Part shown: in pieces, positions 1 to 64,000 of the stretch
Layout of the letters: every line of letters begins with the position of its first letter
Numbering within the stretch: position 1 is the first letter of the stretch
Origin: Planctomycetota bacterium
Lineage (GTDB): Bacteria; Planctomycetota; Phycisphaerae; Phycisphaerales; UBA5793
Assembly: GCA_963205185.1 (NCBI GenBank)
Contig: CAUJHZ010000044.1
Span: 23,640 to 87,639, forward strand
Length of the DNA: 64,000 nt
Direction: 5' to 3'
Made by a program: the position numbers and the translations under genes
The notes under the pieces: model-generated
Seen by the model: only the letters and a program-made list of their open reading frames with translations
What the model was told of the DNA's origin: nothing
The model's database searches: none

Positions 1-383
1 GCCCGGCGGACACCGCATCGCTGCTGCTCTCCTCACATCCCTCCATTGTGAACATCCCCGGCCCGGGCATCAACGGCATGCCGTTTGGACACTTCACCGC
101 CGGCGCCGGCATCGGCGGCCAGTTCGAAGGCGGAGGCAATCCGAACCTGGGCATCGGCGTTGGCTCGAGCGGCGCATTCCAGTTCGAGGTAACCTCCGAC
201 TTCGCCAGCGCGCTCACCGCGTCCAGTTTCATCGACGGACCCAACGAGTTCAACTTCGTCGTCCGGTTCCGCGGTCTGGCCAATGGCGGCTCGGACAAGG
301 TTCCCGTGCCGGCGCCCGCTTCGGCGGCCCTGCTCGGAATCGGCGCGGTCGCGGTGGGCACGCGCCGCCGCCGCGCGTGCTGA
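1..383 (+). CDS. PEP-CTERM domain protein, C-terminal part (5' end lies outside the window)
   Basis: The frame is open from the window edge and matches the frame of ORF 48..383. The C-terminus ...DKVPVPAPASAALLGIGAVAVGTRRRRAC shows a PEP-like motif, a hydrophobic helix and an Arg cluster, which is the exosortase sorting-signal layout. Confidence 0.6.
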   Translation, partial: PADTASLLLSSHPSIVNIPGPGINGMPFGHFTAGAGIGGQFEGGGNPNLGIGVGSSGAFQFEVTSDFASALTASSFIDGPNEFNFVVRFRGLANGGSDKVPVPAPASAALLGIGAVAVGTRRRRAC

Positions 384-558
384 CGATCTCGCCAGCCATT
401 TCAATGGTCCTTCCGGCGCTCCCGGGTCATTCCGGGAGCGCCTGCATTTTCCGGGCGGGGATCATCCGGAATCGGGCTTCGGCGACTCGAGCGTCAATGG
501 TCATTTCGGCCGTGCGGCCCTAGCATCGCGGACACGACTCGAGGAACCTCCCAGCGCC

Positions 559-1827
559 ATGAGCACGACCGAACGCGAGATCGACTTCAAAGTCCCCCGC
601 ACCGCCGACTTCGACGGCCAGACGGACGGGCCGGGCAGCAACGGCTTCAACCCGGTCCAGCAGATGGCTCTTTCGGGCATCGAACTCGAAGACGTGCAGA
701 CCGAGGAAATGCTCGTCAACATGGGGCCCCAGCATCCGGCCACGCACGGCGTGCTTCGCGTGGTGCTGCGCACCGACGGCGAACTGGTCCTCGAAGCCGT
801 GCCGCACCTGGGCTACCTCCACCGCTGCGCCGAGAAGATCGGCGAGAGCATCCCGTACTACAAGTACATCCCGTACACCGACCGCATGGACTACGTCGCC
901 GGGATGAACGAGAACTGGGCGTTCTGCATCGCGGTCGAAAAACTCGCCGAGATCGAAGTGCCGCGCCGGGCCGAGTTCATCCGCGTCATCATCGGCGAAC
1001 TCCAGCGCATCGCCAGCCACCTTGTGTCGTTTGGCACCTACGGTCTGGACATGGGCGCCTTTACGCCGTTTCTCTACGCCTTCCGCGAGCGCGAGTACAT
1101 TCTCGATCTGTTCGAGATGGTCTGCGGCGCCCGCCTCACCTACTCGTACTACACCATCGGCGGCCTGACGCAGGACCTGCCCGACGGCTGGCTCGACAAG
1201 CTCACTGAGTTTCTCAACTACTTCGAGCCCAAGATCAAAGAGTACAACGACCTGCTCAGCCACAACCGCATCTTCACCATCCGCACCGGCAACGTCGGCG
1301 TGCTGAGCAAGGAACTCGCGATCGCTTACGGCTGCTCGGGCCCGGTCATTCGCGGCAGCGGCATTCCCTACGACCTCCGCCGCGACAAGCCGTGGTCCGT
1401 CTACCCCGAACTCGAGTTTGATGTGTGCGTCGGCACCGGCGCCTACGGCACGGTTGGCGATTGCTGGGACCGCTACTGGGTGCGCATGCTCGAGATGAGA
1501 GAATCGGTCAAGATCATCCGCCAGTGCCTGAAGATGATCCCCGACCCCTCGGATGACAGCGCCACCGGCGGGCGCCACCGCGTGAAACTGCCAAAGAACT
1601 TCAAGCCCGATCCGGGCGAGGTCTACGTCGAGATGGACAACCCGCGCGGCGTGCTTGGCTTCTTCATCGAGAGCCAGGGTCAGACCCAGCCTTATCGCGT
1701 CAAGGCGCGCAGCGGCGCGTTCTGTAATCTGAGCGTCCTGCCGGAACTCTGCCGCAACGTCCTGCTCGCGGACGTGCCGGCGATCATCGGCTCAATCGAC
1801 ATCGTCATGGGCCAGGTGGACCGGTAA
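559..1827 (+). CDS. nuoD: NADH-quinone oxidoreductase subunit D
   Basis: It contains MLVNMGPQHPATHGVLRVVLRTDGE..HLGYLHRCAEK and ends ...SIDIVMGQVDR, both typical of NuoD. I chose ATG 559 inside ORF 283..1827 because the upstream part is Arg-rich and not protein-like. Confidence 0.95.
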   Translation: MSTTEREIDFKVPRTADFDGQTDGPGSNGFNPVQQMALSGIELEDVQTEEMLVNMGPQHPATHGVLRVVLRTDGELVLEAVPHLGYLHRCAEKIGESIPYYKYIPYTDRMDYVAGMNENWAFCIAVEKLAEIEVPRRAEFIRVIIGELQRIASHLVSFGTYGLDMGAFTPFLYAFREREYILDLFEMVCGARLTYSYYTIGGLTQDLPDGWLDKLTEFLNYFEPKIKEYNDLLSHNRIFTIRTGNVGVLSKELAIAYGCSGPVIRGSGIPYDLRRDKPWSVYPELEFDVCVGTGAYGTVGDCWDRYWVRMLEMRESVKIIRQCLKMIPDPSDDSATGGRHRVKLPKNFKPDPGEVYVEMDNPRGVLGFFIESQGQTQPYRVKARSGAFCNLSVLPELCRNVLLADVPAIIGSIDIVMGQVDR

Positions 1828-1839
1828 GGCCGCCGCGCG

Positions 1840-2694
1840 TCACGGCCCGCGACTAAGCGCGCTCCATCCGCCGTCGCGGCGGAACATGCGGCCTTTCGTC
1901 TCGTACACTTCCAGGTAGGTCATCTTCTTTGCGTGCCCGTCGCCGAAGATCCACTGGTTCGTGGCGGCGTCGTTGCGCTCCTGCTCGTGGCCGGGTTCGA
2001 CATTGCCGTGCGCCGTGTTCTGACACTGGACGTAGTAGCAACCGTGGAATCCAATGCGGCGGATGTCGGCTTCGCGCCGCGTGTTGATGCCCACGTTGTT
2101 CATGTCGCCAGCCATGGCGAACGTGTCAGGTCGCTTGACAAAGTCCGTCCGGCACGGCGACATGTTGCGCTGTTCGGAATTGGGTCCGTAATTCAAACCC
2201 GGTTCGTGGCTCAGCCCCATGGCGCCTGCCGGCGTGTCGAGGCCGTAATAGTTGAAACCGAACGCGTACACTGGAACTCCGTAGTTCGCTTCCTTCCATT
2301 TCAGCTTCTCGAATCCCGGAATGATGTCGTCGAAGCCGGCGTAATTCGGATAACGCTCCGGTGCGATGTCGCAGTCCCACATGTACTCGTTACCGGAGGT
2401 GAACTCCTTGAGCCCGCGATACCACGAGTGTTCGAGCAGCAGGCTCCGGTTGTCCGTGAGATAGCCCGGCGCGAAGTACTCCCTGTAGAAAGTCGAGTAC
2501 GCGTACTGCGCCTGGCCGATCTGCCGCAACTGGCTCAGGCACTTGGTCTCCTTGGCCGCATATCGGGCGCGATGCAGCGAAGGCAGCAGCAGCCCGATGA
2601 GCAGCGCGATGATCGAGATGACCACGAGCAGTTCGATCAACGTAAACGCGCGGCGGAGATTGCCGCTTGGCGCGCAGGCGCGACGGTCGTCCAT
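1840..2694 (-). CDS. Prepilin-type N-terminal cleavage/methylation domain protein, DUF1559-like
   Basis: The N-terminus [27 protein letters not shown] is the type IV pilin-like leader motif. ATG 2694 is preceded by GAGGGAG. This family is typical of Planctomycetota. Confidence 0.85.
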
Positions 2695-2824
2695 GATGGC
2701 TCCCTCGATCTTCGCGACCGCAAGTGCAGCCGCCTGGTCTCTCGATCCGCGGCATCGAACCGCCTGCTCATGATATCGAACCACCTCGGGTGTTTCCCTG
2801 AGAATCTTCGAGTTCGCCGGATGG

Positions 2825-3763
2825 ATGCGCCTGTCGGGCTCGGCTCACTTCCGGCTAGACTCGTGCATGCAACCCCACGACGAACCGCTGCAGGTCGATC
2901 AACTCACGTGGGCGGCGCTGCTCGGCCGGTGGCTGGATTTCGCGCGCGCTTCGGTCGCGCTGCCTGCCGATGCCGAGGGGCAGCGCTGGAAGGCGTCGGT
3001 CGCGCCGGTCATCACCCTGCAGGCCATCACCTTCGCGCTCGGCCAACTCAACGACCTGGCCGAGGATGAGCGGGCTCTCGGCCTCGACCGCGCGGAAATC
3101 CTGCTGCGGCAGGAATCCGGCCGGCTCAACCAGACGTGGCGTGGCGAGCCGATGCCGCCGCTGCTGCTGGAACTCATGAACGACGCGGCCGGGGCTCTTC
3201 GCGCCGCCATGTTCGGCTGCTGCATCGAATGGCTCGTGCCTGATGATGAAACCGAGCCGCGTGAGATCAGCGATTATCGCCCGGCGCTCCAGCGCCTCGC
3301 CGGCGCTGACTTCGACGGCTCGCTCCATCTCGCCTGGCCCGGCACGCTGCTCGTCGCCGGCGAGCCCGTTGGATTCGCCGCCGGAGCCGATGTGCGCTGC
3401 TGCTGGCGCCGGCAGGTCAATGCGGCCGACGCGACGCGCACTGCACTGCGCGAACTCGTCGAGACCCTCGCGCCCGTGCGGGCTCGCTACGTCGCGGCGC
3501 CGCGGCAGATCTATCGAAGCGTCGATGAGCAGGGGCGCATCGCGCAAGACGCCGCGGCACCGTTGGCGGGCGACCCGCTGCCCGGGCGCCCACTGCTGCA
3601 CTGCGTGTTCGATCGCGGCGAGATTCAGCCGCCGACGGTTGACGCCGGCCGCTGGATCGCGCAGCAGCGAGCCTCCTGGCCGGCTGATGGATTGCGGTTC
3701 ATGTCGGACGAACCAAGCCCCGGCAGCGAACTCGCCGCGCGCAAATCCGAGCCCCGACCGTGA
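2825..3763 (+). CDS. Hypothetical protein
   Basis: The 312-aa ORF has a protein-like composition, whereas the antisense ORF 2855..3916 is Arg-rich. I recognise no motif. The last codons and the stop lie inside repeat unit A1. ATG 2867 is an alternative start. Confidence 0.45.
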
Positions 3764-4075
3764 GGGAGGGTCTTCGCCGACACACCGGCCCTTGCGCCGA
3801 CGGCTGCAAGACCCGCCCGCCCAAACCCCGTGCTCACGCCAATCCGAGCCCCGACCGTGAGGGAGGGTCTTCGCCGACACACCGGCAAAGGGCACCCGCC
3901 CAAACCCCGTGCTCACGCGAGGGGCTCGGTTTCAATCGTCACTCGCAAGTCGCGCCAGTCCGAGCCCCGACCGTGAGGGAGGGCCTTCGCCGACACACCG
4001 GCCCGTGCGCCGACGGCTGCAAGACCCGCCCGCGCAAACCCCGTGCTCACGCATGGGGCTCGGTTTCATTCCTCA
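3746..4075. repeat. Three tandem/nested palindromic (REP- or MITE-like) elements
   Basis: A 43-nt unit tccgagccccgaccgtgagggaggg(t/c)cttcgccgacacaccgg occurs at 3746, 3843 and 3959. Each is followed by cccgcc..caaaccccgtgctcacgc. In copies 2 and 3, ggggctcggtttca follows, which is the inverted complement of the 5' end. Confidence 0.8.
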
Positions 4076-4079
4076 TCGC

Positions 4080-5348
4080 CTACCGCCGCGCGCCCGCATC
4101 CGCCTGCAGCGTGGACTCTTTCAGGAAGAGGTAATACAGCCGCCCTTCCTGGTACTGCCGGCCGGCGATCAGCCCGGCCGCCGCGCCCTCGCCCATGTAC
4201 AGATCGCCGCGGCCCGGCGCCTTGATCGCGCCGCCCGTGTCCTGGTCGAACATGAGTTGCGTGAACGGCTCGAAGGTGCGGCCGAAGGTCGGAATGCGCG
4301 TATCGACGATCACCGCTCCGCCGCGCGGGAACACGTCCTTGTCCGTGGCGATGGTGCGCTTCTCCGTCACGCGATATCCCAGCGAACCCGCCGGCCACTT
4401 GCTCGACTCGTACGCCGTGAAAAACACGTACCGGTCGTTGTCGCGGATCATGTCGAGCACTTCCTGCGGGTGGGCCTTGTAGTAGTCCCTGATGAACGGC
4501 AGGCCGACGCGGCTGGGATCGACGATGCCGCGCTTGATCATCGTCGCGCCCAGGCCGGTGTACTCGCGGCCGTTGGTGCCGCTGTAGCCGAGGTACATCA
4601 CGCTGCCATCTTCGAGCCACAGTTTCGCCGAGCCGTTCACCTGGATGAAGTACGCGTCGAGCGGGCTGCGCACGTAGACGAGTTCGGTGCCCGCGAGCAT
4701 GCCGCTCTCTTCGATCTCGCGGCGGGTGGGATACGGCCGCGTCGTGTTGCCCACGCGCTGGCCGAGCACCTTGCCGGTCTTCTCATCGACCACCAGGTCC
4801 GCCGGCCGGGTGTAGAGCGGGAAGTTGAATTCGCTGCTGCGCGTGCGGCTGGCGTCGAAGTCCATGGCGCAGTAGCCCGTGAAGAGCACCTCGCCGCTGC
4901 CGTCCCAGCCGACCGACTCGTACAGGTCGAACTGATCCATCACGCTGGCGACGTACTGCGATTGCGAAGGATTGGTCTTGAGGATCTCAAGCAGCGCATC
5001 GACGCTCGCCTGGGCCCGGTCGAACGTGATCCCGGCCACGGGGAAAAAACCCTTGGCCGACGGCTTTCGGAACCACTCCGCGGCCCGCTTGCTGGCTTCG
5101 AGCAGCAGGGGGTCATCCGCGCTGTACGAGGCTTCGAGCAGACGGCGATAGACCGCCTGGTCTTCCACCTTGCGCAGCGGATTCACCCCGGGCGCAAGCG
5201 GCTGGGTGTAGTTCTTGGCTGCGACCGGTTCGGCGATCTCGGTGTTGCTCGTGGACTTGCAGCCGCCCGACGCCAGCACCGCGCTGCACAGCGCGGCCAG
5301 CAGCATCGAGCGCGTGGACAACTTCAACGTGGCAATGGCGATGGTCAT
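4080..5348 (-). CDS. mltA: Membrane-bound lytic murein transglycosylase A (MltA family, with 3D domain)
   Basis: MltA-like core ...RSPLDAYFIQVNGSAKLWLEDGS..YSGTNGREYTGLG.. followed by a 3D-domain end ..TIATDKDVFPRGGAVIV..DTGGAIKAPGRGDLYMG. ATG 5348 gives the signal peptide MTIAIATLKLSTRSMLLAALCSAVLASGGC. Confidence 0.9.
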   Translation of the reverse strand: MTIAIATLKLSTRSMLLAALCSAVLASGGCKSTSNTEIAEPVAAKNYTQPLAPGVNPLRKVEDQAVYRRLLEASYSADDPLLLEASKRAAEWFRKPSAKGFFPVAGITFDRAQASVDALLEILKTNPSQSQYVASVMDQFDLYESVGWDGSGEVLFTGYCAMDFDASRTRSSEFNFPLYTRPADLVVDEKTGKVLGQRVGNTTRPYPTRREIEESGMLAGTELVYVRSPLDAYFIQVNGSAKLWLEDGSVMYLGYSGTNGREYTGLGATMIKRGIVDPSRVGLPFIRDYYKAHPQEVLDMIRDNDRYVFFTAYESSKWPAGSLGYRVTEKRTIATDKDVFPRGGAVIVDTRIPTFGRTFEPFTQLMFDQDTGGAIKAPGRGDLYMGEGAAAGLIAGRQYQEGRLYYLFLKESTLQADAGARR

Positions 5349-5459
5349 GCGATTTCCTTGTTCGTGATCCTCAACGCGGCGCGGCGGCGCTTGAGCGTGT
5401 ATTGTTCCTTCAAGATCGACCGGGGGAAGCCGGGAACACCAGTATTGTTGACCGCCCAA

Positions 5460-6791
5460 GTGACATCGCCATCGCCGCCATCTTCATCCTCCACGCCGGC
5501 CGTTTCAGCGGGCCCGGGCCGCGAAGATGCGCCCCTGATTCGGGTTCTGGAAGTCGCCCGCCGACTCGGCGGCACCTCCGATGTGCCCGAAATCCTCTCG
5601 CTCATCATCGACGCCCTGCGCGACCTGCTCGGAGCCGACCGGGCGACCGTCTTCCAATACGACCCGCAGCGGCACGAACTCTACTCGCGCGTGGCCCACG
5701 GGCTCGATGAATCGACCCAGCGGGAGTTTCGCTTTCCAGTGGGCAAGGGCCTCGCCGGCGAGTGCTGCACGAAGCGGCAGATTATCAACGTCCCCGACTG
5801 CTACGCCGATCCGCGCTTCAGCGCCGAAGTCGATCGCCGCACCGGTTACCACACGCGCAACCTGCTGTGCATCCCGCTCGTGGCGACCGACGGCTCGACG
5901 GTGGGTGTCGCGCAGGTGCTCAATAAGCACGGAGGCGCGTTCACCGCCGCCGATGAATTCATCGCCGAGGCCCTCGCCATGCAGGCGGCCGTCGCGCTGC
6001 AGCGGGCCACGCTCTTTGAAGCCAAACTGCGGCAGGAAAAGCTCGACCAGGACATCGCCCTGGCCCAGCGCATGCAGGAAGCAACCTGGCCGGCGCACGT
6101 GCCCCAGCCCGAAGGGTACGAAATCGCCGTCCACCTCCAGCCCGCCGAAGAGACGGGCGGCGATGCCTGCGATGTGTTTGCCGTGCCCGGCGGCGGCACG
6201 GTGCTCTTCATCGCCGACGCCACGGGCCACGGCATCGGCCCGGCGCTGAGCGTCACCCAGGCCCGCTCCATGGCGCGCGTCGCCATGCGCTGCGGCGTGG
6301 GGCTCGAACAGGCGGTGCGCCACATCAACGCCCAGCTCTGCGAAGACCTCCCGCCGGGCCGGTTCATTACCGCCTTTCTCGGCCGGCTCGACGCCGAAGC
6401 GCACACGATCGAATTCCACTCTGCGGGCCAGGGGCCGCTGCTGCACATTCACGCCGCGACCCGCACTGCCGATGCCGCGGAGGCCACGGGACTGCCGCTG
6501 GGCATCATGCCTTTTGGCGTTGTCGATGGCGTCGAACTGGGCCGCATCCTGATGGCGCCCGGTGATGTCTACGCGGTCCTTTCCGATGGGTTCTTCGAAG
6601 CCCAGGATGCCCGCGGGCGGCAGTTCGGCACGCAGGCCGTGGTCGAGGTGATTGCCGCGAGTCTCGACTGCAGCGCTGAGAAAATGATCGAACGGCTCAT
6701 CGAAGCGCTCGGCAGATACTGTGGCACTCGACCGCCCGATGACGACCGCACGGCGCTGATTGTGCGCCGATTGCCGATGACTGCTGGATGA
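5460..6791 (+). CDS. GAF domain plus PP2C/SpoIIE-type serine phosphatase
   Basis: A GAF-like half (..RATVFQYDPQRHELYSRV..GLAGECCTKRQIINVPD..) is followed by a SpoIIE half (..ETGGDACDVF..IADATGHGIGPAL..SDGFFEA..DDDRTALIV). The N-terminal part of the 960-aa ORF 3909..6791 is antisense to mltA. The start is uncertain: GTG 5460, TTG 5445 or TTG 5448. Confidence 0.85.
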   Translation: MTSPSPPSSSSTPAVSAGPGREDAPLIRVLEVARRLGGTSDVPEILSLIIDALRDLLGADRATVFQYDPQRHELYSRVAHGLDESTQREFRFPVGKGLAGECCTKRQIINVPDCYADPRFSAEVDRRTGYHTRNLLCIPLVATDGSTVGVAQVLNKHGGAFTAADEFIAEALAMQAAVALQRATLFEAKLRQEKLDQDIALAQRMQEATWPAHVPQPEGYEIAVHLQPAEETGGDACDVFAVPGGGTVLFIADATGHGIGPALSVTQARSMARVAMRCGVGLEQAVRHINAQLCEDLPPGRFITAFLGRLDAEAHTIEFHSAGQGPLLHIHAATRTADAAEATGLPLGIMPFGVVDGVELGRILMAPGDVYAVLSDGFFEAQDARGRQFGTQAVVEVIAASLDCSAEKMIERLIEALGRYCGTRPPDDDRTALIVRRLPMTAG

Positions 6792-6796
6792 ACACT

Positions 6797-6817
6797 CCCT
6801 CTCCCCGTGGGAGAGGG
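6797..6817 (+). terminator. GC-rich hairpin after the phosphatase gene (possible terminator or REP-like hairpin)
   Basis: ccctctccc-cgt-gggagaggg forms a perfect 9-bp stem 6 nt after the stop codon. No T-run follows. Confidence 0.3.
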
Positions 6818-6887
6818 CCGGGGTGAGGGCCGATGAGCAGAGGCCGCGAACTGGAACTTCGCACGTCGACGTGCTGCTGAGATAGTC

Positions 6888-7847
6888 ATGAGCCAGACCC
6901 GACCGACGGTGATACAGACCGAGCATCTCGACGCCCGCGCCGCCGCGTGGCTCGGCGAGCGGGTGAATCTCATCGTCTGCCGCCACGACGATCCGAAGCT
7001 TGCTTCCCTGCTGCCCGAAGCGGATGCGTTGGTCGTGCGCACCTACACGCAGGTCAACGCGGCTCTGCTCGATCGCGCTCCGCGCCTCAAGGTCGTCGCC
7101 CGCGCCGGCGTCGGCGTGGACAACATCGACCTGCCCGCGTGCGCAGCGCGCGGTGTGGTCGTCGTCAACGCGCCCGACGCGAATACCGAGGCGGTGGTGG
7201 AGTACGTCCTGGCCGCGATGCTCGATGCGCTGAGGCCGCGGCAGTGGCTCACGCAGGCCGTCGATGCGAACCAGTGGCGGCAACTTCGCGATGCGCTCGA
7301 AGCGCCGCGCCAGCTCGATGAACTCACGCTGGGCATCCTCGGCCTCGGCCGCATCGGCAAGCGCATCGCGGCAGTGGGGGCGGCGCTGGGCATGCGCATC
7401 ATCTATTGCGATCTGCTCGACATTCCGCTGGCGCAGCGGGCCGGCGCTGCGCCGGTCGATCGCGACGTCTTGCTGCATGACAGCGATGTGCTGACGATCC
7501 ACGTGGATGGCCGGACCGGCAACCGGCATCTGATCGGCGCCTCTGAACTGGCGATGATGCGCGATGATGCAACGATCATCAACTCATCGCGCGGCTTTGT
7601 CATCGATCCCGCGGCGCTGGCCGCGTTTCTCAAGGCCCATCCGAACGCCCAGGCCCGGCTCGACGTGCACGAGCCCGAGCCGTTCGGGCCCGATCATCCG
7701 CTGCTGGCGCTGCCCAATGCGTATTTGTCGCCGCACATCGCCGGCCGCACGCGCTCGGCCATGGCTCGCATGAGCGACGTGGTCCACGACGTGTGGCGCA
7801 TCCTCAACGGAGAGACGCCGCGGAATGCAGTCGTGAGCGATGAGTGA
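6888..7847 (+). CDS. D-isomer-specific 2-hydroxyacid dehydrogenase (phosphoglycerate dehydrogenase-like)
   Basis: ..LKVVARAGVGVDNIDL..GVVVVNAPDANTEAVVEYV.. and the NAD-binding motif LGILGLGRIGKRIA, followed by ..INSSRGFVIDPAAL..LDVHEPEP. Confidence 0.85.
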   Translation: MSQTRPTVIQTEHLDARAAAWLGERVNLIVCRHDDPKLASLLPEADALVVRTYTQVNAALLDRAPRLKVVARAGVGVDNIDLPACAARGVVVVNAPDANTEAVVEYVLAAMLDALRPRQWLTQAVDANQWRQLRDALEAPRQLDELTLGILGLGRIGKRIAAVGAALGMRIIYCDLLDIPLAQRAGAAPVDRDVLLHDSDVLTIHVDGRTGNRHLIGASELAMMRDDATIINSSRGFVIDPAALAAFLKAHPNAQARLDVHEPEPFGPDHPLLALPNAYLSPHIAGRTRSAMARMSDVVHDVWRILNGETPRNAVVSDE

Positions 7848-8684
7848 GCCGCCGGCCGATCTCGATGCGTTGCCCGTCGAGCGCCGACTGATCGACGAAT
7901 CGACCTGCATCAAGTGCGGCTACCTCCTGCGCGGCCTGCTCGAGGGCGGCGACTGCCCCGAATGCGGCACGAGCATCGCCACCTCTCTCAATCCCCACCG
8001 GCTGATTCACGCCAACCCGCGCCGCCTCCGGCAGATGCAGATCGGCTTTGCCGGCATTCCGCTGTCTCAGGCGCTTCTGCCCGTCGCGTTCATCATCGCC
8101 GAATCCATCGGCACGGAATTCGCGTATTTCGCCGCACTCGTCTGCCTCCTCGTTTGGCTCTTCACTTCGCTCATGCTTCTGAGCGTCCGGCCGCATGCCG
8201 CCGCGATCGGCTTTCCGACCGAGACGTTGCGGCAGGCGGTTCGCGGCCTTTCCCTCCTCAGCGCCGGCCTGCTGATCGGTGCGGTCTCGGCGGCGATGCT
8301 CGATTGGCTGTTTGCCTTTCTCCTGCTCGGACCCGCGGCGGTCTGCGCGATGCTCTGGCTTGGCCACGCCATCAACGAGTACGCCTGGCGTCTGGCGCTG
8401 TACTCCGACGATGAAGGATTGAGCCGCAAGTTCCGCGAGATCACGCCGTTCTACCTCGCCATGGCGGTCGCGACCCTCACCGCCATGCTGACCGGATTTC
8501 TGGGTGAATTCATCGATGACGTCGGCGGAGTCCTCTGGGGCATCTTCATGGTCGTGCTCTTCCCCATCTGGGTCATCGGCGGGCCCAGCGCTCTGGTCGT
8601 CGTCATCGTGCTGCCGCTTCGTCTCTTCCAGCTGTCACTCGCACTGAATCGTCCACTCAGAGCGGCGCGCGGCGCCGGGCATCG

Positions 8685-8688
<4 letters not shown>
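7840..8688 (+). CDS. Multi-pass membrane protein with an N-terminal CxxC..CPxCG zinc-ribbon motif
   Basis: CIKCGYLLRGLLEGGDCPECG is followed by several hydrophobic helices. Its ATG overlaps the stop of the upstream dehydrogenase gene by 8 nt. Confidence 0.7.
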
Positions 8689-10924
<2,236 letters not shown>

Positions 10925-11486
10925 TGCGCCGGGGGGGGCGCCGTACCTCGCCGGTCTTGGCGATGTGTGCGGGCGTCATTCGCGATCGGTCGTCCCAGCG
11001 GATGGTTTGCACGCCGAAGGCGTAATCGTGAGTAGCCGGGCGTGAAGCGAGTCTTCGAGCGCCACGCCCGGATGCGGTGCGCAATTCCTCTGAACTCCGA
11101 AGGAGTTCTCGTGGCGCGCGGCGCGCGGAGCGCGCCATTCATGCCGCATGATACGCGCACCCCTTCGGGGTGCGGTGCTTCGTGCCGATTGTTCCGGGGG
11201 TCGCGCTCGCTTCGCTCCCTGGACCCCCGTCTACTCACGATGAGGCCTTCGGCCTCGACGACGGGAGAAGTCGCGAGCGTTTGAAGAACGAGCGCCCGTG
11301 GATCCTTGCCCGCCGTTGCACGCCGGGCACAGCGACGCAGAGCCGACGCCATGCCACGCGCTGCTTCCTCGTTGGGCCCGGGTCGCCCGCAGTTGTGGTC
11401 GCGCTCATTTGCACCTTCGCACACAGCATCCGAAGCGGAGTGGTGTGTGGCACCCGCGAAATCGATCGCGCGGCCCGGCGATTACC

Positions 11487-12506
11487 TCACCGGTCAACAC
11501 CCGCAGGCTTCACGCTGCCGCGCTCCTCGGCGAGCAACTGCGCGATCATGGCTTCGAGACTCGTGATGCGCTCCGTCAGCGCCCTGATCTCCGCCTGCAG
11601 GCTCTGCACGCTGCCGGGATCATTGAACCGACCCGCCACCGCCGGCCCCAGCAGCGCCTTGCCATCCTCGAATTGGATGATTCGCGTCCCGGAGCCACCA
11701 AAGGCCCAGTCCGACAGGTCGGGCGAACTGAACGTCTGGGGGTCAAACATGATCTCACCAGGGCCGCTGGGAAGACTGAAGATCGGATCGACCGCGTTCG
11801 GATCGAGCGCCTCGACCTTCGCCACTTCCACCGAAACCTCCAGCGGCCTGGTCTGCCGGATCAGTCGCAGCTGAATCGTCTCCCCCGGCTCCTTGCTGAG
11901 CACGACATCCTTGAGCGTGTTCTGGTTCACCACCTGCTCGTCGTCCACGGCGGTGATGACGTCGAACTGCAGCACGCCTGACTTGAACGCCGGCATGTCC
12001 TGCACCACGTTGCTCACCAGCAGCGCCTTCTCGGGCTCGATACCCAGATGCGCCGCCAGCGGCGCCGGCACAGGGTCGGTGTAGATGCCGATGGCCACGC
12101 GCGGCGCACCGGAGCCGCGGTACTCGAGCCACGAATTCGGCCGCACCGACGTGATCCGACCGTTCTCTCCCAGCACCACTTCAAACTGTCGCCGCCGCGC
12201 TTCGTCGATGAGCATGACCAGATTGTGCGGCTGCCAGATCACGCGATCGGCCGACAGCGCTTCGCCGTTGAGCGTGACGCGCTTGCCCTTGTCATCCACC
12301 ACGATGGTGAGTTGGCCCACGGGCGGCAGGTTCGCTTCCCATCTGCCCTCGATCGGCTCGGCCGCCTCGATCTGCCGCGTGATGAAGAACTGCCGCGTGA
12401 CCGATTCCTGCGGCGCCCTATCCTCGGCGGTCGGCGGGCCGCTCATCGCCGCCACAGCGGCCAGCGCCATCGCGCCAAGACCCGTACTCGCAAGAATGCT
12501 GTTCAT
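11487..12506 (-). CDS. Secreted PDZ-domain protein
   Basis: A signal peptide (MNSILASTGLGAMALAAVAA) and a PDZ-like segment ..LGIEPEKALLVSNVVQDMPAFKSGVLQFDVITAVDDEQV..GETIQLRLIR. It is the last gene of an ECF sigma / anti-sigma triad. Confidence 0.7.
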   Translation of the reverse strand: MNSILASTGLGAMALAAVAAMSGPPTAEDRAPQESVTRQFFITRQIEAAEPIEGRWEANLPPVGQLTIVVDDKGKRVTLNGEALSADRVIWQPHNLVMLIDEARRRQFEVVLGENGRITSVRPNSWLEYRGSGAPRVAIGIYTDPVPAPLAAHLGIEPEKALLVSNVVQDMPAFKSGVLQFDVITAVDDEQVVNQNTLKDVVLSKEPGETIQLRLIRQTRPLEVSVEVAKVEALDPNAVDPIFSLPSGPGEIMFDPQTFSSPDLSDWAFGGSGTRIIQFEDGKALLGPAVAGRFNDPGSVQSLQAEIRALTERITSLEAMIAQLLAEERGSVKPAGVDR

Positions 12507-12556
12507 TTCAAACCTCCAAGACCACCGGCGCCGCGCTCCCGCGCCCGCCGTTCAAC

Positions 12557-13177
12557 TCAATACAACTGCGACGAAGAGCCGATCGGGCTGCTCACGCGCA
12601 CCGCGCCCGGCCGGCCGTGCTCATCCGTGCTCAGTTCATACAGATTGTCCACCGTCGCCTTCTCGACAAACTGCCGCAGGTACGTCACCTCCGTCGCCCG
12701 CCCGTCCGCCGCCAGATGCGATTCGATCATCACCTTGGGCAGTTCGCGGATGAACCGATCCTCCGCCTTGCTCGCTTCGATGTAGCGCGCCAGCGCATCG
12801 TCAGCCGACAGCGACACGTTCTGCACCGTCGGCGGCGGGAAATTACTTCGCCCCGGCCCACTGCCGGTGATCGTCCACGCAAACACCACCGCCGCGGCCG
12901 CCGCCCAGCCCATCCAACCCGTCCAGCCGACAAAGCGGTACGGCTCGTGCTCCAGCTCATCGGCGCCGGGCGCTTCGATGAGTTCGGCCACGGCGATCTC
13001 GCGCTCGACCGCCAGCGCCAGCGCTGCGCGATCCGCATCCGCCGCCGCCAGCCGGTCCCACACCGCCCCGTCCGCCTGCGCCAGCGCCGAGAGTTGCCGG
13101 AGGTCTTCCGCCCCGGCTCGCCCGTCGATGACGCGGCTGATGAGAATGTCTTCCTGTGATTCCATGGACTCCGTCAT
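12557..13177 (-). CDS. Putative anti-sigma factor (single-pass membrane protein)
   Basis: It lies immediately downstream of the ECF sigma gene. It has a cytoplasmic N-terminal region and one TM helix (WTGWMGWAAAAAVVFAWTI). The call rests on position and architecture only. Confidence 0.55.
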   Translation of the reverse strand: MTESMESQEDILISRVIDGRAGAEDLRQLSALAQADGAVWDRLAAADADRAALALAVEREIAVAELIEAPGADELEHEPYRFVGWTGWMGWAAAAAVVFAWTITGSGPGRSNFPPPTVQNVSLSADDALARYIEASKAEDRFIRELPKVMIESHLAADGRATEVTYLRQFVEKATVDNLYELSTDEHGRPGAVRVSSPIGSSSQLY

Positions 13178-13201
13178 TTCGTCTTTCCCCTTTGAGCAGC
13201 G

Positions 13202-13837
13202 CTACGCCAACTCAGCCTGAGACAGTGATCCAGCCGCGCGCGGCTCGGGCATCGCATCTTCGCGCTCGATCTGCTCGCGAACCATGCGCCTCGCCCTTAC
13301 CAGACGCGTCTCCACCGTCGTTTCCGGCAGATCCAGCACCTCCGCCACCTGCTTCTGCGACATTCCCCGCACCGCCCGCAGTATCAGCGGCTCCCGATAA
13401 GCCGGCGGCAGGCCCTGGGCCGCTTCCATCAGCCTCCGCCCGCGTTCCAGCCGCGCCTCCCGGTCCTTCTCGGCGGCGATCACCCCCGCCTCGGTGCCCG
13501 ACATCGTGTCCAGGTCCTCCACGTCACGCCGCATCCGCAGACGCACCTTTCGCTTGCGCCCGGCGGAGCGCGAAGTGTTGATCGCGATCGTCCGCAGCCA
13601 TGGGCGGATCGCGTTCAGGTCGTTGAGCGTGTGCAGCGAGCGCACCATGAGCAGCGCCACATCCTGCAGCAGGTCTTCCAGATCCGCATCGCGCGGCATG
13701 TGAGCAAGAATCACCGCCGCCACCCAGCGCCGGTGCTCTCGCCACAGCGAATCCACCTCGGACGGGCTCAGTGTCGATGACAAACCGTCCGACACGTGCT
13801 CGTCGGGGGGCGTCGGATTCGAATCCATTCGCTCCAT
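13202..13837 (-). CDS. ECF-type RNA polymerase sigma-70 factor
   Basis: Region 2-like ..DLEDLLQDVALLMVRSL..IRPWLRTIAIN.. and region 4 ..LPPAYREPLILRAVRGMSQKQVAEVLDLPETTVETRLVRARRM. I chose ATG 13837 (MERMDSNP) inside ORF 13202..13972. Confidence 0.85.
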   Translation of the reverse strand: MERMDSNPTPPDEHVSDGLSSTLSPSEVDSLWREHRRWVAAVILAHMPRDADLEDLLQDVALLMVRSLHTLNDLNAIRPWLRTIAINTSRSAGRKRKVRLRMRRDVEDLDTMSGTEAGVIAAEKDREARLERGRRLMEAAQGLPPAYREPLILRAVRGMSQKQVAEVLDLPETTVETRLVRARRMVREQIEREDAMPEPRAAGSLSQAELA

Positions 13838-13940
13838 ACAGACGCTCCACAGCCGCAAATCCGTCGCCCGGCCGCCGTGTCGCTGGCGGCGATCGCTTCT
13901 CGGACTATGGGAGTGTAGGGAGAATGCCCACCCGGCGCGG

Positions 13941-15305
13941 CTAGACCGCCTGCGCCTGCCCCTGCGGCACATCCGCCGCCGGAAGCGCCGAGCGGCCCTG
14001 CCGGTCCAGCATGATCCGCCCGCCGACGATCGTCATCACCGCCCGGCCGCGCACGTCCCAGCCTTCAAACGGCGTGTTGCGCGACTTGCCCGGGAAATCC
14101 GCCGCCTTGATCGTCCAGCGCAGCTCCGGGTCGATCACCGTCACATCCGCCGGCGAGCCGATCGTCAGCGATCCCAATCCCCGCCCCGGTCCATCCCCCG
14201 GCGCATCCAGATTGCACAGCCGCGCGGCATTGACAGTCATCAGTTCGATCAGCCGCGGCCAGCCGATCGTCTGCGTGTCGATGAGCGCCTTGATGTACAG
14301 CGCCAGCGCCGTCTCGAGCCCGACGATGCCGAACGGCGCGCGATCAAACGGCAGGGCCTTGCGCTCGGCCGTGTGCGGCGCATGATCCGTCGCCAGCACC
14401 GTGATCGTCCCGTCGGCCACGCCCTCGCGCACCGCCCGCACATCGGCCGCGCTGCGCAGCGGCGGGTTCATCTTCGCCATCGTGTTGTAGCCTTCGCACG
14501 CCTCATCCGTTAGCAGCAGGTGATGCGGCGAAGCCTCCGCGCTCACCGGCTGACCTTCCGCCCGCGCCCGCCGCACGATCTCCACCGCGCCCGCGCACGA
14601 GAGGTGCTGCACGTGGTAGCGGCAGCCGATGCTGCGATTGATCCGGATGTCGCGCTCGATGATGAGTTCTTCCGCGACGCTCGGCCAGCCGATCAGCCCC
14701 AGCCGCGTCGCCGTCGGCCCGGCGTTCATCACCGCGCCGCGCGTCAGCGTCGGCTCCTGGCAGTGCTGCATGAGCGCCAGCCCCGTCAGGCGGATCTGCG
14801 TCAGGGCCCGCCGCATCATCGCCGGCGATTCCACCACGTCGCCGTCATCGCTGAAGCCCACCGCCCCGGCCCGCGACATGAGCCGGATCTCCGCCAGTTC
14901 CTCGCCTTTGCGCCCGACCGTCACCGCGCCCACCGCAAACACCCGGCAGCGGCCGCGCAACTCCGCCTGCCGGTTGACGAACTCGACCATCACCCGGCTG
15001 TCGAGCGCCGGATTCGTATTGGGCATGCAGCACAGCGTCGTGAATCCGCCATCCACCCCCGCCGCGGTCCCCGTCGCGATCGATTCGGCATCTTCAAAGC
15101 CCGGCTCGCGCAGGTGCACGTGCGGGTCGATCAGCCCGGGAGTGACGTAGCAGCCCGAAACGTCGATGCGTTCATCATCCGCGCGCGGCGGCAGGGGGGC
15201 GCCGACATGCACAACCCGCCCCGATTCGACGACAACATCGCCCGGCCCATCCACGCCATTGGCTGGATCAATCACGTGCCCGGCGCTGAGAACAAGGCGA
15301 CCCAT
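13941..15305 (-). CDS. pyrC: Dihydroorotase
   Basis: ..VTPGLIDPHVHLREPG..TLCCMPNT..VQHLSCAG..SAEASPHHLLL..MNPPLR..VLATDHAPH. ATG 15305 (MGRLVLSAG) is preceded by GGAGGA. Confidence 0.92.
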   Translation of the reverse strand: MGRLVLSAGHVIDPANGVDGPGDVVVESGRVVHVGAPLPPRADDERIDVSGCYVTPGLIDPHVHLREPGFEDAESIATGTAAGVDGGFTTLCCMPNTNPALDSRVMVEFVNRQAELRGRCRVFAVGAVTVGRKGEELAEIRLMSRAGAVGFSDDGDVVESPAMMRRALTQIRLTGLALMQHCQEPTLTRGAVMNAGPTATRLGLIGWPSVAEELIIERDIRINRSIGCRYHVQHLSCAGAVEIVRRARAEGQPVSAEASPHHLLLTDEACEGYNTMAKMNPPLRSAADVRAVREGVADGTITVLATDHAPHTAERKALPFDRAPFGIVGLETALALYIKALIDTQTIGWPRLIELMTVNAARLCNLDAPGDGPGRGLGSLTIGSPADVTVIDPELRWTIKAADFPGKSRNTPFEGWDVRGRAVMTIVGGRIMLDRQGRSALPAADVPQGQAQAV

Positions 15306-15344
15306 CGGCTGCGGCTCCTCCAGTTCGCCCCCATCATAGCGGCA

Positions 15345-15553
15345 GCCGCGGCGAAGCGCCGAGAGAGGTGAGAGGAGACGGGAGAGCTGGAGAGCCGAAC
15401 TGGCTTGCTGCCTCGGCGCCTCGATGCCTTTCCCTAATGCCAAGTGCCTAATGCCTCGCCGCGATGCCTCGATGCCTCGATGCCTCGATGCCTTTCCCTA
15501 GTGCCTAGTGCCTAGCGCCTAATGCCTAATGCCAAGTGCCTAATGCCTCTCCA
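15345..15553 (-). repeat. 3' module of cassette locus 1: AGGCAY heptamer array plus a pyrimidine-rich tail
   Basis: Read on the gene strand there are about 20 tandem 7-nt units (taggcac/taggcat/gaggcat...), then ctctcacctctctcggcgcttcgccg. It is homologous to 25719..25853 and 40888..41129. Confidence 0.85.
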
Positions 15554-16933
15554 CTACTCGAACTCCCAAACCACCAACTGGCTGATGGCGCACTCGTTCT
15601 GGACGACAGCTTGGAAGAGGATGGTCTGGCCGCGGGCGACGAGGGGGACGGGGCGGGTGATGGAGGCAACGCCGTTGGCGTCGGCGACGGCGGTGCCGAT
15701 GACCGTCGGCTGATCGAGTTGCAGGGCATTCTGCTGCAGGTCGCAGCCGGGGATGCGCGTGCCGCCGCCGTGGCGGGAGTAGAGGAAGACAACCCGCGCG
15801 CCGGGCGTCACGCCAGTCACGGTGATCGTATTGGCGACTCCCGCCGTGCCCGGCGTGGGTGTGGACAGTTCCAATGTCGGGTAGACCGGCGACATCAGAA
15901 ACGCTGTGGAAGTTCCTGGATGATCGACGAAGTAGCCCGTTCCTGAGATCTGGCCCGCATCGTTGATGTCCCATGCAAACTCCGTGCGCCATCGACATTT
16001 CGCCGGCAGCAGGTCGTCGAGTTTGCGTATACCTCGTGCGGGAGCCCAGATGAAGCCGACATTGCGCATTCCCTCGCGCGTCGCCCGGCCAACGACATGG
16101 CCATGCCGATTGATCGCGTATCCAAGGGTACCGACAGTCCCTGGCGGCTTGCCGAGGTCGTACATGCGGCCGCGGAACCAGATGAATGCGAATCGACGTT
16201 CCGAGTAGAAGTCAACATCGGAGCTGCCCACGACGTAGCCTGCGTTGTTTAGGCCGCTTGCGAACGCCTGGCCAACATCTCCCGCGCGGAGCGTTCCCAG
16301 ATCCGACATTTCGCCGTTGTACCAGGTCACGGCCCGCCACCCGTGGTAAGCGGCGCTCCACGCCTGTCCGACGATCAAGCCATCCTCATTGATATCCCGG
16401 GCTTCACTTCCGTTGCCTTCGAAGTCGCCCAGATCAATCATCGCGCCGTTTGTCCAGCAGAATGCTCGACGATCTCGCACGCCTGGAATCAGCTCCGACC
16501 ATCCAACGACTTGCCCGTTGTTCGAGATCTCATTGGCTTCGACCCAGTCACCACCCAGTGACCCGATGTCCTCCATCTGGCCATCGCGCCAGAGAAAGCC
16601 GCGGCTGTTGAATCCAGTTCCGCCAAGCGGATTCGACCAACCAGTGACCCAGTCGTTGTCATTTACAGCAAACGCCTGGCTATCGGTGCCTCCCAACGTG
16701 CTCAGATCGATAGGTTCCGTTTCGATCCACAGCGTTGCATGAAAGACGTTCTCCGGGAGAAAGGCGCCGCCTACTACATGGCCATGCTCATTAATTCCGT
16801 AGCCGGCGCTATCTGATCCACCAAGGGACGGCAGAGCGAAGAAGGCGTACTCGGGCGGCTGCTGAGCACATACACCGCCCGCGCGGAACGCAAGCAACAC
16901 TGAGCCGGCGACGAGAAACATTCGATGTCCCAT
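15554..16933 (-). CDS. Secreted HAF-repeat protein with a type-A conserved C-terminal domain (paralog 1)
   Basis: Repeats of ..AF.W..G.M.DLG.LGG..S.A..IN..GQVVG. ATG 16933 is preceded by GGAGG and gives a signal peptide (MGHRMFLVAGSVLLAFRAGGVCAQQ). The C-terminus is ..TPGARVVFLYSRHGGGTRIPGCDLQQNALQLDQPTVIG..ECAISQLVVWEFE. Confidence 0.85.
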   Translation of the reverse strand: MGHRMFLVAGSVLLAFRAGGVCAQQPPEYAFFALPSLGGSDSAGYGINEHGHVVGGAFLPENVFHATLWIETEPIDLSTLGGTDSQAFAVNDNDWVTGWSNPLGGTGFNSRGFLWRDGQMEDIGSLGGDWVEANEISNNGQVVGWSELIPGVRDRRAFCWTNGAMIDLGDFEGNGSEARDINEDGLIVGQAWSAAYHGWRAVTWYNGEMSDLGTLRAGDVGQAFASGLNNAGYVVGSSDVDFYSERRFAFIWFRGRMYDLGKPPGTVGTLGYAINRHGHVVGRATREGMRNVGFIWAPARGIRKLDDLLPAKCRWRTEFAWDINDAGQISGTGYFVDHPGTSTAFLMSPVYPTLELSTPTPGTAGVANTITVTGVTPGARVVFLYSRHGGGTRIPGCDLQQNALQLDQPTVIGTAVADANGVASITRPVPLVARGQTILFQAVVQNECAISQLVVWEFE

Positions 16934-17004
16934 GATGGAACCTCCAATCGGACTTCGATGAAAGCGCCGGCGCATGCTCTAGCACTCGCCGGCGAGAACA
17001 AGAG

Positions 17005-19620
17005 TCACTGACACTGAGGACATGCCGTACCATGAGGTGTGAAGTCGCTGATGAAATACTCGTCGCTCACGTCATCATGGAACTCGTCAAAACACTTCGT
17101 CAGCAATCGAGTCCGGTATTCCTCACACACCCCATTGGCGAGAAACGTCGCGGTGTCGTAGATGAAGCTCGGCTGCGGCTGCATCCAGGTCTGTCCATAG
17201 CACGCCACGGTGAAACCGGCACTACTCAGTGCCTCGAGGACCGCCGCCATGCCGAAGGACTCGTTCTGGCCGAATTGCGCCACGCGCCAACTCGTGACGA
17301 AGTCATCCCAGGACATGCCGGGAGGATCGTTGCAGCCGTTGTCCTTGTGGAACTTGCTGAATCTGAGCAAGTTGTTGGTGTACCAGTCACTGCCATTGTC
17401 AACCTTGGGCCTCCACTCCAAGGCGACTGCGAGATTCGGCGGAGTCCACGGAGGCGGGTCGAATGGGCTGATACCCTTGAGCCGATGTGCTGCCGAAACG
17501 GCGTCATCGGGATAGTCCCAGATGGTGTGCATGTCGAAGTACATCTGGCGACCATTCACCCAGTCGGATACCTCCGAAACGAGATACCGGTGTGGGTTGT
17601 CATTCTCATATCCGTCATTGACGGCCGTTTGGCTCACCGCAGCTGAGATCATGCGCAGGGGCCGACCCGCGAGAGCCGAGCCCTCCAGCGTCGCCCACAT
17701 CTGCGCATCAAGCCAATCGAGAATTGTGGCGTTCGCCAGTTCATAGCAGGCCTGATTCTGTATTTGGCCGAACGAGAGAGGTTCGCCACAACTACCGCCG
17801 AGTTCTCCGGTACGGAAGTAGTACTGGCCGGCTCCACCAAAAGCCTCGTTGCCGAACTGCACCCAGTCGATGCAGCGCGCGTACTTATAGCCGAACTCCC
17901 GCAAGTCGCCGAGAATCAAGTCTCGCTGTGCTGTCGTCGTTGGCAAGAAGTCAAACTGCTCGCTCTCTGACCCTTCCAGCGTCGATCGCATCCAGACCAC
18001 GATCTCACGCTGCCAGTCGTCGCCGCGGGCCCAGCGCTCGATGTCTGTACGGAAGCTACATTCATCCATCTGCGGATCGAGAATCTCGTTGAGCACGTAC
18101 TCGCCTTCCGGCCAGGAGTCATTGGGCAGCGCGAGCAGGTGAAGAGCAAGGCGGACCGCCTGAGTGTGAGGGATGTCGTGGGCGGCGCTATCAGAGTACC
18201 CGGCCGCATGCAGACCGACGCGCATGCCCACGTACGTATCTTCATCCACCTCGATCGACTCAGCCCAATCGATGAGCCAGTTCCCGTTCGTGTCGTCTTC
18301 GGCGCCGGTCGCGATCTCGTACACATCTGATTCGTGGTCGTTGTCCACGTCATACGGCACGAGTTTGAAGGCCACCCAGTCGCCGCCGCTGCCGAGTTGG
18401 CCCACCCCGACGATTTCGCCGGCATCGTTGATATCGGTACAGCGCATGTTGATCATGTTGCTCGGCAGGCCGAGGCTCATCGACGTCAGGTCGATCTGCT
18501 CGCCCGTGCCGGATGCAACGCTCGTCGAAACCCAGAGATACTTGTCGCCGACGATCTCGGGGTTCGCCTGATCGTTGATCGCTTCTGGAATGAAGACTGG
18601 CGAGGCGGCCAGGCTCACGCCCGTCCACTCGTCGCCGATCTCGTCGTAGTACCAGTGGATCGTGTCACTGATCGAGTCGCTGGTGAGCAGGCCGCCGATG
18701 ATCACGCCATCGTCATTGACGTCGACGGCGAAGCCGACATCCGATCCGGTGATGCCTGTGAGGTCTTCGACCTGCCATCCTCCACTGTAGTACCAGACCA
18801 CCGCCTGATACCTCGAACTGGCGTCCTGGCGTTGGCCGACGGCAAGACTCCCTAACGGCGCGGTGTTGAGCGTGATGCCCACTGCGTTGGTTCCGCTGCC
18901 GTTTGGAAGCGCGGGAAGCGGAACAGGTTGATTTGCACTATCCCACCAGCCGACGGGAGTGCCGTTCACCGATGTTCCCACGACAACGCCCTGGTTGTTG
19001 ATGTCCTTGGCATAGCCGTCGTTGGTGCCGATCTGTGTGAGCGTGCCGGCATAGGTGCTGGTCAGCGCGAGGAAGAATGCCTTGGGGCCGGAATTGCTGC
19101 GCGTGCCGCAGATCTCCAGTTCATCGTTGATGCCCCGCAGACCGGCGTTGTCGAGAATGATGTCACCCGAGCCGTCTTCGAGCGGTCCCTGCCAGCCGTC
19201 TGTGTACATCTCGTCGTACCAGATGTAGCCGTAGTTGTTGCTGCCGTTGTTCATCGTGGCGACGACGACCCCATCATTGTTCATGTGCACGCCCGGGTCG
19301 GGCAGAAGCGTGCAACCACTGGGCAGCGGGATGCGCACGAGCACGAACGGCTTGAAGATGGGCGCGGTCATCGAGGCAACCTCTTCCGCCGCGCTGGTCG
19401 CCGAACCGGCGGCAGCCGCGGCTTCCACCCCGACTGTCGGTGCGGCCCACCTTCCCTCTGAACTGGCCGCCGAGTTGGCGTGCCACACGGTTTCACCCGC
19501 AGCCGACAGCAGGATCGTACTGGCTCCGAGCAGCGAGATGGTCGAGAATCCACCGTGAACGCGCTTGAAAGGACGTCTCAGAGGACGCCTCCTTCGAAGA
19601 AGGCGGCGACGAATGGCCAT
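17005..19620 (-). CDS. Large secreted protein: HAF-like repeats, a possible (beta/alpha)8 hydrolase-like region and a Cys-rich C-terminal module
   Basis: I chose ATG 19620 (MAIRRRLLRRRRPL..FSTISLLGASTILLSAAG signal) because the region upstream is a conserved non-coding leader. The N-terminal half has ..INN.GVVVG.. repeats, the middle has ..WVQFGNEAFGG.., and the end is ..LSSAGFTVAC..VSDEYFISDFTPHGTACPQCQ. Confidence 0.75.
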   Translation of the reverse strand: MAIRRRLLRRRRPLRRPFKRVHGGFSTISLLGASTILLSAAGETVWHANSAASSEGRWAAPTVGVEAAAAAGSATSAAEEVASMTAPIFKPFVLVRIPLPSGCTLLPDPGVHMNNDGVVVATMNNGSNNYGYIWYDEMYTDGWQGPLEDGSGDIILDNAGLRGINDELEICGTRSNSGPKAFFLALTSTYAGTLTQIGTNDGYAKDINNQGVVVGTSVNGTPVGWWDSANQPVPLPALPNGSGTNAVGITLNTAPLGSLAVGQRQDASSRYQAVVWYYSGGWQVEDLTGITGSDVGFAVDVNDDGVIIGGLLTSDSISDTIHWYYDEIGDEWTGVSLAASPVFIPEAINDQANPEIVGDKYLWVSTSVASGTGEQIDLTSMSLGLPSNMINMRCTDINDAGEIVGVGQLGSGGDWVAFKLVPYDVDNDHESDVYEIATGAEDDTNGNWLIDWAESIEVDEDTYVGMRVGLHAAGYSDSAAHDIPHTQAVRLALHLLALPNDSWPEGEYVLNEILDPQMDECSFRTDIERWARGDDWQREIVVWMRSTLEGSESEQFDFLPTTTAQRDLILGDLREFGYKYARCIDWVQFGNEAFGGAGQYYFRTGELGGSCGEPLSFGQIQNQACYELANATILDWLDAQMWATLEGSALAGRPLRMISAAVSQTAVNDGYENDNPHRYLVSEVSDWVNGRQMYFDMHTIWDYPDDAVSAAHRLKGISPFDPPPWTPPNLAVALEWRPKVDNGSDWYTNNLLRFSKFHKDNGCNDPPGMSWDDFVTSWRVAQFGQNESFGMAAVLEALSSAGFTVACYGQTWMQPQPSFIYDTATFLANGVCEEYRTRLLTKCFDEFHDDVSDEYFISDFTPHGTACPQCQ

Positions 19621-19700
19621 CGACAAGACGGCGACTCCATCTATCGAAACACCGACTGAGATTGGCGGCCGTAGCCTCTGCAACGGACGGCCCCCCAGAC

Positions 19701-20015
19701 CAATGGACGACAGCACTTCGAGACGCTGCTCCAACCTACCAGCAGACGGCCGCATCGTCGAGAGCAAAGCGATAAAGCGACACTCGATCAGGGTGGATTT
19801 CTTGCGCCGAACACGCTGTGGTTGAGTGAAAATCTGCGCACCAGCGCGCATCTCCCGCACCTTCTCGCCTTGAAATCACCGCGCGGCGAGCCACAATCGA
19901 GGCGTCGGTGGCGGACATGACGAATTGCGAACCCCGGACGTGCCGGGTACAGGGCGCCGCGAGGCGCCGGGAGATTGATTGTGAAGGTGGTGGTGACGCG
20001 AACGCTGGCTGGTGG
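19701..20015 (-). repeat. 5' module of cassette locus 1 (conserved leader, promoter region and a 35-nt copy of the 5' end of the 2-hydroxyacid dehydrogenase gene)
   Basis: It is the reverse complement of 23628..23941 with only a handful of mismatches. Positions 19981..20015 (gtgaaggtggtggtgacgcgaacgctggctggtgg) are identical to the first 35 nt of CDS 22676..23662. Confidence 0.85.
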
Positions 20016-20037
20016 GGGCGTCGCCAGCCGTGGGTCT

Positions 20038-21099
20038 TCAACCCTGTGCCGCGAGCATTTCATCGCACGCGCGGCAGACCAGATCGAGCGCGATCTCCGT
20101 CATCGGCTCGCCGCCGGTACTGATCTGCTTCTCGCGCGGGTACTCAATCTGCGCCCAGCGCGGGTCCGTCGGACCGAAGAGCGACACGATGCCCAGCCGC
20201 GGCCCCTCCGCATGGCCTGACTCCTGCGCGTCCATCGCGCTTGCCGCGGCGATGTGCCGCGTGCCGGTGTCGTTGGTCACCAGCAGTCGGGCCCGCGATG
20301 TCACATATTTCAGCGGCCCGAGCGCGATGCCGGCCTGCACGAGGTTCACCGGCTGCGATGCAGCGCTGCGGCAGATCGACTCGATCAGATCGCCTTCGCG
20401 CGGCGAGCCGTTCACGAGCACGCGCAGCCCGTGCCGCTGCGCCAGATGATCGGCCAGGCTGGCAAATCGATCAGCAGGCCAGCGCTTTTCGGCCTTGCTT
20501 GCGCCGGGATTCAATATCGCGTAGCCCGCGCGGGCCGAGACGCCGGCGCGTTCGAGGATTTCCTCTGCAGCGCGCTGCTGCTCGGGCGAAGCGCGCAGAC
20601 TCATGCGCCGATCATCTGCGGCGAGCCCGAGTGTGCGGCCGATGGCGAGGTAATAGTCGATCGCGGGTATCGGCTGCTTCCATCCACCCGGCGCCGGGCT
20701 GGGCAGCGGGTGCGTGAGCATCCAGCCGCGCGCTTCGCGGTTGTAGCCGATGCGGATGGGAATGCCCGCGAGCCGGACCGTCGCAGCGAGTCGCCAACTG
20801 TTGGGCAGCAGGATGGCCGCATCGCACCGCGCCGTCGTCAGCCGCCGCCCTTCGCGCCACGGCCCGGTGGCGCCCTCGGGCCGGCCGACGATCATCTCAT
20901 CGAGCAGACCGCCGCCGTCGAGCAGTTCATCGAGGCCGTGCCGCATGTAACCCACCAGCCGAAGGTGGCGCGACTGCGCATTGGTGCGCAGCGCGCGGAG
21001 CAGCGGCGTGGCCATCGTCGCATCGCCGACCCACGACGGCAGGATGATCAGCAGGCGCTCGAGAGCAGCCCAGTCGAGTGCGGCAGCGGCGCGACTCAT
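20038..21099 (-). CDS. Glycosyltransferase family 9 (ADP-heptose:LPS heptosyltransferase-like)
   Basis: ..LIILPSWVGDATMATPLLRALR.., ..AILNPGASKAEKRWP.. and ..LVTNDTGTRHIAAA.. are typical of the GT9 heptosyltransferase pattern. It is adjacent to gmhB. Confidence 0.85.
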   Translation of the reverse strand: MSRAAAALDWAALERLLIILPSWVGDATMATPLLRALRTNAQSRHLRLVGYMRHGLDELLDGGGLLDEMIVGRPEGATGPWREGRRLTTARCDAAILLPNSWRLAATVRLAGIPIRIGYNREARGWMLTHPLPSPAPGGWKQPIPAIDYYLAIGRTLGLAADDRRMSLRASPEQQRAAEEILERAGVSARAGYAILNPGASKAEKRWPADRFASLADHLAQRHGLRVLVNGSPREGDLIESICRSAASQPVNLVQAGIALGPLKYVTSRARLLVTNDTGTRHIAAASAMDAQESGHAEGPRLGIVSLFGPTDPRWAQIEYPREKQISTGGEPMTEIALDLVCRACDEMLAAQG

Positions 21100-21380
21100 G
21101 TGTGGGGCTCGCCCCAGAGCGTGTCCACCCCGAACTTGTGCCGGTACCAGTTCGTCGTGATCCGGCGCAGTTCCGCCGCGAAGCCGATCGCCACGATGCG
21201 CTCGGCGGCGACCGTCGCCGTCACGCTTGATTCATCTGCATCGATCTGCACAATGGCCAGCCCCTGCCGCTCGGCCAGGGCCTGCGCCGTTGCGATTACC
21301 ATCGTGCGGATGTTCTCGTGCTGGAGCGGCGTGCCCTCGAGCGCTCGCAGCGTCACGCGGGTTGTCGGGGTGGTGCTCAT
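21096..21380 (-). CDS. Small hypothetical protein (94 aa)
   Basis: ATG 21380 (MSTTPTTRVTLRALEG..). It overlaps the GT9 start by 4 nt and lies 30 nt downstream of gmhB. I recognise no motif. Confidence 0.5.
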   Translation of the reverse strand: MSTTPTTRVTLRALEGTPLQHENIRTMVIATAQALAERQGLAIVQIDADESSVTATVAAERIVAIGFAAELRRITTNWYRHKFGVDTLWGEPHT

Positions 21381-21409
21381 TGCAGAGTGCGCAGCACGGC
21401 TTGAGATCA

Positions 21410-22633
21410 TCACCGGCGGAGATTGATCGCAATGAAGACGACCACGCCGAGTTGGGCCACGATGGTGGCGCCGATCCACGGCGTGGCGACGGCGGGTTCG
21501 AGATAGATGCCCAGCAGCACCGCGAGAATCACCAGCCCCAGCGAAGTGAGCGAGCCCAGCAGCAGCGGCGGAGTGAATTCGCGCTGGCTGTGCCGCCACG
21601 AGCGCACCTCGCCCAGAAGTTCGGTCAGCAGGCGCTCCGCGTGCTCCGGCGGCGCTTCACGATGTGGTTGCGGCCGTTCGATGCCCTGCACGCGCAGCGG
21701 GATGTGGCGGAACGGATCGCGCCGCGGCGCCGCGGGCGTCGGCGAATCGGGCGTTTCTGCATCTTCCTGCGCTGGCGCGACCGGCTCGTCGGTTTCGACC
21801 GCATCTGCCGCTTGCGTCGACTCCTCGATCTGCTCAACCTCGGCTTGCGTCGCAAATGCGTCCTCGACGGCATCCGATTCGATCTCGACCGCCACGGCGG
21901 TTTCGACGTCGACTGTGGCTTGCGGGCGCGCGGCAGGCGCCGGCGCTGCGATGATGCGCTCATCGGGCCCGTGGTCGGCAGCGATGGCAGCGCCGGCCCG
22001 GCCCGTCAGCGCCTCGGCGTGGCGCGCTTCGTGCGCGACCTTGGGGGATACGACCACCGTCGGCGCCGGTGGGATGATCTGCCGCGGGCGAACGCGGTTC
22101 TGCGCGATGATCGCCGCGGCCTCTGCGAGCGAACCGGCCTGGAAGTCGGCCTTGGTATTAACGCTCGTCTTGCGCGTGATGAGAATGGTCTGGCACCCGG
22201 CGGCCCGGCCGGCCTCGATGTCGCGCTCGCCGTCGCCGACCATCCAGCACTCTTTCAGGTCGAGATCAAGGCTGCGCGCCGCCTCGAGCAGCATGCCCGG
22301 CTGCGGCTTGCGCCACGGGTGTTCTTTCGAATACTCGGCAACCGTCCCCTCCGGGTGAAACGGGCAGTAGTAGAACCGATCAATAATCGCCCCAGCCGAG
22401 TCGTGCACCATCTGCGCGATGCGCTCATGCACCGCATCGACATCGCGCTCGGTGTAGCGCCCCCGCGCCACGCCGCCCTGGTTGCTCACGACGATGATGC
22501 GATAGCCCAGCTGCCGCAGTGAGCCGATGGCGTGAGCTGCGCCGCGGATGAGCCGCACCTCATCGGGGTTTCCGAGGTCGCCGTCGTTGAGAATGATCGT
22601 GTTATCACGATCGAGGAAGATCGCCCGTTTCAC
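21410..22633 (-). CDS. gmhB: D,D-heptose 1,7-bisphosphate phosphatase (HAD-IIIA) fused to an acidic low-complexity linker and a C-terminal membrane anchor
   Basis: N-terminus MKRAIFLDRDNTII..VVSNQGGVARG..YCPFHPEG..RKPQPGML..MVGDGERDIEAG. Residues ~190-340 are rich in Ala, Glu and Pro. The end has two hydrophobic helices (LLLGSLTSLGLVILAVLLGIYL; IGATIVAQLGVVVFIAINL). Confidence 0.8.
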   Translation of the reverse strand: MKRAIFLDRDNTIILNDGDLGNPDEVRLIRGAAHAIGSLRQLGYRIIVVSNQGGVARGRYTERDVDAVHERIAQMVHDSAGAIIDRFYYCPFHPEGTVAEYSKEHPWRKPQPGMLLEAARSLDLDLKECWMVGDGERDIEAGRAAGCQTILITRKTSVNTKADFQAGSLAEAAAIIAQNRVRPRQIIPPAPTVVVSPKVAHEARHAEALTGRAGAAIAADHGPDERIIAAPAPAARPQATVDVETAVAVEIESDAVEDAFATQAEVEQIEESTQAADAVETDEPVAPAQEDAETPDSPTPAAPRRDPFRHIPLRVQGIERPQPHREAPPEHAERLLTELLGEVRSWRHSQREFTPPLLLGSLTSLGLVILAVLLGIYLEPAVATPWIGATIVAQLGVVVFIAINLRR

Positions 22634-22675
22634 GCGGCAAGTGTAGGAGCCACAGCCACTCAGGCGAAAACCACT

Positions 22676-23662
22676 TCACCGACGCTCCACCCGGTTAATC
22701 GGATTCGGTGGGGTTTCACCCTTCAGCACGGCGATCACATTCCGCTGCGCCATCCGCGCCATCTCGGGCCGCGCGCTGCGCGAAGCGCTGCCCACGTGCG
22801 GCATCAGGCACGTATTGCCCAGCTCGCCAAGCCCCGGCGCCAGGCGCGGCTCATCCTCGTACACATCCAGCCCCGCACCCGCAATCTTCCCCGACGCCAG
22901 CGCCTCCACCAGGGCCCGCTCGTCTACTACAGCCCCTCGTGAGGTGTTGATCAGATACGCCGTCGGCTTCATCAGCCCCAGCTCGCGCCGCCCGATCAGA
23001 TGCCGCGTCTCGCGCGTCAGCGGCGTGTGCAGCGAGACGTAGTCCGCCTCGCGCAGCCCCGTCTCCAGCTCCACCCGCTGCGCGCCCAGCGGCGGCCGCT
23101 CAAACTCCTCGTGCGCCGACCTTGCCACATACAACACGCGCATGCCCCAGCCCAGCGAGCGCATCGCCGTGGCATAGCCGATGCGCCCCGCGCCGACGAT
23201 GAGCAGCGTGCGCCCCTCAAAGTCGCCGCCGATGAGGTGCCTCGGGTCGTAGCCGCGCCTCGTGCTGAACTCGCCGCTGCGCACTTCGCGCTCGCCCTCG
23301 TGCAGCCGCCGCGCCACGGCAAGCATGAGCGCCCAGGCCATGTCGGCGGTCGGGGCCGTCACGGCGTCGGGTGTGTTGGTGAGCCAGATGCCGCGCCGCG
23401 TCGCCTCGGGCACATCCATGTTGTCAAAGCCCACGGCGTAGTTCGCCACCACCTTCAGATTCGGCCCCGCCGCGTCAAACAGTTCCGCGTTCACCGCTTC
23501 GTTGAACTGGCACAGCAGTCCATCCGCGCCCGCGACGCGTTCCAGCAGCTCGCCGCGATCCGGCCCGATGCCCGGTGGCGCGACCCACAGGTCCGTGATG
23601 CCCGGCTCGCGCTCGAGCAACTCCACTCCACCAGCCAGCGTTCGCGTCACCACCACCTTCAC
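22676..23662 (-). CDS. Glyoxylate/hydroxypyruvate reductase-like D-2-hydroxyacid dehydrogenase
   Basis: ..[68 protein letters not shown] prefer the GTG 23662 start (VKVVVTRTLAGG), which is the typical N-terminus of this family. ATG 23725 is the alternative. Confidence 0.85.
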   Translation of the reverse strand: MKVVVTRTLAGGVELLEREPGITDLWVAPPGIGPDRGELLERVAGADGLLCQFNEAVNAELFDAAGPNLKVVANYAVGFDNMDVPEATRRGIWLTNTPDAVTAPTADMAWALMLAVARRLHEGEREVRSGEFSTRRGYDPRHLIGGDFEGRTLLIVGAGRIGYATAMRSLGWGMRVLYVARSAHEEFERPPLGAQRVELETGLREADYVSLHTPLTRETRHLIGRRELGLMKPTAYLINTSRGAVVDERALVEALASGKIAGAGLDVYEDEPRLAPGLGELGNTCLMPHVGSASRSARPEMARMAQRNVIAVLKGETPPNPINRVERR

Positions 23663-23985
23663 AATCCATCTCCCGGCGCCTCGCGGCGCCCTGTACCCGG
23701 CACGTCCGGGGTTCGATTTCATCATGTCCGCTACCGACGCCTCGATTGTGGCTCGCCGCCCGGTGATTTCAAGGCGAGAAGGTGCGGGAGATGCGCGCTG
23801 GTGCGCAGATTCTCACTCAACCACAGCGTGCTCGGCACGAGAAATCCACCCTGATCGAGTGTCGCTTTGGCGCTTTGTTCTCGACGATGCGGTCGTCTGC
23901 TGGTACGTTGGAGCAGCGTCTCGCAGTGCTGCCCTCCATTGCCGGCGCGGCCGCTGGTCGCAATCGTGCCGCAAGAAAGAAGGCC
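23628..23985 (+). repeat. 5' module of cassette locus 2 (promoter region plus conserved non-coding leader)
   Basis: 23628..23941 is an inverted copy of 19701..20015. 23792..23985 is a direct copy of 38955..39148, with about 10 differences by manual alignment. Confidence 0.85.
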
Positions 23986-24300
23986 ATGCCAGACAATCGT
24001 ACCGGTCCCGTTTTCCTGCCCAACGCGCTTGCCAGTGCTGGCTTCGCAACCGCTTGTCACAGCGCGCTCCAGTTCGACTCCGGAACGGTAGACGATCCTA
24101 GTCGACACCAGGTTGAGGGCTTGCGTGCAACGCAACTGCTTGATCCTGAGACCATGACGGAACGCGATTATCTGTTCACGCCGGTTTCCGACTGGTACCT
24201 CGACCAGTACGCCGCGCCGGCGCACAAGATCCCAAACTTCGTGGTGCATCCTAGCGCCTGTGATCCTGAGCACACGTGTCCGGAGTGTCCGCAGCAGTGA
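23986..24300 (+). CDS. Small Cys-rich protein (104 aa), cassette gene 1 (short form)
   Basis: The ATG is preceded by AGAAAGAAGG. Compared with the paralog 39149..39463, 11 codons differ only synonymously and 8 change the amino acid. It shares ALxSAGFxxAC..VSDxY..CPxCxQ with the C-terminus of the 871-aa protein 17005..19620. Confidence 0.6.
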   Translation: MPDNRTGPVFLPNALASAGFATACHSALQFDSGTVDDPSRHQVEGLRATQLLDPETMTERDYLFTPVSDWYLDQYAAPAHKIPNFVVHPSACDPEHTCPECPQQ

Positions 24301-24356
24301 TGTTGAGATCTCGGTGGGAGGGCCGCGCCCTCCCACCGTTCGACTGACGAGGTGAC

Positions 24357-25718
24357 ATGATGAACCCGACCCACCGAATCTTCGTTTTGGCAGTGGTCTT
24401 GTGTGGCGATTGTGCCTTCAGCGAGGACTTCAGTTATGCGGTCTTCAACCTACCGGGACTAAACCCAGATGAACTGCATGGCGCATCGTACGCGGTCAAC
24501 GAGAGAGGCTACGTTTGTGGTTCGAGTGTGTCTCTGATCGGCGCTGTTCATGGCGCGATTTGGGATCCCGCCGGTAACGTGGTTGATCTGGGTGCGATCG
24601 GAGGCAACAGCAGCGAGGCGCACGATCTAAATGACCTTGGCCAGGCAGTGGGCTGGACTGGGCGCGGCCCGGACGATGGCAGGGCGTTTCTGTGGCAAGA
24701 TGGGGAGATGGTTGACCTTGGAACACTTGGTGGCCAATTCAGCTCAGCCCGAGGAGTGAACAATTCTAAGCAGATTGTCGGGAAGTCGGGGACCAGCGGT
24801 GGATCAAGCAGTGCGTTCCTATGGGAGGATGGAGAGATGCGAGCTCTGCCAGGACTCGCTGAAGGACAGTCGACTCAGGCGTATGCCATCAATGATGCCA
24901 GCCGCGTCGTCGGGTACTCGTGGCCACCGCAATCCGGTCACATCGCCGTTTACTGGGAGAACGAACAAGTATTTGAATTGCCCCGATGGATTGGACCCAG
25001 CGATGCGTTCGCCGTAAATGATCTCGGCCATATCGTCGGACAAGCCGAATACTCGGCGTCCAAATATCACGCGGCCGCTTGGGTGGACGGTCAAATCCAC
25101 GACCTCCACCGCGCCAGCCTCGGGCGGGACAGTTCTGCCTGGGGTATCAACAATGTCGGCCAGGTCGTCGGGTGGCTCGGCGACGGCCGAACGCTGTTTG
25201 TCCGCCAGGCATTTCTATGGGAACAGCAGGGCGGCATGCGAACGCTCGACAGCATGGTGCCGCCTCGGTTGCGCAAGAACTGGTCTCTCACCGTGGCGCG
25301 CGACATCAACGAAGCGGGACAGATCGCCGCGTATGGCATTGAGGCCGGTCATCCCCTGATCCTCGTACCGTTCCTTGTGAGTCCGGTCCATCCGACGATG
25401 GAGATGGCGGCGCCTTCACCGGGTATCGCGGGTACGAACAATACCATCAGCATCACCGGCGCGACCCCCGGCGCGCGCGTCGTTTTTCTCTACTCCCGCC
25501 ACGGCGGCGGCACCCGCATCCCCGGCTGCGACCTCCAGCAGAACGCGCTGCAATTAGATCAGCCGACGGTGATCGGTACCGCCATCGCCGACTCCAACGG
25601 CGTTGCATCAATCACCCGCAACGTCCCGCTCATCGTCCGCGGCCAGACCATCCTCTTCCAAGCCCTCGACCAGAACGAGTGCGCGATCAGCCAGTTGGTG
25701 GTGCATGAGTTTGAGTGA
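24357..25718 (+). CDS. Secreted HAF-repeat protein with a type-A C-terminal domain (paralog 2)
   Basis: It has a signal peptide (MMNPTHRIFVLAVVLCGDCAFS) and repeats such as RAFLWQDGEMVDLGTLGG..GVNNSKQIVG. It ends ..TPGARVVFLYSRHGGGTRIPGCDLQQNALQLDQPTVIG..ECAISQLVVHEFE. Confidence 0.85.
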   Translation: MMNPTHRIFVLAVVLCGDCAFSEDFSYAVFNLPGLNPDELHGASYAVNERGYVCGSSVSLIGAVHGAIWDPAGNVVDLGAIGGNSSEAHDLNDLGQAVGWTGRGPDDGRAFLWQDGEMVDLGTLGGQFSSARGVNNSKQIVGKSGTSGGSSSAFLWEDGEMRALPGLAEGQSTQAYAINDASRVVGYSWPPQSGHIAVYWENEQVFELPRWIGPSDAFAVNDLGHIVGQAEYSASKYHAAAWVDGQIHDLHRASLGRDSSAWGINNVGQVVGWLGDGRTLFVRQAFLWEQQGGMRTLDSMVPPRLRKNWSLTVARDINEAGQIAAYGIEAGHPLILVPFLVSPVHPTMEMAAPSPGIAGTNNTISITGATPGARVVFLYSRHGGGTRIPGCDLQQNALQLDQPTVIGTAIADSNGVASITRNVPLIVRGQTILFQALDQNECAISQLVVHEFE

Positions 25719-25853
25719 AAGATGCAAGGGACCAGGCACTAGGCACTTGGCAATCGGGGAAGGCATCGAGGCAGCAAGGGCGAGCTCTCCTTTCTCCTTT
25801 CTCCTTTCTCTTCTCACTCTTCTCGGCGCTGCGCCGCCACCTCTCTCGGCGCT
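25719..25853 (+). repeat. 3' module of cassette locus 2: short AGGCAY heptamer array plus a pyrimidine-rich tail
   Basis: aagatgcaagggaccaggcactaggcacttggcaat..ggcatcgaggcagcaaggg.. then ctcctttctcctttctcctttctcttctcac and ctcggcgctgcgccgcc units. This copy has about 8 heptamers. Confidence 0.85.
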
Positions 25854-26486
25854 TCACCGTGGTGCGATCGCTTCGCGGCGCATCTGGTCGATGGCGGCGC
25901 GGGCCCGGGATTCGTCGTTGAGGCGCTGGGGGGCGTCGATGCGGATGATGCCGGCTTTGGCGCGGATGTCGATGCCGCTCGGATCGACGCCCACAAGCAC
26001 GGCCTCGTCGATCTCGACGCCGTTGAAGTGGCGGCTCATGGCCATGAGATCGGCGCGATGCTCCGTGTTCATCCAGCGGCACAGGGCCGGCTCGACTTGC
26101 GCGAGGGGATTGGGCTCCATGAGATCCTCACCGTCGAACACCTGGCCGCGCCACTTGGCTGCGTCGATGTTCATGCGGTAGAAGGCGATGTCGGTCGGCT
26201 TGCCGTGGTAGATGCGCCAGCGATCGGCCTCGTGGCTTTCGCTCTCGACGGCCTCGACGGTGGCGAGCAGTTCGAGCACATCGGGCACATCGGAGGGGAT
26301 GAAGAGGACGGTGGAGTCGGCGGTGAGGATGTCAGCGCTGCCGCAGATGATCGGCTCGCCGCGCGGACCGAGGACGTAGCGCACGCCCGAGTAGAAGCCG
26401 TCGCGGTCGAGCGTGGCGACGGTGTGGCGGCGGAGGAAGTCGCGCGCATCTGAGGCGGTGCAGGTTGGTTCTTCGCCGGCGGTCAT
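25854..26486 (-). CDS. DUF2470 / HugZ-like (pyridoxamine 5'-phosphate oxidase-related) protein
   Basis: The N-terminal half resembles the PNPOx-like split barrel (..ARDFLRRHTVATL..G..YVLG..GEPII). The C-terminal ..MNTEHRADLMAMSRHFNGVEIDEAVLVGVDPSGIDI.. resembles DUF2470. The call rests on motifs only. Confidence 0.65.
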   Translation of the reverse strand: MTAGEEPTCTASDARDFLRRHTVATLDRDGFYSGVRYVLGPRGEPIICGSADILTADSTVLFIPSDVPDVLELLATVEAVESESHEADRWRIYHGKPTDIAFYRMNIDAAKWRGQVFDGEDLMEPNPLAQVEPALCRWMNTEHRADLMAMSRHFNGVEIDEAVLVGVDPSGIDIRAKAGIIRIDAPQRLNDESRARAAIDQMRREAIAPR

Positions 26487-26604
26487 GATCGATTGTGGCT
26501 CGCCGGGCGGTCATATCAAGCCTGGCGCTGCGGGAGATGCCCGGGCGACCTGCTCGGGCTGCGCCGTCAGCGATGCAGCGCTATGCTCGTTCGAGGAGCG
26601 CGTA

Positions 26605-26853
26605 GTGACGACGGTGACGATTCTTTTGTTTGCTGCCGCCGCGGATGCCGTGGGCGTGTCGCGGCTGGAGATGGAAGTGCGCGCGGACTGTTCGGCGGGC
26701 GAACTGCTGGCGCTGCTGGGGGCGGCGCATCCGGCGGCGCGGCCGCTGCTGGAGCGCGTGGCGGTGGCGGTGAACGAGCGGTACGCGCCGCTGTCGGCGC
26801 GCCTCGCTGCGGGCGATACGGTGGCGATCATCCCGCCGGTGAGCGGCGGCTGA
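26605..26853 (+). CDS. moaD: MoaD/ThiS-family sulfur carrier protein
   Basis: 82 aa. It ends ..AAGDTVAIIPPVSGG, with the diglycine C-terminus. GTG 26605 is preceded by GAGGAG. The body ..ILLFAAAADAVGVSRLEMEV.. is MoaD-like. Confidence 0.75.
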   Translation: MTTVTILLFAAAADAVGVSRLEMEVRADCSAGELLALLGAAHPAARPLLERVAVAVNERYAPLSARLAAGDTVAIIPPVSGG

Positions 26854-26864
26854 GCGGCCGAGGC

Positions 26865-27248
26865 ATGGGCATGATGGCGGGACGCGGCGGGAAGATCACG
26901 ATGTATTACGATGGCCGGTGCGGCGTGTGCCGGGCCGGCGTGAAGCGGCTTGGGCGGCTGGACTGGCTCGGGGCGCTCGAGCCGGTTGATTACACGTCGC
27001 TGGCGCCGGCGGAGAGACCGGTAGAGGAATCGGTTTTCATGCGCGGCATGCCGCTGCGCACGCGCGACGGGCGGCTGCTCGTGGGTTTTCCGGCGATCCG
27101 GCATGCGTTTATTCACACGCCGATGGGCTGGCTGCTGGGCTGGCTGCTCTATGTGCCGGGGATCAGCCACCTTGGCCGGCTGGGGTACGATGCATTTGCG
27201 CGGCGGCGGCCGCGCGATGCGGCAGAGCCGGCGTGCCGGGTGGATTGA
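26865..27248 (+). CDS. Thiol-disulfide oxidoreductase, DCC family (DUF393)
   Basis: The YYDGRCGVCRAGV motif (DxxCxxC) lies near the N-terminus. I chose ATG 26865 inside ORF 26493..27248. Confidence 0.75.
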   Translation: MGMMAGRGGKITMYYDGRCGVCRAGVKRLGRLDWLGALEPVDYTSLAPAERPVEESVFMRGMPLRTRDGRLLVGFPAIRHAFIHTPMGWLLGWLLYVPGISHLGRLGYDAFARRRPRDAAEPACRVD

Positions 27249-27283
27249 TTCGATCGACTATTTGGATCGGGGCTTCGGCGCGA

Positions 27284-28891
27284 TCAATCGCGATCGCGGC
27301 ACTTCCATGCGATGGAGATGCCGGTCTCGGTGCGCTCGGGCGTGGGCTGGGAGACGCGCCAGCGGATCTCGGAGACGGCCGAAAGCAGTTCGCGCCAGCC
27401 GAAGAGTTCGGCCAAGAAGGCATGCTCGGCGCCGGCGCTGACGGCGGGCCACTGCGCGATGAGCGCGGCGACGCGGCCGCCGAAGATCACGCCGCGCGCC
27501 TGCGTCTGCGAAGCGGTGCGGCAAGGGGGATCGACGTCGCGCAGTTTGGAGGCGATGCGGCGCTGGCACTGTTCGTCGGTGGAAGCGACCCACCACGAGC
27601 GGTCTTTTCCATCTACGCTCGACCAGACGACGCGCTCGGGCCACGCGCCGCTGAGGCCGAGTGTGTTCATGGGCAGACCGGCGCCGCGCCACTCAGCGGT
27701 GCGCAGATCTTCGGGATCGGTGCCCGTGAACGAGACGGCGGGAGGCTGCTCGTCTTTGTCTTTTCCATCGCGACGGAACCTGGAGAGACGGGCCGTGGCG
27801 TGGCCCATGAACTCGTCGAGTTCGCCGACGGCCTGGGCGGGCTGGCGCATCTCGATGCCGACGGTCATGGCGGGTACGCCGGTGGCGCCGGCCGCGGTGG
27901 CGTCGGGTGAATCGATGACGGTGAACATGGTCGGGCCGAGGTGCTCGAGCATCTCGGGCTGGGCGAGCGCGATGGGCACGAGCGCGATCAGCGCCGGGCC
28001 GGCGCGGCGATCGCAAGGCGGATCGCCGGGCTCGGGTGTGCGCTCGATGCTGACGTAGAGCGCGTGTTCGGCGAGCGTGCCGAGCAGGCCGAGGTTGATG
28101 GCGTCGTCGGGCTGGCGGTCGATGTCGCGCGGCTCGTGGACGGAGGCGAAGTTGAGATACATGCGGTCGCGGCGCATCTTGGCGGCGCCCGCTTTCCACT
28201 GGCCTTCGCCTGAGCCGCGCACGAACATACCAAAGTCGCCCGGGCCGACGGCGCGGGCGTCGCGGAATTCATCGTCGTCGGCGAGCGACGGTCCGGCGGG
28301 CATGCCGAGCATGGCCTTGAGCAGGGCTTCGCCGTCGGAGGCGGTGAGGTAGAACCGGCCGTCGCTGTAGGCGAAGCGCAGGGCGCCGTTTTCCGCGGCG
28401 TAGAGCGGCGTGTCGTTGACGAATTCGCGCACGCGACCGCCGAGCATCTTGAGCAGATCGCGCGCGAAGGGTTCGTCGACGTGCGCCATCATGACCCATC
28501 GGCTGAAGTCGGGCCCTTTGCCGCGACCCGCGTGCGCCTCGGGCTGCTGATCGGTCACGAGCGTGACGCGCTTGCTGACGAGCATGTCGAAGAGTTGGTC
28601 GGGCTGCACGCCGGTGGCGGCGGCGAGGTCTTTCCACGACCTGCCGCTCTGGCCGCTTTCATAGAACGCCTTGAGGCCCGGTGCGAGCGAAGAGTTCATG
28701 AGTTCGGCGAGGCTCTCGCCGGCGTCGACAAAGCAGTAGTACTGGGTGATGGTGGCGGGCAGGTAGCGGGCGTCTTCAAAGGGGTCTGGGAATGCCTCGC
28801 CGCCGCGCACCGGAACGGGCAGCCACGCGGCGATCAATAGCACCGCCGCCAGAGCGAGCGCGCGAGACCGGATTGGGCGCACAGCGGGCAC
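27284..28891 (-). CDS. Secreted hypothetical protein (535 aa), third gene of the second ECF triad
   Basis: Signal peptide MPAVRPIRSRALALAAVLLIAAWLPVPVRG. The composition is protein-like and I recognise no motif. It starts 4 nt after the anti-sigma-like gene. Confidence 0.65.
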   Translation of the reverse strand: MPAVRPIRSRALALAAVLLIAAWLPVPVRGGEAFPDPFEDARYLPATITQYYCFVDAGESLAELMNSSLAPGLKAFYESGQSGRSWKDLAAATGVQPDQLFDMLVSKRVTLVTDQQPEAHAGRGKGPDFSRWVMMAHVDEPFARDLLKMLGGRVREFVNDTPLYAAENGALRFAYSDGRFYLTASDGEALLKAMLGMPAGPSLADDDEFRDARAVGPGDFGMFVRGSGEGQWKAGAAKMRRDRMYLNFASVHEPRDIDRQPDDAINLGLLGTLAEHALYVSIERTPEPGDPPCDRRAGPALIALVPIALAQPEMLEHLGPTMFTVIDSPDATAAGATGVPAMTVGIEMRQPAQAVGELDEFMGHATARLSRFRRDGKDKDEQPPAVSFTGTDPEDLRTAEWRGAGLPMNTLGLSGAWPERVVWSSVDGKDRSWWVASTDEQCQRRIASKLRDVDPPCRTASQTQARGVIFGGRVAALIAQWPAVSAGAEHAFLAELFGWRELLSAVSEIRWRVSQPTPERTETGISIAWKCRDRD

Positions 28892-28894
28892 GAC

Positions 28895-29593
28895 TCAGAC
28901 TATCCCCAGATCCTTGTAGATCGCCTTGAGGGTTTCGATGTCGATCTCTTCGTCGATCAGCCCGTCATCGGTGATGGCAGGCGAGGGCTCGATTCCGGCT
29001 CGCCTGACTGCGGGCCGGCGCGGCTGCGGCGGTTGGCGCAAGGGGGCATCCTGCCGAGCAGACTCGGGCTGGCTGACCTGCACCGGGGCCGGCTGGCTTT
29101 CGGCGAGCGTGGAGCCCACCTCGAGCATGACGCCGCGCACGCGATCGAATGGGTCGAGTTGAATCGGCAGCGATTCGATGACGCGCTCGAACTGGCGGGC
29201 GGTTTCGACGCGCTCGGCGGCGGCGGGGCGGAACCCGGTGGAGCGGGCCCACATGCCGATAACGAACGCAAACATCAGCACTGCCGCGCTGGCAAGCCGG
29301 CGGGTGAAGATGGTAAAGCGGTGGCGGCGGCGGTCGAAGTGGTTTGGATCGACACCGAGGCGGTCGAGGATGCGCATCGTCTGATCGGGCGCGGGCGCTG
29401 CGGCGCGGACCTCGTCGATCCACTCCCGGTCGCGCGCGAGATCGTCAAGCACCGAAGCATCGCGCAGGACTTCATCGAGCATGGAGCGTGCAGGCTTGCC
29501 CGAACCGCGCGCATCGAAGTAGGCGTCGATGCGCTGCGACTCTGTATCGCGTCGATCGGCATCGCGAGGATGGAGATGATCGTCAGCGCTCAT
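28895..29593 (-). CDS. Putative anti-sigma factor (single-pass membrane protein)
   Basis: There is a 4-nt overlap with the upstream ECF sigma gene. It has one TM helix (LASAAVLMFAFVIGMW). The call rests on position and architecture. Confidence 0.55.
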   Translation of the reverse strand: MSADDHLHPRDADRRDTESQRIDAYFDARGSGKPARSMLDEVLRDASVLDDLARDREWIDEVRAAAPAPDQTMRILDRLGVDPNHFDRRRHRFTIFTRRLASAAVLMFAFVIGMWARSTGFRPAAAERVETARQFERVIESLPIQLDPFDRVRGVMLEVGSTLAESQPAPVQVSQPESARQDAPLRQPPQPRRPAVRRAGIEPSPAITDDGLIDEEIDIETLKAIYKDLGIV

Positions 29594-30213
29594 GTCGCAT
29601 CCGCCGTTTCAAATGATGCAGTCTCGGGCGTCGGCGTCTCGGGCAGCGCCTGGGGCTCGTAGAGTTCGGCCTGCTCGATGGCTTCGCGCATCTTTCTGCG
29701 AGCGCGATGGAGATGGCTCTTGATCGTTCCCTCGGGCATGCTCAGGTAGAGCGAGATGTCGGCAATCGACCACTCCTGCTGGTGGAAGAGCAGCACGATC
29801 TCGCGCTGCGCATCGCCGAGGCTGGCCAGGCCGTGCGCCACGGCGCGGCGGGCGGTGGTGCGCGTCTCGACGCCGACGGCGTCGGCCACCGGCGAATCAT
29901 CATCGCTGCGCCATCCGTTCACAATCTCTGATTCGGCAATCGGGTGAAACTTCTGAACCCAGTTCACGTACAGCCGCTTGGCGATCGTGAACAACCAGGT
30001 CGAGAAGCGATACTTTGGGTCGAAGCGGTCGAGGTTCTTGAGCACGCGCACGAACGCTTCCTGCACGACGTCTTCGGCGACTTCGGGCCGGCCCGACATG
30101 CGCAGCATGAACGCGTAGAGCGACTCCTGGTGCGCGCGAATGAGCGAGCTGATGGCTTCGGCGTCACCGGTCTTGGCCCGTTTGATGAGTTGCTGCTCTT
30201 GAGCGCGTAGCAT
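29590..30213 (-). CDS. ECF-type RNA polymerase sigma-70 factor
   Basis: ..ESLYAFMLRMSGRPEVAEDVVQEAFVRVLKNLDRFDPKYRFSTWLFTIAKRLYVNW.. and ..LGDAQREIVLLFHQQEWSIADISLYLSMPEGTIKSHLHRARRKM. Confidence 0.88.
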   Translation of the reverse strand: MLRAQEQQLIKRAKTGDAEAISSLIRAHQESLYAFMLRMSGRPEVAEDVVQEAFVRVLKNLDRFDPKYRFSTWLFTIAKRLYVNWVQKFHPIAESEIVNGWRSDDDSPVADAVGVETRTTARRAVAHGLASLGDAQREIVLLFHQQEWSIADISLYLSMPEGTIKSHLHRARRKMREAIEQAELYEPQALPETPTPETASFETADAT

Positions 30214-30375
30214 GCCGAGCCTCTGAAAGGAGTCAACGATCCTGATACCGCAGCCTCGCGTGGACGTTGCGGTCCTCTTGAGGATACCCGATGACCGGGC
30301 GTCTGTGCAAGTGCAATCGCGGGTAAAACCGGTTGTCGCATGCCGTCAGTTGCACGGTCCGGTCGAATTTTCACC

Positions 30376-30861
30376 ATGCCCACCGACCCGCCACATCCCC
30401 GTTCGAGGCTGACCATCGAGGTTTCCGCATCGGGGTTGTTCCGCGGGATCAATCGGCGCCGACTGGCGGCGCAAACGCGGCAGATCACCCGGCTGTTGGG
30501 GCTGCGCTCGGGCGACCTGTCGATCCACCTGGCGGATGATGCGGAAATGGGCGGTCTGCACGAGCAGCACAAGGGCCTGGCCGGCTCGACGGATGTGCTG
30601 ACGTTTCACTTCAGCCAGACCGCAACGGATCCGAAGCACCTGGAAGCCGAGATCATCATCGGGGCCGAAGTCGCGCAGCGCGAGGCCCGGCGGCGCGGGC
30701 GGCAAGCCGGTGTCGAGGCGTTGCTCTACGTCGTCCACGGGCTGCTGCACTGCCTCGGCTATGACGATCATGAACCTGCCCAGGCCCGCAGAATGCACCG
30801 GCGCGAGGATGAACTTCTGTCAGCGATCGGGCTGGGCTCGGTGTTCCACGACGAGGCCTAA
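30376..30861 (+). CDS. ybeY: rRNA maturation endoribonuclease YbeY
   Basis: ..VVHGLLHCLGYDDHEP.. is the zinc-binding H..H.....H motif. ATG 30376 is preferred and ATG 30340 is the alternative. Confidence 0.88.
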   Translation: MPTDPPHPRSRLTIEVSASGLFRGINRRRLAAQTRQITRLLGLRSGDLSIHLADDAEMGGLHEQHKGLAGSTDVLTFHFSQTATDPKHLEAEIIIGAEVAQREARRRGRQAGVEALLYVVHGLLHCLGYDDHEPAQARRMHRREDELLSAIGLGSVFHDEA

Positions 30862-30983
30862 CGGATTGGCCGACGGCGACTATGATGCAGTGCCGGCGAC
30901 GCCCCGCCGTGGGTCGATGGGGCTTCGCCCGGACGCAGCGCGAGCCGATCACGCGGCCGCGCGGCCGGCCGATCGATTGACTC

Positions 30984-32294
30984 GTGAACGAGGTCCGCAC
31001 TTCGGTGTCCGATCCCTGGATATGGCTGGCGCTCGTCTCCGCCCTTGGAGGCGGGTATCTGTCCGCCCTGCAACTCTCGCTGGAAGACTTCACGCGCGGC
31101 GAACTCGAAAGCCGGCTTGGCAACGGGAAGAGCCAGGCCCGCGTCAACTGGCTCATGGAGCATCTGGATGATCTGATCCTGGCCGTCGCCATCTGGCGCC
31201 GTGCTTCGGCGGTCGCCCTGCTGGCGGCGGTGCTGGCCGCGTTCGCGCTGGGCAGCGCGCAGCCGACGTGGGCCATCCTCGGCTGGTCGTTTGCGGTGTT
31301 CATCTGGATCTGGCTGACGCACATCGGGCTCGCCTGGGCCATCTCGGATCACGTCGCCGCGCCGGTCGTGGCCGGCTCGCTGCGCGTGCTGCCGCTGCTT
31401 TATTTCCTGATGATCCCGCTCATCGCGCCGCTGAACTGGCTCAACGAAGTCGTGCGCCGGCTGGTGGGTGCGGAGATGCGCGATGACCTTGAAGATGAAT
31501 TGCGCCAGGTCATGGAAGAAGGCGAGCGCGAAGGACACATCAGCGGCGCCGAAAAGGAGATGATCGAAGCAATCGTCGATTTCCGCACGTGCACGGTTGG
31601 CGAGATCATGACGCCGCGCATCGACGTGGACGGCCTGGAACTGACCGACGACCTGCAGGCGGTCAAGCAGAAGGTGATCGACGACGGCCACTCGCGCTTC
31701 CCGGTGTACATCGACAGCCTCGATCACATCGTGGGCATTCTCTACGCCAAGGACCTGCTGCCGTTCGTCGGCGAAGACTCGGGGGACTTCCGCCTCAAGC
31801 CGCTGCTGCGGCAGGCGATCCTCGTGCCCGAGTCGCGGCGCATCAGCGATCTGCTCGTCGAGTTCCGCAATCAGCAGGTGCACATGGCGATCGTGCTCGA
31901 CGAGTACGGCGGCACGGCGGGGCTCGTCACCATCGAGGACATCGTCGAAGAAATCGTCGGCGAGATCCGCGATGAACACGATGTGGATGATCTCCCCGAA
32001 CCCGAGGTCACGACCAACGGCGACGGGACCGCCGACGTGGACGGCCGCGTGCGCGTGAGCGATCTCAACGACGAACTCTCGTTGAATCTCCCCGAGGATG
32101 AAGACTACGACACCGTGGCGGGGTGGGTGTTTGCTAATCTCGGCCGCATCCCGGCCGAGGGGGAAGTGTTCCGCATCGGCTCGATCGAAGTGACGGTGCT
32201 CGACGTGGAGCGGACGAGGCTGCGGCGCATCCGTCTGAGGGTGCTTCGGGATGAAGAGTCGCCGGTGGCGGCGGATACGGGTGGGGCGAAATGA
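30984..32294 (+). CDS. HlyC/CorC-family transporter (DUF21, CBS pair and CorC_HlyC domains)
   Basis: N-terminal TM helices, then ..VGEIMTPRIDV..HSRFPVY..IVGILYAKDLL..QVHMAIVLDEYGGTAGLVTIEDIVEEIVGEIRDEHD. It starts at GTG 30984. Confidence 0.9.
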   Translation: MNEVRTSVSDPWIWLALVSALGGGYLSALQLSLEDFTRGELESRLGNGKSQARVNWLMEHLDDLILAVAIWRRASAVALLAAVLAAFALGSAQPTWAILGWSFAVFIWIWLTHIGLAWAISDHVAAPVVAGSLRVLPLLYFLMIPLIAPLNWLNEVVRRLVGAEMRDDLEDELRQVMEEGEREGHISGAEKEMIEAIVDFRTCTVGEIMTPRIDVDGLELTDDLQAVKQKVIDDGHSRFPVYIDSLDHIVGILYAKDLLPFVGEDSGDFRLKPLLRQAILVPESRRISDLLVEFRNQQVHMAIVLDEYGGTAGLVTIEDIVEEIVGEIRDEHDVDDLPEPEVTTNGDGTADVDGRVRVSDLNDELSLNLPEDEDYDTVAGWVFANLGRIPAEGEVFRIGSIEVTVLDVERTRLRRIRLRVLRDEESPVAADTGGAK

Positions 32295-32547
32295 GTGCAG
32301 CGACGGTCAATCGCCCCGACGCGCCGATCCCGGAACGGCGTCGGCGAGAGGCGAGAGACTGAATCGCATCCACCGATCAGGGTGGTTTCCTCTACCCGGC
32401 ACACCGCAGTTCGGGTATGCTCAGTCCTGGAGCGTGCGCATCGCTCTGGCCTCCGCGACGACTCACCGATGCGCCATTCTCTTCTGTTTCGGCCGTTGCG
32501 TCGCCCTGTCCTGTCCCCATCGCTGATGCTCGAATGGAGAGTGAACT

Positions 32548-33237
32548 GTGACCACGCGCCGCCGCACCCGCATCGTCAGATCATGTGCTGTCGTACTGTG
32601 CATCGCCCTTTCATCGCTGAGCGCTCACGCTCAGATTTCCGGGAGCGCGCATGACTTCTCCGGCAAGGGCTGGGCCGATGCGCAGATCTGCAAGCCCTGT
32701 CATACTCCGCACAACGCCTTGCGGGTCGAAGTGAACGGCTACTTGGCCGGTCGCCTCTGGAACCATTCTCTTTCCGCCTCGAGCCAGGTTTATTCAACTC
32801 TGGCCGGAGACCTGACGCGGGATGATGCGCTAGACGTATACAGTCTGCTGTGCATGGGCTGCCACGACGGCACGGTGGCGCTGGATTCCTATGGCGGGCG
32901 TGCGGGCTCCATGTTTGTTGGAATTAACAACGTCGCGGCGCCGGACCCCATTGGCGGACTTATCGGCATCGACTTGACGGATGACCATCCCGTCGGCGCC
33001 GGAGGCGTCTGGCCCGATCCTGAAGTCACCTATCTCCGACCCCGCAGCACCTGGGAGAATCAGACTTTCGGGGGCTCGCGCATGGGTGGGCTTCGACCGA
33101 TGTCGATAAATGGCGAGGAACGGCTGGTCGTGAGTTGCGCCACCTGCCATGAGCCGCACGGCCGCGGAAACTACCAGGGCATGCTTCGAATCGACAATGC
33201 AGGCAGCCAGATGTGCCTCGTATGTCACGTGAAATAG
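32548..33237 (+). CDS. Secreted tetraheme c-type cytochrome
   Basis: A signal peptide (..VVLCIALSSLSAHAQ) and four CxxCH motifs: CKPCH, CMGCH, CATCH and CLVCH. Confidence 0.85.
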   Translation: MTTRRRTRIVRSCAVVLCIALSSLSAHAQISGSAHDFSGKGWADAQICKPCHTPHNALRVEVNGYLAGRLWNHSLSASSQVYSTLAGDLTRDDALDVYSLLCMGCHDGTVALDSYGGRAGSMFVGINNVAAPDPIGGLIGIDLTDDHPVGAGGVWPDPEVTYLRPRSTWENQTFGGSRMGGLRPMSINGEERLVVSCATCHEPHGRGNYQGMLRIDNAGSQMCLVCHVK

Positions 33238-33486
33238 CCCTCCGGTAGGCGCGCTCGCACGAGCCGGCCCGAGCATGCAGATGTTGAATCTGTACCGAGG
33301 ATCGTTTTTCACCCTGCGCCAACAGGAGGCGCCGAAGCGAAACACGCACCAGAGCAGCCTCCCCAGGCGCAGGCAGCGTGGATGTCACCCTCCTCCGAAC
33401 TGTGCAGATTCTCCTCCAAGTGCCGCTTTTCTCGTTGTGTCGCCCGCGAAATGGTGGTAATCTGACAGCGTTCGAATGGAAGATCG

Positions 33487-33687
33487 ATGACGCGAACCTG
33501 TTCACCGATCTGCGCGGCGACATTGAGGAGGACCCGCGCCGGCACCGCCACCGCCAATGCAAACGGCATCGCCACGCTCACGCGCTTGATCCCCGGCAAC
33601 GCCTCCAACCTCGGCGAGGTGCTCATCCAAGCCGTCGATGCCGACAACTGCCAGATCAGCCAACTTGTCGTGCATCAGTTCGAATGA
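33487..33687 (+). pseudogene. Orphan fragment of the type-A C-terminal domain
   Basis: The translation ends ..ANANGIATLTRLIPGNASNLGEVLIQAVDADNCQISQLVVHQFE. This parallels ..ADANGVASITRPVPLVARGQTILFQAVVQNECAISQLVVWEFE in the HAF proteins. There is an in-frame stop 24 nt upstream and no signal peptide or N-terminal domain. Confidence 0.45.
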
Positions 33688-33731
33688 AGTCGAGAGACGG
33701 TTCTGGCGCCGTGACTCGTTTCCGATTGGAC

Positions 33732-35093
33732 TCAGACGACGCCCTGTTCGAGCATGGCGCGGCCGACCTTGAGCAGCGCCGCCACATTCGCGCCGAGCAT
33801 GTAATTGCCTGGCTGGCCGTATTCGGCGGCGGTGCGGGCGCAGGCGGCGTGGATGTCGTGCATGATGCGGCGCAGTTCCTGATCGATGGTTTCGCGCGAC
33901 CAGGCCTGGCGCTGGCTGTTCTGGGCCATCTCAAGGCCCGAGGTGGCGACTCCGCCTGCGTTTGACGCCTTCGCCGGGGCGAGCAGCACGCCATGGTCCA
34001 GGAGATGGGCAACGCCTTCGTTGACGATGGGCATGTTTGAGCCTTCGCCGATGAACTTCACGCCGTTTTTCACGAGACGCTTGGCGTCTTCGAAACTGAT
34101 TTCGTTCTGCGTGGCGCAGGGGAAGGCGCCGTCGGCCTTGATCGACCAGAGCGGATTGGTCTTGCCGTTCACGGCGGTGAACGTCGCGCCGCGGAAATGC
34201 TCGGCGTACTGGGAGATGCGGCCGCGGCGGACGTTCTTGAGTTCAAGGATCCACTCGAGCTTCTCGGCGTTGATTCCTTCGGGATCGTGAATGAAGCCGC
34301 CTGAGTCGGACATGGCCACGACCCTGGCGTGTTCGTGGATGAGCTTCTGCACGGCGTACTGCGCGACGTTGCCGGACCCGGAGACGATGCAGGTCTTGCC
34401 CGCCAGCGAGTCGCCTTTGGTCGCGAGCATTTCGTGCGCGAAGTAGACGAGGCCGTAGCCCGTGGCTTCGGTCCGGATTTCGCTGCCGCCCCAGAGCAGG
34501 CCCTTGCCGGTAAGCGCGCCGGTGAACTCGTTGCGCAGCCGCTTGTACTGGCCGAACATGTAGCCGATCTCGCGGGCGCCCACGCCGATGTCACCGGCGG
34601 GCACATCGGTCGATTCGCCGATGTGGCGCGCCAGTTCAGTCATGAAACTCTGGCAGAAGCGCATGACTTCGTTGTCGCTCTTGCCCTTGGGGTCGAAGTC
34701 GGAGCCGCCCTTGCCGCCGCCGAGACTCAGGCCGGTGAGCGCGTTTTTGAAGATCTGCTCGAAGCCGAGGAACTTGAGAATGCTCTGGTTGACGCTCGGG
34801 TGGAAGCGCAGGCCGCCCTTGTACGGGCCCAGGGCGCTGTTGAATTCGACGCGGTAGCCGCGGTTCACCTGCACCCGATTGCGATCGTCGAGCCAGGGCA
34901 CGCGAAACGAGATGATGCGCTCGGGTTCGAGCAGGCGCTCGAGTATGCGGCCCTGCTCGAATTCGGGATGGCGCTTGATCGCGGGTCCGATGGTCTCGAA
35001 GACCTCGTCCACCGCCTGCAGGAACTCCGGCTCGGTGGGGTTTCGGCGATGCGCCTCTTCAAGCGCGCGGGCGACATAGGCATGTTCGGCCAT
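33732..35093 (-). CDS. gdhA: NADP-specific glutamate dehydrogenase
   Basis: ..RVPWLDDRNRVQVNRGYRVEFNSALGPYKGGLRFHP..FKNALTGLSLGGGKGGSDFDPKG... ATG 35093 is preceded by AAGGAG. Confidence 0.95.
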   Translation of the reverse strand: MAEHAYVARALEEAHRRNPTEPEFLQAVDEVFETIGPAIKRHPEFEQGRILERLLEPERIISFRVPWLDDRNRVQVNRGYRVEFNSALGPYKGGLRFHPSVNQSILKFLGFEQIFKNALTGLSLGGGKGGSDFDPKGKSDNEVMRFCQSFMTELARHIGESTDVPAGDIGVGAREIGYMFGQYKRLRNEFTGALTGKGLLWGGSEIRTEATGYGLVYFAHEMLATKGDSLAGKTCIVSGSGNVAQYAVQKLIHEHARVVAMSDSGGFIHDPEGINAEKLEWILELKNVRRGRISQYAEHFRGATFTAVNGKTNPLWSIKADGAFPCATQNEISFEDAKRLVKNGVKFIGEGSNMPIVNEGVAHLLDHGVLLAPAKASNAGGVATSGLEMAQNSQRQAWSRETIDQELRRIMHDIHAACARTAAEYGQPGNYMLGANVAALLKVGRAMLEQGVV

Positions 35094-35224
35094 GTTCACT
35101 CCTTCTCGAGGTTCAGCTCGCCAGGCGCCACCCATGTCGGGCGGGAAAGGCGAGTATACGGGAAAAACCTGAGAGGAGGCAAAGTCCCCGGTCTTGTTGG
35201 AGCGGCGGCTGGCAGGCTCTCGAG

Positions 35225-35257
35225 AAAAAAAGACCTCACCTCCGCGGGGAGGTGAGG
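35225..35257 (-). terminator. Rho-independent terminator of 35302..36282
   Basis: On the minus strand: cctcacctcc-ccgc-ggaggtgagg (10-bp stem) followed by tcttttttt. Confidence 0.75.
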
Positions 35258-35301
35258 CCCTTGATCTCAGGAGATCAGATGATCACTAGCAGTTGGACTG
35301 C

Positions 35302-36282
35302 TTACGGAATCTGTCCGACGGTGCTGGCCTCGCAGGGGCTGGCGATGGTGACCAGCTGGAGGTAGCCGCCGCACGCGGCGTTGTTGGCATTGCCATTCAC
35401 GCTGCCCGTGCCGCTGCCGGTGGGAACCGTATTGACCAGGCGGATGTTCTGGGTGCCCAGGCCGAGTTGCGTGCCCTGGCAGGGACCGCTGGGAACGACG
35501 AACGAACCGGTGTTGCCGGCAAAGACGATGCCCTGCTGCTTGTTGGGCTGGGCGCCATCCCAGGCGACGTTGACGGTGCCGGGGCAGGTGCCGGTGACGG
35601 TGCAGGTGTATCCGCCGCCGCCCTGGCCGAGGCCGGTGAGCGACATGTCGTCGTAGTAGGTGGAGGTGCCGAGGGTGTAGAGATCGACGTTGGCGATCTC
35701 AATGGCGCCGCCGCGAATGAAGAGCTGACCCGTTGACACTTCGACGTTGTTGTAGTACGTCGTGATGGTGTCGTTGTCGACGTCGAGTTCGCAGCGGATT
35801 TCCGCCCACTGATCAAACGCGATGGACGGGAAGTTGGTCTCGGTGCGGAAGTCGTCGGCCACAGTGCCGGGGCCGCCGCCTGCGTCGCCTTCGAAGTCAA
35901 ACTGCAGTTCGATGCACCACTGGTAGGGGCCGCCGTGGGCATATTCGTTCTGCACGATGAAGTAGGTGTCAGAGACGAACTGGGAGACGGGGATGTAGAC
36001 CCACGCCGTGAAGGTGCCGGCGCCGGAGGTCAGGCCCGTGAAGGGATGGACGGCGTCGTCGGCGCCTTCGCTCAGGATCGATTTGGTGCCGCCGTGCGCA
36101 TGCGCAGTGCTGCACGAGCCGCAGACAGACTGAGTGTCATCCCAGCCGGTCCAGCCGCCCACGTTGTACAGCACCTGTCCGTCGGTGTAGGACTCGAAGT
36201 CATCGCTCCAGTCCTGCGCGAAGGCAGCGCTGCCCAGGGACATCGCCGCGGCGAGCCCGAATCCGGTGAGTTTGCTCTTCAT
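35302..36282 (-). CDS. Secreted protein: LamG/jelly-roll-like N-terminal domain plus a type-B conserved C-terminal domain
   Basis: Signal MKSKLTGFGLAAAMSLGSAAFAQ, then DWSDDFESYTDGQ.. The C-terminus is ..CPGTVNVAWDGAQPNKQQGIVFAGNTGS..PCQGTQLGLGTQ..ACGGYLQLVTIASPCEASTVGQIP. AAAGGAG precedes the ATG. Confidence 0.8.
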   Translation of the reverse strand: MKSKLTGFGLAAAMSLGSAAFAQDWSDDFESYTDGQVLYNVGGWTGWDDTQSVCGSCSTAHAHGGTKSILSEGADDAVHPFTGLTSGAGTFTAWVYIPVSQFVSDTYFIVQNEYAHGGPYQWCIELQFDFEGDAGGGPGTVADDFRTETNFPSIAFDQWAEIRCELDVDNDTITTYYNNVEVSTGQLFIRGGAIEIANVDLYTLGTSTYYDDMSLTGLGQGGGGYTCTVTGTCPGTVNVAWDGAQPNKQQGIVFAGNTGSFVVPSGPCQGTQLGLGTQNIRLVNTVPTGSGTGSVNGNANNAACGGYLQLVTIASPCEASTVGQIP

Positions 36283-36695
36283 AAAATCCGCTCCTTTTCA
36301 AATGGGACAGAACACTTTGAGGCGTCCAGCCAACTCCGGCTGGAATCGCCCCGCGATTGATGCCGCCCGCCGAACTGACGAGCAAAAAGCACCGCCGCCA
36401 TCCCGAACTCCCGCAGGATGGTGGATTTCACTTCTCGAAACGGAACTTTGCTCCGACCCCCGTGCGGAACCCCTCTCCGTCCTGCAATCAAGATACCCGA
36501 TTCCCACCGGAAAGCGAAGCGCAATTCCTGAAAACACAAGAAGATCAGGGCAGAATTCCGGTTTTCCGGCTTCAGCGGGCCCGACGGGCGGGGCGGACAA
36601 GGCCATTGACCGCCCACTTCGGAGTAGGTTCGCAATCTGTATGGTGTGAAGATAGCAAGGTTAAGCCTTTTTCATTGGAAAAAAAACATTCTGCC

Positions 36696-36711
36696 TGGCT
36701 AACGCGTTGCA
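36696..36711 (+). promoter_or_regulatory. Sigma-54-like -24/-12 element (speculative)
   Basis: TGGCTAACGCGTTGCA has the GG and GC dinucleotides at the canonical spacing of TGGCAC-N5-TTGCA. It lies about 420 nt upstream of the 37132 start, which is an unusually long leader. Confidence 0.2.
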
Positions 36712-37131
36712 TCTGGCGCTTTTCCCTGTACACTGTAACGGAGAATGATCGGTATCCTGCGGGTGCCGGTCTGATGCCGCCGTACGCGGCGGACTCAACT
36801 GCGAACGGGCAGTTTGACGGGCTGGTGAGTGGACGATTCGAAACAGGGTCGTCAGCGAATCTCCGGCTCCGCTGAGTGGGATGAGAGTGGTGATTGAGGA
36901 TTGAGAGAGAAAAGGAGAGGGGGAGCAGAGGAGCAATCGCGTCGCTTCTGACGCGGCACCGACTCTGGCGCTGAGCCGCGGGCTTGCGCGGAGTTCGCAG
37001 ACGGTTGCTTCTTCCGGCGTGCCCGGCCCCCACGCTTCGACTGATGTAGTACACCGCACGGTTTCAAACTCGGGACGGCGCGTTGCCGTCTGTGAGTCGT
37101 TTGTGTTCTTTCCTAACGGAGAAAAGAAGAA

Positions 37132-38130
37132 ATGGCAAAGTCAACGAAGTTCTTCCTTGGTGCAGCAGCGATGGCCCTCTCGGCTTCCGCTGCGGCAAAC
37201 GCTCAGATCGCTTCGGTCGCCCCGTCGACCAGCGGTCAGAACAGCATCATCGCTCAGGATGAGTACATGTGGGACGACGGCAGCACCGAGAACCTTCTCG
37301 GCTGGACGGCCGGCGGCACCATGGCCTGGATTCAGTGGTTCGACGCCGCCGGCGGCAGCGACACCATCAGCGAAATCCGCATCATCAACGGCTCGGCGCT
37401 GTATCCGGGTTACGGCAACGGCAACGGTTCGCCCGTTTCCGTCGGCATCTGGAGCGATCCCAACGGCGACGGCGAGCCCAGTGACTCCGTCCTGCTCACC
37501 AGCGTAAACACCACCGTCCAGAACATCGACACGGACACCTACCAGACCGTCGCCATCCCCGGCGGCCAGGCGGTGAATGGTCGGTTCTTCATCGGTGCCT
37601 GGATTGCCCACAACGCCGGTCAGTTCGTCGCTCCGATGGACCAGAACTCGGGCAACATCATCGCCGGTCGCGCCTACGTGTTCGGCAACTACAACGGCTA
37701 CGGCGGTTCGTTCAATCCCAACATGCCCGGCGACACGCTCAACAACATCCTCTATGAGATGACGAGCATCGGCTTCCCGACCAACTTCTGCGTCCGCGCT
37801 TCCAGCGGCGGCGGCGGCGGCTACAGCCTCACCGTCAGCGGCAACTGCCCCGGCACCGTCAACGTCGCCTGGGCCGGCGCTCAGCCCAACAAGCAGCAGG
37901 GCATCGTCTTCGCCGCCAACACCGGCAGCTACACGATCCCCGGCGGCCCCTGCGCCGGCACGCAGCTCGGTCTGGGCACCCAGCAGCTCCGCCTCGTCAA
38001 CACGGTTCCCACCGGCAACGGTTCGGGCAACGTGAACGGCAACGCGAGCAGCGGCGCTTGCGGTGGCTACCTCCAGCTGGTCACCATTTCGAGCCCCTGC
38101 GAAACCAGCAACGTGGATCAGATCCCGTAA
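37132..38130 (+). CDS. Secreted protein: beta-sandwich N-terminal domain plus a type-B conserved C-terminal domain
   Basis: Signal MAKSTKFFLGAAAMALSASAAANAQ. The N-terminal domain has ..DEYMWDDGSTENLLGW..GIWSDPNGDGEPSD.. The C-terminus is ..CPGTVNVAWAGAQPNKQQGIVFAANTGS..PCAGTQLGLGTQ..ACGGYLQLVTISSPCETSNVDQIP. GGAG precedes the ATG. Confidence 0.8.
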   Translation: MAKSTKFFLGAAAMALSASAAANAQIASVAPSTSGQNSIIAQDEYMWDDGSTENLLGWTAGGTMAWIQWFDAAGGSDTISEIRIINGSALYPGYGNGNGSPVSVGIWSDPNGDGEPSDSVLLTSVNTTVQNIDTDTYQTVAIPGGQAVNGRFFIGAWIAHNAGQFVAPMDQNSGNIIAGRAYVFGNYNGYGGSFNPNMPGDTLNNILYEMTSIGFPTNFCVRASSGGGGGYSLTVSGNCPGTVNVAWAGAQPNKQQGIVFAANTGSYTIPGGPCAGTQLGLGTQQLRLVNTVPTGNGSGNVNGNASSGACGGYLQLVTISSPCETSNVDQIP

Positions 38131-38177
38131 TCCGGTTTCCCGGATCGCTTGAAATCGATCTCTCCTGAGATCACCCG

Positions 38178-38209
38178 CCTCACCCCCGCAAGGGGGTGAG
38201 GTTCTTTTT
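38178..38209 (+). terminator. Rho-independent terminator of 37132..38130
   Basis: cctcaccccc-gcaa-gggggtgagg (10-bp stem) followed by ttcttttt. It closely resembles the terminator at 35225..35257. Confidence 0.8.
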
Positions 38210-38411
38210 CTGGCCGCTGAGTTGAAAAAACGCTCTGCGCCTTGGCATTTGATTGCCCGGGCGGGCGTTCTTCTGCGAGTGCAATGGTGCAGCCGGATGT
38301 TCTCGCCCGTCGCAGCGCTCTTCACCATGCCGCTTCCTGCGTTGTGCAGGATCGCAGCCCAGTTCCATCCCCCGGCGCAACAGCACCTCGGAATCGAGGA
38401 AGGAGTTGAAC

Positions 38412-38798
38412 ATGAAGTACTCTTGGATCATTGCCGCAGCACTGCTTCTCGTCGGCCGCTCGGCGCTCGCCCAGTGCAACGATTACCAGCTGTCGATCAC
38501 CGGCACCTGCCCCGGCACGGTGACCGTGTTCTGGGGCGGCGCGCCGCCGGCCAGCACCCAGGCGCTGATCATCGGCAACACGCTCGGCTCGTTCACCATT
38601 CCGCCTGGGGCGTGCTTCGGCACCGTCATCTGCATCCAGGGCTCGGTCGGCATGGTGGGCACGCCCTTCTCGACCGGCACGGCGGGCGTGGGATCGATCA
38701 GCGGCACCGCCTCGGCCGGCGCGTGCGGCCGCTACCTCATCGCCGTCACCAACTTCGGCTCGCCGTGCCAGGTGAGCAATCCCGTACAGATTCCATAG
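38412..38798 (+). CDS. Stand-alone type-B C-terminal-domain protein (signal peptide plus domain only, 128 aa)
   Basis: ATG 38412 is preceded by GAAGGAG. MKYSWIIAAALLLVGRSALAQ is followed by ..CPGTVTVFWGGAPP..GSFTIPPGACFGT..ACGRYLIAVTNFGSPCQVSNPVQIP. Confidence 0.7.
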   Translation: MKYSWIIAAALLLVGRSALAQCNDYQLSITGTCPGTVTVFWGGAPPASTQALIIGNTLGSFTIPPGACFGTVICIQGSVGMVGTPFSTGTAGVGSISGTASAGACGRYLIAVTNFGSPCQVSNPVQIP

Positions 38799-38833
38799 CC
38801 TCCGGCCGCGCCAACGCAACGCACCCAACTCGC

Positions 38834-38871
38834 CCAGCGGCCCTGACCCTCGCACGGGAATCAGGGCCGCT
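38834..38871 (+). terminator. Hairpin downstream of 38412..38798 (possible terminator)
   Basis: cagcggccctga-(14 nt)-tcagggccgctg forms a 12-bp stem. No T-run follows. Confidence 0.35.
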
Positions 38872-38954
38872 GTGCTGCGCGCGTTGCAGGCCGCGGCGCG
38901 TTGCTCAGGCACATGAAAGCGTCACGTTCAGGAGTCACTCGTCAGCCGCCGTCT

Positions 38955-39148
38955 TGCGCGCTGGTGCGCAGATTCTCACTCAACCACAGCGTGTTCGGCA
39001 CGAGAAATCCACCCTGATCGAGTGTCGCTTTATCGCTTTGTTCTCGACGATGCGGTCGTCTGCTGGTAGGTTGGAGCAGCGTCTCGCAGTGCTGTCGTCC
39101 ATTGCCGGCGCGACTGGTGGTCGCAATCGTGCCGCAAGAGAGAAGGCC
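38955..39148 (+). repeat. 5' module of cassette locus 3 (conserved non-coding leader)
   Basis: It is a direct copy of 23792..23985. It shares tgcgcgctggtgcgcagattctcactcaaccacagcgtg..ccattg with all three loci. Confidence 0.85.
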
Positions 39149-39463
39149 ATGCCAAACAATCGTACCAGTCCCGTTTTCCTGCCCAACGCGCTTGCCAGTG
39201 CTGGCTTCGCAACCGCTTGTCACAGCGCGCTCCAGTTCGACTCCGGAACGGTGGACGATCCTAGTCGACACCAGGTTGAGGGCTTGCGTGCGACGCAACT
39301 GATCGATCCTGAGAACATGACGGGGCGCCAGTATCTGTTCACTCCAGTCTCCGACTGGTACCTCGACCAGTACGCCGCGCCGGCGCACAAGATCGCTAAC
39401 TTCGTCGTGCATCCGAACGCGTGCGATCCCGAGCACACCTGTCCGGAGTGTCCGCAGCAGTGA
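39149..39463 (+). CDS. Small Cys-rich protein (104 aa), cassette gene 1 (short form), paralog of 23986..24300
   Basis: The ATG is preceded by AGAGAGAAGG. It ends ..NFVVHPNACDPEHTCPECPQQ. It is the only credible part of the 413-aa ORF 38222..39463. Confidence 0.6.
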   Translation: MPNNRTSPVFLPNALASAGFATACHSALQFDSGTVDDPSRHQVEGLRATQLIDPENMTGRQYLFTPVSDWYLDQYAAPAHKIANFVVHPNACDPEHTCPECPQQ

Positions 39464-39522
39464 TTTGGCCGCAGGTGGGCGGAGCGCCTCTCCGCCCACC
39501 ACTTCATTTGGAGATGCCATAC

Positions 39523-40887
39523 ATGCCACGCATCGCTACATTGCCTTTGTGCTTGACCGGCGTAATGACCATCTTCGGACCCGCCGGTGCCGGCGCCCAG
39601 CAGTACCCATATGCGGTTTTCGATCTGCAGGTCCTCAACCCGGAGGCCCCGCACTCGGCCACTCGGGCAATTGCTCAAAACGGGTGCGTCGTTGGCGGCT
39701 CCGACACCGGCCCCGAGTTGCACGCAGTCTTGTGGCCGGCGTTCGGCGGTGCGGTAGATCTCGGCACGCTTTCCGGCGATGACTCCGAGGCGCGAGGCGT
39801 GAACGGCGCTGTGGATATCGTTGGGTCGAGTGGAGACACATTCGGGCCACGTCGCGCATTCCTCTATCGCGACGGTCACATGATCGACCTCGGCACTCTT
39901 GGAGGCGTCGTCAGCGTCGCGAATGACATCAACGAATCCAGTCAGATCGTCGGGTACTCAACGACCGAGGTCACAACTTTGGCCTTCGTCTGGGAAGGTG
40001 GGGCCATGCGGGCCCTCCGTGGACTCGACGAGAGTCAGTCAACGCAGGCGTTTGCCATCAATAATGCCGGCCGTGTTGTCGGGTACTCGTGGCCACCGCA
40101 ATCCGGTCACATCGCCGTTTACTGGGAGAACGAACAGATTGTTGAATTGCCGCGATGGATCGGTCCCAGTGACGCGTTCGCCGTGAATGACCTTGGCCAC
40201 ATCGTTGGGCAAGCCGAATACTCGGCGTCCAAGTATCACGCGGCCGCGTGGGTGGACGGCCAGATCTACGACCTCCACCGCGCCAGCCTCGGGCGCGACA
40301 GTTCCGCCTGGGGCATCAATAATGTCGGCCAGGTCGTCGGGTGGCTCGGTGACGGTCGCACGTTGTTCGTTCGCCAGGCATTTCTCTGGGAACAGCAAGG
40401 CGGCATGCGAACGCTCGACAGCTTGGCGCCACCTCGCTTGCGGAAGAACTGGTCGATCACCATGGCGCACGACATCAACGATGCGGGACAGATCGCCGCG
40501 TATGGCGTCGAGGCTGGTCATCCCCTGATCCTCGTGCCGTTCCTTGTGAGTCCAGTCAATCCGACGATGGAGATGGCGGCGCCATCACCGGGTGTCGCGG
40601 GCACGAGCAACACCATCAGTATCACCGGCGCGACCCCCGGCGCGCGCGTCGTTTTTCTCTACTCCCGCCGCGGCGGTGGCACGCGCATCCCCGGTTGCGA
40701 CTTGCAGCAGAACGCGCTGCAACTCGATCAGCCGACGGTGATTGGCAGCGCCATCGCCGACGCCAACGGCGTGGCCACCATCACCCGCAACGTCCCCCTC
40801 ATCGCCCGCGGCCAGACCATCCTCTTCCAGGCCGTGGTGCAGAACGAGTGCGCCATCAGTCAGTTGGTGGTGCATGAGTTTGAGTGA
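39523..40887 (+). CDS. Secreted HAF-repeat protein with a type-A C-terminal domain (paralog 3)
   Basis: ATG 39523 lies 9-10 nt after GGAG, and ATG 39514 is the alternative. Signal MPRIATLPLCLTGVMTIFGPAGAGAQQ. It has HAF repeats and ends ..ECAISQLVVHEFE. Confidence 0.85.
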   Translation: MPRIATLPLCLTGVMTIFGPAGAGAQQYPYAVFDLQVLNPEAPHSATRAIAQNGCVVGGSDTGPELHAVLWPAFGGAVDLGTLSGDDSEARGVNGAVDIVGSSGDTFGPRRAFLYRDGHMIDLGTLGGVVSVANDINESSQIVGYSTTEVTTLAFVWEGGAMRALRGLDESQSTQAFAINNAGRVVGYSWPPQSGHIAVYWENEQIVELPRWIGPSDAFAVNDLGHIVGQAEYSASKYHAAAWVDGQIYDLHRASLGRDSSAWGINNVGQVVGWLGDGRTLFVRQAFLWEQQGGMRTLDSLAPPRLRKNWSITMAHDINDAGQIAAYGVEAGHPLILVPFLVSPVNPTMEMAAPSPGVAGTSNTISITGATPGARVVFLYSRRGGGTRIPGCDLQQNALQLDQPTVIGSAIADANGVATITRNVPLIARGQTILFQAVVQNECAISQLVVHEFE

Positions 40888-41129
40888 AAGATGCAAGGGA
40901 CCAGGCACTTGGCTCGAGGCACTAGGCACTAGGCATTAGGCATTAGGGAAAGGCATCGAGGCATCAAGGCATCGCGGAGAAGCATCAGGCACTTGGCACT
41001 TGGCAATGGGGAGGGCAGCGAGGCAGCAAGGGCGAGGTCTCCGTTCTCCTTTCTCTTCTCACCTCTCTCGGCGCTGCGCCGCCGCCAATCTCGGCGCTGC
41101 GCCGCCGCCAATCTCGGCGCTTCGCCGTG
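40888..41129 (+). repeat. 3' module of cassette locus 3: long AGGCAY heptamer array, a pyrimidine-rich tail and a duplicated 23-nt unit
   Basis: About 18 units (caggcac ttggctc gaggcac taggcac taggcat taggcat ...), then ctccgttctcctttctcttctcac, then ctcggcgctgcgccgccgccaat repeated about 2.5 times. Confidence 0.85.
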
Positions 41130-44100
41130 TTACTTCAGCGTGCTGAGGTATTCGATGAGGTCGCGGATCTGGCGGCGGGTGAGGTGGGGGGCGACGGGGA
41201 GCATGGCCGAGGGTGGATCGAAGCCTTCGGCGAGCATCGCGTTGGGGTCGAGCAGCGATTGAAGCAGTTGCGCGCGTGTGAGGCGCGAGGCGACGCCGGC
41301 GAGATCGGGCCCGGCTTCGCCGCCCTGGCCATTGATGGCGTGGCAGCGCATGCACGACACGGCCGAACCGCCCGTGAACACTTCGCGGCCGGCGTCGGCA
41401 CTGCCGCCCTGCAGCAGAGCCTGGGGCATTGGGCCCGAGAGATCGACGTCGGGCGGCGCTGCGATGTCGTCGAACCGGTGTGCCGCGAGTTGCGGCGCTT
41501 TGCTGGCGGCGGCGGCTTCGATGACTTCCAGTTGCAGTTCGGCGGGCAGCGTCCCTGACTGCAGGCGCTTGGCCAGGCCGACCAGCGCGCTCAGCGCATC
41601 GGGGTGGTCCATCGCGGTCAGCCCGCGAATCGCCGCCTGCTGTTCGATGATGCTCGCATGATCAAGCGCTTCGATGAAGGCGACGCGGGCGCGATCGGGG
41701 TCGATGCGCGCGATCACATCGCGGGCCATGGCGCGGAGCGCGGGCCGGTCGCAGGCGAGCGCTGCGGCCAGCGCGGCGTCGAACTTCTCATCGCGGTCGC
41801 GGCTGAGTTGGAGCAGCGCCGCAGCGCGATCGACATCGGGCAGCGACGCGTTGAGCACGGCGTTGAGGTTGGCGGTGTTGTCGAGTTGGATGCCGTATTG
41901 CCCGGCGAGCGCGCGGGCGGCGCTGGCGACGGGCGGGGCGGCGTGTTCGATCAGGCCGGGTAGCTTGCGCTCGAGCACGGGCAGGATCGACGCCGGGTCG
42001 CGCTGCGCCGGGTCGACCGGGCGATAGAAGCCGTTCACGCGATCGCGCGGCGAGGGGTCCATCCAGTCGGCCAGGGCGCGGATGGCTTCGAGGCGCATCG
42101 ACATGGGCGCTTGGGGGTTGCGCGCCAGGTCGGCAAGCACGGCGGCGTGGCGCGCCTGCCCGAGGCGCAGGTTGGCGTTGATGGCGCGGCGAAGCAGAGG
42201 CTCGTTGCCCTGCACCTGCGCGCCGGCGCCGATGGGCCGCTCGATGGCGCCGTCGGGAAGAATCCAGCCGACCGCGACGTGATCTTCACCGCCGCCTTCG
42301 CGATGGCGCACTTCGACGGCGTAGCGCCGCCCGGCGACGAGTTGAACCGGTTGCGAGGTCTGCGAGGCCATGGCGTCCCATTGATCGCGTCCGACCCAGC
42401 CGTCGATGGACGCGATGCGCTGGAGATGTGCCGGGCTTTCATCGGTACTGAGATAGAGAATGGAATCGTCATCGCTGGCGATCTGAAAGCGATACGCGCC
42501 GGTCTGCGGGGCGATGATCGTGCCGGTGATGCGGGTGATGAAATCATCGGCGATGCTCTCGCGGCCGGCGAAGATGTCTGTTTCATCCGACTCATCGGGT
42601 TTCACGGCGGAGAAGTCGGCGGCGGCGAGCTGGTCGATCGGCTTTCCAGCCGCGGCACGGAGCACGCGCGAAGAAGCGCTGCGGTACCAGGCGCGGGTGA
42701 AGCGGTGAGGCGACCGGGCCGCTTCGCTCACGTCGAGCATTTCCGCGGAAGCCGGCTTGAGCAGGCCCGCCAGCGCCGGCGTGGCGGCGTCGATGGGCAG
42801 GTCATTGATGGCGCGGGCGGCCTCGGTGACGAGTGATTCATCCTTGTCGGCAAGGAAGTCGGCGATGCGCGGGTCGCCGGCGCGGCGGAGCACGAGCACA
42901 GCCGCGAGGCGCACGGCGGGCGACTCGTCGGCGACGTAGTTCATCACTGCGTCGAGGTCATCCATCCAGTACAGCGCCATGACGCCCGCGTGGCGGAGAT
43001 ACACATCGCGGTTGTCGTTGGTCCAGAGCAGCGTGATGAGATCATCGATGGCGGGCTTGTATTGCAATCGCCCGAGCGCCATCGCGGCGAAGTATTTCAC
43101 ACGCAGCGAATCATCGAGCAGCGCGTTGCGCAGCGCTTCGCCGGCCGGCGTGAACTTCACATCGCCGAGCACGCTGGCGACCTGGGCGCGCACTTCGGCG
43201 TCCGGATCATCGAGCAGATCGGCAACGCGCGCGAGAGGATAATCCGGGTCGGATTGCGGCAGATCGCAACGCCGGGCGATGATGCCCAGGCCCCAGATCG
43301 CGTGCAGGCGCGCGAGTTGATGGCGGCTCTGATGGGCGATTTCGCTGAGGCGCGGGGCGCTTGACAGCCCGCGATCGGCCAGGGCGAACTGGGCTCGAAG
43401 GCGCACGCGCATGTCCGGGTGCTCGAGCAGTGCGACGAGATGCTCATCGCTGCGCTGCTTGAAGCCTTCGCGAAAGAGGCGCTGCACCTCGGCCGCGCGC
43501 GACGCAGCGAGCGTCTGCGGATTCCAGACGGTGTAGATCCGGCCCTCGCCGTTGCCGACCCAGCCGGCGCCCCAGTCGCTGATGTACATCTTCCCGTCGT
43601 AGCCGAAATCGACATCGGTGGCGAGCACGTGCGAAACGAACGTGTGCTGATCGACCATTCGAAAGCCGGCGCCGTCGGGCTCGACGGCGAACGAGACGAT
43701 CTGGCTGCTGTCGTTGCCGCCGCGGAAATCGCAAAGGAAGAAGTGTCCGTCGTAGCGTTGTGGCAGACCGACGCCGGGGTAGTAGACGAACCCGGATGGG
43801 CCGCTGGTGACGTGCGCGACGGGCGGCAGCGTCCACGCGGGCTGGCCCTCGTGGCGCAGTTCCCAGATGCCTTCCTGGCACCACGGGCCGCGCAGGTTGT
43901 CGCCTTCGAGGGTCTGGTAGTTCATGTTCCAGCCGGTTTCGCCGCCGGGCACGAGGTAGACGAGCCGGGCGCGGTCGCCGGCGTCGGAGTTGTTGTCTCC
44001 GGTGAAGAGGTTGCCGAATTGATCGAACGCGAGTTCCTGCGGATTGCGCAGACTGTGATGAACGACTTCGAGGTTGGCGCCGTCGGGTTCGCAGCGGAAG

Positions 44101-44846
44101 ACGGCGCCGGCGTCGGGGCTGTGCAGCACGCGGCCGTCGGGAAGCGTGACGTGATAGCCGCGATCGCCGATGGACCAGTAGAGCCGGCCGTCGGGTCCCC
44201 AGGTGAGGCCGTGCATGTCGTGGCCGCGCAGCGCGATGCGCACCCCAAAGCCCGTGTGCAGCGCGGCCTTGAAGTCGGCCTTGAAATCGCCGTTGCGGTC
44301 CTGCAGCAGCCAGAGGTTGGGAATGTTGGTGAGGTAGACGTCGCCGTCGCGGGCGATGAGACCGGCGGCGGTGCCGTCGAGAGGATTGTTGAATCCATCG
44401 GCGAAGATGTGCGAATCATCGGCGCGCCCGTCGCCGGTCATGTCCACGAGCAGGCGCACGCGATCTTCGTGGTCGGTGTAGTGGGCCATGCCGTTGGACC
44501 GCTTGAACGCCCACTTCTCGTACATCGCCAGTCGGTCCTGCACGGTCTGATTGCTGATGTCATCCATGAGCCAGTAGGGCTGGGCGCGATTGTCTTCAAC
44601 ACCGAGTTCCTGGCGAAAGGATTCAGCGACGAAGACGCGGCCCTGCTCGTCGATGCAGAAGGCGACGGGATCCATGACGAGCGGCTCGGCGGCCCATAAG
44701 GCGGACTCGAAGCCGTCGGGAATGGCCATGGCGCGAAGGGCGCGGACGGGCGCGGGCGTGTCGTCGATGGCGTCCTGGGCGAAGAGCGCGGCAGCGGGGC
44801 AGAGCGCGGTGGCCGCCGTGAGGAGCAGGATGGGTCTGGTCATCAT
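41130..44846 (-). CDS. PVC-type heme-binding protein: dehydrogenase-like beta-propeller, HEAT repeats, a PA14-like domain and C-terminal cytochrome c
   Basis: ATG 44846 gives the signal MMTRPILLLTAATALCPAAALFAQ. Features are ..DVYLTNIPNLWLLQDRNGDFKAD.., HEAT-like ..DPDAEVRAQVASVLG.., PA14-like ..TGAYRFQIASDDDSILYL.., and C-terminal ..SCMRCHAINGQGG. The 247 upstream codons of the ORF are Arg-rich and I rejected them. Confidence 0.9.
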   Translation of the reverse strand: MMTRPILLLTAATALCPAAALFAQDAIDDTPAPVRALRAMAIPDGFESALWAAEPLVMDPVAFCIDEQGRVFVAESFRQELGVEDNRAQPYWLMDDISNQTVQDRLAMYEKWAFKRSNGMAHYTDHEDRVRLLVDMTGDGRADDSHIFADGFNNPLDGTAAGLIARDGDVYLTNIPNLWLLQDRNGDFKADFKAALHTGFGVRIALRGHDMHGLTWGPDGRLYWSIGDRGYHVTLPDGRVLHSPDAGAVFRCEPDGANLEVVHHSLRNPQELAFDQFGNLFTGDNNSDAGDRARLVYLVPGGETGWNMNYQTLEGDNLRGPWCQEGIWELRHEGQPAWTLPPVAHVTSGPSGFVYYPGVGLPQRYDGHFFLCDFRGGNDSSQIVSFAVEPDGAGFRMVDQHTFVSHVLATDVDFGYDGKMYISDWGAGWVGNGEGRIYTVWNPQTLAASRAAEVQRLFREGFKQRSDEHLVALLEHPDMRVRLRAQFALADRGLSSAPRLSEIAHQSRHQLARLHAIWGLGIIARRCDLPQSDPDYPLARVADLLDDPDAEVRAQVASVLGDVKFTPAGEALRNALLDDSLRVKYFAAMALGRLQYKPAIDDLITLLWTNDNRDVYLRHAGVMALYWMDDLDAVMNYVADESPAVRLAAVLVLRRAGDPRIADFLADKDESLVTEAARAINDLPIDAATPALAGLLKPASAEMLDVSEAARSPHRFTRAWYRSASSRVLRAAAGKPIDQLAAADFSAVKPDESDETDIFAGRESIADDFITRITGTIIAPQTGAYRFQIASDDDSILYLSTDESPAHLQRIASIDGWVGRDQWDAMASQTSQPVQLVAGRRYAVEVRHREGGGEDHVAVGWILPDGAIERPIGAGAQVQGNEPLLRRAINANLRLGQARHAAVLADLARNPQAPMSMRLEAIRALADWMDPSPRDRVNGFYRPVDPAQRDPASILPVLERKLPGLIEHAAPPVASAARALAGQYGIQLDNTANLNAVLNASLPDVDRAAALLQLSRDRDEKFDAALAAALACDRPALRAMARDVIARIDPDRARVAFIEALDHASIIEQQAAIRGLTAMDHPDALSALVGLAKRLQSGTLPAELQLEVIEAAAASKAPQLAAHRFDDIAAPPDVDLSGPMPQALLQGGSADAGREVFTGGSAVSCMRCHAINGQGGEAGPDLAGVASRLTRAQLLQSLLDPNAMLAEGFDPPSAMLPVAPHLTRRQIRDLIEYLSTLK

Positions 44847-44996
44847 GGCCGCATTGTAATCGGCTCGGCCGGTTGGAATCGCGCCGGCTGCGGACAGTCT
44901 CGGGAAGGTGCGCGTGCTACACTGGACCGCTCCCGGGCCGCTGCCACGCCGGATCCGAAGCGAGTGTCCCAACATTTCCTTTTGCGGAGACATCCC

Positions 44997-45746
44997 ATGT
45001 TTGCGCGCGTGGCCGTCCTTTCGTATGGCGTCATCGCCTACTTCGTGTTCTTCTTCACGTTTCTTTACGCGATCGGGTTTGTCGGCAACTGGGTGGTGCC
45101 CAAGACGATCGACTCGGGCGAAGCCGGTCCGCTGGCGACGTCGCTCATCATCAACGCGCTGCTGCTGAGCGTGTTCGTGGTGCAGCACACCGTGATGGCC
45201 CGGCCGCGATTCAAGAAGTGGATCACGCAGTTCATCCCCGTGGCGATTGAGCGGAGTACGTTTGTGCTGCTGGCCAGCGCTTCGCTCATTCTCGTCTTTG
45301 CGTTCTGGCAGCCGGCGCCGGGAGTGATCTATGACGCGAGCGCGACGTGGGCGAAGTGGCCGCTGATTCTGCTGTCGCTGGCGGGGTGGGCGACGGTGCT
45401 GCTCTCGTCGTTTGTCATCAGCCACTTCGATCTCTTCGGGCTGAGGCAGGTGTACCTGCACTGGCGGCAGACGGACTACCACCACCTGCCGTTCAACATT
45501 CGCGGCATCTACAAACTCGTGCGCCACCCGCTGATGGTCGGGTTCCTCATCGCGTTCTGGGCCACGCCGAAGATGACGGTGGGCCACTTGTTCTTCGCGG
45601 TGATGACGACGATCTACATCTTCATCGGCGTGTGGTTCGAAGAGCGCGACCTCGTGACGTACTTCGGCGAGAAGTACCTCGGCTATCGCGCCGCGGTGCG
45701 CGGCTTTGTGCCGATTCCAAAGAAGGGTCCGCGGTCAGGCGGTTGA
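44997..45746 (+). CDS. Membrane methyltransferase of the ICMT / MddA-like family
   Basis: Multi-pass membrane protein with ..VISHFDLFGLRQV.. and ..VRHPLMVGFLIAFWATP..E.RDL...FG..Y..Y, the pattern of isoprenylcysteine carboxyl methyltransferase-like enzymes. ATG 44997 follows GGAGA. Confidence 0.8.
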   Translation: MFARVAVLSYGVIAYFVFFFTFLYAIGFVGNWVVPKTIDSGEAGPLATSLIINALLLSVFVVQHTVMARPRFKKWITQFIPVAIERSTFVLLASASLILVFAFWQPAPGVIYDASATWAKWPLILLSLAGWATVLLSSFVISHFDLFGLRQVYLHWRQTDYHHLPFNIRGIYKLVRHPLMVGFLIAFWATPKMTVGHLFFAVMTTIYIFIGVWFEERDLVTYFGEKYLGYRAAVRGFVPIPKKGPRSGG

Positions 45747-45873
45747 CCTCGATCTCCGGAACGGGAAAACGACCGCGAAATGTGAAACTCCCACGCGTGG
45801 ATCGGGAAGAAGTCTCGGGGCCGAGCCTTTAATACTGCGTGAATACTGCGTGAGTCGGTCAGCCCGATGCCGG

Positions 45874-46296
45874 ATGGCTATCGAGGGAGCGATGCACCAC
45901 GCCAACCTGGTCTTTGCCTGGATCTGGATTGTCCTGGGTCTGATTGCCGGGGCCGTGCTGGGCATTGGATTTCATCGCGAAGACTGGATGGGGGGGTTCG
46001 ACTCGTGGCGCCGGCGGCTCATGCGACTGGGCCACATCGCGTTCCTCGGCACGGCGATGATCAATCTCGGTTTCGCTTTCACGGTTCAGCTCTTTGAGTT
46101 GCACGCATCGATGCTCCCGCTGGCGGGCTGGCTGCTCATCGTCGGCGCGGTGTCGATGCCACTGATGTGCTATCTCGCGGCGTGGCGCCAGTCCTTGCGC
46201 AATCTGTTTGTCGTACCTGTCATCTCGCTGATCGGTGGAGTTGGCCTGTTCGTGTACGTGATCCTCGCATCGGATCTTGCAGGAGCGGCGCCATGA
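45874..46296 (+). CDS. Small multi-pass membrane protein (140 aa)
   Basis: Four predicted hydrophobic helices. Its stop overlaps the radical SAM start (ATGA). I chose ATG 45874 inside ORF 45706..46296. Confidence 0.6.
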   Translation: MAIEGAMHHANLVFAWIWIVLGLIAGAVLGIGFHREDWMGGFDSWRRRLMRLGHIAFLGTAMINLGFAFTVQLFELHASMLPLAGWLLIVGAVSMPLMCYLAAWRQSLRNLFVVPVISLIGGVGLFVYVILASDLAGAAP

Positions 46297-47624
46297 AGAT
46301 CGGACTCATCGCGATGAGCGGTGTGCGGGCGTGCGATGAGGAGCTGCTGCGCCTGGGGCTGACGCTGCCGGGGTTTGTCGAGCGGAGCAAGACGATCGCT
46401 TCGCTGCCGAGTCTCGGTCTGCTCACGCTGGCCGCCCTGACGCCGCGCGAGCACGAAGTCATATACCGCGAAGTTGACGACGTGGCGATGCTCGGCCCTG
46501 ATCTTGACGTCTTCGATCTCGTGGCAATCTCAACATTCACGGCACAGATCGACGAGGCGTATGCCCTCGCCGATCGATATCGCCGCACGGGGACACCCGT
46601 GGTCATGGGCGGATTGCACGTGAGCACGCTACCGGAAGAAGCCGCTGCGCACTGCGATGCGGTGATCGTCGGAGAAGGAGAGGTCTGCTGGGCGCCGGTC
46701 GTGGAGGATGCGGCCAGCGGGCGGCTGCAACCGATCTACCGCAGTCAGCCGCGCGAGTTCGACCTGGCCGAAGCGCCGATGCCTGCGTTCGAATTGCTTG
46801 ATCTGGAGAAGTACAACCGTCTCACGGTGCAGACCTCGCGCGGCTGCCCGCTGCGCTGTTCCTTCTGCGCCAGTTCAATCCTGCTCACGCCGAAATACAA
46901 GCAGAAGCCTCTCGAGAAAGTGCTGGCGGAGATTGATCGCATCTGTGAACTCTGGCCGCGACCGTTCATCGAGTTCGCCGATGACAACAGTTTCATCAAC
47001 CGCGCCTACTGGAAGCGGCTGCTGCCGGAACTGGCAAAGCGCGGGGTGAAGTGGTTTACCGAAACGGACATCCGCATCGGCGAGGATGATGAGCTGCTCG
47101 ATCTCATGCGCCGGGCCGGCTGCGCCGAGGTGCTCATCGGCCTGGAGAGCCCGGTCGAAGACGGGCTCACGGGGCTGGAGTTGCGCACCAATTGGAAACA
47201 CAAACGGTGGCCACGTTACGAGCAAGCCGTGCGGAACATTCAGTCGCACGGCATCCGCGTCAACGGCTGCTTTATCGTCGGGCTTGACGGGCACACGCCC
47301 GAGATCTTTGACTCGATTCACCGGTTTGCGCAGCGACTGAGTCTGTTCGATGTGCAGATCACCCTGCCCACGCCCTTTCCGGGCACGGCCCTTTACGAAA
47401 AACTGCGCCGGGAAGGACGCCTCACCGAGGAGAGGCCGTGGCGCAAGTGCACGCTTTTTGATCTCACCTTCGATCCTCATCCGATGAGTGCTGCTGAACT
47501 CAGAGCCGGATTCCATGACCTGGCGACGCGGCTTTACAGTGATGAATTCACACACGAGCGCCGAGCCGGGTTCCGCCGGCAGTACCGTCAGGCGAGGCGA
47601 CTCCGGCCAAGGAGAGCATCATGA
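46293..47624 (+). CDS. B12-binding domain-containing radical SAM protein
   Basis: N-terminal B12-binding-like region (..DLVAISTFTAQIDEAY..GTPVVMGGLHVS) and the radical SAM cluster motif GCPLRCSFC (CxxxCxxC). ATG 46293 is preceded by AGGAG. Confidence 0.9.
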   Translation: MKIGLIAMSGVRACDEELLRLGLTLPGFVERSKTIASLPSLGLLTLAALTPREHEVIYREVDDVAMLGPDLDVFDLVAISTFTAQIDEAYALADRYRRTGTPVVMGGLHVSTLPEEAAAHCDAVIVGEGEVCWAPVVEDAASGRLQPIYRSQPREFDLAEAPMPAFELLDLEKYNRLTVQTSRGCPLRCSFCASSILLTPKYKQKPLEKVLAEIDRICELWPRPFIEFADDNSFINRAYWKRLLPELAKRGVKWFTETDIRIGEDDELLDLMRRAGCAEVLIGLESPVEDGLTGLELRTNWKHKRWPRYEQAVRNIQSHGIRVNGCFIVGLDGHTPEIFDSIHRFAQRLSLFDVQITLPTPFPGTALYEKLRREGRLTEERPWRKCTLFDLTFDPHPMSAAELRAGFHDLATRLYSDEFTHERRAGFRRQYRQARRLRPRRAS

Positions 47625-48022
47625 AGAACATCATGGTTGCGCGCGGTCTGCTGGCGCTGATGGCGCTGTACGACGGCCTGCTGGGCATTGCCTTCCTGTT
47701 CGCCGGGCCGAAGTTGTTTGAAGCGCTGGAGGTGCCGCCGCCGAACCACTGGGGTTACGTCCAGTTCAGCGCGGCTCTGCTGCTCGTCTTCGCGCTGATG
47801 TTCCTGGCGGCGGCGCGGCGTCCGGTCGCGAATCGCAACCTGCTGCCGTACTGCTTCCTGCTCAAGATCGCCTACAGCGGCGTGGTGTTCTACCACTGGT
47901 TCGTGGGTGACGGCCTGCCGGGGATCTGGAAACCGTTTGCCGTGGCGGATCTGGTGATGGCGGCGTTGATGGCGTGGATGTTTGTTACGATTCGCGCTTT
48001 GCCTCTGCGCCGGCCGGAATAA
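47621..48022 (+). CDS. Small multi-pass membrane protein (133 aa)
   Basis: ATGA overlap with the radical SAM stop. Four hydrophobic helices. I recognise no motif. Confidence 0.65.
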   Translation: MKNIMVARGLLALMALYDGLLGIAFLFAGPKLFEALEVPPPNHWGYVQFSAALLLVFALMFLAAARRPVANRNLLPYCFLLKIAYSGVVFYHWFVGDGLPGIWKPFAVADLVMAALMAWMFVTIRALPLRRPE

Positions 48023-48026
48023 GCCA

Positions 48027-49127
48027 TCAGGTGATCGACAAAGTCGGCTGGGCGACCACGTTGCGCATCGTGGCCATGGAGACCTGCGCGGCGAGGTTCT
48101 GGACGATGCGGTTGAGCGAATCGGCCAGCGGGCCGACCTGTTCGAAGTTGGCGGTCGGGTTGCCGGTGTCGCCATTGGCGCGGAGTTCGGTGGTGATGGG
48201 GATGCCGCCGAGGAAGGGCAGGTTCATTTCCTGCGCCATAACTTCCGCGCCGCCCCGGCCGAAGATGTCGTACTCGGTACCGTGCTCGCAGATGAAGTAA
48301 CTCATGTTCTCGACCACGCCGAGGATGTGCACGCCGAGCTGCTGGAACATGCGCACGGCGCGGCGGGCGTCGTCCTGGGCGACGCGCTGGGGCGTGCAGA
48401 CGATGACCGCGCCGGTGAGCGCGAGCATTTGTGCCAGGGTGAGGGGCACATCGCCGGTGCCGGGCGGCAGGTCGATGATGAGGTAGTCGAGTTCGCCCCA
48501 CTCGGTCTGGGTGGCGAGCTGACGGAAGGCGCCGTGGGCCATGGGGCCGCGCCAGATGAGCGGCTTTTCAGGTTCGACGAGCACGCCGATGGTCATGGCG
48601 GCGATGCCGTGCGCCTGGAACGGCTGGATCATGTTGCCGCGGGCTTTGACTTCGGTCGCGCGCAAGCCGAGCATGGTGGGCATGGACGGGCCGTAGATGT
48701 CGCCATCGAGCAGGCCCACGCGAGCGCCGAAACGCGCCAGGCCGACGGCGAGGTTGACGGCGACGGTGGACTTGCCCACGCCGCCCTTGCCCGCGCCGAC
48801 GGCGATGATGTTGCGCACGTTGGGCAGCGGGTTTTCCTTGCCGGCGAGGCGCTCCTGCGGGCTGCGCACGTCCGCGGTGAAGTCGATGTCGATGCGGCTG
48901 ATGCGCTCGGCCTTGCTTGCCGCCTTGGCATGCACGGCCTTTTCGATGTCGGCGCGAATCTTGTCCTTGAGCGGGCAGGCGGGCGTGGTCAGTTCGACGG
49001 TGATGTCCACCGCGCCGCCGTCCACGGCCACGTGCTTGACCATGTTCAGAGTGACCAGGTCCTTGTGCAGGTCCGGGTCGTTGACGGTCCGCAGGGCGGC
49101 GATGACATCGTCTTTGGTCAGCGGCAT
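48027..49127 (-). CDS. apbC: Fe-S cluster carrier ATPase, Mrp/ApbC/NBP35 family
   Basis: An N-terminal DUF59-like region (..NDPDLHKDLVTLNMV..TTPACPLKD) and a deviant Walker A motif GKGGVGKST, then ..DGDIYGPS.. and ..DLPPGTGD. Confidence 0.93.
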   Translation of the reverse strand: MPLTKDDVIAALRTVNDPDLHKDLVTLNMVKHVAVDGGAVDITVELTTPACPLKDKIRADIEKAVHAKAASKAERISRIDIDFTADVRSPQERLAGKENPLPNVRNIIAVGAGKGGVGKSTVAVNLAVGLARFGARVGLLDGDIYGPSMPTMLGLRATEVKARGNMIQPFQAHGIAAMTIGVLVEPEKPLIWRGPMAHGAFRQLATQTEWGELDYLIIDLPPGTGDVPLTLAQMLALTGAVIVCTPQRVAQDDARRAVRMFQQLGVHILGVVENMSYFICEHGTEYDIFGRGGAEVMAQEMNLPFLGGIPITTELRANGDTGNPTANFEQVGPLADSLNRIVQNLAAQVSMATMRNVVAQPTLSIT

Positions 49128-49283
49128 GAAACAGTGCTCCAGTAGCGCTTGGGCCGAGGGTTGGATGGTAGGGGATGGCTGCGGGCAATGCCGTCTCCGG
49201 CGGCAAAACCGGGGAGGAATCGGAGTTCGACCCGCGGCCAGCGGCCGCGCGTGAAGCCCGATGAAGTGCGGCTACCCTTCCCC

Positions 49284-50711
49284 ATGACCCAGCAACTTCA
49301 GATCAACTACGCCAACTGTTTCGCGGATCGCATCGGCGCCGTGCACGGCATCGCGCCTGCAGAACTCAAGGCGGCGTCGTCGCGCATGGCGGATCTGACC
49401 GACCGCCTTGCCTCGATGGATGAGCACGGCGAGACGCGCTGGCGCGGCCTGTGCCACGATCCGATGCGCAAGGAGCATCTCGCCGCGGTGAACCAGGTCG
49501 TCGCGCAGACGAACGCTCACTTCGAAGCCAATTCGAAGGGCAAGCGGTGCAAACACCTCATCGTCCTGGGCATCGGCGGCTCGGCGCTGGGCAACATCGC
49601 CCTGCAGAATGCACTGAAAGAGCACGTACACAACCTCACGCCGTGCTCGCATCGCGTCGGGCCGAGGCTGTACGTGCTCGACAACGTCGATCCGCACTTT
49701 GTGGGCGATCTGATGCGGCATCTCGAAATCAAGGATCCCGGTCTGGCGCACACGGCGGTGAACGTGATTTCCAAATCCGGCGAGACGGCCGAGACAGCGG
49801 CTCAGTTCATGATCTTCCGCGACTGGCTCAAGTCGCATCTCGGCGAGGCGTATCGCCGGCACATCGTGGCGATCACGGATCCGAGCCGGGGCACGATGCG
49901 CTCGATCGTCGATGACGAGGGCTACGCAACCCTGCCGGTGCCCGACGGGGTCGGCGGGCGATTCAGCGTGCTCTCGCCGGTCGGTCTTTTCAGCGCGGCG
50001 ATGTGCGGCATCGACATCGAATCGCTTCTCTCGGGCGCTGCAGCCATGGACCTGCGCTGCCGGCTGCGCGAGATCGACAGCAACCCGGCGGCGGCGCTGG
50101 CGTGGCTGCTCGTGGAGTTTGCGCGGCGCGGCAAGGGCAACCACGTGCTCATGCCGTACTGCAACGCGCTCTACAGCCTCGCCGACTGGTATCGGCAGTT
50201 GTGGGCCGAAAGCCTCGGTAAGCGCGTCGATCTGCAGGGCAAGGAAGTCTTCGCGGGCGCTACGCCCATCAAGGCGCTGGGCACGACCGACCAGCATTCG
50301 CAGGTGCAGCTGTATCGCGAAGGGCCCAACGACAAGGTCATCGGTTTCGCGGAGGTGCAGCAATGGGAGCGGGACGTGACGATCCCGCGCAGTCTCAACG
50401 TCGATGCAATCGCGTATCTGCAGGGGCACACGCTGGGTGAACTGATCGCGGCGGAGAAGCGAGCGACGGAGTACGCGCTGGTGGAGAGCGAGCGGCCGAA
50501 CTTTACGATCACCCTGCCGCGCCTCAGCGCGCACCACGTGGGTGAGTTCATCCAGTTGTGGGAGGTCATCACGGCCTATGCCGGATTGCTTCTGAACATC
50601 AACGCCTACGACCAGCCGGCGGTGGAGACGGGAAAGGTGGCGACGTTCGGCCTGATGGGGAGGCAGGGCTACGAGCAGTGGAAGCAAAAAGTCGAATCGA
50701 AACTGCGCTGA
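49284..50711 (+). CDS. pgi: Glucose-6-phosphate isomerase
   Basis: ..LIVLGIGGSALG.., ..VISKSGETAETAAQF.., ..GGRFSVLSPVGL.. and ..DQHSQVQLYREGP... I chose ATG 49284 (MTQQLQINY) inside ORF 49149..50711. Confidence 0.92.
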   Translation: MTQQLQINYANCFADRIGAVHGIAPAELKAASSRMADLTDRLASMDEHGETRWRGLCHDPMRKEHLAAVNQVVAQTNAHFEANSKGKRCKHLIVLGIGGSALGNIALQNALKEHVHNLTPCSHRVGPRLYVLDNVDPHFVGDLMRHLEIKDPGLAHTAVNVISKSGETAETAAQFMIFRDWLKSHLGEAYRRHIVAITDPSRGTMRSIVDDEGYATLPVPDGVGGRFSVLSPVGLFSAAMCGIDIESLLSGAAAMDLRCRLREIDSNPAAALAWLLVEFARRGKGNHVLMPYCNALYSLADWYRQLWAESLGKRVDLQGKEVFAGATPIKALGTTDQHSQVQLYREGPNDKVIGFAEVQQWERDVTIPRSLNVDAIAYLQGHTLGELIAAEKRATEYALVESERPNFTITLPRLSAHHVGEFIQLWEVITAYAGLLLNINAYDQPAVETGKVATFGLMGRQGYEQWKQKVESKLR

Positions 50712-50764
50712 GCAGCCGATACGACCGTTCAGGTTGTTGTGGAACCCAGTGAAAGGACGCAACT

Positions 50765-51319
50765 ATGGCTGGCGCAATGATTCGGATGCTGGTGCTGATT
50801 GCCGTGGCGGCGGGCATGTGGTCGGCTTCCGCCTGTTCGACCGCTCCCAAGACGGTTGAAGGGCGCACCAATATCCGTGCGGAGGCGGATCTGACCCTGT
50901 CACGCGCGCGGCGCAATGATCCGTCGCTTGGAGAACTGCTCGATCAAAGCGCCGGCTACGCGGTGTTCCCGACGGTCGGCAAGGGCGCCATCGGCGTCGG
51001 CGGGGCCTACGGGCAGGGAGTTCTCTACGAGGACGGCATTCAGGTCGGGTATTGCGATCTCAGCCAGGGTTCGATCGGCTTCCAGCTCGGAGGTCAGTCG
51101 TACTCCGAAGTGATCGTCTTCGAGACCAGCGAGGCGATTGAGACGTTCAAGCGAGGCAACTTCCGCTTCGACGCGCAGGCGACTGCAGTCGGTGTGACGT
51201 CAGGCGCAGGGGCGAACGCAAAGTTCGCGCACGGCGTGGCGGTGTTCACCTTCGGCGAGTCGGGGCTCATGTACGAAGCGTCGATCGGCGGACAGAACTT
51301 CAGCTACGAGCCGCTGTAA
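50765..51319 (+). CDS. Lipoprotein with a SYLF (Ysc84-like lipid-binding) domain
   Basis: A signal peptide with Cys (..AAGMWSASAC), then ..AVFPTVGKGAIGVGGAYGQGVLY..GFQLGGQSYSEVIVFET..FKRGNFRFDAQATAV.. Confidence 0.75.
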   Translation: MAGAMIRMLVLIAVAAGMWSASACSTAPKTVEGRTNIRAEADLTLSRARRNDPSLGELLDQSAGYAVFPTVGKGAIGVGGAYGQGVLYEDGIQVGYCDLSQGSIGFQLGGQSYSEVIVFETSEAIETFKRGNFRFDAQATAVGVTSGAGANAKFAHGVAVFTFGESGLMYEASIGGQNFSYEPL

Positions 51320-51412
51320 CGGTTCTTCGATCCACTTGCGTCGGCGACTCCTGATCGTGAGGCGGCAAGCGTTGCGTCGCGAGTTCACCGGAGTCGCCAG
51401 AGCGGGAGTCGC

Positions 51413-51808
51413 ATGGCCCTCAACGCACTTCTGGTTTTTCTGGCGTCGGGAATCGGCGGGGTGCTGCGTTATGCGTTGTCCGGCGTCATGCACTCGTGGT
51501 GGGGGCCGACGTTTCCCATCGGCACTCTGACGGTGAATGTGATTGGCTGCTTTTTTATGGGATTCCTCGCCACGGCGCTGACGGGCCCGGTGATCATGCG
51601 CGAAGAGTACCGCATCGCCATCCTCGTCGGGCTCCTTGGCGGGTTTACGACGTTCTCGAGCTTCGGCCGCGAGACGATGACTCTGGTCGGCGACGGTGAG
51701 TGGGCGCTGGCGGCGATGAATGTGATCCTGAGCAATGGCCTGGGCCTCGCCGCAGTCTGGGCCGGAGCGGCGCTGTCGATCCGGCTTTATGGAGCGGGGG
51801 CATCATGA
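51413..51808 (+). CDS. crcB: Fluoride ion channel CrcB/FluC
   Basis: ..GGVLRY..FPIGTLTVNVIGCFFMGFL..LLGGFTTFSSF... GGGAG precedes the ATG. Confidence 0.9.
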   Translation: MALNALLVFLASGIGGVLRYALSGVMHSWWGPTFPIGTLTVNVIGCFFMGFLATALTGPVIMREEYRIAILVGLLGGFTTFSSFGRETMTLVGDGEWALAAMNVILSNGLGLAAVWAGAALSIRLYGAGAS

Positions 51809-52182
51809 GCGAGTCACTCAAACACGGGGTATTCGCAACGCCCGAACCGGCTCAACGTCTGACCATCTACATCGGCGAGAGCGACCGGTGGCGCGGCACG
51901 CCGCTATATGAAGCCATCGTCCTCAAGGCGCGCGAGTTGCACCTGGCCGGCGCCACGGTGCTGCGCGGGCCGATGGGCTTTGGCGCGCACAGTCGCATCC
52001 ATACGGCCAAGATCCTGCGCCTCTCCGAAGACCTGCCGATCGTCATCGAGATCGTGGACACCGCCGCGAAAATCGCGGAGCTGCGACCGCACTTGGACCA
52101 AATGGTCGGCGGAGGGCTGGTGACGCTCGAGGATGTGAATGTGTTGATCTACAGCCCGCCGACGGTGAGCGGCACGGGCTGA
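51805..52182 (+). CDS. DUF190 (PII-like) protein commonly paired with crcB
   Basis: ..[43 protein letters not shown]... ATGA overlap with the crcB stop. Confidence 0.8.
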
Positions 52183-52721
52183 CGGCGGGGCTGGTAGTTG
52201 GGTTCGATGGCCAGGCGCAGCGGCATGCGCTTGCCGTCCGGCCCGTGCGGCGGGATGCCGTCGCGATCGATGATGCGCTGGATCGCCATAACGCCTTCGA
52301 TGAGCATCTCGGGCCGCGGCGGGCAGCCGGGCACGTAGACATCGACGGGGATGAACTGGTCGATGCCCTGCACTACGGCATAGGTGTCGAACACGCCGCC
52401 CGTCGAAGCGCACGCGCCCATCGAGATGACCCACTTGGGCTCGGTGATCTGCATGTAGATGCGCTGGAGCACCGGGAGCATCTTGATGGCGACGCGGCCG
52501 GCGACGATGAGCAGGTCCGACTGGCGCGGGCTGAAGCGCATGACTTCAGCGCCGAAGCGGGCCAGGTCGTAGCGGCTGGATGCGGTCGCCATGAGTTCGA
52601 TGCCGCAGCACGCGGTGGCGAAGGGCATGGGCCACACGCTGGAGCGCCGGCCCCAGTTGATCACGTCGCGCAACCGCGTCGTGAGGAAACTGTCCTGAGG
52701 CAGTGCGGCTTCGATTCCCAT
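52149..52721 (-). CDS. nuoB: NADH-quinone oxidoreductase subunit B
   Basis: ..[49 protein letters not shown].., the Fe-S N2-binding Cys pattern. Confidence 0.93.
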
Positions 52722-52758
52722 GGCATCTACTCCGTGCGCGCCGGCCGATTGGTGGAAC

Positions 52759-52953
52759 TCAGTGATCGCCCCAGACCTTCTTGCTCAGCGGGTCGCTGCC
52801 CGCCTGCTGCTCGGCGTCCGGGTAGGCGCTGCTGGCGCCGATGCCCTCGCGGCGGACCACGTGCGTCTCGCAGCTGACGGCCGCCATGGCAACGGCAAGG
52901 ACGAGTCCGCCGATCGCCAGCCGACGCCAAGATGGTCCAGTTGACTTGTTCAT
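52759..52953 (-). CDS. Putative small lipoprotein (64 aa)
   Basis: The ATG follows GGAGAG. It has a hydrophobic signal ending ..AMAAVSC. It lies 37 nt upstream of nuoB on the same strand. There is no homology evidence. Confidence 0.4.
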
Positions 52954-53062
52954 TCGCGACTCTCCGAAGCGGTTGTCTCACCCAGCCGACGGCCGTGCAC
53001 AATCCTAGCGCGGCGGCCGGAGCCGATCGCAAGGCGCGCCGCCGCTCGCGGCCAACGGAGAA

Positions 53063-53136
53063 TGGGCGCTACTGGACTCGAACCAGTGACCCCTGCTGTG
53101 TAAAAGCAGTGCTCTAGCCAACTGAGCTAAGCGCCC
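53063..53136 (-). tRNA. tRNA-Val (anticodon TAC)
   Basis: Manual cloverleaf fold: acceptor GGGCGCT/AGCGCCC, D stem GCTC/GAGC, anticodon stem CTGCT/AGCAG with loop TTTACAC, T arm ACTGG-TTCGAGT-CCAGT. No CCA is encoded. Confidence 0.9.
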
Positions 53137-53326
53137 GTCGCGACCAGCATGGTAGTCTGGAGTATTTTGGCTCACCAGCCGGAGATCGGAATGATTCGCG
53201 CTGTTTCCCGGTTTACCCGTTGACAACAGTGGCCCTTAGAGGTTACGCTGTGCGCGGTGCGGCGCGTCAGGTTCGCCACGCGGGCGGATCGTCTGCCGCA
53301 TCGTCTTTCCTGGAGGATTGTGCGTG

Positions 53327-54778
53327 ATGAACTGCATGAACGTTGTGGCGCGCCGGCGGCTCGCCGGATTTGCCTGCCTGGCGGTGGTGGGTGCTTCGAC
53401 CGCCACATTTGCCCAGTATAACGCCCACAAGGTGCGCCTGATGAGCCAACTCACGCCACAGCAGATGGGCGGCTCGGGCGGCAACGACTGCTGGGGCTAC
53501 ACGAGCCCGTCGGGACGCGAGTACGGCATCATCGGCAACTACACCAGCACGGCCTTCGTCGAGGTTACCGACCCCGTCAATCCCGTCATCGTGCACATCG
53601 AGCCGCACAGCCAGAGCACGACCGAGGACATGAAGGTCTACGGCCACTACGCCTACTGCATCGGCGACTACTTCAACCTCCAGGTGTTCGATCTGAGCCA
53701 GATCGACAGCGGCGTGGTCACCAAGGTCAACGAGCGGCCCTACCGGAGCCACAATTTCGCGCTCAACGAAGAGAGCGGCTTTGCGTACATGACGGCGTCG
53801 AGCCAGGGCAGCGGCATCGTGGCGCTCGACTTGAGCGACCCGACGACGCCGACCGTTGCGGGCTCGACGAACCCCACCGGCGGGCACGTGCACGACGCGC
53901 AGGTCGTCACCTACCACGATGGCCCCTATGCGGGTAAGGAGATCGCCTTCTGCCCGAGCGGGTACTGGCGCTTTGACATCATCGACGTAACGGACAAGTC
54001 GAACATGGTGCTGCTCGGCTCGGATGTGTATCCCGGCTTGAACTACTGCCACCAGGGATGGCTCAGCGCCGACCGCCGGTACTTCTATCTCAACGATGAA
54101 CTCGATGAACTCAACGGCTACACGCCCACGACGCGCACGCTGGTCTACGACGTGTCGGATCTGAGCAACCCGACGCTCGTTTCGGAGTTCACCTCCGGCA
54201 TGACGGCGACGGATCACAACCTGTTCGTCAAGGACGGGTTCATCTACGAAGCAAACTACTCCAGCGGCTTCCAACTCTTCGACGCCCGCAATGATCCGGA
54301 GAATCCGGTGCGCGTCGGCTGGTTCGACACCTATCCCGAGAATGATGCGCCCGGCTACGCCCACGGCGCGTGGACGGCGTGGCCGTTCTTCGAATCGGGC
54401 ACGGTGATCGTCAACGACCGCGATCGCGGACTGTTCGTCGTCGATGTTTCCGAGGCGATCGGCGCGAGAATGGACCTGGCGAGCACGACGCTCACTGCCG
54501 GTCAGAGCGCGACGCTCTCGGTCCAGCGGGCCACCCCGGGCCAGCGCGTGCATTTCATCTACAGCCTGGTGGGCGGCGATGCGTGGACGCGCGTCAACGC
54601 GCTGAACGTGTATCTCAACCTGGCCAGTCCCGTGCTCATCGGCAGCGCCACGGCCGATGGCAACGGCGAGGCATCGCTCATGCGCAACGTCCCGCAGGGG
54701 ACGTCGGGGCTCACGCTGTGGCTCCAGGCGGCCGAGAATGGAAACACTTCCAATGTGCTGGAGGAGACGATTCAGTAA
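53327..54778 (+). CDS. Secreted LVIVD-repeat / choice-of-anchor-B-like beta-propeller protein with a Cys-free variant of the conserved C-terminal domain
   Basis: A signal peptide (..LAGFACLAVVGASTATFAQ), then ..GGNDCWGYTSPSGREYGIIG..AFVEVTDPVNP.. The C-terminus is ..ATPGQRVHFIYSLVGG..LNLASPVLIGSATADGNGEASLMRNVP..LWLQAAENGNTSNVLEETIQ. The start may be ATG 53327, GTG 53324 or TTG 53318. Confidence 0.78.
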   Translation: MNCMNVVARRRLAGFACLAVVGASTATFAQYNAHKVRLMSQLTPQQMGGSGGNDCWGYTSPSGREYGIIGNYTSTAFVEVTDPVNPVIVHIEPHSQSTTEDMKVYGHYAYCIGDYFNLQVFDLSQIDSGVVTKVNERPYRSHNFALNEESGFAYMTASSQGSGIVALDLSDPTTPTVAGSTNPTGGHVHDAQVVTYHDGPYAGKEIAFCPSGYWRFDIIDVTDKSNMVLLGSDVYPGLNYCHQGWLSADRRYFYLNDELDELNGYTPTTRTLVYDVSDLSNPTLVSEFTSGMTATDHNLFVKDGFIYEANYSSGFQLFDARNDPENPVRVGWFDTYPENDAPGYAHGAWTAWPFFESGTVIVNDRDRGLFVVDVSEAIGARMDLASTTLTAGQSATLSVQRATPGQRVHFIYSLVGGDAWTRVNALNVYLNLASPVLIGSATADGNGEASLMRNVPQGTSGLTLWLQAAENGNTSNVLEETIQ

Positions 54779-56799
54779 CGGTCCAGGCCGTACTCGGACC
54801 ACCGGTGCGTGACGCGCTGCCTGATTTCCTCGCTCATTTCGAGAATCGGCGGATAGTCACGCACCGGATGGCCATTCATGATCGAGCCGGCCTTCTTGGC
54901 GGTCGCGTCGAAGGCGACCCTTGCGCCGCGGCGGATCATGTCGCGGCCCGGGTCGCAGTTGGCGCACCAGAGAAAGAGCACGCCGTCGATGTCGCGCGGG
55001 TCGATGTCATCGACGAGGATGATCCAGTCGGGGGCCTCTAGGCTGGGGTCTTGAAGCCCCGCTTCGAGGGCGGCGCGGTGGTCGGTGGCGCCCGGATCTT
55101 CCAATCGCGCCAGCAGGCAGCGGCCCAGGCCGAACTTCGGCATGCAGCCGCTGACCCCGCCGCCGCTGTACTCGAGGGAACTGGCGAGGGTTTCTCTGTG
55201 CCGAGGTCGGGAGATGGGGATGCCGTTCACTTCCTCGCCGGCGATCTTGAGCGTCGCGTCGATGCCGAGTTTGTGTCCGGCGCCCAGGCGCGGCGCTGCG
55301 TGATCGAGAATGTCGAGCGGGCCGTTGACGAGTTCGAGGTCGCGCTCAAAATCGCAGTTGCGGAACATCGCTGAGAGCACTTCATCGCGCTTGTGCACGT
55401 TGACCTCTTCATCGACGACAATGATGAACTTGGTCCACGCCATCTGCCCGGCGCCCCAGACCGCGTGCATGACCCGCCGCGCCTGCAGCGGATACTCCTT
55501 GCGGATCTGGATGAAAGCGCAGTTGTGGAACGCGCCGAACATCGGCAGGTCGTAATCGATAATGTCGGGGATGATCGTGCGCAACAGCGGCAGCATGAGC
55601 CGCTCGGTCGCCTTGCCGAGGTAGTAATCCTCCTGCGGCGGCAGGCCGACGATCGTCGTCGGGTACACCGGGTTTCGCCGGTGCGTGACGGCTGAAACTT
55701 CGACGATCGGATAGCGGTCGGGCAGCGAGTAGTAGCCGGTGTGGTCGCCGAAGGGCCCTTCGAAGGCGGCGCCGGGGCCGAGCGGCTCGTCGCCCGCGCG
55801 GGGGTCAAAGCCGATGCCGCCGGCCTGCGTGCTGACCCAGCCTTCGATGATGATCTCGGCATTGGCGGGCACGTGCAGCGGGACCGTGCGGCACTTGACA
55901 AGCGGGATGCCGCGCCGATTGAGAAAGCCCGCCATGAGAAGTTCGCTCACACCCGGCGGCAGCGGGCACGTCGCGGCGTAAGGCAGCACGCTCTCGCCGC
56001 CGAATGCGATCGCAATGGGCATCGGTTGCCCCAGGCGCTTCCATGAGCGCCAGTGGCGTGCGCCATCGTGGTGCATGTGCCAGTGCATGATGAGCCGCGT
56101 GCGGTCAATCAGTTGCGCGCGGTACATGCCGATGTTGCGGCTGGGCGGCCTGGCCTTGCCGGCGTCGTTGGCGTGGATGGTGTACATGCCGGCGAAGGTG
56201 ATGAACCTCCCCTGGCCGAGGCTCATGTCGGGCTGGCCGGCTGGCGTCGGGTAGCCGACTGCGGCCAGATCGCCATCGAGCGGCCAGCACTTGTTGATCG
56301 GCAGTTCGAGCAGATTCACGCTGCTGCCGGTCTTGACGATTTGCTGGCACGGGCCGGAGCGCACGAGGCGCGGCGGGGTGCGCAGCAGGGGCGCCAGTTC
56401 GAGCGCCTTGCGCAGCATCGCGCCCAATCCCGCGGGCGGCTCGGGCCGGGTGAGTGATGCAATGCGATCGGCGATGGCCTCGAAGCCGCCGGGCGTATGG
56501 CCCTGGTCATGGCAGCCCAAGGCCATCTCCATGCGGTGGTAACTGCCAAACAGGTTGATGGCGACGGGAATGTCGGACTCGTCGCTCTGGATGTTCTCGA
56601 AGAGCAGCGCCGGGCCGCCGAGAGCAGCGTGATCAGGATCGACGATCTGGCCGGTCAGGCCGCGCGTCGGCGCTGGCGCCTTGCTCACGCGGTCGGTGAT
56701 CTCGGTGATTTCGAGCAGTGGCGAGACGGGCGCTTTGATGCGCACGAGTTCCCCGGCCCTCTCCAGCGCATCGATGAACTCGCCAAGCGATCGGTACAT
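54772..56799 (-). CDS. UbiD-family (prenylated-FMN-dependent) decarboxylase, long form
   Basis: MYRSLGEFIDALERAGELVRIKAPVSP.. and ..NIGMYRAQL..MHWHMHHDGA..FGDHTGYYS.. are typical UbiD motifs. At 675 aa it has insertions and a C-terminal extension. Confidence 0.9.
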   Translation of the reverse strand: MYRSLGEFIDALERAGELVRIKAPVSPLLEITEITDRVSKAPAPTRGLTGQIVDPDHAALGGPALLFENIQSDESDIPVAINLFGSYHRMEMALGCHDQGHTPGGFEAIADRIASLTRPEPPAGLGAMLRKALELAPLLRTPPRLVRSGPCQQIVKTGSSVNLLELPINKCWPLDGDLAAVGYPTPAGQPDMSLGQGRFITFAGMYTIHANDAGKARPPSRNIGMYRAQLIDRTRLIMHWHMHHDGARHWRSWKRLGQPMPIAIAFGGESVLPYAATCPLPPGVSELLMAGFLNRRGIPLVKCRTVPLHVPANAEIIIEGWVSTQAGGIGFDPRAGDEPLGPGAAFEGPFGDHTGYYSLPDRYPIVEVSAVTHRRNPVYPTTIVGLPPQEDYYLGKATERLMLPLLRTIIPDIIDYDLPMFGAFHNCAFIQIRKEYPLQARRVMHAVWGAGQMAWTKFIIVVDEEVNVHKRDEVLSAMFRNCDFERDLELVNGPLDILDHAAPRLGAGHKLGIDATLKIAGEEVNGIPISRPRHRETLASSLEYSGGGVSGCMPKFGLGRCLLARLEDPGATDHRAALEAGLQDPSLEAPDWIILVDDIDPRDIDGVLFLWCANCDPGRDMIRRGARVAFDATAKKAGSIMNGHPVRDYPPILEMSEEIRQRVTHRWSEYGLDRY

Positions 56800-56860
56800 G
56801 GTGAGACAGGATAGGAAGGCGGCGCGCGGCGGCGCGACCAGCTCGGGCTATGGTACCGCC

Positions 56861-57586
56861 GTGGCTGAGCGACTCTCGCTTCTCGATTATCTCCACTTCC
56901 TGCATCGCGCCTGGCGCTATCGACTGCGCTCCGAGCGCGCCGAACTTGCGTTCATGCGCGGCTGCGCCCTGAGAGGAAGGACAGCGATTGACATCGGCGC
57001 GCATCGCGGGCTCTACTCCTACTGGATGCACCGCGCCGTGGGGCCCGGCGGGCGGGTCGTCGCTTTTGAACCCCAGCCCGAGATGCAGCGGTGCCTGCGG
57101 CAGGCGCAAAGGTCGTTTCACCTTGACCGGGTCACGATCGAGCGCTGCGGCCTCTCCTCGGCGCCGGGCGCGATGCGGCTGGTGCGCGATCCCCACCACA
57201 CCGGCGGCGCGCGGCTCGATCGGTCCGGCAGTGCGGGCGGCGCTTCGCTCGAGTCATTCGAGGTGCCGGTGAAGACGCTCGATGCGGTATTCGACGCGTG
57301 GAATGGTCCGCCGGTCGCGTTCATCAAGTGCGATGTCGAAGGGCACGAGGCGGCGGTGTTCGAGGGCGGCCGGGCCCTGTTGGAGCGAGACCGGCCCACG
57401 CTGCTCGTCGAGGTGCACGACCGGCACGTGCGGGAGGGTTCGCTCTTTTCCCTGCTCGACGACGCGGGCTACGACGCTTTCATGCTCTGCGGGTCGGAAC
57501 TGGTACCCATGAGCGAGTACGACCGGATCCGGCCGGGGATCGACAAAGCGTATCTGAACTACGCGTTTGTGCCGCGGGGCGGGTGA
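56861..57586 (+). CDS. FkbM-family methyltransferase
   Basis: ..AIDIGAHRGLYSYWM..VVAFEPQP.. and ..FIKCDVEGHEAAVFEG... The start is uncertain. I prefer GTG 56861 because ATG 56798 would overlap the divergent UbiD start codon. Confidence 0.78.
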   Translation: MAERLSLLDYLHFLHRAWRYRLRSERAELAFMRGCALRGRTAIDIGAHRGLYSYWMHRAVGPGGRVVAFEPQPEMQRCLRQAQRSFHLDRVTIERCGLSSAPGAMRLVRDPHHTGGARLDRSGSAGGASLESFEVPVKTLDAVFDAWNGPPVAFIKCDVEGHEAAVFEGGRALLERDRPTLLVEVHDRHVREGSLFSLLDDAGYDAFMLCGSELVPMSEYDRIRPGIDKAYLNYAFVPRGG

Positions 57587-57898
57587 GTGGGAGGCGTGCA
57601 GGCGGGCGTGGTGATTGACCCCATTGCACCGGGGTCTACACTTGCCGGTCTCCAATCAGGGACCGGATGGGGCTGGCTTGTGGCTTGGCCCATCCATGGG
57701 GTATCGCGGCGCGGCCGGTCGATGCTCCAGTCTGCAGGGGACTTGGCCGCGGATCTGACCGTCCCGCGCTGGCGCTCCACGTCGGCAGGCTCGGTGGGCC
57801 GCGATTACGCAGTTTCGACTCGTCTCGGCTACGAGCCACATTCAGGAGCACACGCGGACGCCGCTTTGCCTGCTCGCGATCGCCTGATCGCGCACCAC

Positions 57899-57970
57899 TG
57901 GCCCGTGGTGTAATTGGCAACACAGCAGTTTTTGGTACTGTTATTCCTGGTTCGAGTCCAGGCGGGCCAG
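57899..57970 (+). tRNA. tRNA-Gln (anticodon TTG)
   Basis: Manual cloverleaf fold: acceptor TGGCCCG/CGGGCCA (U1-A72), D stem GTGT/ACAC, anticodon stem GCAGT/ACTGT with loop TTTTGGT, T arm CCTGG-TTCGAGT-CCAGG. Confidence 0.88.
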
Positions 57971-58011
57971 CTTTTGCAGTGCCGGCGGCGCACGCCCAGT
58001 CAGATCCGTTC

Positions 58012-58815
58012 ATGGCCAGCGCTTCGATCAATTCGAACTCCACTGCCGCCCGGGGCGAGCGCGCTCTGGCGGCGGTGATACTCGCCGCCGGGCGCTCCAA
58101 GCGCATGAAGTCCGATCTGGTCAAGGTGCTGCACCCGGTGTGCGAGCGGCCGATGGTGCAGTGGGTCGTCGAGGCGTGCCGGGCCGCGGGGTGCGATCGC
58201 ATTCTGCTGGTCATCGGCTACCAGGGTGAAAAGGTGCGGCAGGCGTTTGCGGGCCAGGACGATGTGGAATTCGCCGAGCAGCGCGAGCCGCTTGGGACCG
58301 GTCACGCCGTCATGCAGACCGAAGAGGCGCTGAGCGGCTTTGACGGCGACCTGCTCGTGCTGGCCGGCGACGGCCCGCTGATTCGCGCGCGGACGCTGCG
58401 GGAGCTGATCGCAGCCCATCGGCGCACGTTGGCCGCGGCGACGCTGGCGACAGCGCGGATCGCCGACCCGGCCGGCTACGGCCGCATCGTGCGCGACGCA
58501 GCCGGGCGGTTCGATCGCATCGTTGAAGACAAAGACGCGACGGCCGAGCAGAAGCGCATCAACGAAATCAATCCGAGTTACTACTGCTTCGATGCACGAC
58601 AACTGTTCGCGTCGCTGCGGCGCCTCACGAACGTCAACGCCAGCGGCGAGTACTATCTCACCGACGTGTGCGGCATCCTGCGCGGCGACGGCAAGCGCGT
58701 CGAAGTGATCGACGCCGTCAGCCCCGACGAAGTGCACAGCATCAACACGGCAGAGCAGCTCGAACACGTTTCTTCCATCCTCGCGAAACGACTTGCCGAG
58801 GGAGTGGCGCCTTGA
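58012..58815 (+). CDS. Sugar-1-phosphate nucleotidyltransferase resembling the N-terminal (uridyltransferase) domain of GlmU
   Basis: ..AVILAAGRSKRMKSDLVKVLHPV.., ..QREPLGTGHAV.., ..LVLAGDGPLI.. and ..NPSYYCF..EYYLTD... No left-handed beta-helix acetyltransferase domain follows. ATG 58012. Confidence 0.8.
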   Translation: MASASINSNSTAARGERALAAVILAAGRSKRMKSDLVKVLHPVCERPMVQWVVEACRAAGCDRILLVIGYQGEKVRQAFAGQDDVEFAEQREPLGTGHAVMQTEEALSGFDGDLLVLAGDGPLIRARTLRELIAAHRRTLAAATLATARIADPAGYGRIVRDAAGRFDRIVEDKDATAEQKRINEINPSYYCFDARQLFASLRRLTNVNASGEYYLTDVCGILRGDGKRVEVIDAVSPDEVHSINTAEQLEHVSSILAKRLAEGVAP

Positions 58816-58832
58816 ACAATTCCGACACGAGC

Positions 58833-59795
58833 ATGTTGCGCATCTTCGCCGGCCGCGGCAGCCGCCAGTTCGGCGAAAAGATCTGCGCCCACCTCGAGAT
58901 CCCGCCGGGCCAGAGCACGACCGAACTGTTCCCCGACGGCGAGATCATCGTCAAGATCGACGAGGACGTGCGCGGGCGTGACTGCTTCGTCGTGCTTCCG
59001 ACGTGCCAGCCGGTCAACGACAACCTCATCGAACTGCTCATCTTCATGGACTGTCTGCGGCGGGCGTCGGCGCGGCGCATCACCGCGGTTATGCCGTACT
59101 TCGGCTACGCGCGCCAGGACCGCAAGGACGAGGGCCGCACGCCGATCACCGCCAAACTCGTGGCGAACCTGATCACCACCGCCGGCGCCAACCGCGTGCT
59201 GGCGCTCGACCTGCACGCGGCCCAGATCCAGGGCTTTTTCGACATTCCGCTCGACCACCTCATGGCCGCGCCGGTTATCGTGGAATACCTCCAGTCGGTG
59301 CGCGAAGAACTCGGCGAGATCGTGCTCGTCTCGCCGGACGTGGGCAACGTGAAGGTTGCCAATATGTTCGCGAACGTGCTCGGCGGCGATCTGGCGATCA
59401 TCGACAAGCGCCGCCGCTCGGGCAAGCAGGTCGAAGCGGTGAACATGGTCGGCGAAGTGCGCGACCGCACCGTGCTCATGATCGACGACATGATCAGCAC
59501 GGCGGGCACGGTGACGGAAGCGGCGCGCGTGGTGATGGATCGCGGCGCCAGGCGCGTCATCGTCGCCGCGACGCATGGCGTGCTCGTGGGTCTGGCGCTG
59601 GAAAGGCTGGCCGAAGCTCCTATCGAGCGCATCATTCTGACGGATTCCATCCCGCTGAACGGGCGCTGCGGCCCGATCGCGGACAAACTGGTCGAACTTT
59701 CGGTCGCCCCGCTGTTCGGCGAGGCGATCCGCCGCATTCATCACAATGTTTCGGTATCGGCGCTGTTCCGAAACCGCGTCGGAAGCAAACGATAA
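58833..59795 (+). CDS. prs: Ribose-phosphate pyrophosphokinase
   Basis: ..FPDGEIIVKIDEDVRGRDCFVV..MPYFGYARQDRK..LDLHAAQIQGFFDIP..VSPDVG..IDDMISTAGT... ATG 58833 is preferred and TTG 58812 is the alternative. Confidence 0.93.
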   Translation: MLRIFAGRGSRQFGEKICAHLEIPPGQSTTELFPDGEIIVKIDEDVRGRDCFVVLPTCQPVNDNLIELLIFMDCLRRASARRITAVMPYFGYARQDRKDEGRTPITAKLVANLITTAGANRVLALDLHAAQIQGFFDIPLDHLMAAPVIVEYLQSVREELGEIVLVSPDVGNVKVANMFANVLGGDLAIIDKRRRSGKQVEAVNMVGEVRDRTVLMIDDMISTAGTVTEAARVVMDRGARRVIVAATHGVLVGLALERLAEAPIERIILTDSIPLNGRCGPIADKLVELSVAPLFGEAIRRIHHNVSVSALFRNRVGSKR

Positions 59796-59852
59796 TCGTC
59801 CGAAAGCGGGCGATGGTTTCATTTCACCCCCAGGGTTGAGATCGGAAAAGAC

Positions 59853-60509
59853 ATGGGAAGCACACCAACCGTTCAGGCCAGAAAGCGCGAGCGTCTCGGA
59901 AGCCGCTATGCCCGCCGACTTCGCGCCGGCGGCGAACTTCCGGCCGTGATTTACGGCCACCAGCAGGATCCGCTCGCCGTCAGCGTCAACGAGAAAGAAC
60001 TCATCACGCACCTGACGCACGGCCAGCGCGTCTTCAACGTGGCCGTTGAGGGCGGCGGCGCGGAGACGTGCCTGGTCAACGAACTGCAGTTCGACTATCT
60101 CGGCAACAACGTCATCCACGTGGACATGACGCGCATCGACCTCACCGAGGAAGTGAGCATCCACGTCTCCATCAAGCTCACGGGCAAGCCCGTCGGCCTC
60201 AAGACCGAGGGCGCGATTCTCCGGCTCGTCAAGGACAGCATCGGCATTTCCTGCCTCGCCGCCGACGTGCCCTCCGAGGCGATCGTGGTGGATGTGTCGG
60301 CGCTGGATGCCGGTGATTTCCTCACCGCGGGACAGATTCAACTGCCCGCCGGTCTCAAGCTGGACGAAGACGCCGGCGAAGTGATCGCGATGGTCTCGGT
60401 GGTCGCCGAAGAAGCCGAAGCCCCGGCCGAGGTCGAAGGCGCCGAGCCGGAGATCATCGGCGAGAAGAAGGAAGCCGAAGGCGAAGGCGAGGAAGCGGAG
60501 AAGGAATGA
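59853..60509 (+). CDS. rplY: 50S ribosomal protein L25 / general stress protein Ctc
   Basis: ..RRLRAGGELPAVIYGHQQDPLAVSV..VQFDYLGNNVIHVDMTRI.. with an acidic C-terminal tail. Confidence 0.9.
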   Translation: MGSTPTVQARKRERLGSRYARRLRAGGELPAVIYGHQQDPLAVSVNEKELITHLTHGQRVFNVAVEGGGAETCLVNELQFDYLGNNVIHVDMTRIDLTEEVSIHVSIKLTGKPVGLKTEGAILRLVKDSIGISCLAADVPSEAIVVDVSALDAGDFLTAGQIQLPAGLKLDEDAGEVIAMVSVVAEEAEAPAEVEGAEPEIIGEKKEAEGEGEEAEKE

Positions 60510-61105
60510 AGGTGATCGTCGGCCTGGGCAATCCCGGTCCCGCCTACCAGAACACGCGTCACAACGTGGGGTTCATGGCGATCGACCGTCTGGCGCAGCG
60601 GCTCGCCCCGGGGGCGCCGCTGCGCAGCCAGTTCCAGGCCGCCGTCACCGAGGTCCGGGCCGACGCGGACAAGTGCCTGCTCGTCAAGCCCATGACGTAC
60701 ATGAACCTCTCGGGAACGACCGTGGCCGAGATCGTGCGATTCTACAAGATGGATCCGGCGGACCTGCTCGTCATCACCGACGACGTGGCGCTGCCGCTGG
60801 GCGACATCCGCCTGCGCAAGGGCGGATCGGACGGCGGGCACAACGGCCTGGCGGACATCACGCGCCGGCTTGGCACCGAGACCTTCCCGCGCCTGCGGGT
60901 GGGGATCGATCCGCCCGGGCGCATCGCGCGCCACGACTATGTGCTGGGCCGGTTCACGCCCGAGCAGGGCCCGGTCATTGAGGAGCGGCTGGGCGTGATC
61001 GCCGACGCCGCGTGGTGCTGGGCCAACGATGGTATTGATACCGCGATGAACCGCTTCAACACGCGCAAGGCGCGCAAGGATGCATCGGAAGAACAAGAGG
61101 ACTGA
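60506..61105 (+). CDS. pth: Peptidyl-tRNA hydrolase
   Basis: MKVIVGLGNPGPAYQNTRHNVGFMAID..KPMTYMNLSG..DDVALPLGDIRLRKGGSDGGHNGL.. Confidence 0.95.
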   Translation: MKVIVGLGNPGPAYQNTRHNVGFMAIDRLAQRLAPGAPLRSQFQAAVTEVRADADKCLLVKPMTYMNLSGTTVAEIVRFYKMDPADLLVITDDVALPLGDIRLRKGGSDGGHNGLADITRRLGTETFPRLRVGIDPPGRIARHDYVLGRFTPEQGPVIEERLGVIADAAWCWANDGIDTAMNRFNTRKARKDASEEQED

Positions 61106-61169
61106 ACACACCGGCCGCGGCGCGGCCGCAACCCCTCCGCCGTTGAGCCGGCGGGAAAAGGAATTGAAC

Positions 61170-61613
61170 ATGACTGACCACAACGTGTACGAGTACGAGG
61201 CGATGTTTGTCTTCCCCCAGTCGCAGACGAGCGACCTGGCCGGGGCCGTCAAGCACATCGAAGAAATCATCGACCGCTCGGAAGCGGAACTGATCGCTCT
61301 GAGCAAGTGGGGCGAGAAGAACCTCGCCACGCCGATCGACAAGAACAAGCGCGGCCTGTTCCTGCTGGCCTACTTCCGCGCCCGCGGCACCCGCATGGCC
61401 AACATCGAGCGCGACTGCAACCTCTCGGAGATGATCTCGCGTTTCCTCATTATCCGCGCCGATCATCTCACGCTCGAGGAGATGCAGGCGACCGACGGGC
61501 GCGACAACCTCAGCGCCGAGTCGAGCCTGCGTTCGGAAGGTTCATCGCGCGAGGAGCGCCAGCCGGTGGGCGCTGCGGCGGGTGAGGATTCGGATTCGGC
61601 GTCCGAGGAGTAA
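61170..61613 (+). CDS. rpsF: 30S ribosomal protein S6 (with an acidic C-terminal extension)
   Basis: MTDHNVYEYEAMFVF.. and ..WGEKNLATPIDKNKRGLFLLAYF.. match the S6 pattern. I chose ATG 61170 inside ORF 61080..61613. Confidence 0.9.
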   Translation: MTDHNVYEYEAMFVFPQSQTSDLAGAVKHIEEIIDRSEAELIALSKWGEKNLATPIDKNKRGLFLLAYFRARGTRMANIERDCNLSEMISRFLIIRADHLTLEEMQATDGRDNLSAESSLRSEGSSREERQPVGAAAGEDSDSASEE

Positions 61614-61663
61614 GAGCGGCGGCCTGAGCGTACGATCGTCGAAGCGACGAAAGGTGGAGCAAC

Positions 61664-62113
61664 ATGGCGTCCTACAACAAAGTCCTGCTCATGGGCAACC
61701 TGACCCGCGACCCGGAACTGCGCTACACGGCGAGCAACCAGCCCGTGGCGCAGATCGGCCTGGCGGTGAATCGCTACTACACCTCGGGCAGCGGCGAAAA
61801 GAAGGAAGAGACGACCTTCGTGGACTGCGAAGCCTGGGGCCGCACGGCTGAACTCATCAATCAGTACTTCACCAAGGGCCGGCCGATCTTCATCGAAGGC
61901 CGGCTCAAACTCGACCAGTGGGAAGACCAGCAGGGGCAGAAGCGCTCGCGCCACAAAGTCGTCGTTGAATCATTCCAGTTCGTCGATTCGCGCAGCGGAG
62001 AAGGCGGCGGCGGTGAGAGCCGCGGGCCCGGCGCCCCGCGTCCGGCGCGCACCGGCGGCGCGCCGTCCGGCGGGCCGCATCAACCCATCGACGAGGAAGA
62101 CATCCCGTTCTGA
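61664..62113 (+). CDS. ssb: Single-stranded DNA-binding protein
   Basis: MASYNKVLLMGNLTRDPELRYT.., a Gly-rich linker, and the C-terminal ..DEEDIPF acidic tip. Confidence 0.95.
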   Translation: MASYNKVLLMGNLTRDPELRYTASNQPVAQIGLAVNRYYTSGSGEKKEETTFVDCEAWGRTAELINQYFTKGRPIFIEGRLKLDQWEDQQGQKRSRHKVVVESFQFVDSRSGEGGGGESRGPGAPRPARTGGAPSGGPHQPIDEEDIPF

Positions 62114-62190
62114 TATGCATTTCCCGTTGCGGTCCGGCGCGTGCCGGGCCGCTAACTTCCAAACCCATCAGATGATGGAAGGACAGCATC

Positions 62191-62760
62191 ATGGCCAAGA
62201 CTGTTGAATTGCTCCTCACGGAGAACATCGAGAACCTCGGCATCGTCGGCGACGTCGTCGATGTCAAGCCCGGCTACGCGCGGAACTACCTCGTGCCGCT
62301 GGGCTACGCCGTCAAACCCACGGAAGGCGCCAAGAAGGCGCTCGCCGCCCGCCGCGCCGAGGTCGAGCGCGAACTCGCCGCCCTGCGCAAGGAACTCGAG
62401 CAGCTCGTTGAGAAACTCGAGGGCTTTGAAGTGACGCTCGAGCGTTCGTGCAACGATCAGGGCTGGCTCTACGGCTCGGTCACGCAGCACGACATCTCCA
62501 CGGCGCTGCGCGAGGCGGGGTTCAACCGCGTCAGCGACCGGCACATCCGCATCGGCGCCGCGATCAAGCGCATCGATTCATACGACATCCCCGTGCAACT
62601 CGACAAGGACCTGCGCACGGAGATCAAGTTGTGGGTCGTGGCGGACCGCGAGCTGAACCTCGGCCGCTCCGAAGAAGAGGAATCGGCGGAGGGTGACGGC
62701 GAAGGCGCCGAGGCCGCCGCGCCAGGCGCCGAACCCGCGCCCGAGGCGGCCGGCAGCTGA
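62191..62760 (+). CDS. rplI: 50S ribosomal protein L9
   Basis: MAKTVELLLTENIENLGIVGDVVDVKPGYARNYLVPLGYAV.. followed by a long helix and a C-terminal domain. Confidence 0.93.
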   Translation: MAKTVELLLTENIENLGIVGDVVDVKPGYARNYLVPLGYAVKPTEGAKKALAARRAEVERELAALRKELEQLVEKLEGFEVTLERSCNDQGWLYGSVTQHDISTALREAGFNRVSDRHIRIGAAIKRIDSYDIPVQLDKDLRTEIKLWVVADRELNLGRSEEEESAEGDGEGAEAAAPGAEPAPEAAGS

Positions 62761-62789
62761 TTCCTGCGCCCGCTCAACACGATTTCCAG

Positions 62790-62826
62790 CGACGCAGTGG
62801 GCCCCACCCACTGCGTCGTTCGTTTG
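62790..62826 (+). terminator. Rho-independent terminator after rplI
   Basis: cgacgcagtggg-cccca-cccactgcgtcg (12-bp stem) followed by ttcgtttgtg. Confidence 0.75.
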
Positions 62827-62938
62827 TGCGGTCGTGCACGGCTCGGCAGCGGGGCGCGGCACTGATTGCTCGTATCATTGGGGACGGAGGTCAAGCGGCC
62901 CGCGCGGGCGGGTCGATGTAGTGGGTGCGAGGTGATCA

Positions 62939-64000
62939 GTGAAGAAGTCGATTCGGTTCTTTGGCGGGTGCAGTCGGTTCGCGGCAACGGTTCTGTTGGC
63001 GGTCATGCTTGCGGTTGCCGTGGCGCGGCCGGCGTCAGGGCAGATCCCGGTCAATCCTGACGAGGCCGCTGCGGCGACGATCGAACTCGCCCCGGCGGCG
63101 CGGCGTGCCGTTGAAGCGGCTTACCTCTCTGAAGACGAGCGCCGCGACAAGCGGATCTTTCACGGCGTGTGGAGCGACGCCGATCTCGATACCCCCGCTC
63201 GCCGCGCGCTGGCGGCGTGCATCGCCGGCGACTGGCTCAACGCCGTCTTCGACGGCTCGCATGCGCCGGTGCTGCTGCAGGCCGAGCGGCTGGTGGCGAT
63301 CGGCGAGACGGACGCGGCTCTGGCGCTGCTCGATGATGATCGCTCGCCGACGGCCTGCCGGCTTCGGGCCGAAGCGCTGGACTGGAACGGCCAGTTTGAG
63401 GCGGCGGATGCGGCGATCGATCCGGTCGTGGCGGCGCTGGAGGCGGGCGAGCTTTCCTCGGCTGTCGATCTGACCGAGGCCGCGCGCTGCCTGGCGCTCC
63501 GGGCACGGCTGCGCGGCGAGCCGGCGTCGCAGTACAGCGCCATCCTCGCCGTCACCGGCCGCGTTCACCAGACGATCGACCGGCTCTATTGGCCGGCCAA
63601 ACTGGTCGAGGCCGAACTCCTCGCCGACAAGAACAATCCGAAGGAAGCCGCGGCCGCCGCGACCGAAGTGCTCACGCTCAACCCGCGGTGCGCCCGCGCG
63701 TGGGCGATCATCGGGCAACTCAACCTCGACAGTTACAACTTCGCGGGCGCCGACTCGGTGGTGCAGGAACTCGACCGCCTCGCGACCGATCACATCGGCG
63801 CGAGGCTGCTGCTGACGCGGCTCGACCTGGTGCAGGCGATGGCCGACTCGGCAGAGCATCGCGTGGACCTGCTGCTGGGCGAGATGCCCCAGCACCGCGA
63901 TGCGCTGGCGCTGCGGGCGGCGGTGGAAGCGATCCGTTATGACGAAGACGGCCTGCACCTGGCGCTGCGCGATTTCGAGCAGATTTCGGGCCGCAACCCG
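62939..64000 (+). CDS. Secreted helical-repeat (TPR-like) hypothetical protein, 3' end outside the window
   Basis: This frame is not in the ORF track because it has no stop before the window end. GTG 62939 follows GAGGTG and an in-frame TGA at 62933. Signal-like VKKSIRFFGGCSRFAATVLLAVMLAVAVARPASGQ. The third codon positions are GC-rich and the body is rich in Ala and Leu. Confidence 0.5.
   Translation, partial: MKKSIRFFGGCSRFAATVLLAVMLAVAVARPASGQIPVNPDEAAAATIELAPAARRAVEAAYLSEDERRDKRIFHGVWSDADLDTPARRALAACIAGDWLNAVFDGSHAPVLLQAERLVAIGETDAALALLDDDRSPTACRLRAEALDWNGQFEAADAAIDPVVAALEAGELSSAVDLTEAARCLALRARLRGEPASQYSAILAVTGRVHQTIDRLYWPAKLVEAELLADKNNPKEAAAAATEVLTLNPRCARAWAIIGQLNLDSYNFAGADSVVQELDRLATDHIGARLLLTRLDLVQAMADSAEHRVDLLLGEMPQHRDALALRAAVEAIRYDEDGLHLALRDFEQISGRNP

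Follow-up and report, generated by a model that had tools for sequence, protein, structure and literature searches.

Programmed surface-protein variation is known from pilE/pilS, msp2 and invertible promoters. In the Neisseria pilE/pilS and Anaplasma msp2 systems the variable region is bracketed by conserved sequence common to many copies, and the pil loci also carry conserved repeats downstream. Diversity-generating retroelements combine a reverse transcriptase with a pair of repeats, one template and one variable, at the 3′ end of the gene they target. In type IX secretion, the CTD is a ~100-aa beta-sandwich found at the extreme C-terminus of many unrelated extracellular passengers. The Helicobacter pylori bab genes (babA/babB/babC) are outer-membrane paralogues that are near-identical towards their 5′ and 3′ ends and diverge in between; homologous recombination within the genome creates chimeras of them and transfers their regulatory 5′ portions from one locus to another (PMC4552749).

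The window analysed here (the whole stretch of 64,000 nucleotides) contains three cassettes, L1, L2 and L3, that are patchwork relatives in an undescribed large gene family of Phycisphaerales. As in bab, conserved 5′ and 3′ parts surround a divergent middle and chimeric copies have differing closest relatives; the likeness would rest on the chimeric L2/L3 pair and on a leader apparently copied between loci, both deduced from sequence patterns. The cassette proteins are, however, unrelated to those of bab, being HAF-repeat propellers with an Ig-like C-terminal domain and not Hop porin-like. Further differences are that the cassette joins two genes in an operon, together with a hairpin and a heptamer array at the 3′ side, that it lacks a phase-variable repeat in the coding 5′ end and that its hosts are free-living environmental Phycisphaerales, in whose MAGs we identified 60 loci, with at least 11–17 copies per genome in several well-sampled MAGs. 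A variable region between conserved parts and truncated copies in related MAGs are reminiscent of pilE/pilS and msp2. Unlike in those systems, the window does not divide into one expression site and promoterless silent copies: its three copies are full length and share the same leader, there are no promoterless truncated donors, orphan fragments were seen only in another MAG, and the divergence among cassettes indicates infrequent events.

Cassette layout and gene content

The first-pass annotation had described three paralogous two-gene cassettes, and our repeat search recovered all three, L1 at 15345..20015 on the minus strand and L2 and L3 at 23628..25853 and 38955..41129 on the plus strand. 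Each starts with the leader and gene 1, continues with a hairpin and the HAF-repeat gene 2, and ends in a 3′ heptamer array. The housekeeping genes next to the window cassettes showed no synteny with the flanks of related loci.

Gene 1 of L1 is the long form (17005..19620, minus strand; 871 aa) and is composed of a signal-like N-terminal region, a beta-propeller (residues 90–425) with weak DUF3466 matches, an alpha/beta domain (residues 465–810) and a Cys-rich C-terminal module. Strands and helices alternate along the alpha/beta domain, in which G590, N591, E592, H698 and E735 are invariant. Clan GH-A glycoside hydrolases share a (beta/alpha)8 barrel with an Asn-Glu pair after strand 4 and a glutamate on strand 7, a pattern that this alternation, N591-E592 and E735 fit. 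The domain is possibly a hydrolase; it had no Pfam or PDB match supporting this role, and in the fold search the propeller accounted for most of the signal.

In L2 (23986..24300, plus) and L3 (39149..39463, plus) gene 1 is a short form of 104 aa. A terminal module common to the long and short forms had been proposed earlier; direct comparison of L1 with L2 gave only a weak match (BLASTP E 0.01, 13 aa), whereas intermediates and a joint profile substantiate the relationship. The last 89 aa of the long gene 1 at the related locus L039 are 82% identical to the small gene 1 of L3, and one profile derived from the long and short forms together spans the family. The module is located upstream of gene 2 in ~27 loci, within ORFs of 76–1,046 aa, and the long form is the commonest (~14 loci). 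The short gene 1 is therefore the retained C-terminal module of the long one, and it is under purifying selection (dN/dS 0.10–0.16). This also revises the suggestion that the eight-fold length difference is part of a variable core, since L2 and L3 carry a 5′-deleted gene 1.

Gene 2 encodes HAF-repeat proteins of 459 aa in L1 (15554..16933, minus; with a signal peptide), 453 aa in L2 (24357..25718, plus) and 457 aa in L3 (39514..40887, plus), and its length across the family loci is almost always 450–470 aa. All three proteins match TIGR02913 (E 1e-39 to 1e-48; 133–161 bits against a cut-off of 22.65) with four to six repeats each, which places them among HAF repeat proteins (TIGR02913/DUF3466) as defined by several ~39-aa repeats above the curated cut-off. 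They differ from these proteins in ending with a ~110-aa beta-sandwich domain (15557–15907, 25365–25715 and 40534–40884 in L1, L2 and L3, respectively) that has no Pfam or NCBIfam model. Scans of gene 2 against these two collections returned only HAF/DUF3466 and weak chance-level matches and no known C-terminal sorting signal, the domain appears as a generic beta-sandwich with no specific structural match (best PDB E-value 1.2e-3), and we found no published work on the HAF-repeat plus Ig-like C-terminal architecture. The domain is represented by 1391 cluster representatives in public data and is always terminal. Because it occurs at the C-terminus of many different passenger types, an export-related role appears plausible. 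In both respects, and as a beta-sandwich of roughly 100 aa, it recalls the type IX CTD, yet gene 2 matched none of the CTD models in the Pfam or NCBIfam scans, and no secretion genes were identified. Kinship with the window's other C-terminal domain family (ending QIP) was considered and rejected (hhalign probability 1.3%).

The two genes are separated by a hairpin, GC-rich in L1 (16966..16993, minus), at 24312..24338 (plus) in L2 and at 39474..39500 (plus) in L3, where the stem sequence is unlike that of L2 but the pairing is kept. The same holds in the family: ~20 of 23 related loci have the hairpin, with its structure retained and its sequence variable.

Conserved 3′ ends, heptamer arrays and junction element

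The 3′ coding end of gene 2 had been reported as ~90% identical at the nucleotide level in all three loci. We obtained this value for L2 and L3 (90%), whereas L1 is 80–81% identical to them over 348 nt and 88% identical over the last 85 codons. Its reading as within-genome homogenisation is largely superseded, as the similarity is mostly family-wide: the last 85 codons are 85–91% identical at the nucleotide level to copies from other species, as compared with 88–90% among the three loci. At identical residues, the share of same codons between genomes is 0.68 in these 85 codons versus 0.41 in the bodies and 0.53 expected; between L1 and L2/L3 it is 0.75. Nearest neighbours fall within the same genome for 26 of 40 copies when the 3′ end is compared and for 19 of 40 when the bodies are. 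These sequence comparisons show that family-wide constraint mainly accounts for the 3′ coding-end similarity, with a modest within-genome excess.

Downstream of gene 2, the 3′ arrays are composed of (A/T)GGCA(C/T)T heptamers and AGGCATCG octamers, followed by a CT-rich tract and CTCGGCGCTKCGCC units. That of L1 (15345..15553, minus) contains AGGCAYT heptamers, the octamers, the CT-rich tract and one CTCGGCGCTTCGCC unit; those of L2 and L3 span 25719..25853 and 40888..41129 on the plus strand, the latter including a 23-nt tandem repeat (41066–41127, 2.7 copies). In the window these arrays occur exclusively at the three cassettes. Heptamer arrays track family stop codons across species, 24 of 30 lying within 200 nt after a family-motif-filtered stop codon on the same strand. 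Conservation among both paralogues and species thus far concerns three parts: the heptamer array, the C-terminal module of gene 1 and the final ~85 codons of gene 2. Two other roles for the arrays were rejected, that of terminators or structured RNA on account of fold z values of 0.3–1.1 (0.27 for the L1 array), and that of a Chi-like recombination hotspot on account of the lack of heptamer enrichment outside the cassettes. Known structured RNAs in Rfam were restricted to two tRNAs in the window, with no match at E≤1 across L3.

A third conserved element is found at the start of gene 1. This junction element (23960..24021 in L2, plus) comprises the RBS plus ATGCCAGACAATCGTACCGGTCCCGTTTTC and is conserved at the nucleotide level in UBA5793 loci; ~55 nt of it are common to species that are only ~70% identical in the single comparable housekeeping gene, and the metagenome scan found no match to it. 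The 5′ end of gene 1 is similarly 88–95% identical to L039 as compared with ~70% for the housekeeping gene, which could reflect transfer between lineages instead of constraint. Jointly, the junction element, the synonymous conservation of the last 85 codons and the strand-specific arrays might represent cis signals of dedicated cassette shuffling or of post-transcriptional control in a surface-protein family, a reading that we regard as doubtful. If true, cassette shuffling would represent a new bacterial diversification mechanism without a known recombinase.

Leader and upstream region

The leader core of L1 (19701..19850, minus; 150 nt) corresponds to 23792–23941 and 38955–39104 on the plus strand, with 12, 6 and 6 mismatches per 150 nt in the pairwise comparisons. 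The near-identity noted in the first-pass annotation is thereby upheld, at 4–8% divergence among the three loci, versus 24–31% at synonymous sites of the best-conserved coding part (pS 0.24–0.31; Fisher p 2e-4 to 2e-7). The genes behind the leader are old paralogues, as illustrated by the ~72% nucleotide identity of L1 gene 1 to its counterparts in other species. The full leaders of L2 (23792..23985, plus; 5′ boundary at GCGCGCTGGT) and L3 (38955..39148, plus) extend to gene 1, and at no site differing among the three leaders does L3 carry a unique variant. A 28-mer, GAAATCCACCCTGATCGAGTGTCGCTTT, is fully conserved, with exactly three occurrences where none is expected by chance; it had no match in the metagenome scan and admits an ECF-like reading, GAAAYC-N16-CGYTT, that matches the three leaders only. 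Sigma-70 promoter and terminator scans gave nothing convincing. We also observed TGGTAGGTT at position 23903, inside the L2 leader. A structured RNA or riboswitch was discarded (no Rfam match; fold no better than shuffles, z −0.53), as was a coding sequence: the leader is open and in frame with gene 1, yet essentially every substitution alters an amino acid.

Between L1 and L2 the similarity continues upstream of the leader for another 165 nt (19851..20015, minus, and 23628..23791, plus), including 88 nt at 99% identity. The L2 region overlaps the true 5′ end of a 2-hydroxyacid dehydrogenase gene (22676–23725, minus), and its L1 counterpart contains a fragment of that 5′ end. The L1 upstream region is a partial copy of the L2 region that includes the start of the gene neighbouring L2, which points to copying from L2 to L1. 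Strong purifying selection on a putative regulatory function could be an alternative cause of the low leader divergence.

The L1 leader and upstream copy form with 23628–23941 an inverted repeat of ~315 nt that flanks 20016–23627. This arrangement could be taken to favour programmed variation, in which the leader, the junction element, the 3′ end and the arrays would act as cis signals and the cassettes, or the 3.6-kb L1–L2 segment, would be switched frequently so as to vary a surface protein. The cross-species conservation at non-coding and synonymous positions is in line with this, as are the orphan 3′ fragments and the copies with internal deletions that occur in related MAGs (L057/L005, P0018) and the many contigs of those MAGs that break inside the C-terminal domain. 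Such breaks are, however, expected for any multi-copy family, and the three window copies are complete, each with its leader, so that no asymmetry between an expression site and silent copies is apparent. The window genes scanned included no recombinase, no invertase and no reverse transcriptase. A site-specific invertible element or shufflon, which would pair a recombinase gene with short inverted recombination sites, thus lacks its enzyme among them, and the inverted repeat represents ordinary homology; a diversity-generating retroelement is further at odds with a variable part that is N-terminal and a 3′ end that is constant. The synonymous divergence of L2 and L3 amounts to 0.2–0.5 and therefore indicates rare, old events. 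Nothing in the data indicates programmed switching, and we consider it improbable.

We judge just as improbable that the leader is a small MITE-like mobile insertion of ~103–113 nt that entered the same target site independently, its near-identity reflecting recent transposition. The idea draws on L039, the sole related locus that aligns to part of the leader: it lacks 103 nt present in the window leaders, and the extra sequence is flanked by a GCTGGT direct repeat. In addition, none of the 60 related loci matches a 113-nt segment of the leader. The missing 103 nt could be a deletion in L039 rather than a gain in the window genome. There are no convincing terminal inverted repeats and no transposase, and only three copies occur in 64 kb, all at cassettes. 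Homology among the loci runs past the segment on both sides; between L1 and L2 it even reaches the neighbouring gene, an extent for which transposition gives no explanation.

The L2/L3 mosaic and the proposed origin of the cassettes

The non-uniform divergence claimed previously is most pronounced between L2 and L3. The best two-breakpoint model places breakpoints at 24302 and 24865, with an identity of 0.91 outside and 0.52 inside this tract (chi2 373 versus a maximum of 22 in 200 permutations). On the plus strand of L2, 24302..24865 covers the hairpin, the signal peptide and the first ~170 codons of gene 2. In accordance with this, dS between the two gene 2 copies is saturated in the first 160–200 codons and 0.2–0.5 afterwards, and their middle parts are 92% identical. 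The N-terminus of L2 gene 2 is closest to PLA1 loci L039 and L018 (56–58% aa identity) and that of L3 to L062, L035 and L007; L3 is absent from the six best N-terminal matches of L2, the weakest of which are 41–44% identical. Because the two N-termini group with different family members, we conclude that the segment 24302–24865 was replaced in one of the two cassettes. The source is a MAG-like contig of 180 kb, and a donor was not found among the family members compared. We infer recombination between paralogues, of uncertain direction and timing. The first-pass suggestion of gene conversion, cassette exchange or concerted evolution is supported for the L2/L3 tract, the leader and the L1 upstream copy, and lacks support in its original form for the gene 2 3′ end and the gene 1 length.

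An explanation without any recombination, in which purifying selection for regulation or sorting kept the ends alike while fast or positive selection drove the cores apart once the old duplications had taken place, is very unlikely. It agrees with the conservation of the 3′ coding end, the heptamer arrays and the gene 1 module across species and with the moderate nearest-neighbour excess within genomes, but not with N-termini that group with different members while the rest of the genes are 92% identical, with the neighbouring-gene fragment duplicated upstream of L1, or with the sharp identity steps. That assembly or binning collapsed or duplicated repeats, or produced a chimeric contig, is hardly credible even though the family breaks assemblies in related MAGs: the copies differ throughout, by 4–50% along their length, and have unique flanks in different, coherent housekeeping contexts, and therefore are not the assembly duplicates allowed for earlier.

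L1, L2 and L3 are thus probably part of a large, lineage-specific operon family of Phycisphaerales, with two genes per unit, whose conserved ends stem from family-wide constraint together with recombination between paralogues in this genome. In the operon unit, gene 1 would provide a secreted beta-propeller and an alpha/beta domain, possibly a hydrolase, with the small Cys-rich module at its end; a strong hairpin would be followed by gene 2 for a HAF-repeat propeller that carries a signal peptide and ends in an Ig-like domain and, in many copies, by a heptamer array downstream. Homologous recombination between paralogues, as suggested by the sequence patterns, would be the second source of similarity. 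L2 and L3 would trace back to the duplication of a cassette in which the first ~770 codons of gene 1 were already missing, and later, in one of them, the hairpin and the first ~170 codons of gene 2 would have been swapped for the sequence of another family member. L1 would be an old paralogue in which gene 1 is intact and the leader/promoter region was overwritten by a copy from L2, 3.6 kb away and in inverted orientation. The products are likely variable secreted or surface-exposed binding proteins, with the constant C-terminal domain serving in sorting or anchoring.

The analysis shows that "conserved ends" may arise either through recent copying or through constraint across a family, two causes that repeat-based scans easily confuse. 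It leaves three conserved nucleotide elements unexplained but open to experiment: the junction element, the constraint at synonymous sites and the heptamer arrays. More broadly, the cassettes represent a highly expanded, previously undescribed Phycisphaerales family with a modular layout that would evolve partly by exchange between paralogues, a pattern that recalls the adhesin families of pathogens, yet here in free-living bacteria.

Probable exchange among the three cassettes

The window is a chromosomal segment of ~65% GC whose housekeeping genes include those for NADH dehydrogenase, enolase, glutamate dehydrogenase and phosphoglucose isomerase. A repeat search recovered the three loci described in the first-pass annotation, L1 (15345–20015, minus strand), L2 (23628–25853, plus strand) and L3 (38955–41129, plus strand). 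L2 and L3 were similar across most of their length in this search, and the 3′ end of gene 2 and the 3′ array were common to all three loci. Gene 2 of each locus matched the HAF-repeat model TIGR02913.

The leader and gene 1 of L2 and L3 are ~95% identical, whereas identity from the gene 1 stop to ~codon 170 of gene 2 is 42–60%, returning to ~90% from there to the end. In the best two-breakpoint model, identity changes at 24302 and at 24865 and is 0.52 inside and 0.91 outside these limits (χ2 373; permutation maximum 22, n = 200). Synonymous divergence between L2 and L3 is saturated in the diverged segment and 0.2–0.5 elsewhere; between L1 and L2/L3 it is saturated to ~codon 390 and 0.3–0.4 in the last ~80 codons. 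Within the family, the closest relatives of the gene 2 N-terminal third differ between L2 and L3, whereas the middle parts are 92% identical, which argues that this segment was replaced rather than having merely evolved fast. The pattern of conserved flanks around variable cores is thus real, and exchange between paralogues, proposed earlier from it, is supported for the L2/L3 chimera by these breakpoints and differing relatives.

The 150-nt leader core, located by repeat search at 19701–19850 (minus), 23792–23941 (plus) and 38955–39104 (plus), shows 12, 6 and 6 pairwise mismatches among the three loci. Upstream of it, L1 and L2 share a further 165 nt, 88 of them at 99% identity. Leader divergence is 4–8%, compared with a pS of 0.24–0.31 in the 3′ coding end of gene 2, the best-conserved coding part (P from 2e-4 to 2e-7). 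The central 113 nt had no match in any related locus, and a scan of the metagenome collection for the leader 28-mer gave no hit. In L039, a related locus of PLA1, the alignment with the leader starts only at GCGCGCTGGT, and ~103 nt flanked by GCTGGT are missing. Because the L1 upstream region holds a copy of the start of a 2-hydroxyacid dehydrogenase gene whose intact form adjoins L2, the arrangement indicates copying from the L2 side to the L1 side. This copy and the low divergence likewise support exchange between paralogues at the leader.

The 5′ boundary of cassette homology (23792–23803 and 38955–38966) reads GCGCGCTGGTGC and includes GCTGGTG, with a second GCTGGTA ~103 nt downstream. The boundary heptamer is similar to the E. 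coli Chi octamer GCTGGTGG; this resemblance is probably a coincidence.

Features conserved across the family

A scan with the gene 2 C-terminal domain as query and one genome per species identified 60 loci, nearly all from Phycisphaerales MAGs; two of these MAGs bear the label Vicinamibacteraceae and one the label Planctomycetaceae. Genomes with good sampling carry about 11–17 loci each, many contigs break inside the C-terminal domain, and gene 2 is nearly always 450–470 aa long. Related assemblies also contain rearranged members: one orphan fragment (L057, identical to L005, 6001–6240) retains only the final ~80 codons of gene 2 with the usual 3′ flank, and in the 98-aa protein P0018 the signal peptide is fused to the final ~40 residues with nothing in between.

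The last 85 codons of gene 2 are 88–90% identical among the window copies and 85–91% identical to copies from other species; the sole housekeeping gene available for comparison shares only ~70% identity with its PLA1 counterpart. At identical residues in this region, the same codon is used with a share of 0.68 between genomes, 0.73 within genomes of other MAGs, 0.75 for L1 versus L2/L3 and 0.83 for L2 versus L3, compared with 0.41–0.47 in gene 2 bodies; background codon usage alone would give 0.53. Of 40 C-terminal ends, 26 had their nearest neighbour within their own genome, as did 19 of 40 bodies (chance expectation 9.8). Taken together, these comparisons show family-wide conservation of the 3′ coding end, including synonymous sites, with only modest additional homogenisation within genomes. 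GC3 is 0.87 in the last 85 codons, ~0.83 in adjoining genes and 0.69 in the cassette bodies (16001–20000 and 24001–26000; GC 0.59–0.62, likewise lower than in adjoining genes), and these differences could reflect GC-biased conversion or differing selection on codon use.

The 3′ arrays consist, in order, of (A/T)GGCA(C/T)T heptamers with AGGCATCG octamers, a CT-rich tract and CTCGGCGCTKCGCC units, and occur nowhere in the window besides the three cassettes. Across 633 kb (the window plus related loci) we found 30 heptamer arrays of at least three units; 24, from six genomes, lie on the same strand within 200 nt past a stop codon recognised by the family-motif filter, and of the remaining six, at least three (L029, L036 and L054) likewise come after a family stop overlooked by the filter. 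On folding, the arrays gave no sign of a structured RNA, and no Rfam family matched them.

In L2/L3, the small gene 1 corresponds to the C-terminal ~90 aa of long gene 1 proteins (82% to L039). About 14 loci have a homologue of the 871-aa L1 protein immediately upstream of gene 2. A profile search detected the small gene 1 module upstream of gene 2 in about 27 loci, within ORFs ranging from 76 to 1046 aa, and not in about 14 others having sufficient upstream sequence. Since the small gene corresponds to the end of the long proteins, L2 and L3 carry a 5′-deleted gene 1 rather than a different gene. The remnant has a dN/dS of 0.10–0.16, against another truncated copy on Logan contig L001 and against L039, and is thus under purifying selection. 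Recent conversion is not borne out for the 3′ coding end, the 3′ array or the gene 1 module, all of which are family-wide.

The 5′ end of L1 gene 1 is 88–95% identical to that of L039, compared with 33% for the rest of the proteins. The start and ribosome-binding site of the small gene 1 (~55 nt) are 89–94% identical to UBA5793 sequences, where this element lies 30 nt past gene 2-type stops, opening downstream family genes, or at other sites in 5′ untranslated regions without ATG. Between gene 1 and gene 2, about 20 of 23 loci have a GC-rich hairpin whose sequence varies. In L018 (4600–4780), a repeat element cuts gene 1 to ~43 codons; this element also makes up the 3′ flank in other cassettes (L007, L011 and L060).

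Protein domains and neighbouring features

The predicted gene 1 model (pLDDT 78) contains a beta-propeller (residues 90–425) resembling PknD-sensor and lectin propellers, and an alpha/beta domain (465–810) with invariant G590-N591-E592, H698 and E735. This pattern is reminiscent of clan GH-A hydrolases, but neither sequence nor fold comparison gave a match to confirm it. The gene 2 C-terminal domain is predicted (pLDDT 82) to be a beta-sandwich of seven strands, for which no specific PDB relative was found. Its profile matched 1391 cluster representatives, mostly 450–490-aa proteins but also with Chlam_PMP/beta-helix, LVIVD and Ig-like passengers. As it is C-terminal in every case and on varied passengers, we infer a putative sorting or anchoring domain.

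A second paralogous signal-peptide family (35302–36282, minus; 37132–38130, plus; 38413–38798, plus) has differing N-terminal parts and a common ~105-aa Cys-containing C-terminal domain ending in QIP. These genes carry inverted repeats I4 and I6 (82–91% nucleotide identity), and members also adjoin HAF cassettes in other MAGs (L035, L038, L046, L041 and L061). By hhalign, the QIP domain is unrelated to the gene 2 C-terminal domain. An intergenic repeat of 53–102 nt at 3737–4075, is present in three to four copies containing CCGAGCCCCGACCGTGAGGGAGGG. UBA5793 locus L049 has a similar sequence in its 3′ flank, so the repeat may represent a REP-like element dispersed within this clade. Two ECF-type sigma factor genes (13202–13972 and 29590–30213, both minus) are followed by unannotated genes, at 12557–13177 for the first and at 28895–29593 and 27284–28891 for the second, that could encode anti-sigma partners. 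The adjoining paralogous genes at 7840–8688 and 8685–9557 (both plus), which lack a Pfam match, have in common a 77-nt stretch (repeat D7, 74% identical) encoding a Cys-x2-Cys ... Cys-Pro-Glu-Cys-Gly motif.

Implications for the cassette family

The window genes scanned included no recombinase, transposase or reverse transcriptase. Divergence levels indicate that exchange events are infrequent. Neither the cassette family nor its two-gene layout and conserved non-coding elements appear to have been described before; among known systems, the nearest analogue is the bab paralogue family of H. pylori (PMC4552749). Between the inverted leader repeats of L1 and L2 (20016–23627) lie genes for a heptosyltransferase-like GT9 protein, a HAD phosphatase and the 2-hydroxyacid dehydrogenase. 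Recombination between these repeats would invert the genes, and the dehydrogenase gene would stay intact because its 5′ end belongs to the repeat.

Follow-up and report, generated by a model that had tools for sequence, protein, structure and literature searches.

We asked whether a domain of about 100 residues, which recurs at the C-terminal end of dissimilar predicted proteins in a 64,000-nt stretch of Planctomycetota DNA (the window), serves to sort or anchor these proteins, as a preliminary description had proposed. That description counted eight copies, and a six-frame HMM scan of the whole window found the same eight and none further: three of type B, three of type A plus one fragment, and one of type C. 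Translation of the type-B genes confirmed that all three stop exactly at QIP. Gene B1 (35302..36282, minus strand; 326 aa by ORF and translation) encodes a signal peptide, a lectin- or CBM-like beta-sandwich of ~200 aa, a GGGG linker and the type-B domain (codons 35305-35610, minus strand; 130 bits with the B150 HMM), with the stop codon directly after QIP (offset 0). The N-terminal part had been called LamG-like, a label that survives only as the broader lectin- or CBM-like sandwich, since its sole family match is a weak one to CBM_4_9 (E 0.016). Gene B2 (37132..38130, plus strand; 332 aa by ORF and translation) encodes a signal peptide, an N-terminal domain, a GGGGG linker and a type-B domain (37822-38127, plus strand; HMM 140.5 bits; offset 0 from the stop codon), and a profile search with B2 gave no Pfam or NCBIfam match. 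Gene B3 (38412..38798, plus strand; 128 aa, six Cys) consists, as had been claimed, of nothing but a signal peptide and the type-B domain (38484-38795, plus strand; HMM 105 bits). Its true start is MKYSW, which is also the start in orthologues P0169, P0046 and P0175; B3 and P0167, a protein of a Phycisphaerales MAG at NCBI, have identical sequences, and copies of B3 lie in syntenic position in loci L004 and L024.

The remaining copies were likewise found where they had been placed, type A on three HAF-repeat proteins and a fragment, and the Cys-free type C on a single gene. The HAF-repeat proteins are A1 (39421..40887, plus strand, probable start 39514; TIGR02913 HAF repeat, 2.6e-42), A2 (24357..25718, plus strand) and A3 (15554..16975, minus strand), with type-A domains at 40600-40884 (plus strand; 174 bits with the AC HMM and 24.6 bits, in register, with the B150 HMM), 25431-25715 (plus strand) and 15557-15838 (minus strand), respectively. 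Each contains six repeats above the TIGR02913 cut-off (132.9-160.9 bits) and ends in EFE at the stop codon; A2 is a segmental duplicate of ~1.5 kb of the A1 locus (88-93% identity by blastn). The orphan type-A-like 3' fragment (33535..33684, plus strand) encodes the last ~50 residues in six-frame translation (47.9 bits with the AC HMM, model positions 47-95) and likewise ends in EFE, with no intact gene upstream. The type-C gene (53318..54778, plus strand, probable start 53327) encodes a choice-of-anchor B family protein, whose passenger (residues 32-375) matches TIGR04312 (5.1e-88; 295.8 bits against a cut-off of 100) and whose type-C domain lies at 54500-54775 (plus strand; 109.5 bits with the AC HMM). 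Neighbouring genes in the window are of housekeeping type: amidohydrolase, GT9 heptosyltransferase, HAD hydrolase, 2-hydroxyacid dehydrogenase, UbiD and nucleotidyltransferase.

The preliminary description had also aligned the three types on a common skeleton. Within the window, the match of B1 to B2 (BLASTP E 3e-66) and that of type A to type C (E 1e-17) far exceed chance, and profile scores of the window copies reach 130-170 bits. Neither BLASTP nor hhalign with small profiles found significant support for the skeleton common to A, B and C; a profile of 158 type-B sequences aligned in register with both type A (22-27 bits, P ~1e-9) and type C (13 bits). Because metagenomic intermediates match both profiles, types A, B and C are, as judged from sequence, members of a single superfamily, and the claim of a common skeleton is upheld.

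This superfamily is large and had no entry where we looked. No significant profile match over the domain was found in Pfam-A (2025) or NCBIfam (release 20), the family profile gave one chance match only among PDB sequences (E 0.32), and we found no description of the domain in the literature. Single-domain k-mer searches gave 2 and 7 matches and thus understated the family, which was corrected by an exhaustive search yielding 1,326 clusters at 50% identity. There are dozens of domain paralogues per genome (~27 copies in the portions of one MAG that were sampled), and tandem arrays of three to four domain genes are frequent; these genomes were sampled as pieces of 12-20 kb, and the loci were collected with a narrow sequence pattern, which biases them toward close type-B relatives. 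We conclude that this is a modular, lineage-expanded domain, previously uncatalogued, and its novelty, as first claimed, stands.

The position of the domain is nearly fixed. In 128 of 130 copies read from DNA, the domain runs to within 0-2 residues of the stop codon, and among proteins (the top matches of the exhaustive search plus the three type-B proteins of the window) 150 of 152 have the domain end 0-4 residues from the protein end. The claim that the domain is always C-terminal therefore holds for ~98% of copies; internal copies, named beforehand as an observation that would refute a sorting role, occur in 7 of 149 representatives, six of them (~4%) extra to a terminal copy and one internal only, with at most two copies in any protein. 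Since internal copies exist, a free C-terminus is not essential for folding. The termini, which had been called invariant, proved only to be conserved: QIP ends 40 of 149 proteins, followed in frequency by QLP, RIE, QVP and IPQ, and 1-4 additional residues past the domain end are tolerated. Even so, the last strand ranks with the best-conserved portions of the domain (S 91%, N 90%, V 88%, I/L/V 95%, P 72%), and Gln87 in the penultimate strand is 97% conserved. The identity of the termini inside the window is owed in part to recent duplication of the copies. Between B1 and B2, the DNA remains similar for ~80 nt beyond the stop codon, in a shared 3' cassette that includes the intrinsic terminators of B1 (35229..35262, minus strand; 15-bp stem and T-run) and B2 (38177..38202, plus strand; 11-bp stem and T-run), while type-A similarity continues ~200 nt beyond. 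Shuffling of such a "domain plus terminator" cassette could partly account for the 3' position.

An AlphaFold2 model of the B2 domain is a nine-strand beta-sandwich (pLDDT 95.9). Foldseek matched it to many FN3 domains with high probability (0.96-1.00), yet with weak E values (6e-3 to 4e-2) and TM scores of 0.40-0.57; the best neighbours were FN3 domains, monobodies and BhCBM56, and the top 50 matches included no T9SS C-terminal-domain structure. For type C, a hint of Big_3_5 was also weak (E 0.33). The predicted likeness is thus one of fold class only (FN3/Ig-like) and not of family membership, so that the generic Ig-like fold that the preliminary description had listed among its refuting observations was found as a class, with weak matches and no known family. 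Type B has four invariant Cys and type A retains the second pair only, from which the type-B disulfides are probably C11-C82 and C46-C95.

What the domain is attached to varies widely. By a crude test, the N-terminus resembles a signal peptide in 127 of 149 proteins, and the domain follows a Gly-rich linker. Passengers include FG-GAP, SBBP and Kelch propellers, beta-helix, S8 subtilases, C-type lectin, DUF4394 and DUF4082, as well as HAF repeats both in the window and elsewhere; besides the choice-of-anchor B passenger in the window, choice-of-anchor Q (five proteins) and J (one protein) occur elsewhere. The NCBI definition of choice-of-anchor families rests on interchangeable C-terminal anchors. 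To judge from these family matches, the passengers are mutually unrelated and typical of surface proteins. Moreover, signal peptide and domain, without cargo, are all that 26 of 149 representatives contain, and the same is true of most k-mer matches; these stand-alone copies are conserved as orthologues, which implies an independent function for the domain. We considered that the domain might be under stronger selection than its passengers, but comparison of orthologues ruled this out (67-85% identity for the domain, 75-89% for the passenger).

We also looked for partner machinery among the domain's neighbours in 67 loci (among them 24 genome and 42 metagenome loci) and found no recurrent non-domain neighbour, only synteny groups, and neither a translocon nor a processing enzyme. 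A C25 peptidase divergently adjoins a stand-alone domain copy in one MAG; of the NCBIfam models, it matches that of the PorU protease domain best (4.7e-22), at 77 bits against a cut-off of 420 bits, and it was not found at any other locus examined. As a single, non-recurrent adjacency below the PorU threshold, it was rejected as the machinery and kept as a lead only.

The pattern of a terminal domain with many paralogues, on unrelated passengers with signal peptides, fits by analogy that of C-terminal sorting or anchor domains. We tentatively propose that the domain serves Sec-exported proteins of the Phycisphaerales and some other bacteria as a shared module for targeting to the surface or retention there (an "anchor-slot" module), a reading that is quite possibly correct. 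The N-terminal signal peptide would take the protein to the periplasm, where the C-terminal domain would fold, in type B with two putative disulfides; a common partner might then bind the conserved face of the last two strands (ACGGYLQ... C-x-T-S-N-V-x-Q-I-P-COOH). This partner could be a translocon or shuttle of the outer membrane, or else a receptor or glycan on the cell surface, and the passenger, whether lectin-like, propeller, HAF or protease, would be displayed on the cell surface. A more specific version, in which the domain, as a folded and disulfide-locked sandwich recognised through its last strands, tags cargo of an evolutionarily separate, T9SS-analogous outer-membrane secretion or attachment pathway in the Phycisphaerales and other PVC bacteria, with a dedicated peptidase (the PorU-like C25 being a candidate) possibly cleaving the domain and attaching the cargo to the surface, appears unlikely. 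Of the original sorting or anchoring proposal, then, the modular, uncatalogued and terminal character and the unrelated passengers stand, while the variable terminus, generic fold, internal copies, cargo-less proteins, failure to find recurrent neighbouring machinery in the 67 loci and orthologue conservation weaken it.

Several of these weakening points are what would be expected of an unremarkable FN3/Ig-like domain for binding, spacing or oligomerisation, having a ligand of its own, such as a glycan or another protein, and no role in secretion or sorting, which we consider possible, though somewhat less likely. Terminal placement would then come from easy duplication or recombination of the 3' cassette onto new 5' parts, as is suggested by the paralogue similarity running past the stop codon through the terminator, and by the orphan 3' fragment and the chimeric protein P0009, both of which point to recombination at the module. 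The weak FN3 and CBM56 neighbours (E >= 6e-3), the internal copies, the stand-alone versions kept as orthologues, the failure to find machinery and the lack of extra conservation relative to passengers all favour this account as well. Generic repeat or adhesion domains, however, are normally found at varied positions and in tandem, whereas here nearly every copy is last and ends at the stop codon; the polar residues of the final strand and its conserved end are unusual for a spacer, and on choice-of-anchor and HAF passengers the domain takes the place of recognised anchors.

Two further accounts also draw on the terminal position. The pre-peptidase C-terminal (PPC) domains of bacterial secreted proteases are removed after export, and a PPC-like pro-domain that serves as an intramolecular chaperone, assists secretion or imposes latency would agree with the terminal position, the beta-sandwich fold, the S8 subtilases among passengers and the Gly-rich linker as a possible cleavage region. 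We regard it as improbable, given that passengers are mostly non-enzymatic propellers or lectin-like domains, that stand-alone copies have nothing to chaperone, and that, beyond the weak Big_3_5 hint for type C, PPC or any other Pfam match is absent even at E <= 10. Least probable of all is a true, though diverged, T9SS C-terminal domain, handled by a C25 sortase resembling PorU together with a translocon of the Sov/PorV type. Position, size, beta-sandwich and cargo types, including choice-of-anchor J, are alike (PMC11969387), and the C25 peptidase of one MAG would suit it; against it are the low score and single occurrence of that peptidase, the absence of T9SS structures from the Foldseek matches, the nine strands and four Cys of the model against seven strands in T9SS domains, and the failure of Pfam and NCBIfam T9SS C-terminal-domain models to match at E <= 1-10.

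The surface-targeting or retention reading, if correct, would matter because transport across or onto the outer membrane is poorly understood in Planctomycetota, where a large uncatalogued family is useful. Phycisphaerales are abundant marine polysaccharide degraders, and the domain, with its 1,326 clusters, provides a sequence handle on their surface proteome, a query for phylogenetic profiling toward partner machinery and, possibly, a display tag for engineering. Even if it is a mere binding module, a family model is merited and would allow consistent annotation of hundreds of "hypothetical proteins."

Compared with known systems, the domain shares with FN3 and bacterial Ig-like domains the overall beta-sandwich topology, but differs in its distinct Cys/Gly pattern and near-exclusive terminal position, and the matches to them are weak. 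With PEP-CTERM/exosortase, LPXTG, GlyGly-CTERM and MYXO-CTERM signals it shares C-terminal placement and many paralogues per genome and, with PEP-CTERM-type signals, passenger kinds such as choice-of-anchor and an abundance of small, near-cargo-less proteins; HAF repeats elsewhere often carry PEP-CTERM. Such signals, however, are ~25-35 residues of motif, transmembrane helix and basic tail, whereas this is a 100-residue soluble fold that ends in a polar beta-strand (...C-x-TSNV-x-QIP, ...ISQLVVHEFE) without a hydrophobic helix, and no NCBIfam sorting-signal model matched it. Dockerin (the cohesin partner) and SLH modules similarly place one terminal module on many unrelated secreted proteins per genome and share the logic of anchoring by binding a common partner, but their folds and sequences are unrelated, and no scaffold carrying multiple partner or repeat copies turned up here. 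A precedent closer in taxonomy is Amuc0953 of Akkermansia muciniphila, also of the PVC superphylum, a surface-bound sulfatase whose small, Ig-like final domain is said to resemble T9SS C-terminal domains and was suggested by its authors to mark a T9SS-like route (PMC13524802); sequence kinship with it was not detected, the family profile giving nothing relevant among PDB chain sequences.

The fullest parallel is with T9SS of Bacteroidota (T9SS type A, TIGR04183/Por_Secre_tail; T9SS type B, TIGR04131), whose C-terminal domains are beta-sandwiches of ~80-100 residues at the extreme C-terminus of Sec-exported proteins, each genome encoding tens of cargo proteins whose passengers, choice-of-anchor J and FN3 adhesins among them, are unrelated (PMC11969387). 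In these seven-stranded domains, the key motifs lie on the last two strands (PMC11969387). The domain described here has the same placement, at the extreme C-terminus together with a Sec-like N-terminus, in the tallies given above, and likewise has its key conserved residues in the last two strands. It differs in its predicted additional strands and two putative disulfides, in its internal and stand-alone copies and in belonging to Planctomycetota (Phycisphaerales), where no T9SS was identified in the genome pieces examined, and TIGR04183/PF18962 and TIGR04131/PF13585 had no match in the window proteins (E <= 1), the eight isolated domains (E <= 10) or 137 family members (E <= 1e-3). Thus, we conclude that the domain is not a member of the T9SS family but that its logic appears, by analogy, to be similar, and that it occupies the slot taken in other phyla by PEP-CTERM, LPXTG or T9SS signals.

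We found that the domain, a C-terminal beta-sandwich of about 100 residues, represents a large family that the standard catalogues lack and whose place is nearly always the C-terminus. When 1.84 billion cluster representatives were searched exhaustively with HMMER, 1,326 proteins matched at E <= 1e-3, 428 of them at E <= 1e-10. The domain was not covered by any Pfam-A or NCBIfam model in the window proteins, in 137 family members or in isolated domains searched at E <= 10, and a profile search against the sequences of all PDB chains gave no match. Every source name retrieved for relatives was "hypothetical protein", and literature searches found no description of the domain. The family is expanded in Phycisphaerales. 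Close relatives came from MAGs of Phycisphaerales and Phycisphaerae, from a single MAG labelled Planctomycetaceae and from one 5-kb contig labelled Vicinamibacteraceae, with a distant member in a Myxococcota MAG.

The window (G+C ~65%) contains the eight copies that the preliminary description had located; ORFs, translation and six-frame HMM scans of the whole window upheld all eight and yielded none further. The three adjacent type-B genes are genuine ORFs, showing the strong GC3 bias typical of coding regions, and all three do stop exactly at QIP, as had been claimed. B1 (35302-36282, minus strand; 326 aa) and B2 (37132-38130, plus strand; 332 aa) each encode a signal peptide, a poly-Gly linker and the type-B domain, and each has a strong intrinsic terminator just 3' of the stop codon. 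B3 (38412-38798, plus strand; 128 aa) encodes only a signal peptide and the domain; its true start is at 38412 (MKYSW...) within the listed ORF (38253-38798, plus strand), and the resulting 128-aa product is identical to P0167, a protein of an NCBI Phycisphaerales MAG. Type-A C-termini end three HAF-repeat proteins, A1 (39421-40887, plus strand), A2 (24357-25718, plus strand) and A3 (15554-16975, minus strand), which match TIGR02913 (HAF repeat) at E 1e-39 to 1e-48. The remaining copies are an orphan type-A-like fragment of 50 residues (33535-33684) and the Cys-free type-C end of a choice-of-anchor B protein (53318-54778; TIGR04312, 5e-88).

Among the window proteins, BLASTP joined type A to type C (E 1e-17) and gave no link of type B to either one, and hhalign with small profiles gave a borderline result (P 0.0026, probability 11%). 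The profile built from 158 type-B domains recovered in the exhaustive search matched the window type-A proteins at 22-27 bits (P ~1e-9 per sequence), aligning them in register over model positions 15-101, and scored 13 bits against type C. Moreover, metagenomic loci hold intermediates that match both the type-B and the type-A/C profiles (one scores 68 bits with B and 38 with A), and some metagenomic sequences join the four type-B cysteines with the type-A "TDGDG...TRNV" motif. Because of these profile matches and intermediates, we conclude that types A, B and C form a single superfamily, which bears out the common skeleton proposed for them.

AlphaFold2, run on a 51-sequence alignment, gave a confident nine-strand beta-sandwich (pLDDT 95.9, pTM 0.86). 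Foldseek searches of the PDB showed at most a weak resemblance, to FN3/Ig-like domains and CBM56 (best E 6e-3, TM 0.40-0.57), with no T9SS C-terminal domain among the top 50. Type B has four invariant cysteines, a CPG motif, invariant G48 and G69, a Gln87 that is 97% conserved, and a last strand of the form C-x-T-S(91%)-N(90%)-V(88%)-x-Q(58%)-[ILV](95%)-P(72%). Since type A retains two cysteines, the equivalents of C46 and C95, and type C has none, the conservation suggests disulfides C11-C82 and C46-C95 in type B.

In 150 of 152 proteins (the top exhaustive-search matches and the three type-B proteins of the window) the domain ended 0-4 residues from the C-terminus. Of 130 copies located in genomic or metagenomic DNA itself, 128 ended 0-2 residues before the stop codon. 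Placement is thus near-exclusively terminal, but not strictly so as had been proposed: six large beta-helix/FG-GAP proteins have one internal and one terminal copy, P0100 has an internal copy only, and P0129 has a 13-residue tail after the domain. Five large metagenomic proteins (P0099, P0107, P0108, P0133 and P0145) form a subfamily with one common architecture, namely choice-of-anchor Q/beta-helix, internal domain copy, InlB-type B-repeats, FG-GAP repeats and terminal copy; a conserved "DSC(N/Q/H)PL" motif comes next after the internal copies. The supposed invariance of the terminus itself did not hold across the family, in which the final tripeptide varies (n = 149: QIP 40, QLP 16, RIE 9, QVP 6, IPQ 6).

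The unrelated N-terminal contexts seen in the window extend to the family at large. Passengers include FG-GAP, InlB B-repeats, SBBP/Kelch/PQQ-like propellers, beta-helix, S8 subtilases, C-type lectin, DUF4394 and DUF4082, as well as, by NCBIfam, choice-of-anchor Q (5 proteins), choice-of-anchor J (1) and HAF (1). Most stand behind a signal-peptide-like N-terminus (127 of 149 representatives), and glycine makes up 19% of the 15 residues preceding the domain. Of the same 149 representatives, 26 are <=160 aa, with room for signal peptide and domain only. Two related genomes (L004 and L024) have the B3-type stand-alone gene at the syntenic position. Many loci carry three to four domain genes in tandem, and the portions sampled from one MAG alone held ~27 copies.

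DNA comparisons point to recent copying of the 3' ends. Between B1 and B2, identity is 82% in the domain versus 56% in the passenger, and similarity extends ~80 nt beyond the stop codon, terminator included; among type-A paralogues it extends ~200 nt. Since similarity runs past the stop codon, the uniform termini in the window partly reflect recent 3'-cassette duplication. The A1 and A2 loci constitute a segmental duplication with a block of ~2 kb. Duplicated segments in the window are 38955-39464 with 23792-24301 (93.5%), 39982-40921 with 24813-25752 (88.5%), 23628-23941 with 20015-19701 (94%) and 38955-39104 with 19850-19701 (96%); a 150-315-bp upstream segment common to A1, A2 and the 5' end of a 951-aa gene (17005-19860) could act as a promoter or leader for all three. 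That the module is a recombination substrate is shown by the orphan fragment (33535-33684) and by P0009, a chimera in which a signal peptide and HAF-protein start are joined directly to the domain's last 45 residues.

Directly 3' of each HAF/type-A gene lie tandem 7-nt (AGGCACT / AGGCATT) and 8-nt (AGGCATCG) repeats (15433-15548, 25734-25752 and 40903-41005), in copy numbers that differ among the three loci, followed by a CT-rich tract; a 23-nt repeat (2.7 copies) occupies 41066-41127. Elsewhere, a 102-bp direct repeat of 95% identity (3738-3839 and 3951-4052) surrounds the junction of ORFs 2825-3763 and 3909-6791. In locus L001 (5087-6258, the same as 9087-10258 of L025), loss of one nucleotide from a run of C interrupts a HAF/type-A gene, which left the domain annotated on its own as P0004 (85 aa). 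Either the assembly is wrong here or the gene is a pseudogene; a trypsin-PDZ (HtrA-like) gene comes next.

When all non-domain genes of 24 genome and 42 metagenome loci were clustered, no recurrent partner appeared, only synteny groups, and the window neighbours of the domain genes are housekeeping genes. In the Phycisphaerales MAG.101 locus (L025, JAPKGW010000004.1), a stand-alone domain gene (15214-15612, minus strand) is divergent from a gene for a secreted C25 (gingipain/PorU-like) peptidase (15771-17435, plus strand), a lead to candidate machinery. In NCBIfam the peptidase matches the protease domain of the PorU sortase best (E 4.7e-22), with a score of 77 bits that lies far below the 420-bit cut-off; this adjacency was seen once and was absent from every other locus examined. 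Within the window, an apparent operon (27284-30213, minus strand) encodes an ECF-type sigma factor (29590-30213) and two proteins of 232 and 535 aa without family matches. L019, L020 and L052 also have similar sigma genes close to domain genes, possibly through synteny or general ECF similarity. In the 951-aa ORF adjoining A3 (17005-19860, minus strand), the first half contains motifs resembling HAF repeats and the C-terminus is rich in Cys (...TACPQCQ); the ORF has no Pfam/NCBIfam match and no domain copy. Just upstream of the orphan fragment, a 229-aa secreted ORF (32548-33237, plus strand) has four CxxCH haem-binding motifs (CKPCH, CMGCH, CATCH, CLVCH); the syntenic loci L004 and L024 have a complete domain gene there instead.

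The reading that we favour, tentatively and at a little short of an even chance, is that the domain would serve as a common module for surface targeting or retention and be recognised in its folded form. Terminal position, multiplicity and varied passengers speak for the sorting or anchoring role originally proposed; the lack of a recurrent partner in the clustered loci, internal copies, generic fold and varying terminus speak against it, and we regard that interpretation as partly supported as a hypothesis. The main rival, which strikes us as possible though somewhat less likely, is that this is an ordinary FN3-like binding or oligomerisation module that is terminal mainly through 3'-cassette shuffling. 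In its favour are the same internal copies, generic fold and lack of machinery, as well as the abundance of stand-alone forms and the unexceptional conservation between orthologues, whose domains (67-85% identity) are no more conserved than their passengers (75-89%).

Sequence models of the T9SS and PEP-CTERM families did not include the domain. The domain combines a nearly exclusive place at the terminus with dozens of paralogues per genome, Sec signal peptides, Gly-rich linkers, a conserved last strand and passengers that in other settings have interchangeable anchors, a pattern known from C-terminal sorting or anchor domains. We would classify the domain among C-terminal folded cargo/anchor domains. 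Its overall pattern most closely resembles that of the T9SS C-terminal beta-sandwich domain (PMC11969387), and in the same superphylum the last domain of an Akkermansia sulfatase bound to the cell surface has been suggested to be T9SS-like (PMC13524802).

Follow-up and report, generated by a model that had tools for sequence, protein, structure and literature searches.

Heptanucleotides are described as the most abundant class of long simple sequence repeats (SSRs), and their abundance is attributed to polymerase slippage, in the account of Mrazek (2007) as cited in PMC4679880. Arrays of one heptanucleotide, TAACTGA, are common to distant phyla and also lie within ribosomal-protein operons, and binding by S1, Csp or CsrA has been proposed for them (MacGregor 2015, PMC4679880). 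The GGGAATC arrays of Xanthomonas and the GGGGAYT arrays of Nostoc are intergenic, often arranged in inverted pairs, and transcribed, the G-rich strand being the coding strand; they vary between close relatives, no function was identified for them, and heptamer-repeat regions proved more stable than control regions (Rehm 2015, PMC4692102). Deletion of heptamer repeats changed reporter expression in Nostoc and E. coli constructs (bioRxiv 10.1101/2022.06.06.494920). In Flavobacterium psychrophilum, TTAGGCA (FpVNTR5) and AATAGGC (FpVNTR1) are intergenic VNTR units (PMC4501049). A literature search for the heptamer described below by name returned only this Flavobacterium VNTR table, and a search for HAF proteins returned nothing relevant.

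RNAs of the CsrB/RsmZ type are defined by a repeated GGA, mostly placed in hairpin loops. HutP and TRAP sites consist of UAG triplets at short fixed spacing on mRNA, which in HutP is UAG-N4 and hence a 7-nt period; 3–11 repeats stand in a 5' leader and serve antitermination control. HutP and TRAP proteins are not known outside Bacillus and its relatives.

The window, by which we mean the whole 64-kb stretch of DNA that was analysed, contains three ORFs assigned to TIGR02913 (HAF-repeat) by profile search, with E values from 1e-39 to 1e-48; DUF3466 was also matched. The database proteins nearest to the three window HAF proteins are annotated as Phycisphaerales MAG, and an exact-protein look-up returned no record for HAF2. 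Behind all three stop codons the same order of elements was observed, namely a leader, a heptamer array, a pyrimidine tract and one to three CTCGGCGCTKCGCCG motifs. The modules are referred to as L1, L2 and L3, after HAF genes 1, 2 and 3, and comprise the following features.

15554–16975, reverse strand: HAF-repeat gene 1 (TIGR02913), stop codon TAG at 15556–15554; database protein P0072 (459 aa) places the start at 16933.
15403–15548, reverse strand: heptamer array of L1, about 21 units, including a four-unit block of AGGCATCG; TRF rows cover 15433–15548.
15361–15394, reverse strand: pyrimidine-rich tract of L1, ctctccagctctcccgtctcctctcacctctctc, with two G, read from the sequence.
15349–15363, reverse strand: one copy of CTCGGCGCTTCGCCG in L1, 11 nt 5' of the ATG of a co-directional amidohydrolase/dihydroorotase-like gene.
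24357–25718, forward strand: HAF-repeat gene 2 (TIGR02913), with a TGA stop; database protein P0001, 452 aa.
25719–25733, forward strand: leader aagatgcaagggacc, directly 3' of the TGA of gene 2.
25734–25784, forward strand: heptamer array of L2, about 8 units, found by TRF.
25785–25821, forward strand: pyrimidine tract of L2, without G, with TCTCCTT repeated 3.6 times at 25786–25810 (TRF).
25822–25859, forward strand: two copies of the CTCGGCGCTKCGCCG motif in L2, the second with one mismatch.
39421–40887, forward strand: HAF-repeat gene 3 (TIGR02913, E 2.6e-42; DUF3466), stop codon TGA at 40885–40887.
40888–40902, forward strand: leader aagatgcaagggacc, the stop-to-array spacer of gene 3, identical to the leader of gene 2.
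40903–41036, forward strand: heptamer array of L3, about 19 RGGCAYT units including the 8-nt AGGCATCR, with GGGGAGGGCAGCGAGGCAGCAAGGGCGAG at its 3' end; TRF rows cover 40903–41005.
41038–41069, forward strand: pyrimidine tract of L3, tctccgttctcctttctcttctcacctctctc, with one G, from the sequence and the composition of an overlapping stretch.
41066–41127, forward strand: 2.7 copies of the 23-nt unit tctcggcgctgcgccgccgccaa in L3 (TRF score 117, 97% matches).

This layout bears out much of the original prediction. Heptamer arrays are present after each of the three HAF genes at the places it gave; its counts of 20, 8 and 18 units for L1, L2 and L3 are close to our recount of about 21, 8 and 19, obtained by manual unit-by-unit reading of the sequence; the conserved leader that it described for L2 and L3 is aagatgcaagggacc at 25719–25733 and 40888–40902; and the CT-rich tract that it placed before a 23-nt unit was found in all three flanks, the 23-nt unit itself being repeated 2.7 times at 41066–41127. 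The leader of gene 1, tggag, is unlike the aagatgcaagggacc of genes 2 and 3. The ORF of gene 3 starts at 39421, as against a start at 39523 implied by database protein P0002 (454 aa). The pyrimidine tracts of the three modules are 32–40 nt long with at most about three G, and that of L3 appears rut-like. Each copy of the 23-nt unit in L3 bears a small GC hairpin motif, CTCGGCGCTKCGCCG, and the last copy (41113–41127) has the conserved CTT loop form. A convergent gene at 25854–26486 on the reverse strand has its stop codon within the second CTCGGCGCTKCGCCG copy of L2.

TRF detected period-7 arrays at all three HAF flanks, and all three begin 5–15 nt 3' of the stop codon in sense orientation. 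Their units are 7 nt long, apart from blocks of an 8-nt variant, AGGCATCG, and follow the consensus T-R-G-G-C-A-n-T, in which every position varies except the GG that was used as anchor; among the anchored units (n=87), 65 carry GGC and 22 GGA. The motif is strongly concentrated, since 24 of the 51 AGGCAY matches in the 64-kb window fall within about 330 nt of arrays. GGCAYNNGGCAY occurs 13 times in the window against 1.37 expected, a count reached in none of 100 shuffles, and 11 of these occurrences lie in the three flanks, while the CTCGGCGCTKCGCCG core occurs six times against 0.24 expected, always in HAF flanks. The arrays are non-coding: stops are present in all six frames in L1 and L3, four frames of L2 are stop-free over only 147 nt, and the heptamer units supply stop codons on both strands. 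A Dcm/Vsr context, suggested by CTWGG within the units, and the spacing of YC dimers as for Rho were considered as ideas and dropped.

Several candidate explanations were tried at this level and rejected. A link between the array and the C-terminal domain was discarded, as the two other window sequences with the same domain (33532–33684 and the gene at 53318–54778) have no array behind them. REP/BIME or MITE-like palindromes do not fit, the window arrays being direct repeats only and the fold z-scores positive. Nor is this a phase-variation contingency locus: each array begins only after the stop codon, outside the ORF, so that changes in unit number cannot shift the HAF reading frame.

Whole-flank folds of the three modules were less stable than those of shuffled sequences (z +1.25, +1.26 and +0.63). 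When G4 formation was allowed in ViennaRNA, none of the array folds contained a G-quadruplex, because the RGGCAYT unit holds only a GG run. At the Rfam gathering threshold the window contained two tRNAs only, and a permissive Rfam scan of 40700–41300 gave no match below E 0.7, so that a known RNA family was rejected for the regions covered by the two scans. In the L3 flank, the sole flank scanned, no sigma-70-like promoter was found in 40700–41400 with a consensus that does not cover Planctomycetota promoters, and two weak terminator-like matches were detected against 0.4 expected, one of them at 41115–41127. A consistent U tract 3' of the conserved hairpin was absent in L1, L2 and the related loci L121 and L189. 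In the minimum-energy folds of L1 and L2 the GGGGAAGG array end pairs with the CU tract; a conserved RNA structure in which the pyrimidine tract pairs with the purine-rich end of the array was rejected, as the predicted folds vary by module and the energies of the whole flanks are worse than those of shuffles.

The original prediction had likened the arrays to a titrating RNA of the CsrB/RsmZ type. Like such RNAs, they repeat a short G-rich motif many times within non-coding RNA. Unlike them, however, most HAF units lack GGA (GGC outnumbers it 65 to 22), the region is unstructured and folds worse than shuffles (z +0.63 to +1.26), it does not appear to be an independent gene, and it gave no Rfam match and no promoter-like site in L3. 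These results argue against the analogy. Unlike in the HutP and TRAP systems, nothing in the present data points to a protein of that kind.

HAF homologs were sampled without regard to the repeat, which gave 11 distinct genes from at least four Phycisphaerales lineages. In 9 of the 11, a sense-strand GGCA-type heptamer array lies 0–90 nt after the stop codon, and about 110 kb of co-fetched neighbouring DNA held only two further three-unit runs. The HAF proteins of these relatives are 44–73% identical to HAF2, and the rest of their flank sequence has diverged. The trailer tctcacctctctcggcgcttcgccgcc is kept in several of them (L121, L186–L189), and within the fetched loci it is confined to HAF modules or to partial contigs with the same trailer. 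A metagenome scan for the module AGGCAGCAAG..CTCGGCGCTKCGCCG returned two contigs only.

At the P0012 locus, where the protein is identical in three assemblies, about 12 substitutions and an indel of 21 nt, or three units, distinguish the versions of the array (about 100 nt), and the flanks differ by 1–2% across assemblies. At the P0003 locus, the array is identical in the same three assemblies. The metagenome contig L125 resembles L121 in leader and trailer but differs in its array, which reads TAGGCAC four times and then TGGGCAC four times. Taken together, these comparisons indicate that unit number and type change, but slowly. Repeat-length polymorphism in related strains, which the original prediction had named as a check, is present at P0012 and absent at P0003; the differences in unit number between paralogs and at P0012 accord with the prediction, and the invariant P0003 array qualifies it. 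Part of the array change may also be conversion rather than slippage.

The proposal had further described the modules as otherwise near-identical. This proved incorrect: the HAF1 protein is only 44–47% identical to HAF2 and HAF3, and its likeness to the other two is limited to the last ~75 codons and the flank. At four-fold sites, the identity of HAF1 to HAF3 rises from 0.2–0.5 over the first 360 codons, values at saturation, to about 0.75 in the last 75; between HAF2 and HAF3 it rises from 0–0.44 over the first 160–200 codons to 0.65–0.89 thereafter. Homology among the modules extends through the flank and stops at the last hairpin motif. In HAF2 and HAF3 a piece of the upstream gene is 93.5% identical and the 3' part 88.5% identical, so that their divergent N-terminal halves are flanked by two conserved blocks. 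Judged from these identities, the mosaic pattern is what gene conversion with a 3' anchor leaves behind, and much of the likeness of the modules comes from such conversion and not from recent whole-module duplication. The common flank thus goes back to a recent exchange, after which the modules came to differ in unit number. The family is highly paralogous: it gave 1,867 database matches, and some MAGs carry more than 10 copies each.

We also scanned public genomes, one per species, with the pattern AGGCAYTWGGCAYTWGGCAYT. At least 120 array stretches from at least eight phyla were recovered, against a roughly estimated chance expectation of about ten, so that other genomic copies of the heptamer array, by whose absence the original prediction was to be refuted, clearly exist. 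The phyla among the listed matches are Planctomycetota, Gemmatimonadota, Acidobacteriota, Armatimonadota, Bacteroidota, Cyanobacteria, Alphaproteobacteria and Firmicutes, and isolate genomes among them include Aequorivita, Mariniflexile and Paenibacillus. Locus GC ranges from 30 to 74% among the listed matches, and the Y position of the unit follows GC content. With neighbours and intergenic positions taken from crude ORF-based gene calls, 92 of the 95 arrays among the matches listed are intergenic. Among these matches, arrays with a stop codon within 30 nt are more often sense than antisense (28 vs 13, p 0.03), and GGCA-oriented arrays adjoin the left neighbour, whichever way that gene runs, more often than the right one (44 vs 19, p 0.002). 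This bias, being independent of gene direction, points to a property of the DNA strand rather than of the transcript. Several surveyed ORFs end in ...RH*, encoded by AGG CAC TAG from the first repeat unit.

Judged from sequence, the genes upstream of the surveyed arrays presumably encode QueA, TtcA, MgtE, RibF, IspD, Dcd, MiaA, ribosomal proteins and others. No functional enrichment was seen among these diverse housekeeping genes, again as judged from sequence without a family search. In the Phycisphaerae MAG locus L061, the gaps between rplW, rplB and rpsS of the S10 ribosomal-protein operon contain perfect arrays of 5 and 14 units; since this operon is essential, the arrays must be transcribed there and cannot be strong terminators. 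A regulator RNA dedicated to HAF would not be expected in such settings, next to housekeeping genes of diverse function and within an operon for ribosomal proteins. Inverted array pairs are common in the survey, and the Gemmatimonadota pairs have flanking sequence in common. No polar decay, with degenerate units on one side, was apparent, flank identity to the repeat being nearly equal on the two sides (left 0.40, right 0.38). In viral contigs we counted 31 stretches, against 11, 4, 8 and 6 for four permutations of the heptamer with unchanged composition. This excess, together with recurrence at 30–74% GC, hints that selection or some mechanism acts specifically on this motif.

Comparison with the described systems places the arrays close to the repeats of Rehm (2015, PMC4692102). 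Both are 7-nt tandem repeats, nearly all intergenic, with frequent inverted pairs and neighbours of every functional class, and both keep their location while length and sequence vary among close relatives. The position rule is also similar, the G-rich strand lying near the ORF on its 5' side and being the coding strand after a stop, as far as crude gene calls can show. The differences are that RGGCAYT has a GG run only, with no predicted G-quadruplex, and that the Phycisphaerales arrays are tied to one paralogous family within a conserved composite flank. With TAACTGA (PMC4679880) they share the recurrence of one heptamer in intergenic sites of distant phyla without a visible transfer mechanism, sites in ribosomal-protein operons, and strain indels in 7-nt steps. 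The unit differs (TAACTGA vs RGGCAYT), and the TAACTGA arrays of Beggiatoaceae, Cyanobacteria and Bacteroidetes lie mostly directly 5' of start codons in forward orientation, whereas RGGCAYT arrays lie 3' of stops. FpVNTR5 and FpVNTR1 of Flavobacterium psychrophilum have the same unit (TTAGGCA, ATAGGCA), are intergenic and belong to a VNTR set that types isolates; they differ in their low-GC Bacteroidota host, in being typing markers only, and in that no link to a gene family is reported (PMC4501049). The features that define heptanucleotide SSRs were all recovered here, namely tandem excess, a non-coding site, whole-unit change, many unrelated sites and G-strand position. Since this covers every defining feature that could be tested, we file the arrays as intergenic heptanucleotide SSRs, a described class.

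Our preferred reading, to which we assign a probability of roughly 0.55, is that the arrays are intergenic heptanucleotide SSRs of this known class located in the 3' untranslated flank of secreted HAF paralogs. Strand slippage would add and remove units, 7 nt at a time, as the observed step size and polymorphism suggest. The site just after the stop codon would tolerate such events, because changes there cannot alter the protein. Conversion tracts anchored in the 3' flank, with variable reach into the gene, would spread the array and renew it among paralogs, consistent with the mosaic observed in the window. The array is presumably transcribed within the HAF mRNA and is not itself the terminator, since identical arrays lie inside the ribosomal-protein operon of another genome. 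The transcript would then probably end further 3', at the G-poor pyrimidine tract and the small GC hairpin; as no U tract follows this hairpin, such a terminator would be more Rho-dependent-like than intrinsic. The array itself is most likely not recognised by any sequence-specific trans-acting factor, and its role would be no more than that of an unstructured spacer. Some observations sit uneasily with this neutral reading. Persistence of the array behind 9 of 11 HAF genes exceeds simple neutrality, unless conversion keeps renewing it; the moderate motif-specific excess in viral contigs (31 vs 4–11) is poorly explained; and the orthologous P0003 array is wholly stable across three assemblies.

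Retention behind HAF genes across lineages, despite sequence turnover, lends weight to a generalised form of the earlier titration idea, in which an unstructured RGGCAYU run in the 3' UTR is a multivalent platform that recruits or titrates copies of a single-strand-binding protein. A cold-shock-domain, S1/OB-fold or KH protein with a footprint of about 7 nt would be a candidate, and its binding would set the stability, termination or localisation of HAF mRNA. Array RNA less structured than shuffles would suit such a protein, as would the preference of stop-adjacent arrays in independent genomes for the sense strand (28 vs 13, p 0.03, among the listed matches), the 3–8-fold excess of the motif over same-composition controls in viral contigs and the presence of the RGGCAYT unit in opposite GC backgrounds; the S1, Csp or CsrA binding proposed for TAACTGA (MacGregor 2015, PMC4679880) and the altered reporter expression after heptamer-repeat deletion in Nostoc and E. 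coli (bioRxiv 10.1101/2022.06.06.494920) provide precedents. However, there is no known binding partner, most units lack the GGA that CsrA requires, every unit position varies apart from the GG anchor, the neighbouring genes have no common function, and the Rfam scans of the window and of 40700–41300 gave no relevant match. The left-neighbour bias (44 vs 19, p 0.002, among the listed matches), independent of gene direction, also runs against a role in the transcript, and we consider such a platform unlikely. A broader version, in which RGGCAYT arrays are a cross-phylum cis element (a 7-nt-register platform for a conserved single-strand-binding protein) or the product of a motif-specific DNA process, recruited in Phycisphaerales into the HAF 3' UTR with a terminator module of pyrimidine tract and hairpin, strikes us as rather improbable.

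The conversion pattern could alternatively mean that the array, together with the conserved trailer, is a boundary that promotes recombination. By providing homology or a fragile site prone to slippage, this boundary would set off gene conversion among HAF cassettes, so that the C-terminal part is homogenised while the N-terminal repeats diversify, much as in cassette-based surface variation. Conversion tracts with a common 3' end in the flank and variable 5' ends would be expected of such a boundary, as would the divergent N-terminal 160–200 codons of HAF2 and HAF3 between blocks of 93.5% and 88.5% identity; the P0012 array, with its ~12 substitutions and indel between flanks that differ by 1–2%, has the pattern of a converted patch, and the family is large (1,867 matches). 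Yet any conserved flank, and not the array in particular, could anchor conversion; other phyla carry arrays beside single-copy housekeeping genes; and heptamer-repeat regions were more, not less, stable than controls (Rehm 2015, PMC4692102). We therefore regard a recombination-promoting role as quite improbable. A part in the HAF terminator, or in a 3'-end protection element, would mean that the array either induces pausing or an R-loop, its G-rich strand being the non-template strand, or pairs through its purine-rich end with the pyrimidine tract. Its site directly 3' of the stop, between convergent genes in two of the three modules, would accord with this, as would the G-rich coding strand seen in related repeats (Rehm 2015, PMC4692102), the two weak terminator-like matches in the L3 flank (0.4 expected) and the pairing of the GGGGAAGG array end with the CU tract in the L1 and L2 folds. 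We nevertheless judge it very improbable, because identical arrays occur in the S10 ribosomal-protein operon, which needs read-through, the predicted pairings vary between modules, fold energies are no better than those of shuffles, and no hairpin is followed by a consistent U tract.

Overall, the HAF arrays are an instance of a described repeat class and not a new regulatory RNA. What is modestly new is their retention behind 9 of the 11 sampled Phycisphaerales HAF genes and a 3–8-fold excess of the motif over permuted controls. Among the long simple repeats of bacteria, heptamers are reported to be the most frequent, and no heptamer has an established function; in the present case one unit, RGGCAYT, recurs across at least eight phyla, typically at stops, and has long been kept behind an expanded secreted family. 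If the retention has a functional basis, the HAF modules would lend themselves well to a search for the reader of a 7-nt register. If it does not, the modules would show gene conversion carrying and renewing a neutral repeat across a paralog family, and such spread of a neutral repeat would be a caution before 3'-UTR repeats in metagenome-assembled genomes are called regulatory RNAs.

The genes for the HAF-repeat proteins HAF1, HAF2 and HAF3 belong to a two-gene cassette that is repeated in the window, in which the HAF gene is accompanied by a partner protein of about 900 aa that has no Pfam match. The proteins end in a C-terminal domain of about 95 aa, likewise with no Pfam match, which also occurs outside the HAF genes. 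The features concerned are as follows.

17005-19860, copy of the cassette partner adjoining HAF1
23792-24301 and 38955-39464, repeat pair, upstream block of the HAF2 and HAF3 cassettes, 93.5% identity
24813-25752 and 39982-40921, repeat pair, downstream block of HAF2 and HAF3, 88.5% identity
19701-20015 and 23941-23628, inverted repeat pair
53318-54778, LVIVD-repeat protein ending in the HAF C-terminal domain
33532-33684, isolated fragment of the HAF C-terminal domain, about 50 codons

Between the conserved upstream and downstream blocks, the N-terminal 160-200 codons of HAF2 and HAF3 are strongly divergent, a pattern that looks like cassette-type diversification. The fragment of about 50 codons is possibly a gene remnant, and a heptamer array is absent behind both this fragment and the LVIVD-repeat gene. 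Two other repeats were seen in the window. A segment of about 100 nt is directly repeated within 3738-4079 (3738-3839 versus 3951-4052, 95% identity; weaker copies occupy the interval), at the junction of the ORFs 3243-3860 and 3909-6791. A 400-nt inverted repeat (35223-35622 versus 38211-37810, 80% identity) has one arm near ORF 35302-36282 (reverse strand) and the other in the gene that precedes the HAF3 cassette.

The pyrimidine tract behind HAF2 (25786-25810) proved to be a heptamer repeat too, consisting of 3.6 copies of TCTCCTT, the complement of which reads as tandem AAGGAGA. CUCCUUU would resemble the anti-Shine-Dalgarno region at the 3' end of 16S rRNA, a gene that is absent from the window.

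Among the loci fetched from other genomes, arrays are also found within a ribosomal-protein operon. In the S10 operon of the Phycisphaerae MAG CAMTWL010000002.1 (L061), perfect GGCACTA arrays fill two spacers, and a second, TCAGGAC-like heptamer type comes after them.

440-475, reverse strand, array of 5 units, rplW-rplB spacer
1364-1455, reverse strand, array of 14 units, rplB-rpsS spacer

At L005, L006, L080, L083, L116 and further loci, the first repeat unit (AGG CAC TAG) supplies the final ...RH of several unrelated proteins together with the stop codon, and here the array overlaps the native stop codon or has taken its place.

In a single array of L088 (4360-4420), TTAGGGA heptamers pass directly into TTAGGCA heptamers, and GGGA and GGCA units are also mixed in the HAF arrays of L190 and L191. 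These mixed arrays suggest that GGCA-type units and GGGA-type units, the latter being like the heptamers of Rehm 2015 (PMC4692102), interconvert.

Inverted pairs were observed in Gemmatimonadota and Longimicrobia MAGs (L054, L068, L082, L101 and L113), where a TGCCTAG array is followed by a spacer of 60-90 nt, containing further heptamers (CAGGACT, CAGCACT), and then by a GGCACTA array. Since the flanks (cttctgttacta ... ctttacatcg) are near-identical between different genomes, the pairs suggest a dispersed and possibly mobile hairpin element made of the same heptamer.
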